Assembly (NCBI GenBank): GCA_039000685.1
Contig: JAWBNW010000002.1
Span: forward strand, 1 to 35,997
Reading direction: 5' to 3'
Length of the DNA stretch: 35,997 nt
Source of the DNA: Candidatus Aenigmatarchaeota archaeon
GTDB taxonomy: Archaea; Aenigmatarchaeota; Aenigmatarchaeia; CG10238-14; SCSR01
Shown here one piece after another: positions 1 through 35,997 of this stretch. The notes under the pieces are model-generated. The model did no database searches and was not told the DNA's origin. It saw nothing but the letters and a program-made list of their open reading frames with translations. Position numbers and translations under genes: made by a program. How positions within the stretch are numbered: position 1 is the stretch's first letter; each line of letters begins with the position of its first letter.

Positions 1-24
1 AAAGAAAGTGAAAATTTGTTCCTT

Positions 25-321
25 CTAGAACACTTCTACCAGTGTCTCGTAGACCACGAGCAAAGCTCCTAGCAAAGCCAGAAGCCATGCGACGAGCTCG
101 AAAGCTTCCCTTAACAAGCCGATCTGTGGTGATATGTAAACTGCAACAGCTGGGGCTGACCATGCCGCTGCTGACAAAAAAAGAGCTGCAGCAACGGCCA
201 TCAGTTGCCATCCTTTTGTTATCTTAATCTTTGCATATTGTGCCAAAGCTACTGCTAGAAGGAACCCTACACCCAAACCAAGCGTTCCTTCGAATACTAC
301 CATTCTTCCACCTAATTTCAA
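25..321 (-). CDS. small hydrophobic membrane protein, unknown function
   Basis: 98-aa ORF, Ala/Leu/Gly-rich with about 3 hydrophobic spans. Visibly more G+C-rich than the rest of the window. No family recognised. Confidence 0.35.
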   Translation of the reverse strand: MKLGGRMVVFEGTLGLGVGFLLAVALAQYAKIKITKGWQLMAVAAALFLSAAAWSAPAVAVYISPQIGLLREAFELVAWLLALLGALLVVYETLVEVF

Positions 322-429
322 TTAAAACAGATGAGCATATAAAGACTTCTGTTGTTTAAAGAATAGCTATTGTTTGGTGATAAATTTCTGATAGTTGTTT
401 AATAGAATTTAAATCCCAAGATTTAATTA

Positions 430-1101
430 ATGAGGATAGACCCTTCTAAAGCTTACAGACTCCTGTCGCCAAGAATTGTTGTTTTACTTGCGACTGCTAA
501 CTCCAAACATGGTATGAATGCAATCCCAATTGACTTCATTATTCCAGTCAACTATTTACCCCCGATAATTATGGTGGCAATTCAACAAGGCGGTCAAACA
601 TACAGAAACATAAAAGAAAGCGGGGAGTTTGTGGTGAACATCATGAGCAAAAAGTATTTGAATGAAGTAATGAGATGCGCCAAAAGATATCAAGAAGGTA
701 TAAACAAGATTCAGCAAGTTGGTTTACATCATTTTTCTTCTCAATTTGTGAGAGCACCAAGAATCAGGGAAGCAAAAGCCTGGCTTGAATGCAAGCTTGT
801 GGATGAAATTGTTTTCAAAGATCATGTAGCAATATTTGCTGAAATTGTTGTTGCTGAAGTTTCAGATGAAATTGTCACTAATGGTGAAATAGATTACTCT
901 AGAATCAATCCAATTCTCCACATCACAAAAGATTATTCAATAGAATTCAGGGCTACTAAAAAGAAAAAAATAAAAAATTCAAAAAGATTGAAATTACCAC
1001 TCTTCTTCTCCTTCTTCCTCTTCTTCTTCCCAGTCTTCTCCTTCATCCCAAGTATCATCAAACTCTTCGGATTCCATTTTTTCACCTATATGTCTATGTA
1101 A
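430..1101 (+). CDS. flavin reductase-like (FMN-binding split-barrel) domain protein
   Basis: The first ~175 aa resemble the flavin reductase-like domain (LLSPRIVVLLAT..., GMNAIPIDF, YRNIKESGEFVVNI, CKLVDEI..GDH..F.AEVV). The last ~45 aa are a low-complexity Phe/Ser tail, which is the antisense of GAA/GAG-rich DNA. Confidence 0.55.
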   Translation: MRIDPSKAYRLLSPRIVVLLATANSKHGMNAIPIDFIIPVNYLPPIIMVAIQQGGQTYRNIKESGEFVVNIMSKKYLNEVMRCAKRYQEGINKIQQVGLHHFSSQFVRAPRIREAKAWLECKLVDEIVFKDHVAIFAEIVVAEVSDEIVTNGEIDYSRINPILHITKDYSIEFRATKKKKIKNSKRLKLPLFFSFFLFFFPVFSFIPSIIKLFGFHFFTYMSM

Positions 1102-1202
1102 AGACACCTCAAAGTATTTAAATCTTTACTATCTTTAAAAAGATTACCACCCCGAAGTAATGTAATCTTTTTTTAAAAAAAATAAATCAAAAAGCAAAAA
1201 GC

Positions 1203-1211
1203 TTAAATTTA
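1203..1211 (+). promoter_or_regulatory. TATA-box-like element for the SRP RNA
   Basis: TTAAATTTA centred about 26 nt upstream of the first nucleotide of the terminal helix (1233), preceded by a purine-rich BRE-like stretch. Confidence 0.4.
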
Positions 1212-1232
1212 CTTTTGGCCTTAATTCTTTTT

Positions 1233-1518
1233 GCAGGAGGTCCCTGGTCGGAGAGCTAGGCCCTCTCTACTGGTAAAACAGTGGCAAATGGTCTAAATGG
1301 CCGATCAAAGCTTGAGGGCGGTACAGCTTTGGCAAACTATTCCAAGCTATTGACTGAGAAGTCTTGTCCCACAGGGCTGTCTTCCCATCGAACCCAGCTA
1401 GGCGAGGAATCGAGCAACTGTAAGATGGGCTGACAAGTGCTTGTGGTAAACAGGATGGAGAAGATAGCTTGGGTGTAAATAGTTTGTCGTGTTGTATCCA
1501 CCGAGAGCGACCTCCTGC
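1233..1518 (+). ncRNA. signal recognition particle RNA (archaeal 7S RNA)
   Basis: A 286-nt G+C-rich island in AT-rich DNA. The ends GCAGGAGGTC and GACCTCCTGC form a perfect 10-bp terminal helix. The internal CGAACCCAGCTAGGCGAGGAATCGAGCAACTG matches the conserved helix-8 core: GGAA tetraloop closed by CGA/TCG, with the AGG / AGCA symmetric loop (compare M. jannaschii CGAACCCCGCCAGGCCCGGAAGGGAGCAACGG, quoted from memory). Followed by a T5 run. Confidence 0.8.
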
Positions 1519-1523
1519 TTTTT
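1519..1523 (+). terminator. oligo-T terminator after the SRP RNA
   Basis: TTTTT immediately 3' of the terminal helix. Confidence 0.4.
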
Positions 1524-1538
1524 ATTTCAAAAGAAAAA

Positions 1539-2285
1539 GTGATTCACATGAAAAGCCTAATTTTAATTTTTATTTTGCTGTTCGCAGCAATAGCTTTCTT
1601 GAATTTTTTCACGACCAATTTTGGAAAGGTCAAGACAGAAGTACTAATTCCCAGCTTCGGAGAAAAAACTATTTCTGAAAGCAATGTTATTAAATTGCCT
1701 GTGCCTGCTGTAGACGAAGAAGGAAATGGTGTTTTAACAACACTGATAGTAGAAGCTGCTCCTGGTAAAGGGAGAGTTCTCACTGACATAAATCACTTGC
1801 TATTCTTCATTGACACTCAAAATTCTATTCAAATAGCAAAAGCTGTTGCCCAAAATATTACAGGTATAGATATTTCAAAGACCGATTTGATTTATCAGAT
1901 AGAAACCAATGCTTCAGCAATTGGTGGGCCTTCGGCTGGAGCTGCTTTGACGGTAGCAACTATAGCAGCTTTGGAAAATAAAACTTTAAATCAAAAAGTT
2001 GGAATAACTGGAACTATAAATCCAGATGGCTCCATAGGACCAGTTGGTGGGATAGAAGAAAAGGCTAAAGCTGCAAAAGAAGCGGGAATAGAAATTTTCT
2101 TGGTTCCAGAAGGGCAAGGAACTCAAGTGAGCTACACACCAAAAAGGGAATGCAGAAAGATTGGACCAATTTTGTATTGTACAACCGAATATCTGATAAA
2201 AAAAGTTGATGTGAGTGAAAGCGTTGGTATTCAAGTGAAAGAAGTGGGCAACATTCAAGAAGCATTAAAATACTTTTTGGAGTAA
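1539..2285 (+). CDS. membrane-anchored Lon-like S16 serine protease (proteolytic domain only)
   Basis: N-terminal TM segment, then the Lon C-terminal proteolytic domain signature: GGPSAGAALTVATIAAL (catalytic Ser) and GITGTINPDGSIGPVGGIEEKAKAAKEAG (catalytic Lys region). Confidence 0.75.
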   Translation: MIHMKSLILIFILLFAAIAFLNFFTTNFGKVKTEVLIPSFGEKTISESNVIKLPVPAVDEEGNGVLTTLIVEAAPGKGRVLTDINHLLFFIDTQNSIQIAKAVAQNITGIDISKTDLIYQIETNASAIGGPSAGAALTVATIAALENKTLNQKVGITGTINPDGSIGPVGGIEEKAKAAKEAGIEIFLVPEGQGTQVSYTPKRECRKIGPILYCTTEYLIKKVDVSESVGIQVKEVGNIQEALKYFLE

Positions 2286-2855
2286 ATGATTATCATGAAA
2301 CTTCAAGAACTTTTCACGAAAGAGGAAGTGAGGGATTTGGCTGTTTCAACCATAGCTATTTCTCTCATCTTTGCTTTCCCAAGATTTGAATTCTTTTTCT
2401 TCTATTTGATTGCTGTTGTCTTTGCTTTTGTTTTTCATGAGCTTGCTCACAAGTTTGTTGCCATGAAGTTCCATTGTGCAGCTTCTTATGAAATGTGGCC
2501 TCTTGGTTTGGGAATGGGTTTTTTGTTCATGTTGTTTGGGATAAAAATACTTGCTCCTGGGGCAGTGATAATAAGGCCTTACAGGTTTGGGAGATGGGGA
2601 TTTAGAGTTACTAGGCTTACCGTGCCTGAAAACGGAATTATATCCTTAGCTGGTCCTGTTGTGAATTTAGCTTTTGCTTTAATCTTCTATCCTTTCCCTG
2701 CCTTGAGCTTCATCTCTGATGTAAATGCCTGGCTTGCTTTTTTCAATCTTTTACCAATTCCTCCTTTAGACGGAAGTAAAGTGATAAGATGGAAACCGTG
2801 GGTTTGGTTGCTTTTTATCATCACAGCTTTTATTTTGATGTCAAGGTTCTTTTAA
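2286..2855 (+). CDS. M50-family (site-2 protease-like) membrane metalloprotease
   Basis: HELAHKF (HExxH) inside a TM segment plus the downstream FNLLPIPPLDGSKV motif. Multi-pass hydrophobic protein. The start abuts the upstream stop codon. Confidence 0.75.
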   Translation: MIIMKLQELFTKEEVRDLAVSTIAISLIFAFPRFEFFFFYLIAVVFAFVFHELAHKFVAMKFHCAASYEMWPLGLGMGFLFMLFGIKILAPGAVIIRPYRFGRWGFRVTRLTVPENGIISLAGPVVNLAFALIFYPFPALSFISDVNAWLAFFNLLPIPPLDGSKVIRWKPWVWLLFIITAFILMSRFF

Positions 2856-5225
2856 GTGAAATTAATGAAAGTGATAGCTGATTTTCACATTCATTCATTT
2901 TGGAGTAGAGCAACAAGCAAACAAATGAATTTAGATGGTATTAGTGATGGGGCAAAAATCAAAGGTTTAAACTTAGTTGGCACTGGTGATTTTACTCATC
3001 CAAAGTGGTTTGACGAATTGAGAAAAAAATTGAAACCTGTAGAAAATAGTGGATTGTTTGAATTCAATGGTATCTTGTTTACTTTAACCAGTGAAGTTGC
3101 AACCTACTTTGAAGTTGGAGGGATGATGAAAAGGGTTCATCATGTCATTCATGCCCCTAGCTTTGATGTTGTAAATCAAATAAATGAAGCTTTAAAAAAA
3201 TATGGTGACTTGGCTTCTGACGGTAGGCCAATTTTAAATTTGAGTGCAACAGAACTTGTGGAAATTTTAACTCAAATTAGCAATGATATTTTAATTTATC
3301 CAGCACATGCCTGGACGCCTTGGATGAGCTGTTTTGGAAGTAAATCAGGCTTTAATTCAATGGAAGAATGTTATCAAGATCAAGCCAAGCATATCTATGC
3401 ATTGGAAACTGGAATGTCTTGTTATGATGGGAAAACTGAAGTTTTAACCAGTAATGGTTGGAAAAAAATTTCTCGGGTAAAAAAATCAGATGAAATTTGC
3501 ACTTTAGATCCTAAAACAAACGAGATTAAATTTCAAAAGCCTAAGGAGATATTCTCTTATAAATACAAAGGAAAAATGTACAGACTGAAAACTAAAAGAG
3601 TAGATTTGTTTGTTACTCCAAATCATAAACTTTTCGTTAGCAAATGCGATTTTCACAAACAACCTAAATTCTTTTTAAAAGAAGCCGAATTTCTGTTCAA
3701 TAAATCAAAGAGATTTAAAAAAGATGGCATTTGGGTCGGTAATAATACAAACTTTTTTGTTTTACCTTCTGTGAAAATAAAATACGGAAATCACCATTAC
3801 AAAGGGTTCCGAGTCAAGAAAGAAAAGAAAATTCCTATAAAACCATGGTTGAAATTTTTTGGATTTTGGCTAGCAGAAGGGTGGACAACAGAAGGAAAAA
3901 ACGGGGACTATTGTGTCTACATAGCTAATTCTAATAAGAGTTTAATTTCCGAAATGCAGCAAATTCTCAAAAGTTTTGGATATAATCCTTATCTTTATAC
4001 AAATAAAGGAATTGAGACGCTAAGGATAAGAGACTATCAATTATTTCATTATCTTAAACAGTTTGGGAAAAGTTCTGATAGATTTGTTCCCAAAGAAATA
4101 AAGTCTTTGCAAAAAGGGCTTCTTGAAATATTTTTCAACTACTATATTAAAGGAGATGGACACATTTATGGCCGAAAAGGCAGGGGTTTGTCTGCAATCA
4201 CTAGCTCTACCAGATTGCGAGACGATCTTCAGGAAATTGCATTAAAAATAGGAATTTCCGCTTATTATAAATTACATAAGAAAAAAGGAACTTTATTTCT
4301 TAGTCCTGGTTATAAGTATTCTAGAAAGTACAAACAAAAAAAAGATACTTGGGTTGTTTATTTTATTAGGAAAAATATTCACACAGTGTTGCCATCCGCT
4401 ATCAAAAAAAATAAATATATAGAATCTTGGGTTGATTTTAATGGTAAAGTATTTTGTGTATCTGTTCCAAATCAAGTAATTTATATTAGAAGAAACGGTA
4501 TTCCTGTTTGGTGTGGAAATTCCGACCCCGCGATGAACTGGAGATTGTCTGATTTGGACAGGTTCACTCTTGTGAGTAACAGTGATAGCCACAGCCCATG
4601 GAGCTGGCGTTTGGGAAGAGAAGCAAATGTTTTTGATTTGAAAAAAATAACCTATTGGGAAATTTTTGATGCTATTAAAAATAAAGACAAGAAAAGTTTT
4701 TTGTACACGATAGAAGTTGACCCAAACTATGGAAAATATCATTTCACTGGTCATAGGAATTGTAATGTGGTTTTGCATCCAAGAGATGCTATTAAGTTAA
4801 ACAATATTTGTCCAAAATGTCATAGAAAACTTACAGTTGGTGTGTTGCAGAGAGTGGAAGAACTTGCTGATAGGCCAGAAGGTTTTGTTCCAAAAGACGC
4901 CATTCCTTTCAAGACTCTGTTGCCTTTGTATGAAATCATTTCTTTTGCTTGGGGTTCGGGAGAGCTTTATTCAAAAAAAGTTTTGGAAGAGCATAACAAA
5001 CTAATAGAAAAGTTTGGAAATGAATTGAATGTTTTGTTGAATGTTCCAAAAGAAGAGCTGGTAAAAGTTACGAATGAAAAAATTGCAAATGCGATAATAA
5101 AAGTGAGAGAAGGAAAAGTCAAATACATACAGGGGGCAGATGGTCGATATGGTCAACCAATTTTCGATGAAAGAATTATTCCTAAACAGAGCTTTCATTA
5201 CCAAAAAAATCTAACTGAATTTTAG
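2856..5225 (+). CDS. endonuclease Q-like PHP-domain nuclease, interrupted by an intein
   Basis: N-terminal ADFHIHS...KGLNLVGTGDFTHP, then RVHHV, PAHAWTPW, and after the intein SDPAM...LVSNSDSHSP..RLGREANVF, GKYHFTGH and the zinc-finger CPKC. This parallels P. furiosus EndoQ as I remember it. The extein is 422 aa. GTG at 2856 or ATG at 2865 could be the start. Confidence 0.7.
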   Translation: MKLMKVIADFHIHSFWSRATSKQMNLDGISDGAKIKGLNLVGTGDFTHPKWFDELRKKLKPVENSGLFEFNGILFTLTSEVATYFEVGGMMKRVHHVIHAPSFDVVNQINEALKKYGDLASDGRPILNLSATELVEILTQISNDILIYPAHAWTPWMSCFGSKSGFNSMEECYQDQAKHIYALETGMSCYDGKTEVLTSNGWKKISRVKKSDEICTLDPKTNEIKFQKPKEIFSYKYKGKMYRLKTKRVDLFVTPNHKLFVSKCDFHKQPKFFLKEAEFLFNKSKRFKKDGIWVGNNTNFFVLPSVKIKYGNHHYKGFRVKKEKKIPIKPWLKFFGFWLAEGWTTEGKNGDYCVYIANSNKSLISEMQQILKSFGYNPYLYTNKGIETLRIRDYQLFHYLKQFGKSSDRFVPKEIKSLQKGLLEIFFNYYIKGDGHIYGRKGRGLSAITSSTRLRDDLQEIALKIGISAYYKLHKKKGTLFLSPGYKYSRKYKQKKDTWVVYFIRKNIHTVLPSAIKKNKYIESWVDFNGKVFCVSVPNQVIYIRRNGIPVWCGNSDPAMNWRLSDLDRFTLVSNSDSHSPWSWRLGREANVFDLKKITYWEIFDAIKNKDKKSFLYTIEVDPNYGKYHFTGHRNCNVVLHPRDAIKLNNICPKCHRKLTVGVLQRVEELADRPEGFVPKDAIPFKTLLPLYEIISFAWGSGELYSKKVLEEHNKLIEKFGNELNVLLNVPKEELVKVTNEKIANAIIKVREGKVKYIQGADGRYGQPIFDERIIPKQSFHYQKNLTEF
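3420..4520 (+). mobile_element. intein (367 aa) with a LAGLIDADG homing-endonuclease domain
   Basis: Starts with Cys (ETGMS|CYDGKTEVLTSNGW). Block B is VTPNHKLF. The two LAGLIDADG motifs are FFGFWLAEGWT and FNYYIKGDGHI. It ends ...NGIPVWCGN|SDPAM with Ser at +1. Length 1101 nt, in frame. Confidence 0.8.
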
Positions 5226-6758
5226 TGTCTTCTTAGCCAATTCTTTATACTTTATTGTATCTTTTTTAATTTTACTTGATAAAAACTTCCATTCTTTTTC
5301 TATCTCCTCTAATGGTTTATTACCAGAATTGAGCACTAACTTACTTTTCTTAATTTTTTCTTCATGTCTAAGTGGCAATAATTTTAACAATTTTTTCACT
5401 TCACCTTTCCTTCCTATTCTCAGATTCCACACAATTCTTTCCCCGAAATGATCTTTGTTTATTTTTCCTTGAAATAAAAGAGGTTTAAATCCTCTATTCA
5501 GAAAACCTTTTGCTACATCATTTAGCAATTCGAAATCTGTCGATGTGATATTTATCCAAAATCTTAAGTAGTTATTATAAATGCCCAAAGCAACGGTTCC
5601 TTCAGAATCTATAAGACCTGCTACAAAATTTAAAAACAATTCCTTATTCAAAAGTATTTCTGAAGGTACTTTATTTAATTTCTCTACCAAGAAAGAAAAA
5701 GATCTGTCTAAATAAGCCGAAATCCTCCATGCGTATTCTCCTTTTCTGTTTTCAAATGGGTACTTCCTGATGAAACCAAAATTTCCAAACAACTTGTTCA
5801 TTAATATTTCCCATGCTGGATGAGTTGTACTAACATCACAAATAACTCTCTTATCATCAATAAGGGCGTGTAAGTCTCCACATCTTAACCCTAGTAGATA
5901 ACACTTAAATTTTGTCATTTCTCTGCTATCTTCTATAAATGGTCTTTTTGGATATTTTGTAAGAGCATCTGAAATACTTCTTCTTGGAATGTTGTATTTT
6001 TCTAATCGCTTTCTAATTTTAGCACCACTTAAATCAAAAAGTAAACCTATTTCCCTTGAACTTAATTTACATTCCAAGTATAGATGCTCCAGAACTTCTT
6101 TGGGGATTTCTTCCGAACTTATAGCTAATCCTAATGATTTTCTCTTTTTAAATTTGTTATAAATTTCATTCACGATTTTACGAATTTTTGGCTTAACTTT
6201 CTTTAAGAGAAGATTCCTCTCTTTTTGATCAACAACTCTTTTCTGAATACTCCTTCGTGTCTTTATTTTAAATTTTTTAAGTAAGTTTTCAATAGTTTTT
6301 CTATTAACTTCAAACAAAATGCCAATTTTAGAAGCGCTTAATTTATTTTCTATGTATAATTTCTTAAGCAATTGGAAAGGAATGTTTACTTTTTTAGGTT
6401 TAATTTCTTTCTTGCATTTTTCAATTTCTAACCGTAAGCTACGAGGTAATAATCTTAAAAGGAATTGTCTGCTTGGATTTCTTCTGGGAGGAGCCGCCTC
6501 ATGAAGACTACTTTTTCTAATGTTAAGTTTTGAAAACCATTTATAAATCGTGTCATAATCTTTTTCAAATAACGAAGCTATTTTTCTTAAACTTAATTTA
6601 TAGTTCCAATAAAGTTTTTTCAATATTTCTTTGAGCTTCTCTTTATCGTTCTTAGTTAATTTTGAGAATTTTTTGCCTTTTAAATGCTCATAAAACCCTT
6701 TAACCATTCTCTGGACTTCACGTGGTAACGTGTCCAAAATTTTATTTTTCTCTTCCAT
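5211..6758 (-). CDS. free-standing LAGLIDADG endonuclease-like protein with three tandem N-terminal HTH modules
   Basis: Three ~65-aa repeats of LYxxxKLSxRxIxxLFxxxxxTIxxxxxKxxIxxRRS, then the LAGLIDADG motifs YLLGLRCGDLH and FVAGLIDSEGTV. Confidence 0.75.
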   Translation of the reverse strand: MEEKNKILDTLPREVQRMVKGFYEHLKGKKFSKLTKNDKEKLKEILKKLYWNYKLSLRKIASLFEKDYDTIYKWFSKLNIRKSSLHEAAPPRRNPSRQFLLRLLPRSLRLEIEKCKKEIKPKKVNIPFQLLKKLYIENKLSASKIGILFEVNRKTIENLLKKFKIKTRRSIQKRVVDQKERNLLLKKVKPKIRKIVNEIYNKFKKRKSLGLAISSEEIPKEVLEHLYLECKLSSREIGLLFDLSGAKIRKRLEKYNIPRRSISDALTKYPKRPFIEDSREMTKFKCYLLGLRCGDLHALIDDKRVICDVSTTHPAWEILMNKLFGNFGFIRKYPFENRKGEYAWRISAYLDRSFSFLVEKLNKVPSEILLNKELFLNFVAGLIDSEGTVALGIYNNYLRFWINITSTDFELLNDVAKGFLNRGFKPLLFQGKINKDHFGERIVWNLRIGRKGEVKKLLKLLPLRHEEKIKKSKLVLNSGNKPLEEIEKEWKFLSSKIKKDTIKYKELAKKTLKFS

Positions 6759-6845
6759 ATTTTATCACTTTATCATTTTATCTATATAATATCATATAGA
6801 CATACATATTTAAATACTTGACGGTTAAATATTATTAGTGGCGTT

Positions 6846-6992
6846 ATGGGTAGGTTAATGGTTAATGATGTTGATGATGCTATACTAAGAGAATTTAAAG
6901 CAAGAATAATTAAAAAACATGGAACTTTGAGGGGCCATTTTGGAGAAGAAACTACAAAAGCATTGAAATTGTGGCTCGAAAAAGAAAAGTGA
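6846..6992 (+). CDS. small ribbon-helix-helix (CopG/antitoxin-like) protein, 48 aa
   Basis: Below the length cutoff of the ORF track. Sequence MGRLMVNDVDDAILREFKARIIKKHGTLRGHFGEETTKALKLWLEKEK has a beta-alpha-alpha pattern typical of RHH DNA binders. Confidence 0.45.
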   Translation: MGRLMVNDVDDAILREFKARIIKKHGTLRGHFGEETTKALKLWLEKEK

Positions 6993-6996
6993 CTTC

Positions 6997-7102
6997 ATGA
7001 AATTAAAATTCCCTCCTTGCGGAGCCCTTTGTGAAATTTGTAAAGATTTCAAAATTAGATGCAAAGGCTGCATAGAAACAAAAATTTCCATCTCAAAAAA
7101 AT
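6997..7102 (+). pseudogene. possible N-terminal remnant of a Cys-rich DUF3795-like gene
   Basis: MKLKFPPCGALCEICKDFKIRCKGCIETK has a CGxxCxxC...CxGC pattern. The ORF then runs antisense into the well-supported dcd/dut gene, so only ~35 codons are free-standing. Confidence 0.2.
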
Positions 7103-7618
7103 TTAAGACAGTTTTGAAATATTTTCACCTTTGTAAATTCCTGAGTAAATATGGTTTGTGGGTTTGTTCAGTTTCAAAAAAACAAATTGAGCTATCCTTG
7201 CATTTTCTTTTATTTTTATTCCATTTTTGTTGAAAACTACAAGCAAAGAATTGCTTCTTCCTTGATATCCTGGATCCCAGAGGGAAGAAACTACAGTTGC
7301 TCCCATTCTAACCAAAGAAGATCTTGGTCTTAAAAAAGCCATCAAATCATTTGGCACATTCACAATTTCATTGAAAGTTATTAGATAGCAGCCTTGGTTG
7401 AGCTTGAGCCAACCTTGCTTAAATTTAATTTTCTCAAGATTTGGAAGCTTTCTTTCTTGATTCGAAAAATCTATTTGGCCAAAACTTTCGAAATTGTAAA
7501 CTTCTCTTAAAGTTAAATCAAAACTTGCTGGCTGTGCTTGCTTATCAAGATCCAAAAAATCTTCTATAAGCTTATCTTTATTTATCCTTTCCAAAATTTC
7601 TTCTTTTGATAAAATCAT
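7103..7618 (-). CDS. dCTP deaminase / dUTPase superfamily protein
   Basis: 171 aa with FDLTL, LRPRSSLVRMG and SLWDPGYQGRS motifs typical of the trimeric dUTPase/Dcd fold. Confidence 0.75.
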   Translation of the reverse strand: MILSKEEILERINKDKLIEDFLDLDKQAQPASFDLTLREVYNFESFGQIDFSNQERKLPNLEKIKFKQGWLKLNQGCYLITFNEIVNVPNDLMAFLRPRSSLVRMGATVVSSLWDPGYQGRSNSLLVVFNKNGIKIKENARIAQFVFLKLNKPTNHIYSGIYKGENISKLS

Positions 7619-7651
7619 GAATTAAATTTATAGACTTAAATAAATATTATT

Positions 7652-7722
7652 GGGTCCGTAGTCTAACGGTAGGACACCGCTCTCACACAGCGGAGAATTG
7701 GGTTCAATTCCCAACGGACCCA
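7652..7722 (+). tRNA. tRNA-Val (CAC), no intron
   Basis: Manual cloverleaf: acceptor GGGTCCG/CGGACCC, D stem GTCT/GGAC, anticodon stem CCGCT/AGCGG with loop CTCACAC, T arm TTGGG-TTCAATT-CCCAA, discriminator A. No encoded CCA. Confidence 0.9.
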
Positions 7723-7761
7723 TTTTGCAAATTTAAGCAAGAACAAAAACAATTTGTTTAT

Positions 7762-8535
7762 ATGCTTGAACAAGTGAAAATTTTTTTATATTCCTTATTT
7801 TCACCTCAACCACACTACACTTTCTTGAACACTTTTGTTTATGCGATTGGTTTTGTTTTTGCATCTTACTTTTTTTTCCTATTTCTAAAAAGAATGAAAA
7901 TCAAAATAGATAGAAATTTGTCAATATCCTTAATTCCTTTTGTGCTTCTTGGTAGTTGTTTAAGAGTGTTTGTTGATGCCAAAATCCTTGAAAGTATCTT
8001 TCTTAGAACTCCTTTAATTTACCTTACTATCGGTTTCCTGTTTGTTTCTGTTTTGTTGTTTTCAATTTTCTTGCAGAAAAAGTACAGAATACCCTACTTT
8101 AAGCTAACTTATCGCATAGGAATTTTGCTATCTGCACCAATGATAGCAATTATATTAATTAAAATTGTCAATCCTTTATCATCTTTTCTTGTGTTGATTT
8201 TTCTTTCACCTTGGTTGATCTTACTGAAAATTTTAAAATGGAAAGGAGAAAATAAAGCTGTTTTTCTTACCCAAATTTTTGATGCCACTGTCAGCTTTGT
8301 TGGTATGAATTTTTTTGGCTATGAGGAAATGCATGTCTTACCAAAAATTTTCATTGAATCCTTCGGTCCAATTTCTTTCGTATTTTTGAAAGCTTTAGTT
8401 GTCTTTTCTATTCTAACTCTAATTGAAAAATTGAAAGGAGAGAAAGAAATCAAAAATTTCATCAAGCTAATGATAGGAATTCTCGGGGCTTCAACAGGAA
8501 TTAGAGATCTTTTCAGAATTCTCCTTCTGGTTTAA
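7762..8535 (+). CDS. polytopic membrane protein (DUF63-like, tentative)
   Basis: 257 aa with about 7 hydrophobic spans. The FDATVSFVGMNFFGYEEMHVLP segment resembles the archaeal DUF63 family as I recall it. Confidence 0.4.
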   Translation: MLEQVKIFLYSLFSPQPHYTFLNTFVYAIGFVFASYFFFLFLKRMKIKIDRNLSISLIPFVLLGSCLRVFVDAKILESIFLRTPLIYLTIGFLFVSVLLFSIFLQKKYRIPYFKLTYRIGILLSAPMIAIILIKIVNPLSSFLVLIFLSPWLILLKILKWKGENKAVFLTQIFDATVSFVGMNFFGYEEMHVLPKIFIESFGPISFVFLKALVVFSILTLIEKLKGEKEIKNFIKLMIGILGASTGIRDLFRILLLV

Positions 8536-9635
8536 TATTGAGAGATTGTCAAAACAACATCTTCAAGCGAGTAAGATCCTCCTTTTTCACAAGAAAATGA
8601 AATTGTGTTTGTGCCAACCTTAAGCCCAACTTCCTCACCAAACTTTTCAACTAGGTAATATGGTGGAACGTCCTCATAAATTATCTTATCATTTATTTTG
8701 ATTATCAAGTCTGCTAGTTTTGGTGGTAATCCCATTTCATACTTTCTTGCAAAAAGTGAAATTTTACCTTCCTTAAAATTCTTGACTTCAAATTCTTCAA
8801 GAGAAAAATTAAACTCTCTGAAAATTGTTCCGTTGTACTCAACCACAAACCTAACTGAAGCTATTTTGTAAAGAGAGCTTGACCAGAAAACAAAACCGGG
8901 TGAACTTGCTTTCAAAACTATTGAATTAGACCTCTTAATCAATTCTCTTGGAATTTCTACTATCACTTCGCCAACCACAGCTCTTTTGTCAAAAGTTTTA
9001 TTATCGTTAAATTCGATTATCAAATTGCCTAAAGAGTTTGTTTGATCCACTATTATTTGCAAATAGCCTCTTGAAATTAATGGCAACTTTTCTTCAGGAA
9101 TTACTGCAGCAAAACTTGGTGAAAATTCAGAGAAGTAACTTTTTTCCACCTTGAAATTTTCCCTATCAGCAACAGTTTCCTCTCCAATAATGTAGCCAAC
9201 TGTAAAATCTCCGAATGAAATTGGAATTACTTTTTCTTCAGTTCTCGTGGAAACATTAACTGAAATGGGAATTATTTTCTGGAAACCTAGCGTCTCGACA
9301 TAAATTTCTCCCCAGTGCACACCATAAGATGCTGAGAATGGAATATTCACAAAAACTCTAACTTTATCTTCTTTTTCCACATTGAGTTTATCTCTTTCAA
9401 AACTTATCCAGCTCGCAATTTCCCCCGAGCTTCTCAAAGTCACATTATAGGCTGTGCCGTTCATAAAAATGTAAAAAGAGGAAGAGGAGCCCTTGGCTAT
9501 TGTCAAGTGTTTTGATTCTGGTAGAACTGTTATTTGAGTTGACGCTTGAGAGCTCCAGACAACAACTAAAATTCCTACAAGGATTAAACCTGCTAGAAGA
9601 ACTAATGCAAACTCATCTATCTGTCCTTTCATCAA
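8532..9635 (-). CDS. secreted/surface protein with a class III (type IV pilin-like) signal peptide
   Basis: N-terminus MMKG|QIDEFALVLLAGLILVGILVVVW: a short charged head, KG followed by Q, then a ~20-aa hydrophobic helix. The rest is beta-rich with N-x-S/T sites. No known domain recognised. Confidence 0.5.
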   Translation of the reverse strand: MMKGQIDEFALVLLAGLILVGILVVVWSSQASTQITVLPESKHLTIAKGSSSSFYIFMNGTAYNVTLRSSGEIASWISFERDKLNVEKEDKVRVFVNIPFSASYGVHWGEIYVETLGFQKIIPISVNVSTRTEEKVIPISFGDFTVGYIIGEETVADRENFKVEKSYFSEFSPSFAAVIPEEKLPLISRGYLQIIVDQTNSLGNLIIEFNDNKTFDKRAVVGEVIVEIPRELIKRSNSIVLKASSPGFVFWSSSLYKIASVRFVVEYNGTIFREFNFSLEEFEVKNFKEGKISLFARKYEMGLPPKLADLIIKINDKIIYEDVPPYYLVEKFGEEVGLKVGTNTISFSCEKGGSYSLEDVVLTISQY

Positions 9636-9673
9636 AAGTCCCTAATTTAAATTATGTTTAAAAAAGAATAAGT

Positions 9674-9865
9674 TTATTTCAATTGTTTCTTTTTTAAAGA
9701 AGTTATGTAACCTGCCACAATATTCCTTATTCTCTTTGAATTTATGTCAAGGAGTTGGGAAACAATTTTTTTGTTAGCCTCAAAATCTGTGGAGAACTTG
9801 TCGGTATTTTCCTCGAGCAAATCTTTTGCTATTTTCTTGATAAAAGAAGTTTTTATCCTTCCCAT
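9674..9865 (-). CDS. rps17e: 30S ribosomal protein S17e
   Basis: MGRIKTSFIKKIAKDLLE...IRNIVAGYITSL, 63 aa, the typical S17e sequence and size. Confidence 0.9.
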   Translation of the reverse strand: MGRIKTSFIKKIAKDLLEENTDKFSTDFEANKKIVSQLLDINSKRIRNIVAGYITSLKKKQLK

Positions 9866-9876
9866 TAAATCACTGA

Positions 9877-10443
9877 TTATGGTGTCAGTCGCTTGATCTC
9901 ATAATAAGTGCAATCGTTCTCCCTATCAACAACTGCCCAGACGAAAGTTGCCCTTATGTTGTGAGCAAGCCTTACAGCTCTAGACATTTCGGGTAGAGAA
10001 AAAGCTGATTCTTCTGGAACTGCATGAACCACAAACTTTGTGTGCTCATGAGGGGCTTTCGGGCCTCTCACAAGCTTTACCCCTCTCTCATAAACCCTGA
10101 AATGGGCACCAAACTTAAAACCGGTTTTCACGAGATAGCCTCTTTCCCTCAAATCACGATAAACCACAAACTGTGGGTGGAATTGATTGATGTTTTTTGT
10201 GGCTATCTCTAATAGCTCTTTCAGGTCTATATTCCTCTTTTTACTATCTTCTTTTACGAAAATTTTGATTTTTCCTTTTTCTAAAAGGTAGGCTGCTTCC
10301 ACCAACTCTAACTCAAGCCTTTGAGGATTTTCCTCTGGAACAGGCTTGCCAAAACCAGAATCATCATAAAGTCTAACAGAATCTCTATCCCAAATTATCA
10401 CTCTGTCCTCTATCAACTCTCCTTCCCAAATCTTCTCCATCAT
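9877..10443 (-). CDS. endA: tRNA-splicing endonuclease EndA (single-unit, ~188 aa)
   Basis: VVYRDLRERGYLVKTGFKFGAHFRVYERG...HEHTKFVVHAV, the catalytic Tyr/His/Lys region of archaeal EndA. Its size matches the one-unit (homotetramer-type) enzymes. Confidence 0.9.
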   Translation of the reverse strand: MMEKIWEGELIEDRVIIWDRDSVRLYDDSGFGKPVPEENPQRLELELVEAAYLLEKGKIKIFVKEDSKKRNIDLKELLEIATKNINQFHPQFVVYRDLRERGYLVKTGFKFGAHFRVYERGVKLVRGPKAPHEHTKFVVHAVPEESAFSLPEMSRAVRLAHNIRATFVWAVVDRENDCTYYEIKRLTP

Positions 10444-10485
10444 ACAACTATTTTGTTTTGTTAGTTTTTAAAAACTTTTCTGAGA

Positions 10486-10998
10486 TCAAACCCAAACCTT
10501 TTTTTGACAGCTTTGACAAAGTTCTTTCTTTTTCCTGTCCACATCACCAACTGTATTTGAAAAACTCATCACACAAATTGAAATTGGGCAGTGGTCTAAG
10601 CCAAGCATATGACCGACTTCATGAACTGCTTCTTTTACAGCTCTCTCGACTAAAAGACTTTCATTTGGTTTTTGTTTGTAAAAAGTTTGGTCGAGCCTGT
10701 GAATTGAAATGATTCCGTAATTCCCAGGACAGTAAGCTTGGCCAAAAACAAAATTCAAAGATTCGGCGTAAAGGTCTTTATCTGTAATTCCTAATGTCTT
10801 ACCTTGAAATTTTTCTGAAAGGAATTTGAGTACGAGAGGCGCTGGATATTGTTGCCGAATTGAATTGCAAATTTCTCTTGGAATTTCTATTGGTTTAGTT
10901 GTTTCTGTAGTTAGGCTAAAAGTCTCTCTTAGCTCAGAAGCTATTGCTGTTAACACTTCTTCAGGAATTTTACCAAGCTGAACAACTGTAATCTTCAT
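10486..10998 (-). CDS. amzA: archaemetzincin (peptidase M54)
   Basis: HEVGHMLGLDHC...CVM plus the C-terminal CxxC. Start moved to MKITVVQLG (ATG at 10998) because the longer ORF would overlap tRNA-Phe. Confidence 0.85.
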   Translation of the reverse strand: MKITVVQLGKIPEEVLTAIASELRETFSLTTETTKPIEIPREICNSIRQQYPAPLVLKFLSEKFQGKTLGITDKDLYAESLNFVFGQAYCPGNYGIISIHRLDQTFYKQKPNESLLVERAVKEAVHEVGHMLGLDHCPISICVMSFSNTVGDVDRKKKELCQSCQKKVWV

Positions 10999-11076
10999 AA
11001 AGAATAATTTGAATTCAAAATTAAAAAGATGGGACGGGTGGGATTTGAACCCACAACACATCGCTCTTCAGGCGAT

Positions 11077-11091
11077 CTAGAGCCAAATGGT
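11077..11091 (-). other. tRNA-Phe intron 2 (15 nt, position 26/27), BHB
   Basis: AGAG-[CA|A]-CC-ATTT-GG-CTCT-[AG|A]-TCG: H helix AGAG/CTCT, two 3-nt bulges and a minimal inner stem. Confidence 0.75.
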
Positions 11092-11109
11092 TGCTCTCCC
11101 GGGTTGAGC

Positions 11110-11128
11110 CTACGGTAGCAATTGCTAT
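11110..11128 (-). other. tRNA-Phe intron 1 (19 nt, position 9/10), canonical hBHBh'
   Basis: GGG-ACGG-[TA|A]-TAGC-AATT-GCTA-CCGT-[AG|G]-CTC: a 4-bp H helix (ACGG/CCGT) with a 3-nt bulge 3' of each H strand. Confidence 0.8.
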
Positions 11129-11197
11129 TACCGTCCCTCCCGGGTTTGAATTTTTTAATTAATTGATATTTTAAATTTATATTTTATTGACTTTTTA

Positions 11198-11899
11198 TTA
11201 ATCTATTCCCAACCTATATTTTATTCCTTCTTTTATCACAAAAATCAAAACACCAAAAACCATTCTTATTCCCCTCAAAAAACCAGACCTTTTTCTGTAA
11301 GTTATTGCTACAGGGACTTGTGCTATTTTCAAATTATTTTTTACTGCTGAAATCAACATTTGGTCTTCAAGGATGTAGCCACCATGAATATCATCTTTTA
11401 TTTCTTCCATGGCTTTTCTTGAAAATGCAACAAATCCACAATTTGTGTCTTCCATTCTTTGCTTAAACAAAAGATTGAAACTTGTCCTCCAGACGAAATT
11501 TCCAAATTTATGTCTCAAAGGTACTTTCGACCAATCTCTTTTTCCCATCACAAAATCTGCTTTTTCTTCTTTCAAAGGTTTTATAAATTTTGGCGCATCT
11601 TTTATTTGATATTGTCTATCTGTATCTACAACTATGATAAAATCAACATTTTTTCCTTTCAAATAATTGAATCCTGTCTTAATAGCTTCACCTTTGCCTT
11701 TATTTTTTTCATGTCTCAACACAACAACCCCAGACTTTTTTGCCAATTCGAAAGTCTTGTCTTTAGAACCATCATCAATCACGATTATCAGAGAATTTGG
11801 CAAGAATTTCTTAGCTTCGTTTATCACAATTTTTATATTCTTCTCTTCATTGTAAGCTGGTAAAATTAAAGCTGCCTTATCCATTCGGCTCTTATTCAA
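11198..11899 (-). CDS. family 2 glycosyltransferase (dolichyl-phosphate sugar synthase-like)
   Basis: LILPAYNEEKNI, VIDDGSKDKT and VVDTDRQY motifs in a GT-A fold, with a C-terminal hydrophobic segment. Confidence 0.8.
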   Translation of the reverse strand: MNKSRMDKAALILPAYNEEKNIKIVINEAKKFLPNSLIIVIDDGSKDKTFELAKKSGVVVLRHEKNKGKGEAIKTGFNYLKGKNVDFIIVVDTDRQYQIKDAPKFIKPLKEEKADFVMGKRDWSKVPLRHKFGNFVWRTSFNLLFKQRMEDTNCGFVAFSRKAMEEIKDDIHGGYILEDQMLISAVKNNLKIAQVPVAITYRKRSGFLRGIRMVFGVLIFVIKEGIKYRLGID

Positions 11900-11931
11900 T
11901 TTAAGACTTTATCTTTAAAAAACTGAAGTTG

Positions 11932-13017
11932 TCAATCCAAGAAATCTTTATTCTTTATTTTTTCTGGAAGATATTTATCAGAAATGAATGTTATGCCTTT
12001 GGAAGAAAGTGCTGCCAATTCTGCTTTTGCCTTCATATCTTTCATCATCTTGAACTGTCTCTGCCATTCTTTGCTATTCTTAAACCACTCGTAATTTTTT
12101 ATCTGTTCTAGCCTCTTGAAATCAACTTCCTTAAACTTTATCAAATGTTTTTTCAAATCATAATTTTCTATGTCATCAGCTGTCAATCCTAAGAATTTCG
12201 CTTCTGGAATTGCAAGCCTCTCTGAGATATGGGCTAGAGAAATTGAACCAAACTTAAGAACAGAATAGATATAAAATCCCCATGGGTCGAAATCAGTCAA
12301 AACATAAATTGGTAAATTATGTTCTAAGTGAAGCCTTTGCAAAAGCCTTCTCACCCCCCTTGTTGCTTGACCTTGAGAGCTAACAATGACACATTTCAAC
12401 TTTTCCCAAACCTTATCTTCGTGTAATCTCTCCCACTCAGCGGCTTTCTCCATATAGATCACAAAATTTGCATTCACTTTTTTGAAAACTATATCTTCTA
12501 CATTTGATGGAATGCTCCACCCCCCAGAACCAAGCTTGCTCCAATCAACCAAATCTCCCTTATCTTCAATCACAACTTTGCCTGCAACAGAGCCCATTTT
12601 GTTTGCATTTATGTGGAGCTGCTCTCTCGAAGCATTGGCTATGAGCTCAAGATCTTCTATAGCTTCATTAGATTCTGTTTGTTCATCAACAAGGTTTATG
12701 TTTGAATTTGGCAAAGTCCTTTTCATTCTGTAGAAAGCTTCTCTTAAGCTCAAGTGCTTGTTGATTTCAATCAATTCTTTTGAAAGAGCCGCAGCTTCTA
12801 TGGTTTGAACGAATTTCCTTACATGTGCTATGTTGAAGAAATATCTTTTTGCAACAGCATTTCCCAAAACAAGCATTTTTGTCTTTTCATCAAATTTAAC
12901 ATTGCTCAAAGCTCTTATAGGTACATCTAAGCTCGGATTTCTTTCAGCCTTTACATCTTCTAATATTTTTTTCCCTATTTCTTCAAGATTCTTCTTTACT
13001 TCCTTCTTCTTTTCCAA
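11932..13017 (-). CDS. top6A: DNA topoisomerase VI subunit A (Spo11-like)
   Basis: 361 aa. Contains the Toprim region IVSSQGQATRG and YVLTDFDPWGFYIYSVLKFGS. Sits immediately downstream of top6B with a 35-nt overlap. Confidence 0.9.
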   Translation of the reverse strand: MEKKKEVKKNLEEIGKKILEDVKAERNPSLDVPIRALSNVKFDEKTKMLVLGNAVAKRYFFNIAHVRKFVQTIEAAALSKELIEINKHLSLREAFYRMKRTLPNSNINLVDEQTESNEAIEDLELIANASREQLHINANKMGSVAGKVVIEDKGDLVDWSKLGSGGWSIPSNVEDIVFKKVNANFVIYMEKAAEWERLHEDKVWEKLKCVIVSSQGQATRGVRRLLQRLHLEHNLPIYVLTDFDPWGFYIYSVLKFGSISLAHISERLAIPEAKFLGLTADDIENYDLKKHLIKFKEVDFKRLEQIKNYEWFKNSKEWQRQFKMMKDMKAKAELAALSSKGITFISDKYLPEKIKNKDFLD

Positions 13018-14554
13018 TTAAACCACCTTTCTTAATTATCTTTTCCAGGCCTTCAATTATCTTTTGTTTTTCTTCATTTGTTAACTTTTCTAGAGATTCG
13101 GCAAGTTCTGGAATATATTTTTCAAAAAGCTCTTTTCTCAATTGGGATTCTCTCGCCTTTCTTATCTGTCTAACATAGCTAGCAAGCTTCCTTCCTGCAT
13201 CTTGCAAAGCAAGTTTTATCTCGCGCACGATTTCAGGATAGTTTGCTATTGCCTGTTTCCCTTCAGAAGTGAAAGGCACCCAAACAGAGGCAAAATGGAT
13301 GAAAATTACTAAAGGTCCGACAGGCAACTGGCCTTGAGATTGTGATAAACCATAGCGACGAAAATCTGTCTCCACTGCAGCTTCTGTTAGGGCACAATCT
13401 GCTTGATGGTAAAGCAAGGGAACTTTGTTTGCAAATCTCAAGAGCTGAGCTGTTTGATCTTGAGGAAGATTTCCACCATATGCTAACCCACATTCAACTT
13501 GGAATGGGTTTCCTCGATAAACACTTGGAGATCTTGTGACTGCAACCACATATTCAGCACCAGTCTCTTTCTTCAAACCTTCCATTATCAATTTCTCACC
13601 AAGAGGAGAAAGACAGTCTGTGGGTGGAGCAACAAGCTTAACAAGTTGCATAGCTTTGTGAAGCCTTTCTGATTCTTCATGTGTTAACTGATTTGGTTTT
13701 TTATTAATCTCGAGTTTTGCCAGCCTACAAATTTGTTCTGCTGATCTTCTTCCAACTCTAGAAAATTCGGAAGTCAAAAATTGCAAGAGAGTTTTTGTTT
13801 TTGTAGTAGAAAGCATTCTTCTAAGAAGACCGACTTCAACACCATATGGATGGGGTTTAATTTCTTTTGGTTGCCTTGGCATTTCTTTAACAACCCTTTC
13901 AAACTCTATCTTGCCGTTAGGTCCATCAAAAATGATTTTGGCGTATGGGTTTGCTATTGCTGTTTGTTTTAAATATTCTGGTATTGATTGGGCTCTTTCT
14001 ACATATTTTCCTTCAATTTCCATTTCTATTTTAACACCGTGCCATTTGCTTGGATTTTTTTGTGTGGTGTGAGAAACAATTATCGGTTCATTTTTAACAA
14101 CATCAATCATAAGCTCAAAAATATGAATGTCTTTACCCGTGCTTGTTGTAATTTTTGTCGGTTTTCCTGTCGTGAGTTGAGAATATAGAACTGCGCCGTG
14201 AATTCCTAGACCTTGAACACCTCGTGACTGCCTTAGCCTATGGAATTTTGAGCCATATAAAAATTTACCAAAGGCGTAAGGGACTTTTGATTCAACCACA
14301 CCCGGACCATTGTCTTCTATGATAACCTTAAATCTATCTGCATTTGTTGGTTTAACAACAACTTTTATGTCTGGCAAAATTCCTGCTTCACCACAGGCAT
14401 CCAAAGAATTATCGACACCTTCTTTAACCACAGTCAGCAAAGCTTTTGCTGGATTTTCGTAGCCAAGCAAGTGTCTATTCTTTTCAAAAAATTCGGCTAC
14501 CGAAACTTCTTTCATATCTTTTGCCATTTTTTCAGCTATAGTTTCTTCAACCAT
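12983..14554 (-). CDS. top6B: DNA topoisomerase VI subunit B (GHKL ATPase)
   Basis: Bergerat-fold motifs EGVDNSLDA, IEDNGPGV and GSKFHRLRQSRGVQGLG. 523 aa. Confidence 0.9.
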   Translation of the reverse strand: MVEETIAEKMAKDMKEVSVAEFFEKNRHLLGYENPAKALLTVVKEGVDNSLDACGEAGILPDIKVVVKPTNADRFKVIIEDNGPGVVESKVPYAFGKFLYGSKFHRLRQSRGVQGLGIHGAVLYSQLTTGKPTKITTSTGKDIHIFELMIDVVKNEPIIVSHTTQKNPSKWHGVKIEMEIEGKYVERAQSIPEYLKQTAIANPYAKIIFDGPNGKIEFERVVKEMPRQPKEIKPHPYGVEVGLLRRMLSTTKTKTLLQFLTSEFSRVGRRSAEQICRLAKLEINKKPNQLTHEESERLHKAMQLVKLVAPPTDCLSPLGEKLIMEGLKKETGAEYVVAVTRSPSVYRGNPFQVECGLAYGGNLPQDQTAQLLRFANKVPLLYHQADCALTEAAVETDFRRYGLSQSQGQLPVGPLVIFIHFASVWVPFTSEGKQAIANYPEIVREIKLALQDAGRKLASYVRQIRKARESQLRKELFEKYIPELAESLEKLTNEEKQKIIEGLEKIIKKGGLIGKEEGSKEES

Positions 14555-15035
14555 ACCTACCCTCCATCAAATCTTTGAAAACAGTTGAGTGTTTTCTTCC
14601 TTGCAATAGACTTTCAACGGCTTGCTTTGCTTTTTGAACTTCATCCCACTTCCCTATTATTGAAATTGTTTTACCATAGATTGTAATTTTAACATTTGTG
14701 TGTTTTTCTATTAATCTTTTTGCTTTTCCTTCTGTTCCTATAACCCTGCCTTTCATTGTAACCATTCTATTTTTTGATTTTCCTGAAAATTCTTGTATGT
14801 TTATCGTCTCCAAACAATATTGTTCATCCAACAAATTTAACGCAATAGCAAAATCAAAACCCCTTCCTAAAGCTTTTATCACTTCCTTTACCCTCATGAG
14901 CAAAAGCGGGTCTTCTGCTTCAATTGAAATTTCCTCGTTTATTCTAATTTTGCAGCTAGCAAGCTTTTCTAATTTGTCTACATAGTTCCTAAAAAATTTC
15001 AATCTTTCTTCAGGAATTTTCACAAAATCTATCAT
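14547..15035 (-). CDS. KH-domain RNA-binding protein (Dim2/Pno1-like)
   Basis: Two KH-like modules: ALGRGFDF and GRVIGTEGKAKRLIEKHTNVKITIYGKTISIIG. 162 aa. Confidence 0.7.
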   Translation of the reverse strand: MIDFVKIPEERLKFFRNYVDKLEKLASCKIRINEEISIEAEDPLLLMRVKEVIKALGRGFDFAIALNLLDEQYCLETINIQEFSGKSKNRMVTMKGRVIGTEGKAKRLIEKHTNVKITIYGKTISIIGKWDEVQKAKQAVESLLQGRKHSTVFKDLMEGRYG

Positions 15036-15040
15036 TTGAA

Positions 15041-15385
15041 CTACTCTATCGAAATTGTTTTCACAAACCCTTTCCTTTTAAGCCAATTGGCTTGAGTTGG
15101 TGTGTACTTGAAAATTATGTCTCCCCTTTCGTTGCTTTGAACTTTCCATGGCTGAACGAGTACCAAATCACCGGCACCAACCCAAACTTTTTTCCTCAGC
15201 CTGCCGGGAATTCTGCAAATTCTTGTGTTGCCATCATCACAAATCACCTTAAGCTTGTCCCCACCAAGCATCATTTCTACTGCACCCAAGACTTCTCCTT
15301 CTCTTGGAATCCTAATTCTGGCTATTTCAAGTTCTTCTTGTGTCGGCTCGTATTTCTTTGGCATATCATCACTATATATATTCAA
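15041..15385 (-). CDS. eif1a: translation initiation factor aIF-1A
   Basis: S1-like OB fold: GEVLGAVEMMLGGDKLKVICDDGNTRICRIPGRLRKKVWVGAGDLVLV. Confidence 0.9.
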   Translation of the reverse strand: MNIYSDDMPKKYEPTQEELEIARIRIPREGEVLGAVEMMLGGDKLKVICDDGNTRICRIPGRLRKKVWVGAGDLVLVQPWKVQSNERGDIIFKYTPTQANWLKRKGFVKTISIE

Positions 15386-16056
15386 TCTGGAATAGAAATT
15401 AGTATCGTGTCTCTATAAATTTTTTTACCTTTTATTCTCCCGGCAATTTTTCTTGTTATTTGGATTTTGGCCTTGTATTTGGCTTTGAGAATTCTGGCTA
15501 TTTGGTTTGCAGAATTTTTAGAGCCAATGGTTACATCAAAACCATTTTTAGTTTCATTAAAATTTGAGATAAAAGCTAAGCTGTCATATTGGTTGAGATA
15601 ATTGATTTGACTTTCAATTTCCTCCTTAATTTCTTCTAAAAGATTTTTTGGTGCTCTCACTTGAAGAATCGCTTGAAAATAACCAGAATCTTTCATAGAA
15701 CAAGCTTGGCAAGTTATTTTCTTTATTCTCAGATTTATTGTTTTTTCTTCTGTTTTTTCCAAATCATTTATCTTGATGTTTAATGTTAGATAAATTTTAT
15801 CATCGCTTATCCTGTAAGAGATGGATGCTAATTCTTCTTCTTTTAAAAAATCTTGAAGAAAAGATTCAATTAGATTTTCTATTGATGAAGAATAATTTTT
15901 AAAGAAAAATCTTCCACAAGATCTGCACTCTTTAATCTCCAAGCTTCTTGGTAGTTTGTCTGAAAAAGAAAATTTTGAAAGAAAACATTCTTCACAAAAT
16001 CCATCATATAGCTTTTCAGTTTTTTTTCCACATTTAGGGCAAAACTTTTCTCTCAT
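15382..16056 (-). CDS. NMD3-family (60S subunit biogenesis/export factor-like) protein, short form
   Basis: N-terminal CPKCG...CEEC...CRSCGR zinc cluster followed by an NMD3-like region. At 224 aa it is shorter than typical archaeal NMD3. Confidence 0.55.
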   Translation of the reverse strand: MREKFCPKCGKKTEKLYDGFCEECFLSKFSFSDKLPRSLEIKECRSCGRFFFKNYSSSIENLIESFLQDFLKEEELASISYRISDDKIYLTLNIKINDLEKTEEKTINLRIKKITCQACSMKDSGYFQAILQVRAPKNLLEEIKEEIESQINYLNQYDSLAFISNFNETKNGFDVTIGSKNSANQIARILKAKYKAKIQITRKIAGRIKGKKIYRDTILISIPD

Positions 16057-16104
16057 AAAAAGAAATTATTTTTAAATTAGTTAAGGTTGAAATAAAATTA
16101 GAAA

Positions 16105-16196
16105 GCCTCGTTAGCTCAACGGTAGAGCATCCGAAGAGCTTAGCTCTGGTGAACCTTGTAAGCGGAGGGTTGTGGGTTCAAATCCCACACGAGGCT
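16105..16196 (+). tRNA. tRNA-Thr (UGU) with an intron at 30/31
   Basis: After removing 20 nt: GCCTCGT TA GCTC AACGGTA GAGC A TCCGC CTTGTAA GCGGA GGGTT GTGGG TTCAAAT CCCAC ACGAGGC T (72 nt). Confidence 0.85.
16134..16153 (+). other. tRNA-Thr intron (20 nt, inside the anticodon stem, 30/31), canonical hBHBh'
   Basis: GAG-CATC-[CG|A]-AGAGC-TTA-GCTCT-GGTG-[AA|C]-CTT: H helix CATC/GGTG (one G.U pair) with 3-nt bulges. Confidence 0.8.
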
Positions 16197-16197
16197 C

Positions 16198-17241
16198 TTA
16201 TTTTTGAAGAAAATCGACATCAAACCAACTAGCAATTTTTGTTAAATTGAAATTCTTGATTAAAGAAAAAGTTATTGGTGAAGAGAAATTGGAAAAAATC
16301 CATTTAAAGATTAAGCCTTTTCTGATTGGCCATATCAGCCTTTCTTTCCATTTTTTATCATAATTTTCAAGCAAAAATTTTTTAGAAAAATCTTTTGCTT
16401 CTAAAGCTTTGATGATTGCTTCGCTTGCAATTTCTGAGCAAATTTTGTTGTAAACTAGACCCCCACCAGAAAAAGGCTTAATTTGACAAGCAGAGTCTCC
16501 AACCAAAAGCACATTATCTACAACTGAACTTTCAATTATTCCATATCTTAGAAAATCTCCAATTTTATTATAGGCCTTGACTCTTCCGAATCTTTCCATC
16601 AAGAATTTTTCCAAGTATTTGTTGGGGTTTTCTTTTGTTAATAGGCCTACTCTTGCAATTCTTTCACTCTCAGGAACAACCCAAGCAAAACCTAAAGGAG
16701 CAATTTTTGAACCAAAATGAAGTTCAACTGTCTTAGCATCAAAGTTTGATTTTACCTTAACTTGTAAAGCAAATAACAAATTTTCCGGTTGTTTTATTTT
16801 AGCTTTCTTGGCAACAGTTGAATTTGGTCCATCTGCCCCAACTAAAATCTTTGTTTGAAATTTTCCTTTGGTTGTAAAGATTGTTTTACCTTTTAAATCT
16901 AGGAATCTTGTTGATGTCTTGATTTCGGCTCCCACTTTCTCAGCATTTTTTGCAAGCCAGCTGTCATATTTTTTTCTGTCTAAAACAAGCATCGGTTCTT
17001 TTGAATTAACTTCAAAAAATTCTTTGCCACAAAAAAATCTTGCCTTCCTAATTTTGTTCAAAGTTATATTTTTTGGAATTTTACCAATTCTCCTGCTAAC
17101 TAAGCCTGTACATTGAACGGGCTCTCCTATTCTTTGGTGTTCCTCCAAAATCAGGACATTAAATCCTTTTTTGGCAACAATTTTGGCTGTTATACAGCCT
17201 GCAGGACCAGCACCAACTACAATACAATCAAAAAGAGTCAT
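16198..17241 (-). CDS. geranylgeranyl reductase family flavoprotein (archaeal lipid saturation)
   Basis: N-terminal DCIVVGAGPAGC FAD motif, LEEH, GADG and LVGDSA motifs. 347 aa. Confidence 0.8.
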   Translation of the reverse strand: MTLFDCIVVGAGPAGCITAKIVAKKGFNVLILEEHQRIGEPVQCTGLVSRRIGKIPKNITLNKIRKARFFCGKEFFEVNSKEPMLVLDRKKYDSWLAKNAEKVGAEIKTSTRFLDLKGKTIFTTKGKFQTKILVGADGPNSTVAKKAKIKQPENLLFALQVKVKSNFDAKTVELHFGSKIAPLGFAWVVPESERIARVGLLTKENPNKYLEKFLMERFGRVKAYNKIGDFLRYGIIESSVVDNVLLVGDSACQIKPFSGGGLVYNKICSEIASEAIIKALEAKDFSKKFLLENYDKKWKERLIWPIRKGLIFKWIFSNFSSPITFSLIKNFNLTKIASWFDVDFLQK

Positions 17242-18562
17242 CCAACAACCTCTGAAGTTTGTTTATTACTTCGGTTTCTGAAAATAGTTTGACTGGAGAA
17301 TTTATACCCTCCACCCAAACTTTAACTGTAGAATAAGGTAATTTGAATCTTTTAGAAATTTCTTTTATAGATTTTCCCTTTTCAAATTCTTTTTTTACCT
17401 CTAAAAATAGAGCATTTCTATATTTACTTCTTTTGATTCTGTTTTTGACGATCCTTAATGTTCTTATAAATTCCTTTTTCCTATCATCTGAAAAATTAGG
17501 AACAAATCTGAAGAACTTGATATAGTTTTCAGCACTACAAGATACGTAGAAGTAAGATTTACTTACCAATTTACCATCTTTGTTCCTTATGTATGATTCT
17601 TTGGACCACTTAACTGCAGTTGATTTTATACCAAATTGGCCAAGCAGCTTTCGGATTTCATTCATAAAATTCTCTTGTTCTTTTTTGAGTTCTAAAACCT
17701 TGCTTAATTGAAAACATAAATAAAAACTTCTTTTTGACCAAATTGGTTTTGTTCCATCTGCAGACCATAAGACACCAAGAAAAATTGACTTTAATTCATC
17801 GGGTAATTTAAAAACCCATTGAGGAATTTTTATAGCCTGAACAATTTTGTCTCCCTTTGGTGCTCCTGCTGCATAAAGAAGCCTTGAAATAGCAGCATTA
17901 TTAATAATAAGATAGTTAGCTCTACCTTTTATAATTCTATCTTGAAATACACCTTCTGTCTCCTTTGTTTTTAATTTACATTTTAATGAAGGTAATTCCA
18001 ATTTTATTTCTTTCATTAATAATTGAAGTGTTTTTCTATCTCCAGCCAATGTAATTTGTGTTAAATTATTGCCCAAATTACCATCTCCAAAAATCCATGC
18101 TAATATTTTCAAAAATAATTTAAACTTTGAATTATTCTTAGAAATTAGAGGAAGTAATCCTAACTTTGTCAGTGTAATTACACACCTAATAGCCCTTGGA
18201 GTAGTTTTAGATGACCAATTACTTACAGTTTGTTTAGGAATTTTTAATTTGATAGCTATATCTTTTAATTTTACTCCTTGCTTCCTCATTTTTTTAGCAG
18301 CAATATAATTGAAAGCTAGCCCCTGTTCTTTCTTATTGTAAGTTCTTATTATATCTTCAAATGTTACTATTGCGTCTTCATTCGTTTCAAAAAAATCTTC
18401 TTCATCTTTCCAGCTTTTACCTTGGAATCTTAAGCCTAGTTTTCTAGCCTTCTTTTGAACGCTATAATAACTTCTATTTAAAATTTTAGAAAGCTTAATT
18501 ACACCAAACTTTTCATAGTTATTTTTCAATAGCGTAATTTCTTCTTCTTTCCATTTCCTCAT
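17228..18562 (-). CDS. free-standing LAGLIDADG endonuclease-like protein with Myb/SANT-like and HTH modules
   Basis: N-terminal WKEEEITLL..., HTH IPKQTVSNWSSKTTP, LAGLIDADG motifs LAWIFGDGNL and FLGVLWSADGTK, and C-terminal HTH IKEISKRFKLPYSTVKVWVEG. Confidence 0.75.
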   Translation of the reverse strand: MRKWKEEEITLLKNNYEKFGVIKLSKILNRSYYSVQKKARKLGLRFQGKSWKDEEDFFETNEDAIVTFEDIIRTYNKKEQGLAFNYIAAKKMRKQGVKLKDIAIKLKIPKQTVSNWSSKTTPRAIRCVITLTKLGLLPLISKNNSKFKLFLKILAWIFGDGNLGNNLTQITLAGDRKTLQLLMKEIKLELPSLKCKLKTKETEGVFQDRIIKGRANYLIINNAAISRLLYAAGAPKGDKIVQAIKIPQWVFKLPDELKSIFLGVLWSADGTKPIWSKRSFYLCFQLSKVLELKKEQENFMNEIRKLLGQFGIKSTAVKWSKESYIRNKDGKLVSKSYFYVSCSAENYIKFFRFVPNFSDDRKKEFIRTLRIVKNRIKRSKYRNALFLEVKKEFEKGKSIKEISKRFKLPYSTVKVWVEGINSPVKLFSETEVINKLQRLLDDSF

Positions 18563-18606
18563 AAATTAATCTTGATGAGTAATGATATTTACTATTTCGG
18601 GACTTC

Positions 18607-18621
18607 ATTTCCGATGTTTCC
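18607..18621 (-). promoter_or_regulatory. GGAAACATCGGAAAT motif upstream of LAGLIDADG gene 17228..18562
   Basis: A direct GGAAA repeat 44 nt upstream of the ATG. A near-identical copy lies upstream of the paralog at 20720..20734. Both are followed by AAATAT and CTCAT. Confidence 0.35.
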
Positions 18622-18636
18622 AAAACCTAAGAGAAC

Positions 18637-19394
18637 TTATCTTCCAAACCTACGTTGCCTTCGATTAAACTCTTTTATACACCAAATTAAATCCCTTTTT
18701 GTAAAATCGGGCCAAAACTTGGGAAGAAATATTAATTCTGCATAAGCTGCTTGCCATAAGAGAAAATTAGAAAGTCTTTTCTCCCCTCCTGTACGAATTA
18801 AACAATCTATGGGAGCTGGAACAAGTAAGTTAGCTTCTATATCTTTTTCTGTTATCTCTATTCTTCCAAGCTTAATTGCCTTTTCTGCGATTTTCTTTAT
18901 TGCTTGCGTTAATTCAAACTTGCTTCCATAAGCAATCATTATGTTTAAAACCCTTTTCTGATATTTTGCAGTTTTTTGCATTATTTTTCCCATAAGTTTA
19001 ACGAGTTTTGGAGGCAATCTTTCCAAATCACCAACAAACCTTACCTTGACTTGATATTTGTCTAAAAAGCTTCCTTCTTTCTTTTCCCATCTTTCGAAGT
19101 ATTCATAAAATAATTTGAAAATTTCTTCCAGCTCTTTTTTTGGTCTATTCAAATTTTCTGTTGATAACACATAGGCTGAGACTTGTGGTATTCCAAGCTC
19201 TAAACACCACTGCAAAAAGTTTTCGAAATTTTTTATGCTTGTGGGCTTGTCGCCCAACAATTTGCACCGTATTTATGGCCTTCCCACGGCTGAAGACCAT
19301 GTAGCTTGGCCCACCTTCTGTCTATGGGATTTAAGCCTTTATAGGCTCAAATCTTTCCATCAAGTATTATTCCTAGATGATTTGGAACATTCAA
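18637..19394 (-). CDS. uppS: cis-prenyltransferase (undecaprenyl/polyprenyl diphosphate synthase), three exons joined by removal of two BHB mini-introns
   Basis: Exons are 19394..19355, 19321..19262 and 19232..18637, totalling 696 nt = 231 aa. The spliced N-terminus is MNVPNHLGIILDGNRRWAKLHGLQPWEGHKYGAKNFENFLQWCLELGI...STENLNRP...RTGGEKRLSNFLLWQAAYAEL...RRFG. TTG start preceded by the GGGGTGAT SD. Unspliced, the gene has a TGA and then a frameshift. Confidence 0.75.
19233..19261 (-). other. uppS intron B (29 nt, frame-shifting), BHB
   Basis: GTGC-[AA|A]-TTGT(T)GGGC-GACAA-GCCCACAA-GCAT-[AA|A]: H helix GTGC/GCAT with 3-nt AAA bulges. The boundary can slide within the A runs without changing the product. 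Confidence 0.7.
19322..19354 (-). other. uppS intron A (33 nt, contains an in-frame TGA), canonical hBHBh'
   Basis: (TTG)-ATGG-[AA|A]-GATTTGAGCCT-ATAA-AGGCTTAAATC-CCAT-[AG|A]-(CAG): H helix ATGG/CCAT and an 11-bp inner hairpin. Confidence 0.75.
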
Positions 19395-19398
19395 CTAT

Positions 19399-19406
19399 AT
19401 CACCCC
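19399..19406 (-). promoter_or_regulatory. Shine-Dalgarno for uppS
   Basis: GGGGTGAT lies 4 nt upstream of the TTG start. AT-rich TATA-like sequence sits further upstream. Confidence 0.4.
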
Positions 19407-19442
19407 ATATTTTAATTTTAAATAATGATTAAAATTTAAAAA

Positions 19443-20675
19443 TTAGCATGTAATTTCCTTAAGAAATGGAAACCTTTGTGTTAATAAATCCCAATCCTTT
19501 GGTAGTAGATTAAGCTTAACTGACTGAATAGCTATGTAAGCAGGTTTTTTAAACCAAGATTTAATAGTAGATCTAGGAAATCCTGTAATAATACTAATCT
19601 GGTTGGAAGTATAATTTTTAACTCGTAATCTTAGAACATTCCAATAATCTTCAGCAGAATATCTGTATTTCTTTTTATTTTTAATTATTTTATCAAGAGC
19701 GTATTCCTTCCTTTTTATAGTAAAACCAATTTCTTTCCTAAAAATTTCAAGATAATTAGAAAAACTAAATCTAATTTTATATAATTTTCTACCTTTCTTT
19801 GCAAGTTCTATTTTTGTAAAAATCCCGAACTTTGATAACAAAAATCTTATATCTTCTAATCCATTCTTGTTAGAAGAAGTTGCCTCGATTGCTCTATTAG
19901 AAATATCAACACTCCCTTCTGAATCAAAAAACCCTTTCAAGAAAGATGAAATTATAAGTTTATCATTATTTTTAATTATTTCTTGGGGAACTCTCCACAC
20001 ATACGAATTAAATTCACCGTACCTCTTTAAATCTTCATAAACCTTTTTTCTTTGTAAATAAACAATATATTGTCGTTTACATTTAGAAAGTCCAGAAGGA
20101 GTTATTCTGATACCGGGTGGTATATTACACTCTTTTGCAATAATACCATAAACATTTTTTATTTTATTTTTAAATTCATCGGCAAACTCTTTATCAGTAA
20201 CTCTTAACCCTAAGAAGTAATTAAAGTATTTATAACCTTTGTATTTTACCAACTTCCGATAGAGCATACCATCCCCACAAAGAACGCCAAGAATATAGGC
20301 TTTTGCTGGAGTTAATGTTTTATAATTTTTGTTTGGAATTTCTAATGGAGTTTTTCTATATCTATTTCTATCCCTAGGAATCTGAAATTTTTTCATTTGT
20401 TTAAAAATATAAGTTGTAGAGCAACCAAAAACTTTTGCTATTTCTTGAAGTGAAAGTCCTTTTTTGTAATAAAGTTCATATAATTTATTTCTCTCGAATT
20501 TTGGTAATCTCAAATCATTCTTTCTTATTTTTAAATTCTTATAGAGTTTCCACTCAATACTATCTTTTGATCTATTTAACCTTCTAGCTATTTCTTCATT
20601 TGATAGACGTTCTTTAGCATATTTTACCAATAAATTGATTTCAGTTTTATTCCATCTTCTTCCCATATCTATCAC
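19443..20675 (-). CDS. free-standing LAGLIDADG endonuclease-like protein with Myb/SANT-like and HTH modules
   Basis: WNKTEINLL..., HTH module LYELYYKKGLSLQEIAKVFGCSTTYIFKQMKKFQIPRDR, LAGLIDADG motifs AYILGVLCGDGML and FLKGFFDSEGSV, and C-terminal HTH ITGFPRSTIKSWFKK. 20675 is a GTG; the ATG at 20666 (MGRRWNK) is the likelier start. Confidence 0.75.
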   Translation of the reverse strand: MIDMGRRWNKTEINLLVKYAKERLSNEEIARRLNRSKDSIEWKLYKNLKIRKNDLRLPKFERNKLYELYYKKGLSLQEIAKVFGCSTTYIFKQMKKFQIPRDRNRYRKTPLEIPNKNYKTLTPAKAYILGVLCGDGMLYRKLVKYKGYKYFNYFLGLRVTDKEFADEFKNKIKNVYGIIAKECNIPPGIRITPSGLSKCKRQYIVYLQRKKVYEDLKRYGEFNSYVWRVPQEIIKNNDKLIISSFLKGFFDSEGSVDISNRAIEATSSNKNGLEDIRFLLSKFGIFTKIELAKKGRKLYKIRFSFSNYLEIFRKEIGFTIKRKEYALDKIIKNKKKYRYSAEDYWNVLRLRVKNYTSNQISIITGFPRSTIKSWFKKPAYIAIQSVKLNLLPKDWDLLTQRFPFLKEITC

Positions 20676-20719
20676 TTTCAGATATGAGCAAACACAATAT
20701 ATTTGTTTTTTTGAAGCAG

Positions 20720-20734
20720 ATTTCCGTTGTTTCC
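20720..20734 (-). promoter_or_regulatory. GGAAACAACGGAAAT motif upstream of LAGLIDADG gene 19443..20666
   Basis: Second copy of the motif at 18607..18621, 53 nt upstream of the ATG. Confidence 0.35.
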
Positions 20735-20787
20735 GATAAATTTTAAAATTATGATTTCCTATACTGAAGTATAAAAAAATTAAATAT

Positions 20788-20890
20788 GGGGTCGTCGTCT
20801 AACCAGGCAGGACAGCAGGCTCCAGTTTCATGGAGCTCGGATAAAAGATGAAGAAACCTGTATGTGGGGGTTCAAATCCCCTCGACCCCA
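20788..20890 (+). tRNA. tRNA-Trp (CCA) with a ~30-nt intron in the anticodon loop region
   Basis: GGGGTCG TC GTCT AACCAGGCA GGAC A GCAGG CTCCAG[intron]A CCTGT ATGT GGGGG TTCAAAT CCCCT CGACCCC A. All allowed intron placements give the anticodon CCA. Confidence 0.8.
20826..20855 (+). other. tRNA-Trp intron (30 nt; boundaries uncertain by up to 2 nt)
   Basis: At the canonical 37/38 placement the H helix would be CTCC/GAAG with a C.A mismatch. The strongest helix is TTCAT/ATGAA (20827-31 / 20848-52). This is a relaxed rather than strict BHB. Confidence 0.5.
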
Positions 20891-20920
20891 CTTGATTTTA
20901 CTTTTTAAATTATCAAAAAA

Positions 20921-21904
20921 ATGTTAGAATTAATTATGTCAATTGATATAATTGGGGGTGGGCCAGCTGGTTCTACCGCTTCAATATTCTTAGCTAAAAG
21001 TGGATTTGATGATATTAAACTATATGAAAAATCTGTTAAAGTCAGAAAACCATGTGGGGGTGGTTTGACTTTTAGGGTTCTTGAAAGGTACGATTATCTT
21101 TTGGAAGGTTTGAAAACAAACCCAATTAAAACAATTGTGGTTGATATTGACAATACTATAATAAAATTTGGGTTCAAAAAAGTGGTATTAAAAATAGTAG
21201 ATCGCTTAAAGCTTGATGAGCACTTAAGAAAAATTGCTAAAAGTCTTGGTGTTAAAATAATTGGAAAAAACGTTGAACCAAAAGAATTGAACGGCAAACT
21301 TGTGATTGATGCCAGGGGATTTGACTCGGAACAAAAATTTTCAATTGCAAAAGTTGCGATTTGTAAGTTAAAAGATTCTATCGCCACTTTCATTTTCAGG
21401 AAAAAATTCATAAGTAAAGGCTATTTTTGGATTTTCCCGATAAATGAAAAACTAGCCAATATAGGTTGTGCTGGAACTAAAAATGGTTTTAAAACTAATT
21501 TAGATGAAGTTTTTGATTGGTTTATTGAAGAAATTGGTGCTAAGCCTTTATCCATCATGAATTATCCTATAACTGTGTATAGTAAGATCAATAGTTTGAT
21601 TTATAGACACGACGATAAAATTGTGGTTAAAGTTGGGGAAAGGGCTGGCCTTGTTAACCCACTGACTGGGGAAGGAATTTATCATGCAATAAGAAGTTCA
21701 GAAATATTGGCTGAATGCATAAAAGACGATGTTTTTTTATATCAGAAAAGGATTGAAGATGAATTTAAAAAAGAACTAACAATTTCTAAATTCTTGGTTG
21801 ATTCTTTCCCTATAATGCCAAATTTCCTAAAAAAATTTTTATTAAAACATGCTGTAAAAATTATATTTCCGTCTACGAAAATTATAGAAATGTGTAGAAA
21901 TTAA
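20921..21904 (+). CDS. geranylgeranyl reductase-family FAD-dependent oxidoreductase (second paralog)
   Basis: IIGGGPAGSTASIFLAKSG dinucleotide-binding motif, DARG, and GERAGLVNPLTGEGI. An alternative start is at 20936. Confidence 0.7.
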   Translation: MLELIMSIDIIGGGPAGSTASIFLAKSGFDDIKLYEKSVKVRKPCGGGLTFRVLERYDYLLEGLKTNPIKTIVVDIDNTIIKFGFKKVVLKIVDRLKLDEHLRKIAKSLGVKIIGKNVEPKELNGKLVIDARGFDSEQKFSIAKVAICKLKDSIATFIFRKKFISKGYFWIFPINEKLANIGCAGTKNGFKTNLDEVFDWFIEEIGAKPLSIMNYPITVYSKINSLIYRHDDKIVVKVGERAGLVNPLTGEGIYHAIRSSEILAECIKDDVFLYQKRIEDEFKKELTISKFLVDSFPIMPNFLKKFLLKHAVKIIFPSTKIIEMCRN

Positions 21905-21905
21905 A

Positions 21906-22577
21906 TTATTTTTCTATCAATTCAACAAAAACAACAGGCCCAAGATTTTTCTTTTTAATTTTTCCATTTTTTGCTTTCTCCAAACAAATCAAATCTTGCT
22001 CATAAGTTGGTCCTAAGGGTGTGACTAAAATTCCTCCAGGTTTAAGCTGATCGATCCAAGCTTTCGGTATTCTTTCTCTTGGAGCTGCACTCGAAACTAT
22101 TTTGTCGTAAGGAGCAAATTCTGGTAAACCTTTTGAACCATCTCCCAGTACAAGCTTAACTTTATTCCAATAACCAGTTTTTTTCAAATTCTTCTTGGCA
22201 AATTCATAAGTCTCAGGGATTATTTCTATACCATAAACTTCTCCCCTTTCTCCAACAATTTCTTTCATATAAGCCAATAAGATTCCAGAGCCAGCACCGA
22301 TTTCAAGAACCTTATCACCTGGCTTGAGTTTTAAGGCAGAAAGGAAGATGGCGTGCATTTCCCCAACCTCTTAGGTGATATGGGGTGCAGATATGGTAAC
22401 ACCACCTGGGATTGGTAATGGCATATCAATGTAAGCATCCTGTTTATTTTCTGGGGGGACAAAATCCTCTCTCTTTACCTTTAACATTACGTTTTCTACA
22501 TTTTTGGATGTTATACAACCTGCTCTCACTAAACTTCCTATAACTTCTTCTCTTTGTTTTTTGAGTTCTTCTCTCAT
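21906..22577 (-). CDS. pcm: protein-L-isoaspartate O-methyltransferase, two exons joined by removal of a 21-nt BHB intron
   Basis: Exon 1 is 22577..22380 (66 codons, ending ...GGVTISAPH). Exon 2 is 22358..21906 (MHAIFLSALKLKPGDKVLEIGAGSG...). The spliced protein is 216 aa and its junction recreates TISAPHMHA. A GGAGGTG SD lies upstream. Confidence 0.8.
22359..22379 (-). other. pcm intron (21 nt, in-frame TAA), BHB
   Basis: TGCA-CCCC-[AT|A]-TC-ACC-TAAGA-GGT-T-GGGG-[AA|A]-TGCA: outer helix TGCA/TGCA, H helix CCCC/GGGG, 3-nt bulges and a weak inner stem. Confidence 0.75.
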
Positions 22578-23856
22578 CCAACACCTCCTCTACATGTTTA
22601 TATGATAATCCTCGAGATGCTTCTAAAACTCTCCGAGGAACAATACCATGAACCCAAGAAATCAATAACCAATGTTTTGGTATCTTTGATTTCTTATTTA
22701 ATCTAATTAGGTAATTCTCAGATGATAAGCCGTGGGTAGTATCACGATTACCGAACAAGATATATTTAATTTTTTCTTTGTGTTTAAAATAAGGTAAAAT
22801 ATCGTAACAAAACTTAACTGAATCGTCTACATTTGTTATTCCAGTCTTGAATGCAGAATGGTGATGTGTAGGACCATAGGGATTATAACCCAGATTTTTA
22901 AGTAGATTGTTTACATCCTTTACTGCCTTGAAACTTGCAGAAACTATGTGAAAATCTGGAAGATCTAATTTCTTAAAACCAAAACTCCCTTCTGATTCAA
23001 AAATTTTTGAAACCAATTGTAACTTTTCTTCTCTGTTTTTAGCTCTCTCTATTTCATTGAAATCGATGTTATAACTTTTAAAACCTAGAGAGAGTTTGTA
23101 TTTGAGACAAAGAATTTGCCTTAATGGTGCAGAAAAAATTTTTACATCTATTGAATTTGGTTTATCACATCTAGTTCCCACATGAATGTTTGATCGAGGC
23201 ACATAAAAATTTTTAATTATTTTTTCAACAATATTTCGTAATGAATCTTTGCCCTCTTTATTTTGAACTAAATTTATTTCCGTACTAGATATGCCTATAT
23301 ATCCTTCTGCCTTTAGCCAAGCTATAATTTCTCTTGTTTCATTTGTTTCTTTATTTACGAATAGGATACTATCATTTTTACTTTTTCCGCTAGCATAAAG
23401 TCTTTCTCCATTGATAATTTCCCAAAAGTTTAAATTTAATATTTGACATGCCTTAATGATAGCAGTTAAAGGTATCTTTGCTCTACCTGCAAGCCAACTA
23501 TCCACTGATTGTCTTGTCCTATCAACTAACTTAGAAAAACTGTCTTTGTATGAAAATGGGAGTTTTTTCATTGCTCTTTCTATTAAAATAATAAATTTCT
23601 TTTTGCTGGCTAAGTAAACTGGATTAAAACACACTCTTGGCATGAACGTTTTGCCACTTTGTATTTTTCTTTTTACTATAGCACCATCAAGACAAAACCA
23701 AAGATACTGTGAATAAATTGATTTTAGTGGGTTTTTTAGATTAATTTTGCATGCATTTTCAACCACACTTAGAGGTACCCATTCAGAATTACAATTTGTA
23801 TTCGCTAATCTAAGTGTTTCTTTAACTTTTTCATTGATTTGTACTTCATAATACAT
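22444..23856 (-). CDS. free-standing LAGLIDADG endonuclease-like protein with XRE-type and C-terminal HTH modules
   Basis: HTH RQSVDSWLAGRAKIPLTAIIKACQIL, LAGLIDADG motifs IIAWLKAEGYIG and LVSKIFESEGSFG, and C-terminal IPKHWLLISWVHGIVP. The last ~44 codons overlap pcm exon 1 in another frame. Confidence 0.7.
   Translation of the reverse strand: MYYEVQINEKVKETLRLANTNCNSEWVPLSVVENACKINLKNPLKSIYSQYLWFCLDGAIVKRKIQSGKTFMPRVCFNPVYLASKKKFIILIERAMKKLPFSYKDSFSKLVDRTRQSVDSWLAGRAKIPLTAIIKACQILNLNFWEIINGERLYASGKSKNDSILFVNKETNETREIIAWLKAEGYIGISSTEINLVQNKEGKDSLRNIVEKIIKNFYVPRSNIHVGTRCDKPNSIDVKIFSAPLRQILCLKYKLSLGFKSYNIDFNEIERAKNREEKLQLVSKIFESEGSFGFKKLDLPDFHIVSASFKAVKDVNNLLKNLGYNPYGPTHHHSAFKTGITNVDDSVKFCYDILPYFKHKEKIKYILFGNRDTTHGLSSENYLIRLNKKSKIPKHWLLISWVHGIVPRRVLEASRGLSYKHVEEVLDERRTQKTKRRSYRKFSESRLYNIQKCRKRNVKGKERGFCPPRK
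22582..22588 (-). promoter_or_regulatory. Shine-Dalgarno for pcm
   Basis: GGAGGTG lies 4 nt upstream of the ATG at 22577. It is inside the 3' end of the upstream LAGLIDADG ORF. Confidence 0.5.
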
Positions 23857-24081
23857 TCAAATCACTCTTTCTCCAACAATTAGTCTAGCATTCCCACCCG
23901 AGTTTATAATTTCTCTTGCTATAGTTTTCATATTAGCCAAATTCTTTTGATTAAATTGTGCTACCCAATACGAGCCTAGTTCTTGTTTAGCTACAGTCTC
24001 TTTTAACATTCTCCATATTTTTACTCTTTGACTAGACTTATTAAGTGGAATATCAAATGAAAGTACAATTATTTTTTCCAT
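23857..24081 (-). CDS. small alpha/beta protein (74 aa), weak Cas2/PaaX-like beta-alpha-beta signature
   Basis: MEKIIVLSFDIPLNKSSQRVKIWRMLKETVAKQELGSYWVAQ...ARLIVGERVI. Its TGA is directly followed by the ATG of the LAGLIDADG gene. Start moved to the internal ATG at 24081; the upstream part of the ORF is AT-rich promoter-like sequence. Confidence 0.4.
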   Translation of the reverse strand: MEKIIVLSFDIPLNKSSQRVKIWRMLKETVAKQELGSYWVAQFNQKNLANMKTIAREIINSGGNARLIVGERVI

Positions 24082-24215
24082 GTTATATATATAACATAAA
24101 TAAAAATAAAGATTCGTATTGTTATACATAGACAGAATTACTACAGATGAAATGATCTCTTTTCTCTGTGTATCCAACTCCACATTTAATATTTGTAAAA
24201 AAATAAATTCATTTT

Positions 24216-25034
24216 ATGCAAACTCCTGCACAAATTGTTAAAAAGATAAAATCTGTGAAAGTCCAGGGAGCAAAAGAAATAGCTCTTTATTCTCTAAAAT
24301 ATTTGAGAAAATTTTGTGAAAAAAATGGGTTTGGACTGAAATTTGAAGTTGTCGCAATGATGCTTGAAAATGCTAGACCAACTGCAGTTGTTTTACACAA
24401 CTGCTTAGAAATTTTGAAGAAAAAAAGAAAGATTAAAACAATCGATAAACTTATAAAAGAGCTGGAAGATTCGAGCAAAAAGATTGTAATAATCGGACAA
24501 AAAATCATAAGAGATGGGCAAAAAATTTTAACTCATTGCCACTCTGGAAAAGCTTTAGGAATAATAAAAGAAGCTGCAAGGCATGGAAAAAAAATATCTG
24601 TTTATGCAACTATAACAGAGCCTTTGAAGCAAGGCATAAGAACAGCAAAGGAACTAGCAAAGGAAAAGATTCCTGTAACTTTGGCAGAAGATATAGCTGT
24701 AGGCCATTTAATGCATTGCGCTGATATTGTTATTGTTGGTTCTGATGCTATGAGGAAAGAAGGTTTTGTTAACAAAGTTGGTACTTGGCTTATAGCAGAA
24801 GAAGCTAAAAGACACAAAAAACCTTTTTATGTTGTTGGTAGTCATTTTAAGTTTGATTCGAGGAAAAAATTGGTTTTAGAAGAGAGACCTGCTTCAGAAA
24901 TTCTACCAAAACCAATAAAAGGAGTTAAAATAAGAAATCCTGCTTTTGATCTCGTGCCTTGGAATTATGTTACTGCTGTTATCACAGACAAAGGAATTTT
25001 TAAACCAGAAAAGATTAAGGAGATGATAAGATGA
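24216..25034 (+). CDS. e2b2: ribose-1,5-bisphosphate isomerase (eIF-2B alpha/beta/delta-like, e2b2)
   Basis: eIF-2B-related fold: ILTHCHSG, TEPLKQG, VIVGSDAM and NKVGT. Its stop overlaps the rbcL start (ATGA). Confidence 0.75.
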   Translation: MQTPAQIVKKIKSVKVQGAKEIALYSLKYLRKFCEKNGFGLKFEVVAMMLENARPTAVVLHNCLEILKKKRKIKTIDKLIKELEDSSKKIVIIGQKIIRDGQKILTHCHSGKALGIIKEAARHGKKISVYATITEPLKQGIRTAKELAKEKIPVTLAEDIAVGHLMHCADIVIVGSDAMRKEGFVNKVGTWLIAEEAKRHKKPFYVVGSHFKFDSRKKLVLEERPASEILPKPIKGVKIRNPAFDLVPWNYVTAVITDKGIFKPEKIKEMIR

Positions 25035-26254
25035 AGTATTTGGACTATGTTGACTTGAAGTATGAGCCAAGAAAAGATGATATAGTTTGTCTTTTTAGAG
25101 TTGAGCCTGAAGAAGGAATCGAGCTAAAGGAAGCTGCAGGTGCTGTTGCAGCCGAAAGCAGCATAGGTACTTGGACTGAAACCACAACTACAAAACCTTA
25201 TGTTGAAAATCTTGCAGCGAGAGTTTTTGAAATGAATGGAAATTTAATAAAAGTAGCTTATCCTTTCGAGCTTTTTGAACCAGGAAACTTGCCAAACATT
25301 TTGAGCAGCATATCTGGAAATATTTTTGGTATGAAGCATTTGAAAAACTTGAGGCTTCTTGATGTCGTCTTTCCTGAAAAGATTTTGAAAAGTTTTAAAG
25401 GTCCAAAGTACGGAATAGGTGGAATAAGAAAAATTTTTAAAGTAAAAGATAGGCCTTTGGTAGGGACTATAATTAAACCAAAAGTTGGTCTTAAGAGCAA
25501 AGACCATGCAAAAGTTGCTTATGAGGCTTGGGTTGGAGGTTGTGATATTGTGAAAGATGATGAAAACTTGAGCAATCAAAAATTCAACAAGTTTGAAGAA
25601 AGGTTGGAAAAAACTTTCAAGATGAAAGAAAAAGCTGAAAAAGAAACTGGAGAAAAGAAAGCTTATATGATAAACATAACAGCTGAAACAGAAGAAATGT
25701 TAAGAAGAGCAAAGCTTGTTGAGAAAATTGGTAATGAATATGTGATGGTTGATATCATAACAGTTGGCTGGGCTTCCTTACAAACTCTAAGGAAAAAAGA
25801 ATTCGATTTGGTGCTTCATGCTCATAGAGCTGGACATGCAGCGATGACGAAAAATCCAAAGCACGGAATTTCCATGAAAGTTTTGGCCAAGCTTGTAAGA
25901 ATGATCGGTTTAGATCAACTTCATGTTGGAACAGTTGTTGGAAAGATGTTTGAAGGAAAAGAAGAAGTTTTGGAAAATTGTAAGGTTTTGAAAGAAAAAA
26001 TGGGGAAGTTTAAGCCAATGATGCCTGTAGCTTCTGGTGGTCTTTCACCATTTCATGTGCCAAAAATAATCGAAATTTTTGGAAAAGATGTGGTAATTCA
26101 AGCAGGAGGTGGAATTCACGGCCATAAACTTGGAACAAGAAGCGGAGCAATTGCCATGAGACAAGCGATTGAAGCTGTAGAAAAAGGAATTGCCTTGGAA
26201 GAATATGCAGCAACTCACAAAGAGCTTAAGATTGCTTTGGAGGAATTGAAATGA
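25031..26254 (+). CDS. rbcL: RuBisCO large subunit, form III
   Basis: GTIIKPKVGL, GGCDIVKDDENL (the Lys that is carbamylated), LHAHRAGHAA, SGG and GGGIHGH. 407 aa. No small subunit or PRK gene nearby. Confidence 0.9.
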   Translation: MKYLDYVDLKYEPRKDDIVCLFRVEPEEGIELKEAAGAVAAESSIGTWTETTTTKPYVENLAARVFEMNGNLIKVAYPFELFEPGNLPNILSSISGNIFGMKHLKNLRLLDVVFPEKILKSFKGPKYGIGGIRKIFKVKDRPLVGTIIKPKVGLKSKDHAKVAYEAWVGGCDIVKDDENLSNQKFNKFEERLEKTFKMKEKAEKETGEKKAYMINITAETEEMLRRAKLVEKIGNEYVMVDIITVGWASLQTLRKKEFDLVLHAHRAGHAAMTKNPKHGISMKVLAKLVRMIGLDQLHVGTVVGKMFEGKEEVLENCKVLKEKMGKFKPMMPVASGGLSPFHVPKIIEIFGKDVVIQAGGGIHGHKLGTRSGAIAMRQAIEAVEKGIALEEYAATHKELKIALEELK

Positions 26255-26526
26255 TGAAAATTTTTTCAATTTTACTGTTTTTTGGAATAGCTTTTTCCAT
26301 TATCGCTTTTCACGAGTTAACAAGAAACATTTGTATTTTTGACTCAGAATGTGAATGGAAAATAACAAACTGTTGTTCTGAAAATGCTGGAGCTAAGTGG
26401 GAGTGTGTGAACAAGAAAACTTTTGTTGAACCGGAATGTCCGAAATATGTGATATGCCCAAGAATTTTATCTCCAAAACCAAATTTATCTTGTAAGTGTG
26501 AAGAAGGAAAGTGTGTGATAAGATGA
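26251..26526 (+). CDS. small secreted/membrane-anchored Cys-rich protein (91 aa, 10 Cys)
   Basis: N-terminal hydrophobic segment, then a Cys-rich domain. ATGA overlaps with rbcL upstream and deoA downstream. Confidence 0.5.
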   Translation: MMKIFSILLFFGIAFSIIAFHELTRNICIFDSECEWKITNCCSENAGAKWECVNKKTFVEPECPKYVICPRILSPKPNLSCKCEEGKCVIR

Positions 26527-28067
26527 TGTTCAAAGCAAAAATTTTGGAGCTTGAGACTGGCGGCAAGCCTATAGTTGTGATTAATAAAGAAGATGCCGAA
26601 GAGCTTGGAATAAGAGGTTTATCTAGAATTGTGATTAAAACTGAAGAGAAGAAGATAACTGGAATAGTGAACATGACCACAAAAATTGTTAACCAAGGAG
26701 AAATTGGGCTGAGTGAAAGTGTGGCCAAAACTTTGAACTTAGTTGGTGGAGAAGAGGTGGAAGTTGAAGTTGCAAGATTTCCTTCTTCCTTACAACACAT
26801 TAAAAACAAGCTCAAAGGCAAAAAACTAAACTATGAAGAAATTTTTGAGATAGTGAAAGATGCTGTTGAAGGAAATTTAAGTGAAGGTGAAATAGCTTCT
26901 TTTGTTGCCGCCTTGGAAACTAAAGGCTTGGACCTGGATGAAGCTGCTAGCTTGTCTTTAGCAATGGTTGAGACAGGAAGGAAGCTTGAACTCAAGAAGA
27001 AAATTATAGTTGATAAACATAGCATTGGTGGAATAGCTGGAGATAAGACCACTCTGCTTGTGGTGCCAATAGTTGCTGCTGCTGGTTTAGCTATACCAAA
27101 AACTTCTTCCAGAGCAATAACTGGAGCTGCTGGCACTGCTGATAGAGCCGAGGCTCTGATGCCTGTCAATTTGAGTATAGAAGAGATGAAGAAAGTTGTG
27201 GAAAAAACTAATGGGTGCATAGCATGGGGAGGTGCTCTGCATCTAGCCCCAGCTGATGATATCTTTATTCAAGCAGAATATCCTTTAACTATAGATCCTT
27301 TGCTCTTGCCTTCGATCATGGCAAAGAAAAAAGCAGTTGGGTCAAAGTTTTTGGTTGTAGACATACCAACAGGGAGAGGAGCGAAGACAAAAACCATAGG
27401 AGATGCAAACTTGCTTGCAAAAGATTTCATCGAGCTTGGAGCAAGACTTGGAATAAAAACTCATTGTGCTATAACAGATGGTGAGCAGCCTGTTGGGTAT
27501 GTGATTGGCCCTGCTTTGGAAGCAAGGGAAGCCCTAGAAGTTTTGATGAGAAGAAAGAATGTTCAAGATCTTGTAGACAAAACTGCTCATTTGGCTGGAA
27601 TTTTGTTTGAGATGATTGGGAAGAAAAATGGATACAAACTTGCTCTTGAAATTTTGAATTCTGGAAAAGCTGAAAAAAAGATGAGGGAAATTATTGCGGC
27701 CCAAGGTGGAAATGAAAAAATAATTCCTGAGCAAATACAAGTTGGTGAAAATAAGCTTGATATAGTTGCTGAAAGAGATGGGATAGTTCTCTGGCTAAAC
27801 AATGCTGGAATAAATGAGGTTGCAAGGGCGGCTGGTTCACCAAAGGATAGGGGAGCGGGTGTTTTGCTTCACAAAAAATTGAATGATAAAGTTGCTAAAG
27901 GAGAAAGATTGTTAACAATATATGCTGAAAAGTCTAGAAAGCTGGAAAGGGTAAAAGAAGTTTTTGAGGAAGGTAATGTGATTGGAATAGGGGATAGAAG
28001 AGAGATGTTAATCCAACAAGTAAAAGAAATTCCACTACATAAAAAGACTTTCATCCTCGAGAGATAA
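26523..28067 (+). CDS. deoA: AMP phosphorylase (thymidine phosphorylase family)
   Basis: The N-terminal extra domain (MMFKAKILELETGGKPIVVINKEDAEELG) is typical of archaeal AMP phosphorylase. Also HSIGGIAGDKTT and TSSRAITGAAGTAD motifs. Confidence 0.85.
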   Translation: MMFKAKILELETGGKPIVVINKEDAEELGIRGLSRIVIKTEEKKITGIVNMTTKIVNQGEIGLSESVAKTLNLVGGEEVEVEVARFPSSLQHIKNKLKGKKLNYEEIFEIVKDAVEGNLSEGEIASFVAALETKGLDLDEAASLSLAMVETGRKLELKKKIIVDKHSIGGIAGDKTTLLVVPIVAAAGLAIPKTSSRAITGAAGTADRAEALMPVNLSIEEMKKVVEKTNGCIAWGGALHLAPADDIFIQAEYPLTIDPLLLPSIMAKKKAVGSKFLVVDIPTGRGAKTKTIGDANLLAKDFIELGARLGIKTHCAITDGEQPVGYVIGPALEAREALEVLMRRKNVQDLVDKTAHLAGILFEMIGKKNGYKLALEILNSGKAEKKMREIIAAQGGNEKIIPEQIQVGENKLDIVAERDGIVLWLNNAGINEVARAAGSPKDRGAGVLLHKKLNDKVAKGERLLTIYAEKSRKLERVKEVFEEGNVIGIGDRREMLIQQVKEIPLHKKTFILER

Positions 28068-28091
28068 AAAAAGAAAGCTGAAAGGGAAAGC

Positions 28092-28373
28092 CTACTTCTC
28101 AAGGGTTATTGTTATCGTTGACACATTGATCTTCGTCTTGTCTTCAAGCTCTTTCTCTTCAGTTCCTATCTCTATGTTACTTACTTTAGCATCTGTGACG
28201 AACCTTCTTGTCACTATCTCTGCTACATCCACTGCTCTAGAAATCGATCTTCCTCTGGCTTTTATTTGCACTTCTTTCTTACCATTGTTGAACTGAGTTA
28301 TCACTCCTAGCACATATGCCATAGAAGGCTTCTTACCGACGAAGATCACGTTGTCTTCTGATTTTTCTGCCAT
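28092..28373 (-). CDS. albA: chromatin/RNA-binding protein Alba
   Basis: [21 protein letters not shown]...[18 protein letters not shown]. 93 aa. AGGAGGTG SD upstream. Confidence 0.9.
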
Positions 28374-28452
28374 TCAATCACACCTCCTGTTTTTTGGCAA
28401 TTGTTTTTGTTTAAAGATTATTTAATTTTAGTGTAGAAATATTTAAAAGCTT

Positions 28453-29703
28453 TTATTCACAACCAGTACACCAGCTTCCCGGAGGACAAACGCAATTGCC
28501 GCTAGATTCTATGCAAGCCCCTTCATTATAACAGTTTATTGCTCTTAACTTGACCATTGTGTGTACACTGAATATCAAATATCTATCTCCTGAAACTGAA
28601 AGCAAATATTTTTTATCCGTGCAAGAGAAAACTGCTTCCATCGATCCTTTTGTTTCAAACCAGACTTTACATTTTTTGGTTGAACATGAATCGGAGAAAT
28701 AAATCTTGTTTTTTGATTTGGGGAAAAATAGATTTGAATTTGGAAGAAAATAACTAAAGCTTTGAGTTTGTGTCCTTTCTGAAAGAATAGATTTAGAACA
28801 CAATTCACCAGGCTTTTCTATAAAACAGCTTCTGCAAGCAGGTGCATCTTCCCAATCAATGCATTCAAATGTTCCGGAACAAGGCTCAAGCTCATGATAG
28901 CAGCCTATCAATTTTGCTGTACATGTAACATATTCATCAAATGAGTTTTGTAGAGCTTTTCTTGCAGTTTCGACCACATTTTCTAAACATGATTGAAATC
29001 CAGGGCAAGTTGACAAACAAGGCTGACAGCCACCCACATAATCAGAATTTCCACAAGCACAAATTCGTGATAAGCAATTACATGTGCCTCCAACTAAAAT
29101 TCCTGCTCCAACAGGCGCCCATTCTCTGAATTTTCTATACATGTACCAAAATCTATCCTGTGCTATTTCTTCATAAACTTCATTTGAAGATGTTACCAAA
29201 TTTTCATCAAGAGTTATGTTGGCTTTGCTTCCGTAAGCACCAACATTGAATTTTTCATCATTTTTTCCAGAAAGGACAGAATTTTCATTCACATCATAAT
29301 CAACACAAGTAGAGTTTGTTATGTTTATTATTGGCAAATCTTGGAGTTTGAAATTTTTCAGATATTTGTTTAAACTCAATTTTGTTTCTTCTGAAAGGAA
29401 AAATCTTACTTCATCCACTTTTGGTGAAATCTCAGCATTGCAAATCCAGCTTCTTGGAAAGCCTGTGTCGCTTGTCTGACCACCTTGGCCTGCAACATAT
29501 TTTGTTTCTGCGTGAACTGCAAATATAAGGGCATTTCTTGTGAATCCTTTAACATAATCTAAGTATTTGGAGATTTTGGAGATTAATGTCTCTTGGACAA
29601 GCCTTTGTGATGAGGTTGTACTCAGAAATGTTGATAAAAGCCAAAGAATGAAGAAAGTCCCTAAGAGAAAGACCAATACCAACAAACTTGATTGAGATTT
29701 CAT
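28453..29703 (-). CDS. membrane-anchored Cys-rich extracellular protein, unknown function
   Basis: N-terminal TM segment. The C-terminal half carries about 40 Cys in CxC/CxxC clusters. First gene (3'-most) of the surface cluster. Confidence 0.5.
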   Translation of the reverse strand: MKSQSSLLVLVFLLGTFFILWLLSTFLSTTSSQRLVQETLISKISKYLDYVKGFTRNALIFAVHAETKYVAGQGGQTSDTGFPRSWICNAEISPKVDEVRFFLSEETKLSLNKYLKNFKLQDLPIINITNSTCVDYDVNENSVLSGKNDEKFNVGAYGSKANITLDENLVTSSNEVYEEIAQDRFWYMYRKFREWAPVGAGILVGGTCNCLSRICACGNSDYVGGCQPCLSTCPGFQSCLENVVETARKALQNSFDEYVTCTAKLIGCYHELEPCSGTFECIDWEDAPACRSCFIEKPGELCSKSILSERTQTQSFSYFLPNSNLFFPKSKNKIYFSDSCSTKKCKVWFETKGSMEAVFSCTDKKYLLSVSGDRYLIFSVHTMVKLRAINCYNEGACIESSGNCVCPPGSWCTGCE

Positions 29704-29704
29704 G

Positions 29705-31222
29705 CTACCACACTTTTATATGCAAGTAAATTATTTCACCTCTCCAACTTGGTATAGGAAGTGGGGCAAAAAATGTTATTAACCTTTCTGTATTTTTTGG
29801 CTTGTAACCAAATTCTACACTTTTTCCTATTGTTATCGGTGGTGTGTTATAACTTGTGAAGAAATTGTAAACATAGTGTCCCGAACCAAACTTGCTTCCT
29901 ATTTCAAATTTCAAGTTTTTATCAAACCTTTGTATTTCTCTGTCAAGGCAAGTGACCCAGAGTTTGCCCAAAATATCTATACCAACTCCTGTTGGTTGTC
30001 TGCAAGTAGAACTTCTGCCCAATTCATTTCCTTCTTTGTCATATTTCACTATCAAATTTTTTGCTGAAGAAACAGCATAGATGTTTTCTTCACCGTCAAC
30101 AATTACTCCTCTACCTTGATATAGCTCTGGTTTTTGTAAGTTGAAGATGATAGAATCTGTTGTGGTGTTGACTTTTATCAATCTCGAATCCTCATAAGCA
30201 TTGATTACAAGACAGTCTTCCAAATAACAAGGTGCAATTCCATAAACTTTGTATCCTATGTTTATTACCTTGAATTCTTCTGTTTGAGGATCAAACTTGA
30301 CTAGTTTAAGCTGATGAACACCAGAAATCCAAACTATACCATTTTTATCAACAAAACAACCATAAGGATTAATTCCAACTTGACTTAAATCCCACTCTTT
30401 TAAAACTTGACCGTCGTTTGAAACTTTGAAAAATTTTCTCTCTCTATATAGACCTGCATAAACAACATTTTCTTTTTCACTGAAACAAACTGCCCTCACA
30501 CCTTCTGATCCAAATCCTCCATAATCATTACCCCCTAAAAAAACTTCAGCTAAAAGACACTCATCCTTACCAAATGGAAGAACCTCATTATCATCTATTA
30601 ATCCATTGCCATTCAAATCTTCGGAAGTTTCTATCTTACCATTACCGTTCTTATCCACACATTGACCATTCTCTTTTAAACCGATTTTTACCAAAGTTCT
30701 TGTCCCTCTATTACCAACCCAAACATTCCCGTTTTTATCTATTGAGACTCTTGATGGGTTTCCATTTCTGTTTGCGGGCACAGTATAATACTTCCCAAGC
30801 TCCCTCCCATCAATAATTGAAATTTTTGAAATAGAATTTTCATCACCAGAATTTGGTATCCAAAGCACATGAAAAATTTCTGTTCTTGCTGTAAGATTTA
30901 AGTTCCATCTATCTTGGAAGTGAGAATCAAAATAATCGTAAACCAATTTGGTCACATTTATTCCACCGTATTTATCTCCATAATCTACAACATCTTCACC
31001 ACCATTAACAATCATGTCACCAAGCAATTGGCCATAAGTTTTGTCAAATTTTGGAATTTTTGTGTAAAGGAAATTTCTTGTAGCTTCTACAACTCTTTCA
31101 TACTCGTGTTGAGTTGAGACCATGCTTACAGATTGTTGAGTTCTTGAAGAAAAGAAAAAGTAAGAGATGAAAACTAAGATTGAAATACCAACCACCAAAA
31201 TTAACAAATCCATTAGCTCCAT
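29705..31222 (-). CDS. membrane-anchored beta-propeller protein (NHL/SMP-30/Vgb-like repeats) with a DxNGNG Ca-binding-like loop
   Basis: N-terminal TM segment. Repeated NGNVWVGN / NGIVWISG / GKLWVTC / ENIYAVSS blade motifs, plus DKNGNGKIETSEDLNGNGLIDDNE. Confidence 0.55.
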   Translation of the reverse strand: MELMDLLILVVGISILVFISYFFFSSRTQQSVSMVSTQHEYERVVEATRNFLYTKIPKFDKTYGQLLGDMIVNGGEDVVDYGDKYGGINVTKLVYDYFDSHFQDRWNLNLTARTEIFHVLWIPNSGDENSISKISIIDGRELGKYYTVPANRNGNPSRVSIDKNGNVWVGNRGTRTLVKIGLKENGQCVDKNGNGKIETSEDLNGNGLIDDNEVLPFGKDECLLAEVFLGGNDYGGFGSEGVRAVCFSEKENVVYAGLYRERKFFKVSNDGQVLKEWDLSQVGINPYGCFVDKNGIVWISGVHQLKLVKFDPQTEEFKVINIGYKVYGIAPCYLEDCLVINAYEDSRLIKVNTTTDSIIFNLQKPELYQGRGVIVDGEENIYAVSSAKNLIVKYDKEGNELGRSSTCRQPTGVGIDILGKLWVTCLDREIQRFDKNLKFEIGSKFGSGHYVYNFFTSYNTPPITIGKSVEFGYKPKNTERLITFFAPLPIPSWRGEIIYLHIKVW

Positions 31223-31233
31223 GGTTTGAGCTT

Positions 31234-32661
31234 TCAGACTATCACCTCTAAAACATCACCTAGATTTTTTGTATATATTTTGTATTTCCCTGGTGAAAGA
31301 TTTGAAAATTCTATTTTTTTGTTGCAAGCAAGATTCTGACAAATTTTCTTTCCCTCAATTTCCAAACATATTTTATTTGTTGAAGATTCAAGAAAAATCG
31401 GGTAATGAAAAGTGAATGTGCCTTGAAAGTCTGTGTTTGTTAAGCAACTTTTATCCAAGAAACCTCTGAATTCTTCCAACTCACCATCCACAATTGTTAT
31501 TGTCATTTTTCCAGGAATTGTCGTTGTTTCATCAATAAAAACATTTATTGGAACAGAGATTGAAAAAGCTAATCTTAAAGCTTCTTTTTCGGAAAATTCG
31601 GCATCGCCAAAACTCCATATCATTGGGAAAATTTCGACTTCAAGAGTTTCTCTTGGTTTTGAGACAAGCTCTTCACATGTTCTTGCATCGAAGAATTGTC
31701 CATTGGTTATTGACGCTATCTCTTCAAGCCTTGCCACATCCGCTTCTGAACCATATGCAATTGTATAAACTGGGATGTTTGTAGATTTGTAAGTGTTTGC
31801 AATTTCTATACTTGATCCACACCTATTTTCTATCCCATCTGTAAGTAAGACTATGGCCTGACCACCATTAGAAATAGCATATTCAAATCCTTTTTTAAGA
31901 CCAGATGCCATAGGCGTTAAATCATAAGGAGAAAGTGAAGAAATTTTGGATTTCAAGTTTTCCCTGATGGAGAAGCCGTCCAATCTCGTGAACGGAAAAA
32001 GCAATTGTGGATTACAACCATTCTCATCTCCATATGGAATTACAGCAATTTCACTATCATCACTCATTTTTTCAATGAAGCCGTACATGAAAAGTTTTAA
32101 ACAACAAATTTTTGTATCTTTTCTCACATCAACATCACATTTTCCACCAGGATCCTTCATACTATCAGAAACATCTAGAACGAAAACCACTTTTTTGCCA
32201 TCTATGAGAGAAAGTAATTTTCCGAAAACACCTTCTTTTTTTCCAACTTCGGCTGAACTTATGTTCAAAGGAAATGTCTCTGCATCAACTCTATAGCCAA
32301 AATCAAAATCTCTTGCACAGTCTGGTTGAATTTCACTAAATCTTAAAAAGTCGTCGAGCTTTTTTTTGTCCAAAACTCTATGAGAGCTTAGTTCTACTAT
32401 TTTATTTTCCACGCTACCTTTTTCCTTATAAGCTAAGCAGCTTACATCACCTGCAAGAACATCTAGCAATCTGTTTGCCCTGTTCTTAAGCAGTAAATTT
32501 CTTTCTTGTTGGGCTGAAGCTAAGTTGGAGAAAAAAATTCTGTTTATGAATATGGCTATACTTACTAACACTAGAATGATATAAATTCCTTTTATCAATA
32601 AGCTGGTTTGACCTTTCCTCTCACCATTCCCTTTCTTTTCCACTCCTTTCACCCAACTCAA
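31234..32661 (-). CDS. von Willebrand factor A (vWA) domain protein with a pilin-like class III signal peptide
   Basis: ERKG|QTSLLIKGIYIILVLVSIAIF at the N-terminus. MIDAS motif VVFVLDVSDSM, then LTPMASG and VLLTDGIEN. Confidence 0.7.
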   Translation of the reverse strand: MSWVKGVEKKGNGERKGQTSLLIKGIYIILVLVSIAIFINRIFFSNLASAQQERNLLLKNRANRLLDVLAGDVSCLAYKEKGSVENKIVELSSHRVLDKKKLDDFLRFSEIQPDCARDFDFGYRVDAETFPLNISSAEVGKKEGVFGKLLSLIDGKKVVFVLDVSDSMKDPGGKCDVDVRKDTKICCLKLFMYGFIEKMSDDSEIAVIPYGDENGCNPQLLFPFTRLDGFSIRENLKSKISSLSPYDLTPMASGLKKGFEYAISNGGQAIVLLTDGIENRCGSSIEIANTYKSTNIPVYTIAYGSEADVARLEEIASITNGQFFDARTCEELVSKPRETLEVEIFPMIWSFGDAEFSEKEALRLAFSISVPINVFIDETTTIPGKMTITIVDGELEEFRGFLDKSCLTNTDFQGTFTFHYPIFLESSTNKICLEIEGKKICQNLACNKKIEFSNLSPGKYKIYTKNLGDVLEVIV

Positions 32662-33251
32662 ATGATTGTTGTTACAGATAATACTTCTCTATCTTCAGAA
32701 ATTATGCCACACAAGCCTGTAGGAAATTCTAAAGATTTAAGCATGCAAACTCTCTTAACAGGTTTTCCTTGAAACACAGCAGACGATGCTACAAATCTTG
32801 AAGCCATGATTTCTGTTGAATTTTTTCCAATTCCAATTAAATATTCCTTAAAAATTGATATGGCTTCTTCATCACTTATTTTCACTTCTGGCACCGTACA
32901 AGAGCGAGAAGTAATATTACAAACCATTCCTTCTATGTTACACTTACAATCAATACAACAATTCCATTCATCTTCCCCTATTTCACAAATCCCATTTCCA
33001 CAACATTCTTTCAATTCAACACATTCACAAATATCATTGATGCACTTTTGCTCTTTACATGTTCCACAACTCCCTTGACACTCTCCACAATCTTTTGGAC
33101 AATTACATCTGTTTTCATTTTTTTCACAAATTCCATTTCCACAATATTTTGAAATTTCACTTGTTCTTATCAAAATGTAAAAGACTATTACAAGAATAAT
33201 TGCAACCAAAGCAATCAAAAGTAAAACTGTTACATTTTTTCTCTCTTCCAT
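32658..33251 (-). CDS. membrane-anchored protein with tandem CGNGICE Cys-rich modules
   Basis: N-terminal TM segment, then YCGNGICEKNENRCNCPKDCGEC and CCGNGICEIGEDEWNCCIDCKC. Confidence 0.5.
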   Translation of the reverse strand: MEERKNVTVLLLIALVAIILVIVFYILIRTSEISKYCGNGICEKNENRCNCPKDCGECQGSCGTCKEQKCINDICECVELKECCGNGICEIGEDEWNCCIDCKCNIEGMVCNITSRSCTVPEVKISDEEAISIFKEYLIGIGKNSTEIMASRFVASSAVFQGKPVKRVCMLKSLEFPTGLCGIISEDREVLSVTTII

Positions 33252-33259
33252 ATAAATCC

Positions 33260-35077
33260 CTATTTAATTCTTATGGATGGATCGCCATAAAGTTGAGTTT
33301 GATGGCCAATTCTATAAGAACAACTACCACAAGTATCCACCATGCTCAAATACAAATTCTTTCCTTTTATGTAAGCATCGCCTATTGTTTGGGCTGTGAA
33401 AAAGGAATTATAGATCTTGTCATACAAACAAGACGTACAGCTTATTAGACATGGTTCAGCAGACATGAAAAATCCTGACTTACCATACCAACCTAATTGA
33501 GTTGCTGTTCCTCCAAAATAAGCAATTGCTGGTTTTCCATTTGTATTTCCATTTAAGATGTTCAAAACAATTGAAGAAGAGAAATCAACATTATGGATTC
33601 TCCCACCATAACAAGGAACAGCGATAACCACTGTATCGCTCCAATCTCTCAGTTGAGTAGTTGAAGGTAATATGTTCACTCTGCCATTATCATCGCTAAA
33701 TCTTTGAACATTGAAAGGATTGCCATGATGGAAAATATATGCCCACTTAGAATTGCTTCCCCAATCGGGACCTCCATTGTAATTTGGTGGAGAAATGTAG
33801 CAATTTGAATAAGAATTACAAGTAGAACCAAAATTTTTAATCATGAAAGCTTCTTCCGACTCATAAGCATAATTTGAGCTCCCCTGCTTTCCCATCATGT
33901 AAGCAAAAAATTTTCCATTGAGAGAAAATGTCCTCTCGTTTTTATGTAAAGGTATGGCAATTTCTTTCAAATAATTTCTAATCACATCATCATTATGGTC
34001 AATGCTGTCGGGTATTCTCCCGATAGCAACATCTGCTTTAGAATCGCTATCAATATCAGCATACCAATCATCACTGTAAAAATGTGAATAAAATGGGTCA
34101 TAGCATGTTGCCATTGGAACTTCTTTTTGTCTTATGTAGTTATGACCTCCCAATATAACAACATATTTAGTGTTATATTTGATCACACATTTTGGAATTA
34201 TTTTCTGAGCATCTGAAGAAGGAACAGGCACACTAGAAGGAGAAAGATTTGTATCACATTCTTTTACATCATTTTCCACATCTAGCTGAATTAGTTTTGG
34301 TGAATAGCCATCCGAAATCAAAGCTGATTTATATTCGTTTATCAAATCTTGCCCAATTTTATATACTACTTCTGAAACTGTGATAATAAGAACATCAGCC
34401 CTTTTTTCACACTCATTCTCATATTCATTTTCACTCATACATCTTGGGCTACTACCATCTTTAGGTTGATCGCACCATTTTGGTTTATCCGTAGGACAAC
34501 AATGTCCATTAGTACAGACTGGTAAATCAGATGGACAGCAATCTCTTCCTAAAAAATCTTTCTTAGCTTCTGGTGCTCCTGTACAAATCTTGTCTTGTGA
34601 GCAAATTGGCATCTCTTCACATTTTCCACTAGCTTGATTGCAATATCCAGAGCAACAGAGTAAAGAATCTGAACAACTTTCTTCCAATTCTAGGCATCTA
34701 CACATCAAAACTATTTTTCCCTCTTTCTTCAACACAAAAATCTTTTCACAATTTTCAAATTGATTTTCAACAATTTCTGGAGCTGTTTTTGAGAAGCTGG
34801 CCTGCTTTCCAGAAATTTTATCCAAAGCTCTAACGACATTGTTTTCAATTTCAACTTTGTATTGCTTGATAATTGGATAATAAATGAAAGCTGCATCGCC
34901 TGTTGTTCCTATAGCTCTATCAACTATTGATTCCAAATCTTTGATAAAAGCTGAAATAACTTCTTCTTCACCAAGTTGCTGTTGAGCAACATAAATTCCT
35001 CTCAACTGAAAAGCTGTGATGCCAACTGCAATTAACACACCAACAGTCAAAATGATTTCTGTTGTTAAACCCTTCAC
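33260..35077 (-). CDS. pilin-like-signal protein with a Cys-rich linker and a C25 (gingipain)-like peptidase domain (tentative)
   Basis: MKG|LTTEIILTVGVLIAVGITAF at the N-terminus, then a knottin-like CSDSLLCCSGYCNQASGKCE region. The C-terminal part has SDDWYADIDSDSKADVAIGRIP, FHHGNP (His) and VIAVPCYGG (Cys), resembling caspase-fold C25 peptidases. Confidence 0.5.
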   Translation of the reverse strand: MKGLTTEIILTVGVLIAVGITAFQLRGIYVAQQQLGEEEVISAFIKDLESIVDRAIGTTGDAAFIYYPIIKQYKVEIENNVVRALDKISGKQASFSKTAPEIVENQFENCEKIFVLKKEGKIVLMCRCLELEESCSDSLLCCSGYCNQASGKCEEMPICSQDKICTGAPEAKKDFLGRDCCPSDLPVCTNGHCCPTDKPKWCDQPKDGSSPRCMSENEYENECEKRADVLIITVSEVVYKIGQDLINEYKSALISDGYSPKLIQLDVENDVKECDTNLSPSSVPVPSSDAQKIIPKCVIKYNTKYVVILGGHNYIRQKEVPMATCYDPFYSHFYSDDWYADIDSDSKADVAIGRIPDSIDHNDDVIRNYLKEIAIPLHKNERTFSLNGKFFAYMMGKQGSSNYAYESEEAFMIKNFGSTCNSYSNCYISPPNYNGGPDWGSNSKWAYIFHHGNPFNVQRFSDDNGRVNILPSTTQLRDWSDTVVIAVPCYGGRIHNVDFSSSIVLNILNGNTNGKPAIAYFGGTATQLGWYGKSGFFMSAEPCLISCTSCLYDKIYNSFFTAQTIGDAYIKGKNLYLSMVDTCGSCSYRIGHQTQLYGDPSIRIK

Positions 35078-35107
35078 AAATATCTATTTGAAAGTTGAAT
35101 TAAAAAA

Positions 35108-35629
35108 TTAGCTAGCCGTCACTAAGATTTCATATCCAGAAGTTTTGTTTATCAGAATCTCATAATCTCTTCTAGGTGATCTTCCCAAAATCTTGTTAAC
35201 AGCAACAAAAATATCTTCATGCTCTGGCAAAACTCCCAAATATGGCATTTGAATTTTACAGAGAAACTGTTTTGGTGGTTCTGGGCAGCATCTCAAATAC
35301 TGCTCGTCTTTGAATTGTAAACAAATGCTTCTCCCAGAGCTGATTTCTTGATTTTTTATTTTGTCCAAAACTGTAGGTAGAACATTGCTAGTATCTTCTG
35401 AAGCATAAACTACTCTTACTATCATTGGAAAGCTATATTTTTTAACCAAATAATTGTCCAATTCTTGAAGACAAACTGTGTTGATATTAGAGCACAAATC
35501 AGAAAATTGTGCTAGGGCATCTTGTCTTTGAGAATAGTTGATCATGTTCGAAAGCAAAGTGTAGCCAATCATCATAGCAAGAATTGCTACGACTATGCCA
35601 CCAAAAACATAAACCCACATTTCTGGCAT
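35108..35629 (-). CDS. membrane-anchored protein, unknown function
   Basis: 173 aa with an N-terminal hydrophobic helix (VYVFGGIVVAILAMMIGYTLL) and several Cys residues. Packed tightly in the cluster. Confidence 0.45.
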   Translation of the reverse strand: MPEMWVYVFGGIVVAILAMMIGYTLLSNMINYSQRQDALAQFSDLCSNINTVCLQELDNYLVKKYSFPMIVRVVYASEDTSNVLPTVLDKIKNQEISSGRSICLQFKDEQYLRCCPEPPKQFLCKIQMPYLGVLPEHEDIFVAVNKILGRSPRRDYEILINKTSGYEILVTAS

Positions 35630-35653
35630 AAATAGAAATTGTTTTGTTAAAAC

Positions 35654-35997
35654 TTATTTTCTCCATTTCCTGTAAAGATCTTCATAAGTTTTCTTTCCAG
35701 CTTTCTTCAAAAAGAAAAAGTAATAAACTGCAAAAAGGATTACTGCTATTAAAATAACAATCAAGATTATTAAAAGGTAGTCTGGACCACCTTCCTCACT
35801 AACAGGCAAAGTTGTTGTGGCTGTTGTTTTGGGTTTAGTTGTGGTTGTTGTCTCTTCTTCCACAACCTTCACTGTAATCAAACTGCAGTCAGATTGAGTC
35901 TTGCCATCTGAGCACAAAGCTTTTGCATAATAGCTTCTTGCAGATTCTGGATTCCATCTCAAGTAGCCACCCGAAAATATAAATTCATAATCTGGCA
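35654..35997 (-). CDS. C-terminal part of a larger surface protein (Thr-rich stalk plus C-terminal TM anchor), truncated by the window edge
   Basis: The reading frame stays open upstream of the listed Met to the window end (...PDYEFIFSGGYL MRWNPES...). Ends with a TTTTTKPKTTATTT linker, a TM helix and a basic tail. Confidence 0.5.
   Translation of the reverse strand, partial: PDYEFIFSGGYLRWNPESARSYYAKALCSDGKTQSDCSLITVKVVEEETTTTTKPKTTATTTLPVSEEGGPDYLLIILIVILIAVILFAVYYFFFLKKAGKKTYEDLYRKWRK

Follow-up and report, generated by a model that had tools for sequence, protein, structure and literature searches.

Free-standing LAGLIDADG genes in an Aenigmatarchaeota genome and their possible link to mini-introns in neighbouring genes

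The window analysed here, a stretch of 35,997 nucleotides from a Candidatus Aenigmatarchaeota archaeon, was found to contain four open reading frames (O1 to O4) which, on balance, are best read as free-standing LAGLIDADG homing endonucleases, with O3 and O4 tied to mini-introns in the genes beside them (Table 1). UppS (a cis-prenyltransferase, PF01255) and PIMT (an isoaspartyl methyltransferase), which lie immediately downstream of O3 and O4, respectively, appear from their sequence to be split by bulge-helix-bulge (BHB) introns, a feature missed by the initial annotation. The intron-less alleles of these two genes are the probable targets of O3 and O4, with the mini-intron protecting the genome which carries it.

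Table 1. Features of the window (positions in nucleotides unless given as aa).
Feature	Position	Strand	Remarks
EndoQ-family gene (TIGR00375 / MJ0043_C)	2856-5225	+	Intein host; NCBIfam TIGR00375 1.7e-58
EndoQ intein, aa 189-555 (Cys1 ... Asn-Ser junction)	3420-4520	+	LAGLIDADG_3 55.3 bits; intein_Nterm 28.6 bits (cut-off 24.5 bits)
Intein LAGLIDADG double motifs	3855-3884, 4131-4160	+	
O1	5211-6758	-	Free-standing endonuclease gene (putative); LAGLIDADG core after three N-terminal HTH modules
O1 LAGLIDADG motifs	aa 287-296, 378-387		
48-aa ORF divergent from O1	6846-6992	+	~90% conserved in all O1-carrying loci, missing where O1 is missing
tRNA-splicing endonuclease EndA	9877-10443	-	Pfam tRNA_int_endo 7.1e-27, tRNA_int_endo_N 9.4e-18
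O2	17228-18562	-	Myb/SANT-like head, HTH, LAGLIDADG core, C-terminal HTH
O2 LAGLIDADG motifs	aa 154-162, 261-270		
UppS exon 3	18637-19232	-	PF01255
UppS intron 2 (predicted)	19233-19261	-	29-nt BHB, at GHKYGA^K
UppS exon 2	19262-19321	-	NRRWAKLHGLQPWEGHKYGA
UppS intron 1 (predicted)	19322-19354	-	33-nt BHB, within catalytic DG/NRRW motif (cut DG^NRRW)
UppS exon 1	19355-19394	-	TTG start, LNVPNHLGIILDG
O3	19443-20675	-	Two N-terminal HTH modules, I-DmoI-like LAGLIDADG core, C-terminal HTH
O3 LAGLIDADG motifs	aa 127-136, 245-254		
Intron-containing tRNA gene	20788-20890	+	Left edge of O3 insertion; Rfam tRNA 48.7 bits
PIMT exon 2	21906-22358	-	Protein-L-isoaspartate O-methyltransferase, PF01135; L006-like host background
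PIMT intron (predicted)	22359-22379	-	21-nt BHB, at ISAPH^MHA
PIMT exon 1	22380-22577	-	Cassette-like sequence
O4	22444-23856	-	XRE-type HTH N-terminal domain, divergent LAGLIDADG core (putative)
O4 LAGLIDADG motifs	aa 177-186, 282-291		
Small ORF travelling with O4	23857-24081	-	74-aa core, MEKIIVLSFDIP...; stop codon abuts O4 ATG

Identity and distribution of the LAGLIDADG genes

The two LAGLIDADG motifs with catalytic acids claimed for each of O1 to O4 by the initial annotation are present, and ortholog alignments showed the terminal D/E of both motifs to be invariant within each of the four families. A Pfam profile search supported the assignment, with O1 (23.7 bits), O2 (23.0), O3 (55.5) and the EndoQ insert passing the LAGLIDADG_3 gathering score of 22.5; the fifth LAGLIDADG domain previously placed within the EndoQ intein was thereby borne out. 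O2 was also found to match the NCBIfam model for intein-containing RtcB in its endonuclease part (6.9e-26), and the structure model of O3 (pLDDT 89.4) superposes onto I-DmoI (TM 0.75, E ~1e-8), which O3 matches by sequence as well (PDB). No direct Pfam or NCBIfam match was found for O4. Its profile aligned motif to motif with that of the O3 family (hhalign 81%, E 1.2e-5), an exhaustive profile search starting from it gathered 73 clusters, among them several that pass LAGLIDADG_3 and contain HTH_3, and the top Foldseek matches of its weak structure model were all I-DmoI or WhiA. Profile comparison and transitive matches thus indicate that O4 is a divergent LAGLIDADG member, with a true length of ~431 aa, the ORF in the window adding a 37-aa read-through tail across the PIMT start.

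The HTH modules were also detected by Pfam. The reported HTH fusions stand, but the idea that a single module is N-terminal in one protein, C-terminal in another and triplicated in a third does not, as two module types had been merged. The LYxxxxLSxxEIxxxF...IPRR module occurs three times in O1 and once in O3, N-terminal every time, while the "STVKxW" module flanks the core on both sides in O2 and is C-terminal in O3.

Loci of other Aenigmatarchaeota (numbered with the prefix L) were compared with the window. L006-L009 are collinear with it over more than 20 kb, yet are without O1 to O4 and the intein, which are therefore sporadic mobile insertions and not housekeeping genes. The initial annotation had named strict synteny across relatives as evidence against mobility; the comparison came out for mobility and, together with the retained catalytic residues, agrees with the earlier description of free-standing mobile genes lying outside introns and inteins. 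Clean indels were also observed between close relatives (L012/L013, L050/L020 and L031/L029). Pairwise identity among O1 to O4 is only 20-25% in an all-vs-all comparison, and orthologs of each one (50-80% identity) occupy a fixed site, peculiar to that gene, in other Aenigmatarchaeota. This speaks against the expanding family previously suggested: the four are old, mutually unrelated lineages resulting from independent invasions and not from local expansion.

O1 is convergent with EndoQ and overlaps its 3' end, with orthologs at the identical site downstream of EndoQ in L053-L058. The adjoining 48-aa ORF, for which no Pfam match was found, appears to belong to the O1 cassette. EndoQ orthologs in L006-L008 are contiguous, the intein being precisely missing there. 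The home of O2 lies between UppS and GGR1, where orthologs (50-52% identity) occur in L014, L036 and L041; O2 is missing in L001, L004 and L006-L009. O3 resides between UppS and a tRNA gene which has a 34-nt insert in its anticodon loop and is 100% identical to that of L006, the limits of the O3 indel having been set against L006 and via L012 versus L013. O4 is located directly upstream of PIMT, as are its orthologs in L041 and L050-L052; the small ORF beside it gave no Pfam or PDB match. Between the window and L005, identity is 99-100% across the block from O3 through UppS to O2, compared with 73-91% in its flanks. Mosaic sequence of this kind could partly stem from chimeric metagenome bins; the same arrangements recur in independent assemblies.

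Predicted mini-introns in UppS and PIMT

UppS and PIMT, which are essential-type genes, have two interruptions (33 and 29 nt) and one (21 nt), respectively. Excision of the three inserts in silico restores the motifs DGNRRW, GHKYGAK and ISAPHMHA, and the predicted spliced UppS is exactly the protein encoded by the intron-less L006, L007 and L009. All three inserts have canonical BHB geometry. A 4/4-bp central helix, for which the background rate is 2.7% per site, was found in 16 of the 16 instances examined, along with 3-nt bulges, cuts after the second bulge nucleotide and a restored frame; the same geometry was seen by inspection in further introns of L009/L017 and L062-L065. The outer helix is weak or missing at UppS intron 2 of the window (H1 = 0). 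Homologs of UppS intron 1, 13-26 nt in length, occur in L001, L004, L031, L062 and L064, while intron 2 is found in every O3-carrying lineage and additionally in L008 and L013. The enzyme expected to cut such introns is EndA, encoded in the window as a single subunit of 188 aa.

It is extremely improbable that the interruptions come from sequencing or assembly errors or from pseudogenising indels, or that they mark programmed frameshift or read-through sites, the endonuclease genes then being mere neighbours of decaying genes, although gene callers do report truncated or split ORFs here. Interruptions at the same codon positions recur in independent NCBI, JGI, ENA and Logan assemblies, and the inserts vary in length and sequence with the BHB pairing kept by compensatory changes (ATGG/CCAT to ACGG/CCGT; CCCC/GGGG to CCTC/GAGG), their inner hairpins being wholly different. 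The flanking exons are under strong purifying selection, and predicted splicing restores the catalytic motifs exactly. Stop codons occur within the inserts, whose lengths (13-52 nt) are incompatible with frameshifting. Many of these lengths are not multiples of 3.

Association of endonuclease genes with introns

A UppS intron was found in 7/7 lineages with a LAGLIDADG gene upstream and in 2/~27 without one, and a PIMT intron in 5/5 lineages with O4 and in 2/~21 in which O4 is missing; these are raw counts in which kinship is ignored, the carrier lineages being partly related (L004, L062 and L064). Endonuclease carriers are consequently a subset of intron carriers, a nesting which is the prediction of the immunity model. 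For the PIMT gene of the window, exon 1 is 81% identical to that of L051 and has 53-57% aa identity to the closest relatives L005-L008. Donor-like sequence covers exon 1 and ~40 nt of exon 2, the remainder being 97-100% L006-like, which places the crossover within ~40 nt of the intron site.

This association might instead arise if the targets of O1 to O4 are their own intergenic insertion sites or polymorphic sequence close by, with independent BHB mini-introns that hitch-hike by linkage, an explanation considered rather unlikely. It would account for introns occurring without an endonuclease gene (L008, L013, L020 and L009), for L012, which has O3 but is without UppS intron 1, and for the absence of an intron partner for O1 and O2, and a physical distance of <250 nt would alone yield co-inheritance. 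It does not, however, predict that O3, O4 and a third family (the L031 ORF), O3 and O4 being mutually unrelated, should each lie immediately 5' of an intron-bearing gene, that 12/12 carrier lineages should have an intron, or that the PIMT recombination boundary should fall within ~40 nt of the intron site and not at the gene start. In addition, the introns interrupt the motifs of highest conservation, classic targets of homing. UppS has two introns for one upstream endonuclease gene. No intron was found in the neighbours of O1 and O2, and no split neighbour gene was seen for the O3-family members in L059 and L061, so the intron partnership is not general.

The initial annotation had also raised the possibility of domesticated regulators or maturase-like factors. 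Proteins of this type, whether WhiA-like LAGLIDADG-HTH regulators or maturases for the neighbouring introns, would explain the several HTH modules, the Foldseek matches to WhiA and to the bI3 maturase, the proximity to intron-containing genes and the small DNA-binding-like ORFs accompanying some cassettes. WhiA, a bacterial transcription factor, likewise combines a LAGLIDADG scaffold with HTH, but its catalytic residues have been lost and it is found throughout its clade, whereas O1 to O4 occur as sporadic insertions and retain the catalytic D/E of both motifs in every family. Close collinear relatives do without the genes, which are therefore dispensable, the introns persist in their absence, and no maturase is known to be required for BHB splicing by EndA. 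Inactive nucleases of either kind are thus very unlikely.

Proposed homing route and related systems

On this reading, each of the four proteins consists of an I-DmoI-like nuclease core, monomeric and with two motifs, to which DNA-binding HTH modules are added. Each gene holds a specific intergenic home beside a conserved gene and would spread between Aenigmatarchaeota genomes through double-strand breaks and gene conversion; the EndoQ intein would be a fifth element spreading in the same manner from within a protein. From position and recombination tracts, we infer that O3 and O4 would cut the intron-less allele of the downstream gene at or close to a strongly conserved coding motif (DG^NRRW and/or GHxxGA^K in UppS, ISAPH^MHA in PIMT). 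Repair with the carrier genome as template would then transfer the endonuclease gene together with the 13-52-nt BHB mini-intron and the short first exon or exons. The recognition site would thereby be split and the carrier made immune, while EndA and a ligase would remove the intron from the mRNA, leaving the host gene functional. O1 and O2 are presumably protected by their own insertion or by local sequence changes which destroy the target.

The core and its conserved catalytic Asp/Glu are shared with I-DmoI, I-Tsp061I, I-PorI, PI-PfuI and TliVMA, as are archaeal hosts and introns with BHB splicing motifs; O3 resembles I-DmoI in both fold and sequence, and O2 the endonuclease domain of the RtcB intein. 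However, those enzymes are intron- or intein-borne, whereas O1 to O4 stand alone in intergenic DNA and add one to four HTH, Myb-like or XRE-type modules, and the introns here, where present, are ORF-less, 13-52 nt long and found in a protein-coding neighbour, not in rRNA. Short BHB introns are known from the cbf5 pre-mRNA of Crenarchaeota (16-44 bp; PMC2738675), and a BHB site from the 5' UTR of HVO_1309 in Haloferax (PMC7714728). The cbf5 intron also cannot fit a nuclease and has a lineage-specific presence or absence, but no mobility agent was found for it (PMC2738675), while the introns described here belong to a DPANN lineage, occur in UppS and PIMT at up to two per gene, and show linkage to an adjoining endonuclease gene.

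Collaborative (trans) homing has been described for the free-standing F-CphI, which adjoins an ORF-less psbA group I intron in cyanophages, and for T4 MobE with the nrdB intron and I-TevIII (PMC6083498, PMC2790892, PMC2988022). These systems similarly have a free-standing endonuclease gene beside a gene whose intron is without a functional endonuclease ORF, with the intron lying in a conserved coding motif and co-inherited with the endonuclease gene, and presumably conferring immunity. The present hosts are archaea, however, the endonucleases belong to the LAGLIDADG type instead of the Endo VII-like or HNH types, protein-spliced BHB introns take the place of self-splicing group I introns, and cleavage at the intron site is here a prediction. 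O3 and O4 with their mini-introns are best read as an archaeal BHB-intron analogue of these phage systems. The position of O3 and O4 beside genes with 21-33-base BHB introns suggests how ORF-less archaeal introns might spread.

Identity of the LAGLIDADG proteins and the EndoQ intein

The window is low-GC archaeal DNA (with an archaeal SRP RNA) and, besides the four stand-alone LAGLIDADG-HTH genes O1 to O4, was found to encode topoisomerase VI, the tRNA-splicing endonuclease EndA, form III RuBisCO, AMP phosphorylase and further housekeeping genes (see table). All sequences analysed are metagenomic. The initial annotation of O1 to O4 as LAGLIDADG genes with retained catalytic acids was borne out, as the ORFs are real and ortholog alignments show the acid to be conserved in each family. 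The two LAGLIDADG helices lie ~100 residues apart with an acidic residue closing each, and this D/E is invariant across orthologs in the family alignments A1, A2 and A4 and among the O2 orthologs. Profile searches placed three of the four above the Pfam LAGLIDADG_3 gathering score of 22.5 bits (O1 at 23.7, O2 at 23.0 and O3 at 55.5), while O4 gave no direct match to the family profiles. In addition, O2 matches an RtcB model that contains an intein, over the endonuclease portion of that model (6.9e-26), and the O3 sequence matches I-MsoI and I-DmoI. An AlphaFold model of O3 (pLDDT 89.4) superposes on I-DmoI with a TM of 0.75, and the modelled structure has the pseudo-dimeric alpha-beta-beta-alpha-beta-beta-alpha fold.

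For O4, the profile aligns motif-to-motif with that of the O3 family (hhalign 81%, E 1.2e-5) and an exhaustive search returned 73 related clusters, several of which exceed the LAGLIDADG_3 threshold and carry an XRE-type HTH. The O4 AlphaFold model, built from 5 sequences, is poor (pLDDT 58) with weak I-DmoI matches, and its fold match is consequently no more than suggestive. Sequence searches of the PDB with O1, O2 and the 74-aa ORF beside O4 gave nothing useful. The four proteins belong, as new members, to a known kind. O3 shares 100% identity with a protein from a 'Candidatus Aenigmatarchaeota' metagenome-assembled genome, and its public annotation already reads 'LAGLIDADG family homing endonuclease'. 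HTH modules are present as first described, although as two module types and not as one type shuffled between positions: the first occurs as three N-terminal copies in O1 and one in O3, and the second on both sides of the core in O2 and C-terminal to it in O3. Such HTH-decorated LAGLIDADG proteins represent further natural scaffolds with extended DNA recognition.

A fifth LAGLIDADG domain, ascribed to an intein in EndoQ, was likewise upheld, with the insert passing the LAGLIDADG_3 threshold and being exactly absent from orthologs, those of the related loci L006-L008 joining precisely at its boundaries. It has Cys189 at position 1, a terminal Asn555 followed by Ser556 and a Hint match, scoring 28.6 with intein_Nterm (cut-off 24.5) and 27.3, below the cut-off of 35.8, with Pfam Intein_splicing. 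In locus L004, a polyprenyl synthase gene 3' of the reductase gene GGR1 has its own LAGLIDADG-containing intein (4845-7244 of that locus), and in this phylum homing elements seem to have a hotspot around the isoprenoid-lipid genes. Other genes filling the UppS-GGR1 interval were judged by eye to be ordinary lipid-pathway genes (polyprenyl synthase-like and a membrane protein) and not LAGLIDADG genes.

Features of the window and their positions
Feature	Position (strand)	Size or residues	Remark
EndoQ gene	2856-5225 (+)		Hosts intein
EndoQ intein	3420-4520	aa 189-555	Cys189, Asn555/Ser556
O1	5211-6758 (-)		LAGLIDADG-HTH
Small ORF at O1	6846-6992 (+)	48 aa	MGRLMVNDVDDAILREFKARIIKKHGTLRGHFGEETTKALKLWLEKEK
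ORF-less gap	9636-9876	~240 nt	Between gene for 367-aa secreted protein and EndA
EndA	9877-10443
tRNA-Leu	16105-16197	93 nt	Long
O2	17228-18562 (-)		LAGLIDADG-HTH
UppS insert	19233-19261	29 nt
UppS insert	19322-19354	33 nt
O3	19443-20675 (-)		LAGLIDADG-HTH
tRNA gene	20788-20890 (+)		34-nt anticodon-loop insert
GGR2	20921-21904 (+)		Geranylgeranyl-reductase-like
PIMT insert	22359-22379	21 nt
O4	22444-23856 (-)		LAGLIDADG-HTH
O4 read-through	22444-22554 (-)	37 codons	Beyond stop common to all four orthologs
Small ORF at O4	23857-24081 (-)	74-aa core	Stop abuts O4 ATG, same frame
AMP-salvage cluster	24216-28067 (+)		Complete
Cys-rich protein run	28453-35629 (-)	416-605 aa each	Signal-/transmembrane-anchored

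Distribution of O1 to O4 among related loci

A genome scan with GGR1, which adjoins O2, recovered five related Aenigmatarchaeota loci. L006-L009 are collinear with the window (R15P isomerase, PIMT, tRNA, UppS, GGR1, topoisomerase VI, EndA, dcd and EndoQ) and lack O1, O2, O3, O4, the intein and two small accompanying ORFs. Between close relatives, the cassettes are present or absent as clean indels. In more distant lineages, orthologs occupy the same sites: O3 between the tRNA gene and UppS, the cis-prenyltransferase gene (58-70% identity), O2 between UppS and GGR1 (50-52%), O4 immediately 5' of PIMT, the protein-L-isoaspartate O-methyltransferase gene (61-80%), and O1 convergent with the EndoQ 3' end (53-68%). 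The window and L005 share 99-100% identity over the O3-UppS-O2 block and 73-91% in its flanks. This combination of fixed sites, indels and identity tracts is the signature of homing-type gene conversion and not of housekeeping genes, and the sporadic occurrence at fixed sites likewise marks the genes as mobile, as a synteny comparison had been expected to decide. The expanding family that was first proposed did not hold, however, as O1 to O4 are just 20-25% identical to one another and each has orthologs at its own fixed site, pointing to four mobile lineages rather than a local expansion. Domestication as WhiA-like regulators was also not supported, given that the catalytic acids are kept and the genes are absent from close relatives.

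The window is a mosaic. It is ~93-97% identical to L006 at 24-32.5 kb, 99-100% identical to L005 at 16.5-20.9 kb and ~80% identical to every relative found at 7-16 kb, and the changeovers fall at the O4 and O3/O2 cassettes, which may reflect recombination at the endonuclease genes or bin chimerism.

Several smaller features were recorded alongside. The 48-aa ORF near O1, ribbon-helix-helix-like by eye, is ~90% conserved in all O1 loci (O1 itself at 53-68%) and is missing wherever O1 is missing. The 74-aa ORF is always found 5' of O4, and neither small ORF has a match in Pfam. The O3 orthologs in L004, L062 and L064 are preceded by a divergent 69-70-aa HTH_IclR-like ORF. Through the extra codons, the window's O4 runs into the beginning of PIMT in a different frame; this is probably due to a lost stop codon, not a functional extension. 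GGR2, which lies between PIMT and the tRNA gene and has no endonuclease features, is another gene of variable presence: the window and L008 have it, and L005, L006, L007 and L009 lack it at that site. The AMP-salvage cluster (ribose-1,5-bisphosphate isomerase, form III RuBisCO, a small ORF and AMP phosphorylase) is kept in all relatives. A vWA-like protein and a pilin-like small ORF also belong to the run of large Cys-rich proteins, which may form a module of surface or pilus type. A gap of comparable length to that preceding EndA occurs at the equivalent position in L006-L008, and no Rfam family was found in the window's own gap at gathering thresholds.

Predicted mini-introns in the UppS and PIMT genes

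The ORFs 3' of O3 and O4 appeared N-terminally truncated. Translation of the gaps indicated that UppS (PF01255) is broken after ILDG and again after GHKYGA, and PIMT (PF01135) between ISAPH and MHA. The truncated appearance prompted the idea that the host genes are split around O3 and O4, the insert being a giant intron or a degenerate intein. This was rejected, as the N-terminal exons are found 3' of the endonuclease ORFs and the coding sequences are broken by separate inserts of 21-33 nt. In L006, L007 and L009, uninterrupted UppS genes encode ILDGNRRWAKLHGLQPWEGHKYGAKNFENF, equal to the window sequence minus 33 nt and 29 nt, and taking 21 nt out of PIMT restores ISAPHMHA. Predicted splicing yields unbroken products of 231 aa for UppS and 216 aa for PIMT, with junction residues identical to those of intron-less orthologs.

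Additional alleles were collected by a metagenome scan with UppS and look-ups of O3, O4 and O1 orthologs. A bulge-helix-bulge (BHB) geometry, with a fully paired 4-bp helix and two 3-nt bulges, was observed in all 16 instances examined, and in all 16 the protein alignment calls for cuts behind the second of the three nucleotides in either bulge; 2.7% of random sites satisfy the helix rule. By inspection, the introns of L009/L017 and L062-L065 have the same arrangement. Compensatory changes maintain the pairing (ATGG/CCAT vs ACGG/CCGT, CCCC/GGGG vs CCTC/GAGG, and inner hairpins that are unrelated). The outer BHB helix is poor in the window's UppS intron 2. A BHB of such geometry is the canonical substrate of the archaeal splicing endonuclease, and EndA is encoded in the window. 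An intron is also present in the adjacent tRNA gene, which is found by Rfam and missed by ARAGORN.

The introns are between 13 and 52 nt long, and many of these lengths are not multiples of three. Sequencing error, pseudogenes and frameshifting fail to explain these interruptions, as their position is conserved, their length variable and the BHB covaries across independent assemblies. A group I intron was likewise rejected, since inserts of this length are far below ribozyme size and have BHB geometry, and Rfam found no intron family in the window.

Association of endonuclease genes with introns and a possible mobility mechanism

At least one UppS intron is present in each lineage where a LAGLIDADG gene lies directly 5' of UppS. 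In the window/L005, L001-3, L004, L012, L062/63 and L064/65 that gene is O3, and in L031/32 it is a different LAGLIDADG ORF (hhalign 94.5%). Without such a gene, a UppS intron was found in 2 of ~27 lineages (L008 and L013 only). Similarly, the PIMT intron is present in 5/5 O4 carriers and, among ~21 non-carriers, in L020 and L009/L017 only. Fisher tests on earlier counts, which ignore phylogeny, gave ~1e-4 and ~3e-4. Introns thus occur without the endonuclease gene and the converse does not; this nesting of endonuclease carriers within intron carriers argues against the maturase role initially considered, and for an intron that protects its carrier. The window's PIMT gene looks like that of O4-carrying donors across exon 1 and ~40 nt of exon 2 and is 97-100% identical to L006 over the remainder, placing a recombination boundary within ~40 nt of the intron site. 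The pairing of endonuclease gene and ORF-less intron holds for O3/UppS and O4/PIMT and not for O1 and O2, with no mini-introns found beside O2 (in GGR1 or the UppS 3' end) or O1 (in the EndoQ 3' end). O3-family members elsewhere (L059 and L061) have no obviously split neighbour.

O1 to O4 are most likely active free-standing homing endonucleases that would cleave DNA. For O3 and O4, we infer the probable targets to be UppS and PIMT alleles without introns, cut in the conserved motifs where the introns otherwise sit. Repair would then copy endonuclease gene, exon and intron jointly, the intron would break the target site of O3 or O4, and EndA would excise it from the mRNA. O1 and O2, which have no intron partner, are presumably protected through their own insertion or target polymorphism. 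It is possible, though we stop a little short of calling it probable, that the mobility engine missing for ORF-less BHB introns is supplied by free-standing LAGLIDADG endonucleases. These enzymes would cut intron-less alleles at the insertion site and be co-converted with the adjacent mini-intron, and in this way would drive introns of the tRNA type into the conserved motifs of DPANN protein-coding genes. Later loss of the endonuclease gene would leave orphan mini-introns.

Collaborative homing between free-standing endonucleases and ORF-less group I introns has been described in phages (PMC6083498, PMC2790892, PMC2988022). The arrangement seen here would parallel it in combining a free-standing endonuclease with an ORF-less intron, while differing in its LAGLIDADG enzymes, BHB introns and archaeal host. 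BHB introns in archaeal mRNAs have been reported only for cbf5 and one 5' UTR (PMC2738675, PMC7714728), still the sole citations for them in a 2025 paper. Within the part of the literature covered, we found neither BHB introns described in DPANN protein-coding genes nor archaeal pairs of a free-standing LAGLIDADG gene and an intron.

In automated gene calls such genes come out truncated or split (UppS minus its catalytic Asp and PIMT as two ORFs), and metabolic reconstructions of DPANN archaea may therefore wrongly score them as broken. Two conserved genes of a DPANN phylum have BHB introns that are polymorphic in presence and tightly adjacent to homing-endonuclease genes. Should the mobility-engine reading be true, UppS and PIMT would be the first cases beyond cbf5 of Crenarchaeota, and the orphan mini-introns would be of the kind widespread in archaeal tRNA genes. 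The linkage of endonuclease and intron addresses the question of how ORF-less BHB introns move with a testable model of mobility, for which the intron-less alleles of sister genomes are ready-made substrates.

What the first reader, a model, noticed from the sequence alone, without database searches (positions are those of the whole stretch)
9877..22577. Seven BHB-type introns in about 12 kb follow one cleavage rule, next to a single-unit EndA
Four tRNA introns (Phe x2, Thr, Trp) and three mRNA introns (uppS x2, pcm) lie between 11077 and 22379. The only splicing-endonuclease gene in the window (9877..10443) encodes a ~188-aa one-unit EndA.

Six of the seven introns show the strict geometry: a 4-bp central helix with a 3-nt bulge on the 3' side of each strand.

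Inference: the strict motif fits an endonuclease with canonical BHB specificity acting at any position, including inside ORFs. Every mRNA intron carries a stop codon or a frameshift, so protein output depends on splicing. That creates a possible post-transcriptional control point for lipid-carrier synthesis (uppS) and protein repair (pcm).
Basis: inference. Interest (0 to 1): 0.7.

Follow-up and report, generated by a model that had tools for sequence, protein, structure and literature searches.

The report
Mini-introns splitting archaeal tRNA and protein genes
A hot-spring DPANN archaeon (Aenigmatarchaeota) has tiny bulge-helix-bulge introns in three tRNA genes and, very unusually, inside two ordinary protein-coding genes (uppS and pcm), whose proteins can only be made after the tRNA-type splicing enzyme removes them.

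Summary
Removing the four tRNA introns gives perfect Phe, Thr and Trp cloverleaves. Removing the three mRNA introns (33, 29 and 21 nt) restores UppS and PCM reading frames that align without gaps to intact homologues.

Relatives give the decisive evidence. Other Aenigmatarchaeota carry introns at exactly the same three codon positions. Their lengths (13-52 nt) and sequences differ, but the 4-bp helix and two 3-nt bulges are always kept, with compensatory base changes. Most relatives have no intron. Spliced uppS is under strong purifying selection.

Only three or four of the seven are full hBHBh' motifs. The rest are relaxed.

The 188-aa EndA is not canonical. It has an invariant basic insertion at the ARMAN-2/Nanoarchaeum "L3" site, and the catalytic Lys is replaced by Ala.

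There is no evidence for regulation. Patchy distribution, insertion in the most conserved motifs and neighbouring LAGLIDADG genes point to mobile-element origins.

Splicing itself remains inferred: there are no transcript data, and no ligase gene in the window. These are new members of the kind so far known only from crenarchaeal cbf5.

The parts
9877..10443 (-). endA: one-unit splicing endonuclease, 188 aa. It carries an L3-type basic insertion (GVKLVRGPKAP) between the catalytic Tyr and His, and Ala in place of the canonical catalytic Lys.
   Evidence: Pfam PF02778 plus PF01974. PDB alignments to M. jannaschii, ARMAN-2, M. kandleri and A. pernix EndA. Family alignment A3.
11030..11137 (-). 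tRNA-Phe(GAA) gene with two introns. Exons: 11129-11137, 11092-11109, 11030-11076.
   Evidence: Rfam tRNA partial hit. Perfect cloverleaf after removing both introns.
11110..11128 (-). tRNA-Phe intron A: 19 nt, position 9/10. Full hBHBh' (H ACGG/CCGU, h GGG/CUC, h' UAGC/GCUA).
   Evidence: Rank 5 of 1431 descriptor hits by energy.
11077..11091 (-). tRNA-Phe intron B: 15 nt, position 26/27. H AGAG/CUCU, with flanking helices of only 2 bp each.
   Evidence: (rank 53).
16105..16197 (+). tRNA-Thr(UGU) gene.
   Evidence: ARAGORN and Rfam. Cloverleaf after splicing.
16134..16153 (+). tRNA-Thr intron: 20 nt, position 30/31. Full hBHBh' (H CAUC/GGUG, h' AGAGC/GCUCU). It is conserved in relatives, with changed h' sequence or loop.
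   Evidence: rank 6.
20788..20891 (+). tRNA-Trp(CCA) gene.
   Evidence: Rfam, and ARAGORN -i.
20826..20855 (+). tRNA-Trp intron: 30 nt, canonical position 37/38, relaxed motif. H is CUCC/GAAG with a C34.A mismatch. A conserved competing hairpin GCUCC/GGAGC is present.
18637..19394 (-). uppS (cis-prenyltransferase) in three exons: 19355-19394, 19262-19321, 18637-19232. TTG start, with GGGGTGAT upstream. The spliced product is 231 aa.
   Evidence: Pfam Prenyltransf covers only profile positions 24-219 in the 207-aa ORF. The spliced protein aligns gap-free to intact homologues.
19322..19354 (-). uppS intron 1: 33 nt, inside codon Asn14 of the DGNRRW motif, contains TGA. H AUGG/CCAU, bulges aaa/aga, h' 10-11 bp, h 3 bp.
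   Evidence: Rank 1 of 1431. Same site occupied in L018, L022, L026, L027, L028, L052 and L057 with covariation.
19233..19261 (-). uppS intron 2: 29 nt, after GHKYGA, causes a frameshift. H GUGC/GCAU, bulges aaa/aaa, h' UUGU/ACAA plus a distal stem. There is no outer helix.
   Evidence: Homologous intron in L016, L026 and L056 with compensatory changes.
21906..22577 (-). pcm (protein-L-isoaspartate O-methyltransferase) in two exons: 22380-22577 and 21906-22358. The spliced product is 216 aa.
   Evidence: Pfam PCMT covers only profile positions 61-207 in the 150-aa ORF. Gap-free alignment after splicing.
22359..22379 (-). pcm intron: 21 nt, inside the SAPH|MHA motif, contains TAA. H CCCC/GGGG, h UGCA/UGCA, bulges aua/aaa, inner helix imperfect.
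   Evidence: Introns of 13-15 nt at the same site in L009/L044, L039, L048 and L056, including CCUC/GAGG covariation.
19443..20675 (-). Free-standing LAGLIDADG plus HTH ORF (410 aa), ending about 50 nt upstream of uppS. It co-occurs with uppS intron 2 in relatives.
   Evidence: Pfam LAGLIDADG_3 at 6.7e-15. Distribution.
17228..18562 (-). Free-standing LAGLIDADG plus HTH ORF (444 aa), starting about 75 nt downstream of uppS.
   Evidence: Pfam. Homologue in L054 sits next to an intronless uppS.
22444..23856 (-). 470-aa ORF of unknown family immediately upstream of pcm, overlapping its start. It is absent from the near-identical strain L004, whose pcm has no intron.
   Evidence: No Pfam hit. Only weak similarity to the LAGLIDADG ORFs. 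Mosaic comparison.

Best explanation
The region holds seven archaeal bulge-helix-bulge (BHB) introns: four in tRNA genes and three inside the coding sequences of uppS and pcm.

Proposed mechanism. In each precursor RNA, exon and intron bases pair to form a 4-bp helix. Each strand of that helix is followed on its 3' side by three unpaired nucleotides. The splicing endonuclease (the EndA family encoded at 9877-10443) cuts after the second unpaired nucleotide on both strands. An RtcB-type ligase, not encoded in the window, then joins the exons.

For uppS and pcm this step is obligatory. The unspliced mRNAs contain a stop codon or a frameshift inside catalytic motifs.

The introns are most likely selfish insertions that are neutral once spliced. 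They have been gained and lost patchily within Aenigmatarchaeota rather than serving as dedicated regulators.

Shown here: the positions, the geometry, exact restoration of tRNA and protein sequences, evolutionary conservation of the pairing, and purifying selection on the spliced frames.

Inferred: actual cleavage and ligation in vivo, and that this EndA is the enzyme responsible.
For: 1. Excision at the BHB-predicted sites gives perfect tRNA-Phe, Thr and Trp cloverleaves. It also gives UppS and PCM that align without any gap at the junctions to intact 214-236-aa homologues.

2. The same three codon positions carry introns in other Aenigmatarchaeota assemblies.
- uppS intron 1 occurs in 7 further loci, at 16-26 nt.
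- uppS intron 2 occurs in 3 further loci, at 29-52 nt.
- The pcm intron occurs in 4 further distinct loci, at 13-15 nt.
- In every case the 4-bp helix and the 3-nt segments are in the same register.

3. Compensatory changes are present.
- uppS intron 1 central helix: AUGG/CCAU versus ACGG/CCGU.
- uppS intron 1 inner helix: GACU/AGUC, GAUC/GGUC, AGCCU/AGGCU, GAUCU/AGAUC.
- In a 7-sequence alignment of intron 1, 90.9% of cells are paired and 5 pairs change on both sides. 0 of 500 shuffles reach this, and slid controls give 23-43% paired.
- pcm central helix: CCCC/GGGG versus CCUC/GAGG.

4. Most relatives (23 or more uppS loci and most pcm loci) have no intron, and their sequence is exactly what splicing predicts.

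5. dN/dS is 0.03-0.19 between intron-bearing uppS alleles, calculated on the spliced frame.

6. The chance of core BHB plus a flank helix at a fixed junction is 0.0023.

7. An EndA gene is present and extremely conserved in the lineage, at 72-94% identity.
Against: - No transcript, circular-intron or protein data exist for this organism, so splicing is inferred only.
- No RNA ligase gene lies in the window.
- The EndA lacks the canonical catalytic Lys (AHNIRA instead of AHSVRK). Its activity, or the need for a partner subunit, is therefore uncertain.
- Three of the seven motifs lack one flanking helix, and the Trp intron has a mismatch in the central helix plus a more stable competing hairpin. 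Such substrates are cleaved in vitro only by broad-specificity enzymes (PMC5829648).
- Transcription and translation are coupled in archaea (general knowledge), so it is unclear how the mRNA BHB forms before ribosomes arrive.
Confidence: 0.88

Rival explanations
1. The mRNA mini-introns are partners of the neighbouring free-standing LAGLIDADG homing-endonuclease genes ('collaborative homing'). The endonuclease would cut intronless uppS or pcm alleles at the intron insertion site. The BHB intron would interrupt that site and protect the carrier. Repair would then copy the endonuclease gene and the intron together. This adds an origin and spread mechanism to the best explanation; it does not replace splicing.
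For: - The 410-aa LAGLIDADG ORF upstream of uppS occurs in the window, L004, L056 and L026, and all four have uppS intron 2. Only L016 has intron 2 without it. 23 other uppS loci with enough upstream flank have neither (Fisher p=2.4e-4).
- The endonuclease is 67% identical between the window and L026, while UppS is only 55% identical. This suggests horizontal movement.
- L004 is 96% identical to the window over 15614-20892 but lacks both the pcm intron and the 470-aa ORF next to pcm.
- All three introns sit in the most conserved motifs (DGNRRW, GHxxGA, SAPHMHA), as is typical of homing sites (PMC2814812).
- Precedent: phage psbA intron with F-CphI (PMC6083498) and T4 mobE (PMC2790892).
Against: - uppS intron 1 occurs in six lineages with no endonuclease gene nearby.
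- The 444-aa-type endonuclease gene lies next to an intronless uppS in L054.
- pcm introns in L009, L039, L044 and L048 have no such neighbour.
- The 470-aa ORF has no recognisable LAGLIDADG domain.
- The association is not corrected for phylogeny: the window, L004, L016 and L056 are close relatives.
- No target-site data exist.
Confidence: 0.25
2. The interruptions are inactivating mutations or assembly errors. On this reading uppS and pcm are pseudogenes in this genome.
For: - Gene callers split or truncate both genes: a 207-aa uppS fragment, and 68-aa and 150-aa pcm fragments.
- No transcript evidence is available.
Against: - The same interruptions are found in independent assemblies from different samples (L004, L016, L026, L056, L009, L039, L044, L048).
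- Every interruption folds into the BHB register and shows compensatory changes.
- dN/dS of the spliced frame is 0.03-0.19.
- Excision is exact to the nucleotide.
Confidence: 0.03
3. The inserts are skipped by the ribosome, through programmed bypassing or frameshifting as in T4 gene 60, rather than removed from the RNA.
For: - The inserts are short, contain a hairpin, and begin shortly before a stop codon in uppS intron 1 and pcm.
Against: - There are no matching take-off and landing codons.
- At one site, insert lengths range from 13 to 52 nt in all three phases.
- The conserved feature is the two-bulge geometry shared with the tRNA introns of the same genome, which ribosomes never see.
Confidence: 0.02
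4. The mRNA introns are a regulatory device. Splicing efficiency would set UppS and PCM output in response to conditions.
For: - Protein output depends strictly on splicing.
- uppS intron 1 is old and widespread in the phylum.
- In Haloferax, removal of a 5'UTR BHB intron affects expression of HVO_1309 (PMC7714728).
Against: - Closely related genomes lack the introns altogether (L003 has neither uppS nor pcm introns; L004 lacks the pcm intron), in genes that are otherwise 81-100% identical. A conserved regulatory need is therefore unlikely.
- Intron interiors are not conserved beyond pairing.
- No sensor element is apparent.
Confidence: 0.1

Closest known systems
cbf5 pre-mRNA BHB intron of Crenarchaeota (Watanabe 2002; Yokobori 2009, PMC2738675)
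   Same: It is a BHB intron inside a protein-coding sequence. It is presumed to be cut by the tRNA splicing endonuclease. Its gain and loss among related lineages is patchy, and its removal is needed for the full-length protein.
   Different: - The host genes differ (uppS, pcm) and so does the superphylum (DPANN Aenigmatarchaeota).
- There are three introns within 3.2 kb, two of them in one gene.
- The sizes are 13-52 nt.
- cbf5 introns were linked to hetero-oligomeric (alpha-beta)2 EndA. Here only a one-unit EndA with an L3-type insertion is seen.
- As of 2020 cbf5 was described as the only coding-region example (PMC7714728).
HVO_1309 5'UTR BHB intron in Haloferax volcanii (PMC7714728)
   Same: It is an mRNA substrate of the archaeal splicing endonuclease with a BHB motif.
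   Different: It lies in the untranslated leader and does not interrupt a reading frame. It occurs in a euryarchaeon with an alpha'2 enzyme.
Non-canonical and multiple tRNA introns of Thermoproteales, ARMAN and other DPANN (Marck & Grosjean 2003; Fujishima 2011, PMC3239211; Kaneta 2018, PMC5829648)
   Same: These introns sit at positions such as the D-arm and anticodon stem. Some tRNAs carry two introns. The motifs are relaxed (HBh', hBH, BHL). They are associated with EndA proteins that carry extra loops.
   Different: Nothing essential differs for the four tRNA introns, which are ordinary members of this kind. What is new is that the same rule is applied to mRNAs in the same genome.
Archaeal EndA families: alpha4 (M. 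jannaschii, 1a79), epsilon2 (ARMAN-2, 4fz2), (alpha-beta)2 alpha subunits (N. equitans 3iey, A. pernix 3p1z)
   Same: - Same two-domain fold by sequence. The best full-length match is M. jannaschii alpha4 (E=5e-29).
- The catalytic Tyr and His are present.
- There is an acidic L10-like loop.
- An insertion lies at the same place as in the ARMAN-2 alpha unit.
   Different: - The canonical catalytic Lys (M. jannaschii K156, motif HSVRK) is Ala (HNIRA) in the whole Aenigmatarchaeota family.
- In a wider clade, this loss goes together with the basic insertion GV(K/N)..GPK.
- Oligomeric state and substrate range are untested.
Collaborative homing of an intron with a free-standing homing endonuclease (cyanophage psbA with F-CphI, PMC6083498; T4 mobE, PMC2790892)
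   Same: An endonuclease gene lies next to, not inside, an intron-containing conserved gene. The two elements are distributed together (uppS intron 2).
   Different: - Those introns are self-splicing group I introns in phages. Here they are protein-spliced BHB mini-introns in an archaeal chromosome.
- The endonuclease is of the LAGLIDADG+HTH type.
- Cleavage specificity is unknown, and the association fails for the other two mRNA introns.
IRE1/RtcB splicing of HAC1/XBP1 mRNA in eukaryotes
   Same: It is spliceosome-independent removal of a short mRNA intron by an endonuclease that recognises RNA stem-loops, followed in metazoans by RtcB ligation. Splicing changes the reading frame.
   Different: The nuclease (IRE1) is unrelated and the reaction is stress-regulated. 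No homology with the present system is implied.

Membership tests
Archaeal BHB introns | 4-bp central helix with a 3-nt bulge 3' of each strand, and cleavage after the 2nd bulge nucleotide | tested here: met
   Six of the seven window introns and all 14 further intron instances in relatives fit this register. Trp fits only with a C.A mismatch.
Archaeal BHB introns | Flanking helices h and h' closing both bulges (strict hBHBh') | tested here: inconclusive
   Met for Phe-A, Thr and uppS-1, and marginally (2 bp) for Phe-B. Not met for uppS-2 (h=0 in all 5 loci), pcm (h' 0-2 bp) or Trp. The latter are relaxed HBh', hBH or BHL forms.
Archaeal BHB introns | Excision at the predicted sites restores a functional product | tested here: met
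   tRNA cloverleaves. Gap-free UppS and PCM alignments. dN/dS 0.03-0.19.
Archaeal BHB introns | Pairing maintained in evolution (covariation) | tested here: met
   uppS intron 1: 5 pairs with changes on both sides, 0 of 500 shuffles. uppS intron 2 and pcm: compensatory changes. Thr h' variants.
Archaeal BHB introns | Cleavage by EndA and ligation by RtcB, with a circular intron released | not testable with these tools
   No RNA data are available. No ligase gene is in the window.
alpha4 (homotetrameric) EndA | Single polypeptide of about 170-190 aa with an N-terminal and a catalytic C-terminal domain | tested here: met
   188 aa, PF02778 plus PF01974. Full-length alignment to M. jannaschii EndA 1a79.
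alpha4 (homotetrameric) EndA | Catalytic triad Tyr-His-Lys (M. jannaschii Y115, H125, K156) | tested here: not met
   Tyr118 and His134 are present. The Lys position is Ala (AHNIRA versus AHSVRK) and this is invariant in 12 family members.
alpha4 (homotetrameric) EndA | Acidic L10 loop, and no second EndA subunit gene in the genome | not testable with these tools
   An acidic VDRENDC segment aligns with M. jannaschii VDADGD. The rest of the genome could not be searched, and the oligomeric state is unknown.
L3-insertion EndA of DPANN (Kaneta 2018) | Lys-containing insertion in the C-terminal domain at the site of the N. equitans and ARMAN-2 insertion | tested here: met
   The query has 6-8 extra residues (VKLVRGPK) relative to M. 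jannaschii, M. kandleri and A. pernix EndA. It aligns almost gap-free with the ARMAN-2 insertion. The definition of L3 is taken from PMC5829648 and PMC3239211.
cbf5-type archaeal pre-mRNA intron | Located in cbf5 of Crenarchaeota and linked to hetero-oligomeric EndA | tested here: not met
   The host genes are uppS and pcm, and the lineage is Aenigmatarchaeota. The mechanism is the same kind, but the family is different.
Collaborative homing (free-standing endonuclease plus intron) | Endonuclease gene adjacent to the intron-bearing gene and co-distributed with the intron | tested here: inconclusive
   Holds for uppS intron 2: 4 of 4 endonuclease-bearing loci have it, and 1 of 24 loci without the endonuclease do (p=2.4e-4). 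It fails for uppS intron 1 and for pcm in relatives.
Collaborative homing (free-standing endonuclease plus intron) | Endonuclease cuts the intronless allele at the intron insertion site | not testable with these tools
   This needs biochemistry.
tRNA-Trp intron with box C/D guide (Clouet d'Orval 2001; own knowledge) | C/D or C'/D' boxes with a guide that places C34 five nucleotides upstream of box D' | tested here: inconclusive
   Relatives have GGAGCU-CUGA...AUGA, with GGAG pairing to C32-C35, so C34 falls at the 5th position. The window has CGGA instead of CUGA. The intron is only 27-35 nt, and no full C box is seen.

The most novel reading that the evidence does not exclude
Protein-spliced BHB mini-introns in archaeal coding genes behave as mobile elements that spread together with free-standing LAGLIDADG homing-endonuclease genes. 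This would be collaborative homing in Archaea. It would be tolerated because this DPANN lineage has a remodelled, broad-specificity EndA: the catalytic Lys is lost from its canonical position and an invariant basic insertion lies beside the active site. If so, Aenigmatarchaeota would show an active route by which tRNA-type introns colonise mRNAs.
Probability: 0.2. Interest if true: 0.85.

Novelty: new member of a known kind. Interest (0 to 1): 0.72.

Why it matters
For more than twenty years the only documented BHB intron inside an archaeal coding sequence has been the one in crenarchaeal cbf5. The only other mRNA case is a 5'UTR intron in Haloferax (PMC7714728, PMC2738675).

This study adds three more coding-sequence introns, in two housekeeping genes of a DPANN archaeon. 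Each recurs at the same codon in several related lineages, with covariation, so they form intron families and are not one-off oddities.

This has four consequences.
- Gene callers systematically truncate or split such genes, which biases metabolic reconstructions of DPANN genomes. uppS, for example, would be scored as N-terminally damaged.
- mRNA splicing by the tRNA machinery is not tied to hetero-oligomeric EndA.
- The lineage offers natural presence/absence alleles. These can be used to study how BHB introns are gained and lost, and how splicing coexists with coupled transcription and translation.
- The unusual EndA active site and the neighbouring homing-endonuclease genes give two directly testable biochemical questions.

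Tried and rejected
1. Raw BHB descriptor scan of the window against 20 dinucleotide shuffles. Totals were 1431 hits against 1369-1575. Hits at or below -5.5 kcal/mol numbered 6 against 0-6. The scan does not discriminate, so it is rejected as a test. Only uppS-1 (-15.2 kcal/mol) lies outside the shuffle range.

2. Large BHB introns enclosing the LAGLIDADG ORFs, as in crenarchaeal rRNA introns. Only weak AT-rich chance-level hits were found.

3. Retrieving the source genome to look for RtcB or a second EndA. The EndA protein was found only on 1.2-2 kb Logan contigs.

4. Searching IMG/VR for the 410-aa endonuclease. No relative was found.

5. A simple one-endonuclease-one-intron correlation. It is rejected for uppS intron 1 and for pcm.

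6. The 470-aa ORF as a LAGLIDADG protein. It has no Pfam hit and only E~0.04-0.25 local similarities.

7. The P0107/L054 'truncated' uppS as an intron case. It is an intact gene with a TTG start.

8. Pseudogene, assembly-error and ribosomal-bypass readings were rejected (see rival explanations).

9. Literature searches for DPANN or Aenigmatarchaeota mRNA BHB introns found no report. The library does not cover most subscription journals.

Full report
**What the window is**

The 36-kb window comes from a low-GC (about 33%) archaeon. It carries an archaeal SRP RNA. Reading the ORF translations by eye (these three ORFs were not scanned against Pfam), 24216-28067 looks like a RuBisCO form III, AMP phosphorylase and ribose-1,5-bisphosphate isomerase cluster. 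The closest relatives of its proteins are metagenome-assembled genomes labelled Candidatus Aenigmatarchaeota, a DPANN phylum. Many carry isolate names beginning JZ- or DRTY-.

**Checking the observation: tRNA introns**

Default tRNA finders see only tRNA-Val, plus a mis-typed 'Leu' at 16105-16197 that is really tRNA-Thr(UGU). Intron-aware and Rfam searches add tRNA-Trp and a partial hit at 11030-11100. I parsed the three interrupted tRNA genes by hand and verified them by removing the proposed introns.

- tRNA-Phe(GAA), 11030-11137(-), has a 19-nt intron at position 9/10 (11110-11128) and a 15-nt intron at position 26/27 (11077-11091).
- tRNA-Thr(UGU), 16105-16197(+), has a 20-nt intron at position 30/31 (16134-16153).
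- tRNA-Trp(CCA), 20788-20891(+), has a 30-nt intron at the canonical position 37/38 (20826-20855).

After excision, ARAGORN returns perfect 73-74-nt cloverleaves for all three.

**Checking the observation: mRNA introns**

On the minus strand, the UPP-synthase reading frame is broken twice.

- The motif DG|NRRWA is split by 33 nt containing an in-frame TGA (19322-19354).
- GHKYGA|KNFENF is split by 29 nt, which shifts the frame (19233-19261).

The PCM frame SAPH|MHAIF is split by 21 nt containing TAA (22359-22379).

Pfam matches the large ORFs only from profile position 24 (Prenyltransf) and 61 (PCMT) onward, so the N-terminal parts lie in upstream exons.

**Geometry**

Six of the seven introns can be drawn with a 4-bp helix H whose two strands are each followed by three unpaired nucleotides. 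The splice sites fall after the second of these nucleotides.

| Intron | Central helix H |
|---|---|
| Phe-A | ACGG/CCGU |
| Phe-B | AGAG/CUCU |
| Thr | CAUC/GGUG |
| uppS-1 | AUGG/CCAU |
| uppS-2 | GUGC/GCAU |
| pcm | CCCC/GGGG |

Trp needs a C34.A mismatch (CUCC/GAAG). It also has a more stable, conserved competing hairpin, GCUCC/GGAGC.

The word 'strict' is too generous. With contiguous flanking helices required, only uppS-1, Phe-A and Thr pass, at ranks 1, 5 and 6 of 1431 hits by energy. Phe-B passes barely, at rank 53. uppS-2 has no outer helix and pcm has no proper inner helix.

**Is it more than chance?**

It has no power in this AT-rich DNA.

- The window gives 1431 hits. Twenty dinucleotide shuffles give 1369-1575.
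- Hits at or below -5.5 kcal/mol number 6 in the window and 0-6 in shuffles.

Junction specificity is what discriminates. At a fixed site and length, core BHB plus one flank helix of >=3 bp occurs with probability 0.0023. Yet all three homology-defined mRNA junctions have it, each with at most 2-3 equivalent registers.

**Comparative evidence: intact homologues**

This is the decisive part. Spliced UppS (231 aa) and spliced PCM (216 aa) align with no gap at any junction. The intact Aenigmatarchaeota homologues are 230-236 aa for UppS and 214-224 aa for PCM, at 65-82% identity.

**Comparative evidence: the same positions in other assemblies**

One genome scan, one metagenome scan and contig look-ups recovered 30-odd uppS loci and about 25 pcm loci. 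Most have no intron. The same three positions are occupied in other assemblies.

| Intron | Further loci carrying it | Length (nt) |
|---|---|---|
| uppS intron 1 | L018, L022, L026, L027, L028, L052/53, L057 | 16-26 |
| uppS intron 2 | L016, L026, L056 | 29-52 |
| pcm intron | L009/L044, L039, L048, L056 | 13-15 |

L004 is a near-identical strain of the window and has both uppS introns. In every case the helix and the two 3-nt segments keep the same register, and splicing restores DGNRRW, GA-K and SAPHMHA.

**Comparative evidence: compensatory changes and selection**

- In intron 1 the central helix changes from AUGG/CCAU to ACGG/CCGU.
- The inner helix of intron 1 is different in almost every lineage yet always paired: GACU/AGUC, GAUC/GGUC, AGCCU/AGGCU, GAUCU/AGAUC, or 10-11 bp in the window.
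- On a 7-sequence alignment of the paired segments, 90.9% of cells pair and 5 of 11 pairs change on both sides. No shuffle in 500 reaches this, and slid controls pair 23-43%.
- Intron 2 keeps UUGU/ACAA (UUGC/GCAA in L026), a 1-nt bulge and a variable distal stem.
- The pcm helix covaries CCCC/GGGG, CCUC/GGGG and CCUC/GAGG.
- dN/dS between intron-bearing uppS alleles on the spliced frame is 0.03-0.19.

These are functional genes that depend on intron removal. They are not pseudogenes or assembly errors.

**The endonuclease**

ORF 9877-10443(-) is a one-unit EndA. No other EndA and no RtcB appear among the window ORFs scanned. Its best full-length structural relative is the M. jannaschii alpha4 enzyme. 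Two features argue against calling it canonical.

First, it has 6-8 extra residues (GVKLVRGPKAP) between the catalytic Tyr and His. This is the position of the insertion in the ARMAN-2 alpha unit. Kaneta et al. call this insertion L3 and associate it, in DPANN alpha4-type enzymes, with increased tRNA gene disruption.

Second, the canonical catalytic Lys (M. jannaschii K156 in AHSVRK) is Ala: the motif is AHNIRA. Both features are invariant across Aenigmatarchaeota EndAs of 72-94% identity.

In a library-wide search, other EndAs with the GV(K/N)..GPK insertion also have (H/Q)NIR(A/S). One insertion-bearing relative (P0413) keeps the Lys. Most relatives without the insertion keep HSV(R/K)K; P0428 and P0474 have SVKT/GVKT. 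I infer that a basic residue of the insertion, or the adjacent Arg, may take over the Lys role. A partner subunit encoded elsewhere is the alternative. Neither possibility could be tested here.

**Mechanism and function**

The best-supported reading is ordinary archaeal BHB splicing applied to mRNAs as well as tRNAs: EndA cleavage followed by RtcB-type ligation.

I found no support for a regulatory role.

- Closely related genomes lack the introns. L003 has none of the three mRNA introns. L004 lacks the pcm intron although it is 96% identical to the window over 15614-20892.
- Intron interiors are conserved only in pairing.
- All three introns sit in the most conserved catalytic motifs, which is typical of selfish insertions.

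**Homing-endonuclease neighbours**

The window has four large free-standing ORFs, three with LAGLIDADG plus HTH domains: 5211-6758, 17228-18562 and 19443-20675. The fourth, 22444-23856, is unclassified. There is also a LAGLIDADG-containing intein in ORF 2856-5225. Relatives such as L003 and L039 lack these ORFs at the same loci.

The 410-aa ORF just upstream of uppS is present in the window, L004, L056 and L026, and all four carry intron 2. One locus (L016) has intron 2 without the ORF. Twenty-three other loci have neither (Fisher p=2.4e-4, not phylogeny-corrected). The endonuclease is more similar between the window and L026 (67%) than UppS is (55%).

This resembles collaborative homing, as described for phage group I introns (PMC6083498, PMC2790892). 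However, intron 1 and the pcm introns of relatives do not track any endonuclease gene. The ORFs are not enclosed by large BHB motifs either. I therefore rate this add-on hypothesis at about 0.2-0.25.

**Comparison with what is known**

The four tRNA introns are ordinary members of the non-canonical tRNA intron class. For coding sequences, the literature I could search knows only cbf5 of Crenarchaeota, plus a 5'UTR intron in Haloferax (PMC7714728, PMC2738675, PMC5829648). I found no report of BHB introns in DPANN protein genes.

The uppS and pcm introns are therefore new members of a known kind. The notable extras are multiple intron families, sizes down to 13 nt, and a lineage with a one-unit, non-canonical EndA.

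**Limits**

- There are no RNA data.
- The ligase gene, and any second EndA gene, could not be searched for genome-wide.
- EndA activity is inferred from sequence alone.
- The endonuclease association rests on few, partly related genomes.
- The paper library omits most subscription journals.

Noticed in passing
window 9877-10443 (-); alignment A3: The EndA family of Aenigmatarchaeota lacks the canonical catalytic Lys: it has AHNIRA where other EndAs have AHSVRK. It also carries an invariant basic insertion, GVKLxRGPKA, between the catalytic Tyr and His. In a wider set of EndAs, loss of the Lys goes together with this insertion.
   Followed up: partly
window 5211-6758, 17228-18562, 19443-20675, 22444-23856 (all -): Four large free-standing ORFs lie in intergenic positions that are empty in related genomes. 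Three have LAGLIDADG plus HTH domains and one is unclassified. The 410-aa ORF co-occurs with uppS intron 2 in 4 of 4 loci.
   Followed up: partly
window 2856-5225 (+): A 789-aa ORF contains an intein with a LAGLIDADG domain (Pfam LAGLIDADG_3, and Intein_splicing below its cut-off). The host protein looks PHP-like by eye and was not identified.
   Followed up: no
window 20826-20855 (+) and tRNA-Trp genes in L003-L009, L016, L041-L047: The tRNA-Trp intron has a conserved design: CUCCAG, a variable loop, GGAGCU, CUGA, 5-9 nt, AUGAAG, AAA. GGAG pairs with anticodon-loop C32-C35. This places C34 five nucleotides upstream of a box-D'-like CUGA, reminiscent of the intron-guided Cm34 of euryarchaeal tRNA-Trp. 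The window, L003 and L004 have CGGA instead of CUGA.
   Followed up: partly
window 11137-11144 and 11096-11103 (-): An 8-nt direct repeat, CCCGGGAG (palindromic core CCCGGG), spans the tRNA-Phe 5' leader and first acceptor base, and also lies in its D-loop. By eye it could extend the outer helix of the 9/10 intron's BHB. The minimum-free-energy fold does not use this pairing.
   Followed up: partly
window 20893-21906 and 22488-24150, compared with L004: The genome is a mosaic. L004 is 96% identical to the window over 15614-20892. It lacks the GGR-like ORF 20921-21904 and the 470-aa and 108-aa ORFs. Its pcm is only 81% identical and has no intron. This points to recent recombination or replacement around pcm.
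   Followed up: partly
window 22444-22577 (-): The 470-aa ORF overlaps the first 134 nt of pcm exon 1 in another frame. Its true 3' end is uncertain.
   Followed up: no
window 2327-2374 (+): A BHB-like candidate of 48 nt, in frame (-7.1 kcal/mol, h' 8 bp), lies within the N-terminal part of the M50-peptidase ORF. Its energy is within the range seen in shuffles. It was not checked against homologues.
   Followed up: no
window 24216-28067 (+): By eye from the ORF translations, this is a cluster of ribose-1,5-bisphosphate isomerase-like, RuBisCO form III and AMP phosphorylase genes, i.e. the archaeal AMP salvage pathway typical of DPANN genomes. These ORFs were not scanned against Pfam; relatives have a PF01008 (IF-2B) gene at the corresponding position.
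   Followed up: no
L039, L048, L009/L044, L056 (pcm loci): pcm introns of only 13-15 nt consist of the 4-bp helix closed by a 9-11-nt loop that contains the 5' splice site (bulge-helix-loop form). These are among the shortest introns one could expect to be spliced inside a coding sequence.
   Followed up: partly

What the first reader, a model, noticed from the sequence alone, without database searches (positions are those of the whole stretch)
19233..19394. uppS coding sequence is interrupted by two bulge-helix-bulge mini-introns (33 nt and 29 nt)
Seen in the sequence, minus strand:
- After a GGGGTGAT SD and a TTG at 19394, the frame reads MNVPNHLGIILDG and then K-I-TGA.
- 33 nt further on, the same frame resumes RRWAKLHGLQPWEGHKYGA and then runs into a stop.
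- The ORF-track ORF (18637..19260) is in another frame and only becomes UppS-like at KNFENFLQWCLELGI.
- Deleting 19322..19354 and 19233..19261 gives DGNRRWAKLHGLQPWEGHKYGAKNFENFLQWCLELGI, a 696-nt (231-aa) CDS.

Comparison with E. coli UppS, quoted from memory: it has DGNGRWAK, 8 residues, GHKAGAK, and 17 residues between GH and GI. The spliced product has identical spacings.

Both inserts fold as BHB motifs:
- Intron A: H helix ATGG/CCAT with AAA and AGA bulges around an 11-bp hairpin.
- Intron B: H helix GTGC/GCAT with AAA and AAA bulges around TTGT(T)GGGC/GCCCACAA.

Cutting after the 2nd bulge nucleotide is the rule that regenerates three tRNAs in this window. It restores the reading frame exactly here as well.

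Established knowledge: BHB introns in archaeal protein-coding genes are documented mainly for cbf5 in Crenarchaeota. I cannot tell whether uppS introns have been reported.
Basis: partly seen in the sequence, partly recalled or inferred. Interest (0 to 1): 0.9.

Follow-up and report, generated by a model that had tools for sequence, protein, structure and literature searches.

The report
Two tRNA-type mini-introns split uppS
An essential lipid-carrier synthase gene (uppS) of an uncultivated DPANN archaeon is interrupted by two tiny introns of the type normally found in archaeal tRNAs; related species carry the same introns, and they appear to travel as DNA together with a neighbouring homing-endonuclease gene.

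Summary
On the minus strand, uppS (19394..18637) is broken by a 33-nt and a 29-nt insert. Removing 19322-19354 and 19233-19261 gives a 231-aa protein that matches the UppS profiles end to end.

The inserts are real and conserved:
- An independent assembly has them.
- 13 further Aenigmatarchaeota lineages carry inserts of 13-52 nt at one or both of the same two codon positions.
- About 40 relatives have none.
- Each insert shifts the frame or carries a stop.
- Each has a 4-bp exon/intron helix (100% paired, covarying), and cuts 2 nt after each helix strand restore the frame.
- Exons 1-2 are under purifying selection (13 synonymous, 0 nonsynonymous changes against an intronless relative).

The window encodes EndA and three tRNAs with introns; two were checked and use the same geometry. 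The best reading is EndA-spliced, relaxed bulge-helix-bulge introns in an mRNA. The searched literature reports this only for cbf5 and one 5'-UTR. No RNA data exist.

New here: a free-standing LAGLIDADG endonuclease gene sits directly upstream of uppS in 8 of 8 lineages that have it, and all 8 carry introns. In one lineage, endonuclease, exon 1, intron A, exon 2 and intron B form one foreign DNA tract ending at intron B's 3' junction.

The parts
19399..19406 (-). Shine-Dalgarno-like GGGGTGAT, 4 nt upstream of the TTG start of uppS
   Evidence: Read directly. Homologous GGTGGT/GGGGTGAT boxes precede exon 1 in related loci.
19355..19394 (-). uppS exon 1 (TTG start; MNVPNHLGIILDG plus the first nt of the Asn codon). 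It encodes the conserved DG of the DGNRRWA active-site motif.
   Evidence: There are 0 nonsynonymous changes against the intronless L001.
19322..19354 (-). Intron A (site A), 33 nt: A|GATTTGAGCC-TATAAA-GGCTTAAATC|CCAT|AG. It contains an in-frame TGA.
   Evidence: Homologous inserts of 13-26 nt at the same codon occur in L016, L020, L024/L094, L025, L026, L071, L096, L098 and L099.
19357..19360 (-). Site A central helix H, 5' strand (AUGG, exonic). It pairs with CCAU at 19324-19327, inside the intron. The 5' cut falls 2 nt downstream, in the AAA bulge at 19354-19356.
   Evidence: RNAfold. The helix is 100% paired in 7 lineages, with the AUGG/CCAU to ACGG/CCGU double change.
19262..19321 (-). 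uppS exon 2 (60 nt; (N)RRWAKLHGLQPWEGHKYGA plus the first nt of the Lys codon)
19233..19261 (-). Intron B (site B), 29 nt: A|TTGTTGGGC-GACAA-GCCCACAA|GCAT|AA. It shifts the frame.
   Evidence: Homologous inserts of 13-52 nt occur in L014, L024/L094, L037, L071, L092, L093, L096, L098 and L099.
19264..19267 (-). Site B central helix H, 5' strand (GUGC, exonic). It pairs with GCAU at 19235-19238. The 5' cut is in the AAA bulge at 19261-19263 and the 3' cut follows 19233.
   Evidence: RNAfold. H is 100% paired, and the hairpin is 100% paired with 4 compensatory pairs.
18637..19232 (-). uppS exon 3, including the stop codon. This is the part gene callers annotate as a 207-aa N-terminally truncated protein.
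   Evidence: P0001.
19443..20675 (-). Free-standing HTH + double-motif LAGLIDADG homing-endonuclease gene (410 aa). It is co-directional with uppS and ends 48 nt upstream of the uppS start codon. It is inserted between tRNA-Trp and uppS relative to the intronless relative L001.
   Evidence: PF14528 6.7e-15 plus HTH domains. Motifs LGVLCGDG and LKGFFDSEG are intact. Weak sequence similarity to I-MsoI and I-DmoI. All orthologs with recoverable context lie upstream of an intron-bearing uppS.
9877..10443 (-). EndA, tRNA-splicing endonuclease (188 aa, single-subunit alpha4-like). It is the presumed enzyme that cuts both introns.
   Evidence: PF02778 plus PF01974. It aligns full-length to M. jannaschii EndA 1A79, E = 5e-29.
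16105..16197 (+). tRNA-Thr(UGU) with a 20-nt intron in the anticodon stem (CAUC|CG.A|AGAGC-UUA-GCUCU|GGUG|AA.C). The geometry is the same as in the uppS introns.
   Evidence: Rfam alignment, sequence and manual parsing.
11030..11137 (-). tRNA-Phe(GAA) with two introns. The first is at 11110-11128 (ACGG|UA.A|UAGC-AAUU-GCUA|CCGU|AG.G) and uses the same H helix sequence as uppS site A in other lineages.
   Evidence: (weak Rfam hit).

Best explanation
The uppS (cis-prenyltransferase) pre-mRNA of this Aenigmatarchaeote contains two archaeal endonuclease-type introns.

Proposed mechanism:
- At each site, four exon nucleotides (AUGG at A, GUGC at B) pair with the last four nucleotides before the intron's 3' end, forming the 4-bp central helix H.
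- The 5' splice site lies 2 nt after the exonic strand, in a 3-nt AAA bulge closed by an intronic hairpin h'.
- The 3' splice site lies 2 nt after the intronic strand.
- The splicing endonuclease EndA (encoded at 9877-10443) cuts both sites. An RtcB-type ligase joins the exons.
- The result is a 696-nt ORF for a complete 231-aa UppS.
- Without splicing, only a 15-residue peptide can be made, or an N-terminally truncated protein that lacks the DGNRRWA active-site segment.

What is shown: the sequence, the fold, conservation, covariation, the selection pattern and the presence of EndA.

What is inferred: cleavage by EndA, ligation, and that splicing is required for function.

The two introns belong to a family found patchily across Aenigmatarchaeota at exactly these two codons. 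They are genetically linked to a free-standing LAGLIDADG homing-endonuclease gene immediately upstream of uppS.
For: 1. Only the spliced product matches PF01255 (1-219 of 219) and TIGR00055 (1-228 of 228). It aligns gap-free across both junctions to solved UPPS structures.

2. This is not an assembly artefact. L002, from another assembly that is 96.6% identical over 5.2 kb, has both inserts with identical sequence.

3. The inserts recur at the same codons.
- Site A: 33, 26, 21, 20, 20, 19, 16, 14, 14 and 13 nt.
- Site B: 52, 32, 30, 30, 29, 29, 29, 13, 13 and 13 nt.
- These occur in 14 deduplicated lineages, against 41 intronless lineages.
- Every insert has an in-frame stop or a length that is not a multiple of 3.

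4. RNA structure is conserved while sequence and length vary.
- H is 100% paired at both sites, with AUGG/CCAU changing to ACGG/CCGU.
- h' is 91-100% paired, with 3 and 4 compensatory pairs.
- Slid-register controls drop to 20-52% paired.

5. Synonymous codons at the junctions are fixed only in intron-bearing alleles: Gly is always GGA at A, and Gly-Ala is always GGU-GCA at B. Intronless relatives use GGG/GGA/GGC/GGT and many Gly-Ala codon pairs.

6. The small exons are under purifying selection. The window against intronless L001 shows 13 synonymous and 0 nonsynonymous codon differences. Against L014 the counts are 10 and 1.

7. The host has the machinery and uses the same rule. EndA is in the window. 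tRNA-Thr and tRNA-Phe introns at non-canonical positions have the same H, 3-nt bulge and hairpin geometry, cut after the 2nd bulge nt.

8. A divergent clade (L096-L100) has 13-14-nt inserts at both sites in the complementary relaxed form. The outer helices are CCGG/CCGG and GCAYG/CGUGC, followed by a 3-nt bulge, then H, then a loop. Removing them restores a PF01255 1-219 of 219 match.
Against: - There is no RNA-level evidence. No transcript, junction read or circular intron is available, and no database protein equals a spliced product.
- In this genome the outer exon-exon helix is not conserved (one of three candidate pairs is unpaired in 6 of 7 sequences), so the 3' site is not in a canonical closed bulge.
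- Single-subunit alpha4-type EndAs were classically described as restricted to canonical BHB motifs (PMC5829648). The EndA here looks alpha4-like. Whether its 6-residue insertion confers broad specificity is untested.
- No RtcB ligase gene is present in the window, though this is only a 36-kb fragment.
Confidence: 0.88

Rival explanations
1. Translational recoding. The ribosome bypasses (hops over) the 33-nt and 29-nt segments, as in phage T4 gene 60, or frameshifts. The hairpins would be recoding signals and the mRNA would not be spliced.
For: A stop codon follows shortly after the take-off region at site A (GGA AAG AUU UGA). A stable hairpin sits inside each gap. T4 gene 60 bypassing also uses a GGA take-off codon, a nearby stop and a hairpin (my own knowledge, not checked here).
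Against: - There is no matching landing codon. The sequence 5' of the resumption point is ...CCAUAG|A at site A and ...GCAUAA|A at site B, not GGA or GCA.
- The gap length varies from 13 to 52 nt between lineages, while the 4-bp helix and the '2 nt after each strand' geometry stay constant. That is the EndA ruler, not a ribosomal one.
- Two independent bypass events in one gene, conserved in many lineages, would be unprecedented.
- The same geometry occurs in tRNA genes of this window, where translation is irrelevant.
Confidence: 0.03
2. Inactivated gene or artefact. The inserts are assembly or sequencing errors, or small DNA insertions that have killed uppS, with function provided by another copy or by the host of this DPANN symbiont.
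For: Gene callers produce only a truncated 207-aa ORF. DPANN genomes are reduced and often lack lipid-related genes (general knowledge). One MAG bin (CAYXOT01) has two uppS-like loci, L026 and L028.
Against: - The inserts are identical in an independent assembly.
- Homologous inserts occur in 14 lineages from many samples.
- Exons 1-2 show 13 synonymous and 0 nonsynonymous differences against L001.
- The start codon and SD are conserved.
- Only one uppS locus was found for the sister assembly JAVZHJ01 in the genome scan. That scan is pattern-based, so a divergent paralog could be missed.
Confidence: 0.03
3. The inserts stay in the mRNA and the functional product is something other than full-length UppS. 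Options are the 207-aa protein from the internal TTG at 19260, or a protein assembled from separately translated pieces. The hairpins would act as translational attenuators or regulators.
For: An ORF with a TTG start exists at 19260. The structures are stable.
Against: - The 207-aa product lacks profile positions 1-23, including the DGNRRWA and GH segments that align with the conserved N-terminus of solved UPPS structures. By established UPPS enzymology (my own knowledge, not checked here) these segments form the substrate-binding and catalytic site.
- Exons 1-2 are conserved in the frames that only splicing joins.
- The internal TTG lies inside intron B and is not conserved in other lineages' introns.
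Confidence: 0.04

Closest known systems
cbf5 pre-mRNA intron of Crenarchaeota (Watanabe 2002; Yoshinari 2006; Yokobori 2009, PMC2738675)
   Same: A short intron lies inside a protein-coding region. It is recognised through a BHB-like structure by the tRNA splicing endonuclease. Its distribution is patchy, with lineage-specific loss, and gene callers mis-predict the gene.
   Different: The gene (uppS) and the phylum (DPANN/Aenigmatarchaeota) are different. There are two introns in one gene, down to 13 nt. The host EndA looks like a single-subunit alpha4 type, not the heterotetramer linked to cbf5 splicing. Here splicing is inferred, whereas for cbf5 it was shown experimentally. cbf5 introns have no reported link to a homing endonuclease.
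Non-canonical (relaxed HBh', hBH, BHL) tRNA introns of archaea (Marck & Grosjean 2003; reviewed in PMC5829648)
   Same: The uppS introns share the 4-bp central helix, the 3-nt bulge, cleavage 2 nt into each bulge and the 13-50 nt size range. They occur at positions unrelated to the anticodon loop. tRNAs in this window carry the same forms.
   Different: The substrate is an mRNA, and the exonic strand of H is coding sequence constrained by both protein and RNA structure.
Haloferax volcanii HVO_1309 5'-UTR BHB intron (Schwarz 2020, PMC7714728)
   Same: It is an mRNA substrate of the archaeal splicing endonuclease.
   Different: That intron is in the 5' UTR and does not interrupt the reading frame. 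Here, two introns interrupt the CDS.
Collaborative / trans homing of ORF-less group I introns by a neighbouring free-standing homing endonuclease (Zeng 2009; Bonocora & Shub 2009; T4 mobE/I-TevIII, PMC2790892; review PMC3984707)
   Same: A free-standing endonuclease gene sits next to a gene interrupted by introns that encode nothing. Endonuclease and introns co-occur, and in one case they form a single transferred DNA tract ending at an intron insertion site.
   Different: The introns are protein-spliced BHB introns, not self-splicing group I introns. The hosts are archaeal cells, not phages. The endonuclease is LAGLIDADG rather than HNH or GIY-YIG. Cleavage specificity is untested.
Archaeal rRNA BHB introns that encode LAGLIDADG endonucleases (e.g. 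I-DmoI in Desulfurococcus mobilis)
   Same: A BHB intron is combined with a LAGLIDADG homing endonuclease as a mobile unit. The window protein shows weak sequence similarity to I-DmoI.
   Different: There the endonuclease ORF lies inside a long intron. Here it is outside, upstream of the gene, and the introns are 13-52 nt.

Membership tests
Archaeal endonuclease-spliced (BHB-type) introns | 4-bp central helix H between the two cleavage sites | tested here: met
   AUGG/CCAU and GUGC/GCAU in the window. H is 100% paired in 7 (site A) and 5 (site B) lineages, with one double compensatory change and one G-U/G-C change. The same H is present in L092, L093 and L096-L100.
Archaeal endonuclease-spliced (BHB-type) introns | Two 3-nt bulges on opposite strands, each closed by a flanking helix (canonical hBHBh') | tested here: not met
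   The 5' bulge (AAA) is closed by H and the intronic hairpin. The 3' bulge lacks a conserved outer helix in the window type: of three candidate pairs, one is unpaired in 6 of 7 sequences. In L096-L100 the reverse holds: the outer helix and 3' bulge are present and the 5' site is in a loop. These are therefore relaxed HBh' and hBH/BHL forms, which are recognised categories for tRNA introns (PMC5829648).
Archaeal endonuclease-spliced (BHB-type) introns | Cleavage 2 nt 3' of each H strand yields a precise functional junction | tested here: met
   Applying this rule restores the UppS frame at both sites in every intron-bearing locus examined. It also restores tRNA-Thr and the D-arm of tRNA-Phe in the window.
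Archaeal endonuclease-spliced (BHB-type) introns | Host encodes the splicing endonuclease EndA | tested here: met
   Window 9877-10443(-) has PF02778 plus PF01974 and aligns full-length to 1A79.
Archaeal endonuclease-spliced (BHB-type) introns | Host encodes an RtcB-type RNA ligase | tested here: inconclusive
   None of the ten largest ORFs of the window is RtcB. The rest of the genome is not available.
Archaeal endonuclease-spliced (BHB-type) introns | Intron actually excised and exons ligated in RNA | not testable with these tools
   No transcriptome is available. No database protein equals a spliced product.
UppS / cis-prenyltransferase (PF01255, TIGR00055) | Full-length match including the N-terminal DGNRRWA and GH..G segments | tested here: met
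   This holds for the spliced product only: PF01255 1-219 of 219 at 239.7 bits, and TIGR00055 1-228 of 228 at 226 bits against a cut-off of 109.55. The alignment to solved UPPS structures is gap-free.
LAGLIDADG homing endonucleases (upstream gene 19443-20675) | Two LAGLIDADG motifs with conserved acidic residues, as in a monomeric double-motif enzyme | tested here: met
   PF14528 at 6.7e-15. The motifs are ILGVLCGDG (about residue 128) and LKGFFDSEG (about residue 246). There is weak similarity to I-MsoI and I-DmoI. Activity was not tested.
Collaborative / trans homing (free-standing endonuclease + ORF-less intron) | Endonuclease gene adjacent to the intron-bearing gene, and co-occurrence of the two | tested here: met
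   8 of 8 endonuclease-positive lineages carry intron B, and 6 of 8 also carry A. 0 of 41 intronless lineages have the endonuclease. Fisher p = 2.5e-6.
Collaborative / trans homing (free-standing endonuclease + ORF-less intron) | Endonuclease and intron(s) transferred as one DNA tract (co-conversion) | tested here: met
   L094 against L102: the flanks are 91-96% identical. The tract from the endonuclease to intron B is absent or only 67% identical (32 of 97 mismatches against 30 of 600, p = 5e-14). Clade-mates show that L094's tract is the foreign one. This is a single event.
Collaborative / trans homing (free-standing endonuclease + ORF-less intron) | [quoted passage not shown] | not testable with these tools
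   This is only indirect. The right end of the foreign tract coincides with the 3' junction of intron B. As counter-evidence, the cassette also appears to have moved between two alleles that both already carry intron B (L092/L093).

The most novel reading that the evidence does not exclude
The uppS mini-introns may be part of a composite mobile element. A free-standing LAGLIDADG homing endonuclease, encoded immediately upstream of uppS, would cut intronless uppS alleles at or near the intron-B insertion site. Repair would then copy the endonuclease gene together with exon 1, intron A, exon 2 and intron B from the donor. The EndA-spliced introns would keep the essential gene functional and interrupt the target. 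This would be the first DNA-level mobility mechanism for ORF-less archaeal BHB mini-introns. It would be an archaeal, protein-spliced counterpart of the 'collaborative/trans homing' known for phage group I introns.
Probability: 0.4. Interest if true: 0.9.

Novelty: new variant of a known kind. Interest (0 to 1): 0.8.

Why it matters
The papers I could search still name cbf5 of Crenarchaeota as the only archaeal protein-coding region with an endonuclease-type intron, alongside one 5'-UTR case in Haloferax (PMC7714728, PMC12397907).

What this case adds:
- It shows the phenomenon in a different superphylum (DPANN) and in an essential lipid-carrier gene.
- There are two introns per gene, as short as 13 nt.
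- A panel of about 14 natural variants provides a covariation data set for what EndA must recognise in an mRNA.

Practical consequence: gene callers systematically annotate these uppS genes as N-terminally truncated proteins that lack the active-site segment (for example the 192-223-aa products). Metabolic reconstructions of DPANN genomes may therefore wrongly score the gene as defective.

Open questions it bears on:
- The host EndA looks like the alpha4 type, which was thought to be restricted to canonical motifs. It could therefore test the proposed link between EndA loop insertions and relaxed specificity.
- The linkage to a free-standing LAGLIDADG endonuclease, with one clear mosaic tract, gives a testable model for how tiny ORF-less BHB introns spread between genomes. 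That question is unresolved for tRNA introns.

Tried and rejected
1. Window-wide scan for other frame-restoring H-B-h' or h-B-H elements in coding regions. It returned hundreds of hits, because deleting almost any short hairpin inside an existing ORF passes the test. The scan has no specificity and I drew no conclusion from it.

2. Search for transcript-derived evidence. None was identical; the best match (94%) was a genuinely intronless relative. There is therefore no RNA-level support or refutation.

3. The idea that the endonuclease was recently transferred horizontally everywhere. Its divergence tracks that of the neighbouring reductase gene (70/65, 67/56, 62/51 and 60/51 % identity). Most of its history therefore looks vertical, and only L092/L093 and L094 show clear exchange.

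4. The simple 'intron B gives immunity to the endonuclease' model. It is weakened because the nearly identical cassette occurs in L092 and L093, whose flanks differ by 5-9% and which both already carry intron B. In addition L037, a close relative with intron B, lacks the cassette.

5. A maturase role for the LAGLIDADG protein. I considered this unlikely, because six lineages keep a single intron without the gene.

6. A neighbour-joining tree of UppS. I used it only to show that intron-bearing lineages are interspersed with intronless ones. Its deeper topology looked unreliable and I did not interpret it.

7. The tRNA-Trp intron (20788-20890). I could not draw a convincing canonical H helix for it by hand, so I do not count it as support for the cleavage rule.

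8. Literature searches for BHB with undecaprenyl, DPANN or Aenigmatarchaeota found no report of protein-gene introns. The library lacks most subscription journals, so the absence of a report is not proof.
Full report
**1. What is in the sequence**

The window is archaeal, with 34% G+C and an archaeal SRP RNA at 1234-1517. Close relatives are Aenigmatarchaeota MAGs of the DPANN group.

On the minus strand, GGGGTGAT (19406-19399) precedes a TTG at 19394. The frame reads MNVPNHLGIILDG-K-I-stop. The same frame later reads RRWAKLHGLQPWEGHKYGA and hits another stop. The 207-aa ORF that a gene caller would report (18637-19260) is in a third frame.

Deleting 19322-19354 (33 nt) and 19233-19261 (29 nt) gives a 231-aa protein.
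- It matches Pfam PF01255 over all 219 profile positions (239.7 bits), whereas the 207-aa ORF starts at profile position 24.
- It matches TIGR00055 over 1-228 of 228.
- It aligns without gaps through both junctions to solved undecaprenyl-diphosphate synthases.

**2. Structure**

RNAfold forms, at each site, a 4-bp helix between four exon nucleotides and the four nucleotides that precede the last two of the insert. This is followed by a 3-nt AAA bulge and a hairpin inside the insert.
- Site A: AUGG/CCAU, with an 11-bp hairpin.
- Site B: GUGC/GCAU, with an 8-bp hairpin that has one bulged U.

Both structures are present in the minimum-energy fold of the 146-nt region (z = -3.78).

In archaeal pre-tRNAs the 5' exon strand of the central helix H is followed by the 5' bulge, and the intronic strand of H by the 3' bulge. 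EndA cuts after the second nucleotide of each bulge. That rule is exactly what restores the reading frame here.

**3. Is it real? Comparative evidence**

I scanned species-representative genomes and metagenome contigs with the protein rather than with an RNA pattern, so the sample is not biased towards the structure. The scans returned about 90 loci.
- L002, an independent assembly 96.6% identical over 5.2 kb, has both inserts with identical sequence.
- The closest different species, L001 (85% protein identity), has neither insert.

Other lineages carry inserts at exactly the same codon positions:
- Site A only: L016 (20 nt), L020 (16), L025 (19), L026 (20).
- Site B only: L014 (32), L037 (30), L092 (29), L093 (30).
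- Both sites: L024/L094 (26 and 52), L071 (21 and 29), L096, L098 and L099 (13-14 and 13).

Every insert either has a length that is not a multiple of three or contains an in-frame stop.

After collapsing near-identical loci, and counting only those with enough upstream sequence, 14 lineages carry introns and 41 do not. Intron-bearing lineages are interspersed with intronless ones in a UppS tree.

**4. RNA-level constraint**

On alignments of the inserts with their exon flanks:
- The central helix is 100% paired at both sites. It includes the double change AUGG/CCAU to ACGG/CCGU, in which the exonic change is a synonymous GAU-to-GAC.
- The intronic hairpin is 91-100% paired, with three (A) and four (B) pairs changed on both sides.
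- Sliding the 3' partners by 1-3 columns lowers pairing to 20-52%.

The sample is small (7 and 5 sequences) and the structure was derived from one member, so these numbers are supportive, not decisive on their own.

Codon usage gives independent support. In intron-bearing alleles the Gly codon at site A is always GGA, which supplies the AA of the bulge. At site B, Gly-Ala is always GGU-GCA, which supplies GUGC. Intronless relatives use GGG, GGA, GGC or GGT at site A and many Gly-Ala codon pairs at site B.

The outer exon-exon helix of a canonical BHB is not conserved in this group, so these are HBh'-type relaxed motifs. In the divergent L096-L100 clade the inserts are only 13-14 nt and have the complementary relaxed form. 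A 4-5-bp outer helix (CCGG/CCGG; GCAYG/CGUGC) is followed by a 3-nt bulge, then H, with the 5' site in the loop. Removing them again restores a full PF01255 match.

**5. Not a pseudogene, not read-through**

Exons 1-2 (31 comparable codons) differ from intronless L001 by 13 synonymous and 0 nonsynonymous codon changes. They differ from L014 by 10 and 1. The start region with its SD is conserved.

Translational bypassing is unlikely for three reasons. There are no matching take-off and landing codons. The gap length varies four-fold while the helix geometry is fixed. The same geometry occurs in tRNA genes.

**6. Host machinery**

The window encodes a 188-aa EndA with both domains. It aligns full-length with the M. 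jannaschii alpha4 enzyme and has a 6-residue insertion after the YERG segment.

Three tRNA genes in the window are interrupted:
- tRNA-Thr(UGU), 16105-16197, has a 20-nt intron in the anticodon stem: CAUC|CG.A|hairpin|GGUG|AA.C.
- tRNA-Phe(GAA), 11030-11137(-), has two introns. The first is ACGG|UA.A|hairpin|CCGU|AG.G.
- tRNA-Trp, 20788-20890, has a 30-nt intron at 37/38.

The organism therefore routinely processes non-canonical introns of this form.

This is notable because alpha4 enzymes were described as specific for canonical BHB. DPANN alpha4 enzymes with an extra loop have been proposed to be broader (PMC5829648). RtcB is not in the window.

**7. An unexpected link to a homing endonuclease**

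uppS is flanked by two free-standing HTH + LAGLIDADG genes, at 19443-20675 upstream and 17228-18562 downstream. Both are absent from L001, where uppS lies about 80 nt from tRNA-Trp and directly before the reductase gene.

Homologs of the upstream gene were found in L024 and L071, which at that point were the only other double-intron loci. I then tested the link from the other side.
- The protein has a sharply delimited ortholog group (58-72% identity; the next best hit is 39%).
- Every ortholog with recoverable context lies co-directionally and immediately upstream of a uppS that gene callers had truncated.
- All of those uppS genes carry intron B, and most also carry intron A.

The deduplicated counts are: intron+/endonuclease+ 8; intron+/endonuclease- 6; intron-/endonuclease+ 0; intron-/endonuclease- 41. 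Fisher p = 2.5e-6.

Both LAGLIDADG motifs keep their acidic residues.

**8. Evidence that the unit moves as DNA**

(a) L092 and L093 differ by about 9% upstream and about 4.5% within uppS. They differ at only 7 positions across the roughly 2.6-kb cassette. L037 is 91-94% identical in both flanks and has an unrelated gene in place of the cassette.

(b) L094 (endonuclease plus both introns) and L102 (neither, same synteny) are 91-95% identical upstream and 95.8% identical downstream. High identity resumes at the 3' junction of intron B.
- Exons 1-2 show 32 of 97 mismatches, against 30 of 600 in exon 3 (p = 5e-14).
- Clade-mates L010 and L102 are 94% identical to each other in exons 1-2, so L094's tract is the imported one.

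Endonuclease, exon 1, intron A, exon 2 and intron B therefore entered that lineage as one piece. This is the footprint expected if a double-strand break at or near site B of an intronless allele was repaired from an endonuclease-bearing donor. That is how collaborative or trans homing of phage group I introns works (PMC3984707, PMC2790892).

Three caveats apply:
- It is one event.
- Case (a) shows the cassette also moving between alleles that already carry intron B.
- Overall, the endonuclease's divergence tracks that of the neighbouring gene, so much of its history is vertical.

I rate the homing model at about 0.4.

**9. Comparison with what is known**

The papers I could search name cbf5 as the only coding-region BHB intron, plus one Haloferax 5'-UTR intron (PMC7714728, PMC2738675, PMC12397907). 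Nothing connected BHB introns with uppS, DPANN or Aenigmatarchaeota protein genes. The library is incomplete, so an earlier report cannot be excluded.

Mechanistically this is the known EndA pathway. The new elements are:
- the gene and the lineage;
- two introns in one CDS, down to 13 nt;
- both relaxed motif classes at orthologous sites;
- an alpha4-like host enzyme;
- the association with a free-standing LAGLIDADG endonuclease.

**10. Verdict**

Only direct RNA evidence is missing. I class it as a new variant of a known kind, of high interest.

Noticed in passing
window 17228-18562 (-): A second free-standing HTH + LAGLIDADG gene (444 aa) is inserted between uppS and the geranylgeranyl-reductase-like gene. 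It is absent from L001. Homologs (50-52% identity) lie downstream of intronless uppS in L079 and L086, so this gene is not associated with the introns. The uppS neighbourhood seems to be a hotspot for such genes.
   Followed up: partly
window 11030-11137 (-): tRNA-Phe(GAA) has two introns, at about positions 9/10 and 26/27. It scores below the Rfam gathering threshold (27.7 bits) and ARAGORN misses it. Its 3' end overlaps the start of the peptidase M54 ORF (10486-11061). I did not resolve the boundaries of the second intron.
   Followed up: partly
window 16105-16197 (+): ARAGORN calls this tRNA-Leu(TAG). Removing a 20-nt intron by the BHB rule instead gives a tRNA-Thr(UGU) with a normal 5-bp anticodon stem.
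   Followed up: yes
window 20788-20890 (+): tRNA-Trp(CCA) has a 30-nt intron at 37/38. The anticodon-loop nucleotides CUCC pair with GGAG near the 5' end of the intron rather than next to the 3' splice site, so I could not draw a standard H helix. The gene is 99% identical to the one in L001, although the neighbouring uppS is only about 88% identical.
   Followed up: partly
L096 3699-3760, L098 2856-2915, L099 3364-3425: In the divergent uppS clade, the codon at the position homologous to the TTG start (4 nt after GGGGTGAT/GAGGTGGT) is TTA. The in-frame alternatives are a GTG inside the SD-like box, directly after the endonuclease stop codon, or ATT a few codons on. The real start is unclear, and translational coupling to the endonuclease gene is possible.
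   Followed up: no
L096-L100 (whole uppS): UppS of this clade is only 32-33% identical to the window's over the exon-3 part. Its neighbours are much closer: the endonuclease is 58-60% identical and the reductase 49-53%. This uppS has therefore evolved unusually fast or has been replaced, yet it keeps both intron positions.
   Followed up: no
L055 512-571: An isolated copy of the uppS 5' end (VVPNHMGFIIDGNRRWARR, i.e. exon 1 plus the start of exon 2, uninterrupted) lies about 1 kb upstream of the real, intronless uppS, and then diverges. It may be a remnant of a recombination event at the uppS 5' end.
   Followed up: no
window 2856-5225 (+): This 789-aa ORF contains an intein with a LAGLIDADG_3 domain (PF14890 and PF14528). 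Together with the two free-standing genes, that makes three LAGLIDADG elements in 36 kb. In L098 the trans-polyprenyl synthase gene downstream of uppS also carries such an intein.
   Followed up: no
window 9877-10443 (-), residues ~122-131: Relative to M. jannaschii EndA, the window's EndA has a 6-residue insertion (YERGVKLVRGPKAPHEH against YERGANI------DKEH) in the catalytic domain. It may be the DPANN-type loop proposed to broaden substrate range, but I did not test this.
   Followed up: no
window vs L001: Identity between the two genomes is strongly mosaic around uppS. It is 95-99% upstream (RuBisCO region, tRNA-Trp), about 83% in uppS exons 1-2, 88-92% in exon 3, and 79.5% from the reductase gene onward. 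Recombination breakpoints therefore cluster at this locus.
   Followed up: partly
L026 and L028 (same MAG, CAYXOT01): One MAG bin holds two uppS-like loci. One has a site-A intron. The other is partial and intronless, with an in-frame stop in the N-terminal region. This could be a paralog, a pseudogene or bin contamination.
   Followed up: no

Follow-up and report, generated by a model that had tools for sequence, protein, structure and literature searches.

How can a pcm gene whose reading frame is closed by a stop codon give rise to a complete protein-L-isoaspartate methyltransferase (PIMT)? The question is raised by a 35,997-nucleotide stretch of DNA from a Candidatus Aenigmatarchaeota archaeon (contig JAWBNW010000002.1; hereafter the window), in which two minus-strand ORFs, 22371..22577 (68 aa, ending in ...TISAPHIT and a stop codon) and 21906..22358 (150 aa, starting with MHAIFLS), share one common frame. 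We suggest that the 21 nt between the two coding segments are most probably a mini-intron with a relaxed BHB/BHL motif, which would be removed from the pcm mRNA by the tRNA-splicing machinery.

The pcm insert and its predicted RNA fold

On the minus strand, the interrupted region reads ...ATA TCT GCA CCC CAT / ATC ACC TAA GAG GTT GGG GAA / ATG CAC GCC..., with slashes marking the borders of the insert (Table 1). Deletion of 22359..22379 gives a full-length PIMT of 216 aa with an intact SAPHMHA motif. The PCMT profile (PF01135) matches this spliced product from profile position 2 to 207 out of 210 (E = 6.4e-64), and a full-length match, comprising the pre-motif SAPH(M) as well as GxGxG for SAM binding, is obtained only once the 21 nt are removed. 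Alignment of the spliced product with solved PIMTs is free of gaps over the junction, a region that reads TISAPHMHAY in the human enzyme (1i1n), and its identity to uninterrupted Aenigmatarchaeota PIMTs is 80-82%. In a gapped nucleotide comparison with intron-less relatives (L003 and L005), the insert appears as a clean indel. The predicted spliced RNA junction is ...GCACCCCAU/AUGCAC..., i.e. CCCCAU/AUGCAC, and the predicted junction peptide is ...GGVTISAPHMHAIFLSALK; since intron and exon 2 both start with A, the splice boundaries could shift by one nucleotide and still give the same product. The initial annotation had described a 21-nt insert with an in-frame TAA that splits pcm, a junction that recreates the PIMT motif and a spliced product of 216 aa, and had cited the human PCMT1 motif; reading, translation and the comparisons above agree with it on each of these points. 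Those parts of its reading that lend themselves to checking are borne out. For 10 alleles, a collection of 15 billion proteins was queried with the exact sequence of the spliced product and gave no match, a result that is uninformative rather than counter-evidence, and the 150-aa exon-2 ORF of the window had no record in the contig index.

Table 1. Positions of the pcm, uppS, tRNA-Trp and EndA features in the window (predicted cuts and splice junctions are marked by slashes)
Feature	Position	Strand	Details
pcm exon 1	22380..22577	minus	66 codons, MREELKK...TISAPH; ORF list, translation, Pfam PCMT on spliced product
pcm insert, proposed BHB mini-intron	22359..22379	minus	21 nt, ATCACCTAAGAGGTTGGGGAA
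In-frame TAA inside pcm insert	22373..22371	minus	
pcm exon 2	21906..22358	minus	150 codons plus stop, MHAIFLS...ELIEK
Outer helix, 5' strand	22386..22389	minus	UGCA (exon 1); partner 22354..22357
Outer helix, 3' strand	22354..22357	minus	UGCA (exon 2: UG of AUG plus CA of CAC)
Central 4-bp helix, 5' strand	22382..22385	minus	CCCC (Pro codon plus C of His codon)
Central 4-bp helix, 3' strand	22361..22364	minus	GGGG (intron)
5' bulge	22379..22381	minus	AUA; predicted cut U22380 / A22379; BHB rule (PMC2738675)
3' bulge	22358..22360	minus	AAA; predicted cut A22359 / A22358; AAA invariant across alleles
Inner hairpin (intron)	22366..22376	minus	ACCU-AAG-AGGU; MFE folds; UC/U loop parts hairpin from bulge
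uppS, whole gene	18637..19394	minus	exons 19394..19355, 19321..19262, 19232..18637; tblastn, Pfam Prenyltransf
uppS insert 1	19322..19354	minus	33 nt, canonical hBHBh'; junction DG/NRRW
uppS insert 2	19233..19261	minus	29 nt; junction GA/KNF
tRNA-Trp(CCA) intron, position 37/38	20826..20855	plus	30 nt; Rfam, ARAGORN with introns, register scan
EndA homologue (tRNA-splicing endonuclease), candidate enzyme	9877..10443	minus	188 aa; Pfam PF02778 and PF01974

Judging by sequence and folding, UGCA-CCCC of exon 1 would pair in the pre-mRNA with UGCA of exon 2 and the GGGG at the 3' end of the insert, leaving the bulges AUA and AAA. Two 3-nt bulges on opposite strands with a 4-bp helix, CCCC/GGGG, between them constitute a BHB, and the unconstrained MFE fold of the window allele includes this arrangement. 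A tRNA-splicing endonuclease, of which the window encodes a homologue, would then cut after the second base of each bulge, and an RtcB-type ligase would join the exons. The resulting mRNA (...GCA CCC CAU/AUG CAC...) would encode what is, by homology, a normal 216-aa PIMT, while unspliced pcm mRNA would be read up to the TAA and yield only the 68-aa fragment.

BHB motifs are cut between the second and third bulge bases (PMC2738675). Cuts at these positions in both bulges produce CAU/AUG, the junction required by homology, and the same rule gives the required junctions for the other pcm alleles and for both uppS inserts (see below). The initial annotation had arrived at this very cleavage site. 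Its description of the motif as clean stands with respect to the outer and central helices and the bulges but overstates the inner helix: the inner stem, given as ACC/GGT, is better drawn as ACCU/AGGU (22376-22373 paired with 22369-22366) and a UC/U loop lies between this stem and the 5' bulge. Due to this offset and to one further A-U pair that the MFE fold adds to the central helix, the motif is relaxed (BHL-like) rather than clean.

When arbitrary (start, length) pairs within the window were scored for BHB register, a central helix lay in register in 2.5% of them, a central helix together with an outer helix of 3 bp or more in 0.17%, and the strict form as at pcm (free of G·U, with 4 bp or more in the outer helix) in 0.02%. 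A generic scanner for a BHB register whose removal joins two open frames produced hits by the hundreds on either strand; it was of no use for identifying introns and served only to obtain base rates.

Recurrence of the insert and selection at the pcm site

An insert of 12-28 nt at the same codon boundary is found in at least 25 related loci, which derive from other metagenomes and MAGs. The same split was found by protein homology alone in L001 (JGI 3300035198) and L009 (MAG contig JAWCEU010000037.1), with 14 nt each, as well as in L034, L035, L037 (ENA ERZ27248180), L038, L039 and L040, with 12-28 nt, the 12-nt form being that of L039, and a DNA pattern scan added 18 further PIMT loci with inserts of 12-22 nt, among 20 hits. 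About 17 of the best 120 exon-2 homologues (~14%) are fragments of ~150 aa, 10 of which begin with MHAI. Close relatives without the insert also exist, and because relatives with and without it are interleaved, the pcm intron appears to have been gained or lost repeatedly.

Both pcm exons are intact at all insert-bearing loci, down to 52% protein identity. Each of them shows dN/dS values of 0.04-0.17 (dS 0.8-1.7 for most pairs), and both are under purifying selection. Insert lengths have no bias to multiples of 3. A stop codon in the exon-1 frame is present in all 16 distinct inserts, as compared to 2/16 in each of the other frames; the initial annotation had treated this stop as incidental, but it is conserved, a pattern that also fits a split gene. 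If the inserts are mini-introns, the presence of a stop in every one of them would render pcm expression strictly splicing-dependent. While loop and length of the inserts vary, their end, G[G/A]GGAA, is invariant, as is the AAA of the 3' bulge.

Covariation was tested only with alleles found by protein homology (n = 9), as the 18 pattern-derived alleles were unable to test helices that the search pattern had fixed; for the same reason, a 15-allele alignment from the pattern scan showed no core-helix covariation. The MFE fold includes the BHB motif in 8/9 of the independently found alleles. In all nine, the 7-bp core is paired, with 100% pairing of the central helix and with the outer helix GCA/UGC formed, to which a fourth pair is added in five. 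The third central pair is C-G in five alleles, U·G in one and U-A in three, the C·A combination being absent, and the three U-A alleles sit in separate parts of the pcm tree. This covariation consists of one pair in three alleles, and the observed score was reached by 19/500 shuffles; we regard the support from helix conservation with compensatory change as modest.

In addition, intron-bearing alleles always contain GCA CC[C/U] at the exon side of the helix, and intron-less SAPH alleles contain GCT CCT, GCC CCG and GCT CCT. Inserts of 12-16 nt are devoid of an inner helix and those of 21-28 nt have differing inner helices; in the short inserts, the motif is reduced to a bulge-helix-loop. A longer exon-exon helix in the MFE fold of the window allele (AGGUGGUGU/ACGCCAUCU) was discarded, as it is unconserved, with 71% of the cells paired and no compensatory change.

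Inserts in uppS, a tRNA intron and a candidate endonuclease

A second protein gene of the window, uppS, is interrupted 2.5 kb from the pcm insert by two inserts that likewise lie in BHB register, in line with the initial annotation, which had pointed to a shared architecture of the two genes. The uppS exons were set by tblastn against the uninterrupted UppS of L001; exons 2 and 3 lack a start codon, and exon 2 comprises 20 codons. Insert 1 shows a central helix AUGG/CCAU, bulges AAA/AGA and an inner helix GAUUU/AAAUC, with its junction in codon phase 1. At this site, the predicted junction, GATGGnAACAGAAG, is found in the intron-less loci L002 and L004, with the exception of one synonymous base in a Gly codon of L004. 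Insert 2 has a central helix GUGC/GCAU and bulges AAA/AAA, without an adjacent outer helix. It is also present in L002, where the distal stem is changed in a compensatory manner from GGGC/GCCC to GAGAG/CUCUC, and the intron-less L004 again reads the predicted junction.

The window also contains a tRNA-Trp(CCA) gene with an intron in a relaxed BHB, whose central helix, CUCC/GAAG, includes one C·A mismatch. This intron is a substrate that the host splicing enzyme must already handle, and its presence therefore implies some active splicing enzyme. The candidate is an EndA homologue that matches solved EndAs with values of 2e-33 to 5e-29. Compared to M. jannaschii EndA, the catalytic triad retains its Tyr and His, with Ala at the Lys position here and in all 120 closest EndA homologues; in addition, a conserved basic loop (GVKLxRGPKA) is inserted before the His. 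We assume that this homologue would be active on the mini-introns. Classical alpha4 endonucleases are reported to require a strict BHB (PMC5829648). Among the window ORFs scanned against Pfam, there was no RtcB gene.

We consider it more likely than not that Aenigmatarchaeota-type DPANN harbor dynamic mini-introns (12-33 nt) in several protein genes (pcm and uppS, with three introns within 3.2 kb), which would be removed by a tRNA-splicing machinery with an unusual endonuclease (Ala at the Lys position and a conserved basic loop) and whose presence differs between close strains.

Alternative readings and known systems

The two ORFs might instead represent a split gene, with halves of 68 and 150 aa that are translated separately, via the stop in the insert and re-initiation at the exon-2 ATG with the G-rich tract as a ribosome-binding site, and that associate into an active PIMT. 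Such an arrangement would account for the confinement of stop codons to the exon-1 frame (16/16 inserts vs 2/16 in each other frame), for exon 2 always opening with ATG and for the GGGG or GAGG before it, to which the window allele adds GAGGT 7 nt upstream, and gene callers indeed annotate two PCMT ORFs. However, the ATG encodes the conserved Met of SAPHMHA, which is also found in unsplit genes, and GGGG/GAGG is only 2 nt away from it, whereas SD-like motifs in the window end ~3-8 nt upstream of the start. Separate translation would also leave unexplained the covariation of the Pro codon with GGGG/GAGG, the invariant GCA codon and the fixed 3-nt AAA spacing, and would break a small, single-domain enzyme within its substrate-binding motif, always by way of an added 12-28 nt block and never by a simple nonsense change. 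For the uppS inserts it is unworkable, given an exon 2 of 20 codons without a start and junctions in codon phase 1. The halves of split protein genes in Nanoarchaeum equitans, which like the pcm host belongs to the DPANN and has genes that are called as two ORFs, are usually unlinked, each with its own expression signals; the pcm halves, in contrast, lie 12-28 nt apart with a conserved RNA motif between them. Taken together, we consider a split pcm gene improbable.

Two further readings would dispense with RNA processing or with a functional gene. During programmed translational bypassing, peptidyl-tRNA-His would leave at CAU, skip the insert and land on the CAY three bases past it. Matched codons, a stop after take-off and a take-off hairpin are elements of the ribosome hop in T4 gene 60, and pcm has matched His codons flanking the insert in all alleles (CAU ... 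AUG CAY), a stop shortly downstream of the take-off codon, a hairpin where take-off would occur and, 5 nt ahead of the landing codon, a G-rich tract. We nevertheless judge bypassing highly improbable: its product would lack the Met-His of SAPHMHA, which is kept in every uninterrupted homologue; the skipped ATG would be unconstrained, yet it is invariant in the 9 independently found alleles; and the uppS inserts lack matching take-off and landing codons and interrupt codons. Decay into a pseudogene, or a sequencing or assembly artefact, would explain an in-frame stop in a gene called as two ORFs, and in comparison with reference MAGs the window is a mosaic, such that a chimeric assembly is conceivable. 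Against this stand the same interruption in at least 25 loci of independent metagenomes and MAGs, the lack of any other defect at insert-bearing loci, the dN/dS of 0.04-0.17 in both exons and the invariance of G[G/A]GGAA in inserts whose loop and length vary. By these measures pcm is not a pseudogene, as the initial annotation had anticipated, and we give decay or artefact next to no likelihood.

Removal of a pcm mini-intron by the tRNA-splicing machinery would work like the splicing of HAC1/XBP1 mRNA, albeit with EndA rather than IRE1 as the nuclease. There, the intron is short (26 nt in XBP1) and structured; IRE1 cuts it at stem-loops, and tRNA ligase or RtcB joins the exons. HAC1/XBP1 splicing changes the coding content of the mRNA and is stress-regulated in eukaryotes; splicing-dependent expression of pcm could likewise allow splicing to serve as a switch.

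The closest known counterpart is the crenarchaeal cbf5 intron, which is 16-44 bp long, has a relaxed BHB and is cut between the second and third bulge bases (Watanabe 2002; Yoshinari 2006; Yokobori 2009, PMC2738675). The pcm mini-intron appears to be of the same kind, here in Aenigmatarchaeota: both are short BHB-type introns with a relaxed motif within protein-coding sequence, have predicted cuts between the second and third bulge bases, interrupt a catalytic or substrate-binding motif such that removal is needed for function, are patchy among relatives and are too short for a homing-enzyme gene. The pcm insert is not a member of the crenarchaeal cbf5-intron lineage. Its host is an Aenigmatarchaeota-type DPANN rather than a crenarchaeon, the host genes are pcm (PF01135) and uppS, whereas the cbf5 intron sits at the codon of the catalytic Asp, and the pcm inserts measure 12-28 nt rather than 16-44 bp, with short forms reduced to bulge-helix-loops. 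Instead of the crenarchaeal heterotetramer with its specific loop, the window encodes one alpha-type homologue of 188 aa, which has a basic loop and carries Ala at the catalytic Lys position, and for pcm splicing is a prediction.

Relaxed BHB/BHL introns in tRNA genes of Thermoproteales, ARMAN and other DPANN share the motif geometry of the pcm insert (PMC5829648, PMC3239211), and archaeal tRNA introns, at 11-175 nt, span the size range of the pcm inserts (PMC2738675). The enzyme is presumably the same, and DPANN lineages with loop-bearing EndAs have many disrupted tRNA genes (PMC5829648, PMC3239211). Unlike in tRNAs, the pcm substrate is an mRNA coding region with helices formed partly by codons, and what splicing would restore is a reading frame, not the fold of a tRNA. 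As proposed here for pcm, the tRNA-splicing endonuclease acts on BHB sites in the mRNA of Haloferax volcanii HVO_1309 (PMC7714728). That intron, however, lies in the 5' UTR and leaves the coding sequence uninterrupted, and its processing was shown in vivo and in vitro (PMC7714728), whereas pcm splicing is predicted from sequence.

Our literature search for BHB introns in protein genes of DPANN or Aenigmatarchaeota yielded only cbf5 and HVO_1309. In the literature searched, crenarchaeal cbf5 is the sole archaeal coding sequence reported with a BHB intron, and publications from 2020 and 2025, both reviews and original work, do not alter this (PMC7714728, PMC12397907). Should the inserts in pcm and uppS prove to be spliced, the use of the tRNA machinery on mRNAs would extend to several genes of DPANN archaea and would be no peculiarity of Crenarchaeota. 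Gain and loss of introns in archaeal protein genes would become directly testable because intron-bearing and intron-less alleles occur among close relatives, and gene callers would systematically mis-annotate such genes as two fragments. The 12-nt pcm insert would be a natural minimal substrate and, together with the atypical endonuclease, could provide a model for the evolution of substrate range.

Same-frame abutting ORFs at 1539-5225 were considered as one interrupted gene and rejected, as they are a Lon_C-like protein, an M50 peptidase and an intein-bearing protein. When the window was aligned with gaps to all retrieved loci at the nucleotide level, no intron-like coding indels came up other than the insert in pcm and insert 2 of uppS. 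An IF-2B-like gene shows small indels towards its 3' end, which look like ordinary divergence.

The pcm insert and its recurrence among relatives

In the region of the protein-L-isoaspartate methyltransferase (PIMT) gene pcm, the minus strand reads ...ATA TCT GCA CCC CAT / ATC ACC TAA GAG GTT GGG GAA / ATG CAC GCC.... Deleting 22359..22379 from pcm yields a 216-aa protein, as the initial annotation had claimed. This product covers positions 2-207 of the 210-position Pfam PCMT profile (PF01135; E = 6.4e-64) and aligns gaplessly over the junction with solved archaeal, fly and human PIMTs. The human motif quoted there is indeed present in structure 1i1n (TISAPHMHAY). The nearest PIMTs (80-82% identity) are uninterrupted proteins from Candidatus Aenigmatarchaeota MAGs, and an SRP RNA match shows the window to be archaeal.

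Protein homology alone led to inserts at the same codon boundary in two comparison loci, L001 (14 nt, AATTGATTGGGGAA) and the GTDB MAG contig L009 (AGTTGAACGGGGAA). Six more split pcm loci were located likewise, through protein fragments of exon-2 size (L034, 12 nt; L035, 22; L037, 23; L038, 28; L039, 12; L040, 21). Among the 120 best exon-2 homologues, about 17 are ~150-aa fragments, 10 of them beginning MHAI. Scanning metagenome contigs with a DNA pattern gave 20 loci; 18 of these encode PIMT and have a 12-22 nt insert at the same site. Overall, insert lengths range from 12 to 28 nt, with multiples of 3 not favoured. Both exons are otherwise intact in every insert-bearing locus, with proteins down to 52% identity; between intron-bearing alleles, dN/dS is 0.04-0.17 in each exon (dS 0.8-1.7 in most pairs). 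L035 (NCBI GCA_054386315.1, contig JBQSHO010000254.1) belongs to a MAG labelled Candidatus Heimdallarchaeota; its insert has CCU/GAGG and its gene order, IF-2B - pcm - uppS - GGR, is that of Aenigmatarchaeota-type loci, and the contig may be mis-binned.

Features of the window bearing on the pcm and uppS inserts, and neighbouring genes
Feature	Position	Strand	Description
Intein with LAGLIDADG domain	2856-5225	+	in 789-aa ORF
Free-standing HTH + LAGLIDADG_3 ORFs (three)	5211-6758, 17228-18562, 19443-20675	-	weakly similar to each other
tRNA-splicing endonuclease (EndA) homologue	9877-10443	-	both tRNA-intron-endonuclease domains
uppS gene	18637-19394	-	interrupted twice, both inserts in bulge-helix-bulge (BHB) register
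uppS insert 2	19233-19261	-	29 nt; central GUGC/GCAU, AAA bulges, adjacent outer helix absent
uppS insert 1	19322-19354	-	33 nt, canonical hBHBh' (strict form); central AUGG/CCAU, bulges AAA + AGA; inner GAUUU/AAAUC, outer UUG/CAG
tRNA-Trp(CCA)	20788-20891, intron 20826-20855	+	30-nt intron at position 37/38
pcm downstream ORF	21906..22358	-	150 aa, N-terminal MHAIFLS, same frame as upstream ORF
pcm upstream ORF	22371..22577	-	68 aa, C-terminal ...GGVTISAPHIT*
pcm outer helix	UGCA 22389-22386 with UGCA 22357-22354	-	base pairing
pcm central helix	CCCC 22385-22382 with GGGG 22364-22361	-	base pairing
pcm bulges	AUA 22381-22379; AAA 22360-22358	-	3 nt each, opposite strands
ORF without Pfam match	22444-24183	-	470 aa, between IF-2B-like gene and pcm
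IF-2B-like (ribose-1,5-bisphosphate isomerase type), RuBisCO large-subunit homologue, thymidine/AMP-phosphorylase-like genes	24216-28067	+	cluster

RNA motif at the insert and its conservation

Cleavage after the second bulge base, the documented rule for cbf5 introns (PMC2738675), when applied to the pcm motif gives precisely CAU/AUG, the junction proposed initially. The BHB arrangement is present in the unconstrained MFE fold of the local RNA. The motif had been described as clean; its helices and bulges hold, but the inner stem ACCU/AGGU is displaced by a small internal loop, and the motif is therefore relaxed. At arbitrary positions in the window, a central helix in correct register arose in 2.5% of trials, the combination with an outer helix of 3 bp or more in 0.17%, and the strict form, as at pcm, in 0.02%.

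Conservation of the structure was assessed in the nine pcm alleles found without a DNA pattern. All nine have a fully paired 7-bp core, made up of GCA/UGC and the central helix. At the third pair of the central helix, five alleles have C-G, one has U·G and three have U-A (CCU with GAGG); CCC combined with GAGG was never seen among them. The U-A alleles are scattered over separate parts of a neighbour-joining tree, and the observed covariation score was reached by 19 of 500 shuffles, a statistical support that is modest. Codon choice points the same way, as would be expected from selection on the RNA structure: intron-bearing alleles always have GCA CC(C/U), whereas the SAPH codons of intron-less alleles are GCT CCT CAC (L041), GCC CCG CAC (L036) or GCT CCT CAT (L010), and the same sites also vary in an intron-less SAEH clade. 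The loop between bulge and G-tract is unconstrained in sequence and length, and the inner hairpins of longer inserts are unrelated to each other.

The uppS inserts and a candidate endonuclease

The uppS inserts described earlier were borne out by a tblastn search using UppS from L001, where the gene is uninterrupted; in the window it is in three pieces. BHB cuts lead to DG/NRRW and GA/KNF, both junctions lying within codons. Relatives read GATGGnAACAGAAG at the first junction (L002 and L004, lacking insert 1) and GGTGCAAAAAATTTCGAAAAC at the second (L004, lacking insert 2), equal to the predicted products save for one synonymous Gly-codon base (L004, first junction). L003 carries both inserts, L002 only insert 2, and L001 and L004 neither. 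Relative to the window, insert 2 of L002 has a compensatory change of the distal stem from GGGC/GCCC to GAGAG/CUCUC, and GCAC for GCAU. As a start codon is lacking in both uppS exon 2 and exon 3, separate translation or ribosome hopping cannot explain the inserts. RNA-level removal is the only simple reading, and the same mechanism is then parsimonious for pcm.

The EndA homologue matches solved EndAs (5e-29 to M. jannaschii). Compared with the M. jannaschii enzyme, it bears a 6-residue basic insertion, GVKLVRGPKAPHEH, in the interval from catalytic Tyr to His, where ARMAN-2 EndA has an insertion of almost equal length, and it has Ala at the catalytic Lys position (AHNIRATF vs AHSVRKKL). This Ala and the basic loop (GVKLxRGPKA) are common to all 120 closest homologues, which are Aenigmatarchaeota-type, 71-94% identical and mostly 186-202 aa, indicating a conserved, lineage-specific enzyme variant. 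It is plausible that the variant is active, and a loop lysine may substitute for the missing catalytic Lys. Loop-bearing alpha4-type EndAs of DPANN lineages have been linked with many disrupted tRNA genes (PMC5829648). In the window, the intron of tRNA-Trp, a tRNA overlooked by ARAGORN without its intron option, has a central BHB helix CUCC/GAAG with a single C·A mismatch, so that some enzyme tolerating imperfect motifs must exist. For tRNA-Leu(UAG) (16105-16197, plus strand), the ARAGORN intron mode suggests a 5-nt "intron" at position 29/30, probably a modelling artefact from the long variable arm.

Alternative readings, known systems and gene context

We consider it likely that the pcm insert is removed by splicing, all steps beyond RNA folding being ones that we infer. 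Each of the 16 distinct inserts (window, L001, L009, L014-L023, L025-L029, L031-L035, L037-L040) contains a stop in frame with exon 1, usually as the second codon; for either other frame the count is only 2 of 16. Splicing has no need of such a stop. It may reflect selection against reading through unspliced mRNA, given that six of the 16 have a length divisible by 3 and without a stop would insert 4-7 residues in the active-site motif. The succession of in-frame stop, G-rich tract and ATG would also fit a split gene whose halves are translated separately. However, the G-tract is separated from the ATG by 2 nt, against roughly 3-8 nt for the SD-like motifs of the window, the ATG encodes a conserved PIMT family residue, and helix covariation and codon bias would go unaccounted for. 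The uppS inserts are moreover incompatible with such expression. We regard separate translation of the pcm halves as improbable.

A gene-60-like ribosome hop, with take-off at CAU, stop, hairpin and landing at CAY, is formally possible, but it would lose the conserved Met-His and leave the uppS inserts unexplained, which makes it very improbable. Recurrence at one site, intact exons, low dN/dS and the spread of insert lengths contradict pseudogenisation, already held unlikely in the initial annotation, and exclude a pseudogene or assembly artefact for practical purposes, its probability being negligible.

Spliced in this manner, the pcm element would resemble in its working the crenarchaeal cbf5 pre-mRNA intron, which measures 16-44 bp, has a relaxed BHB, interrupts a catalytic motif and shows a patchy distribution (PMC2738675). 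It falls outside the cbf5 intron lineage because gene, phylum and enzyme type differ. In papers dating from 2020 and 2025, cbf5 is still given as the sole coding-sequence example, the BHB of Haloferax HVO_1309 being in a 5' UTR (PMC7714728, PMC12397907), and our literature search for BHB introns in DPANN or Aenigmatarchaeota protein genes found no report.

Homing-endonuclease-like genes are unusually abundant in the window, one directly upstream of uppS. The window is 99.3% identical to L003 over the uppS/tRNA-Trp segment (17898-20892) and 81% over pcm (21907-22487), which is intron-less in L003, and 93.8% identical to L004 over the IF-2B/RuBisCO segment (24151-27180). It is mosaic relative to reference MAG contigs, indicating either strain recombination or chimeric assembly. 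The IF-2B-like, RuBisCO and thymidine/AMP-phosphorylase-like trio makes up the archaeal AMP-salvage pathway. In most relatives the IF-2B-like gene adjoins pcm directly; here the 470-aa ORF, preceded in the same frame by a 108-aa ORF with a single TGA between, has a 134-nt overlap with pcm exon 1. The 470-aa ORF is also found in L028 (79% nt identity), and its L037 analogue is a 433-aa ORF overlapping the pcm start.
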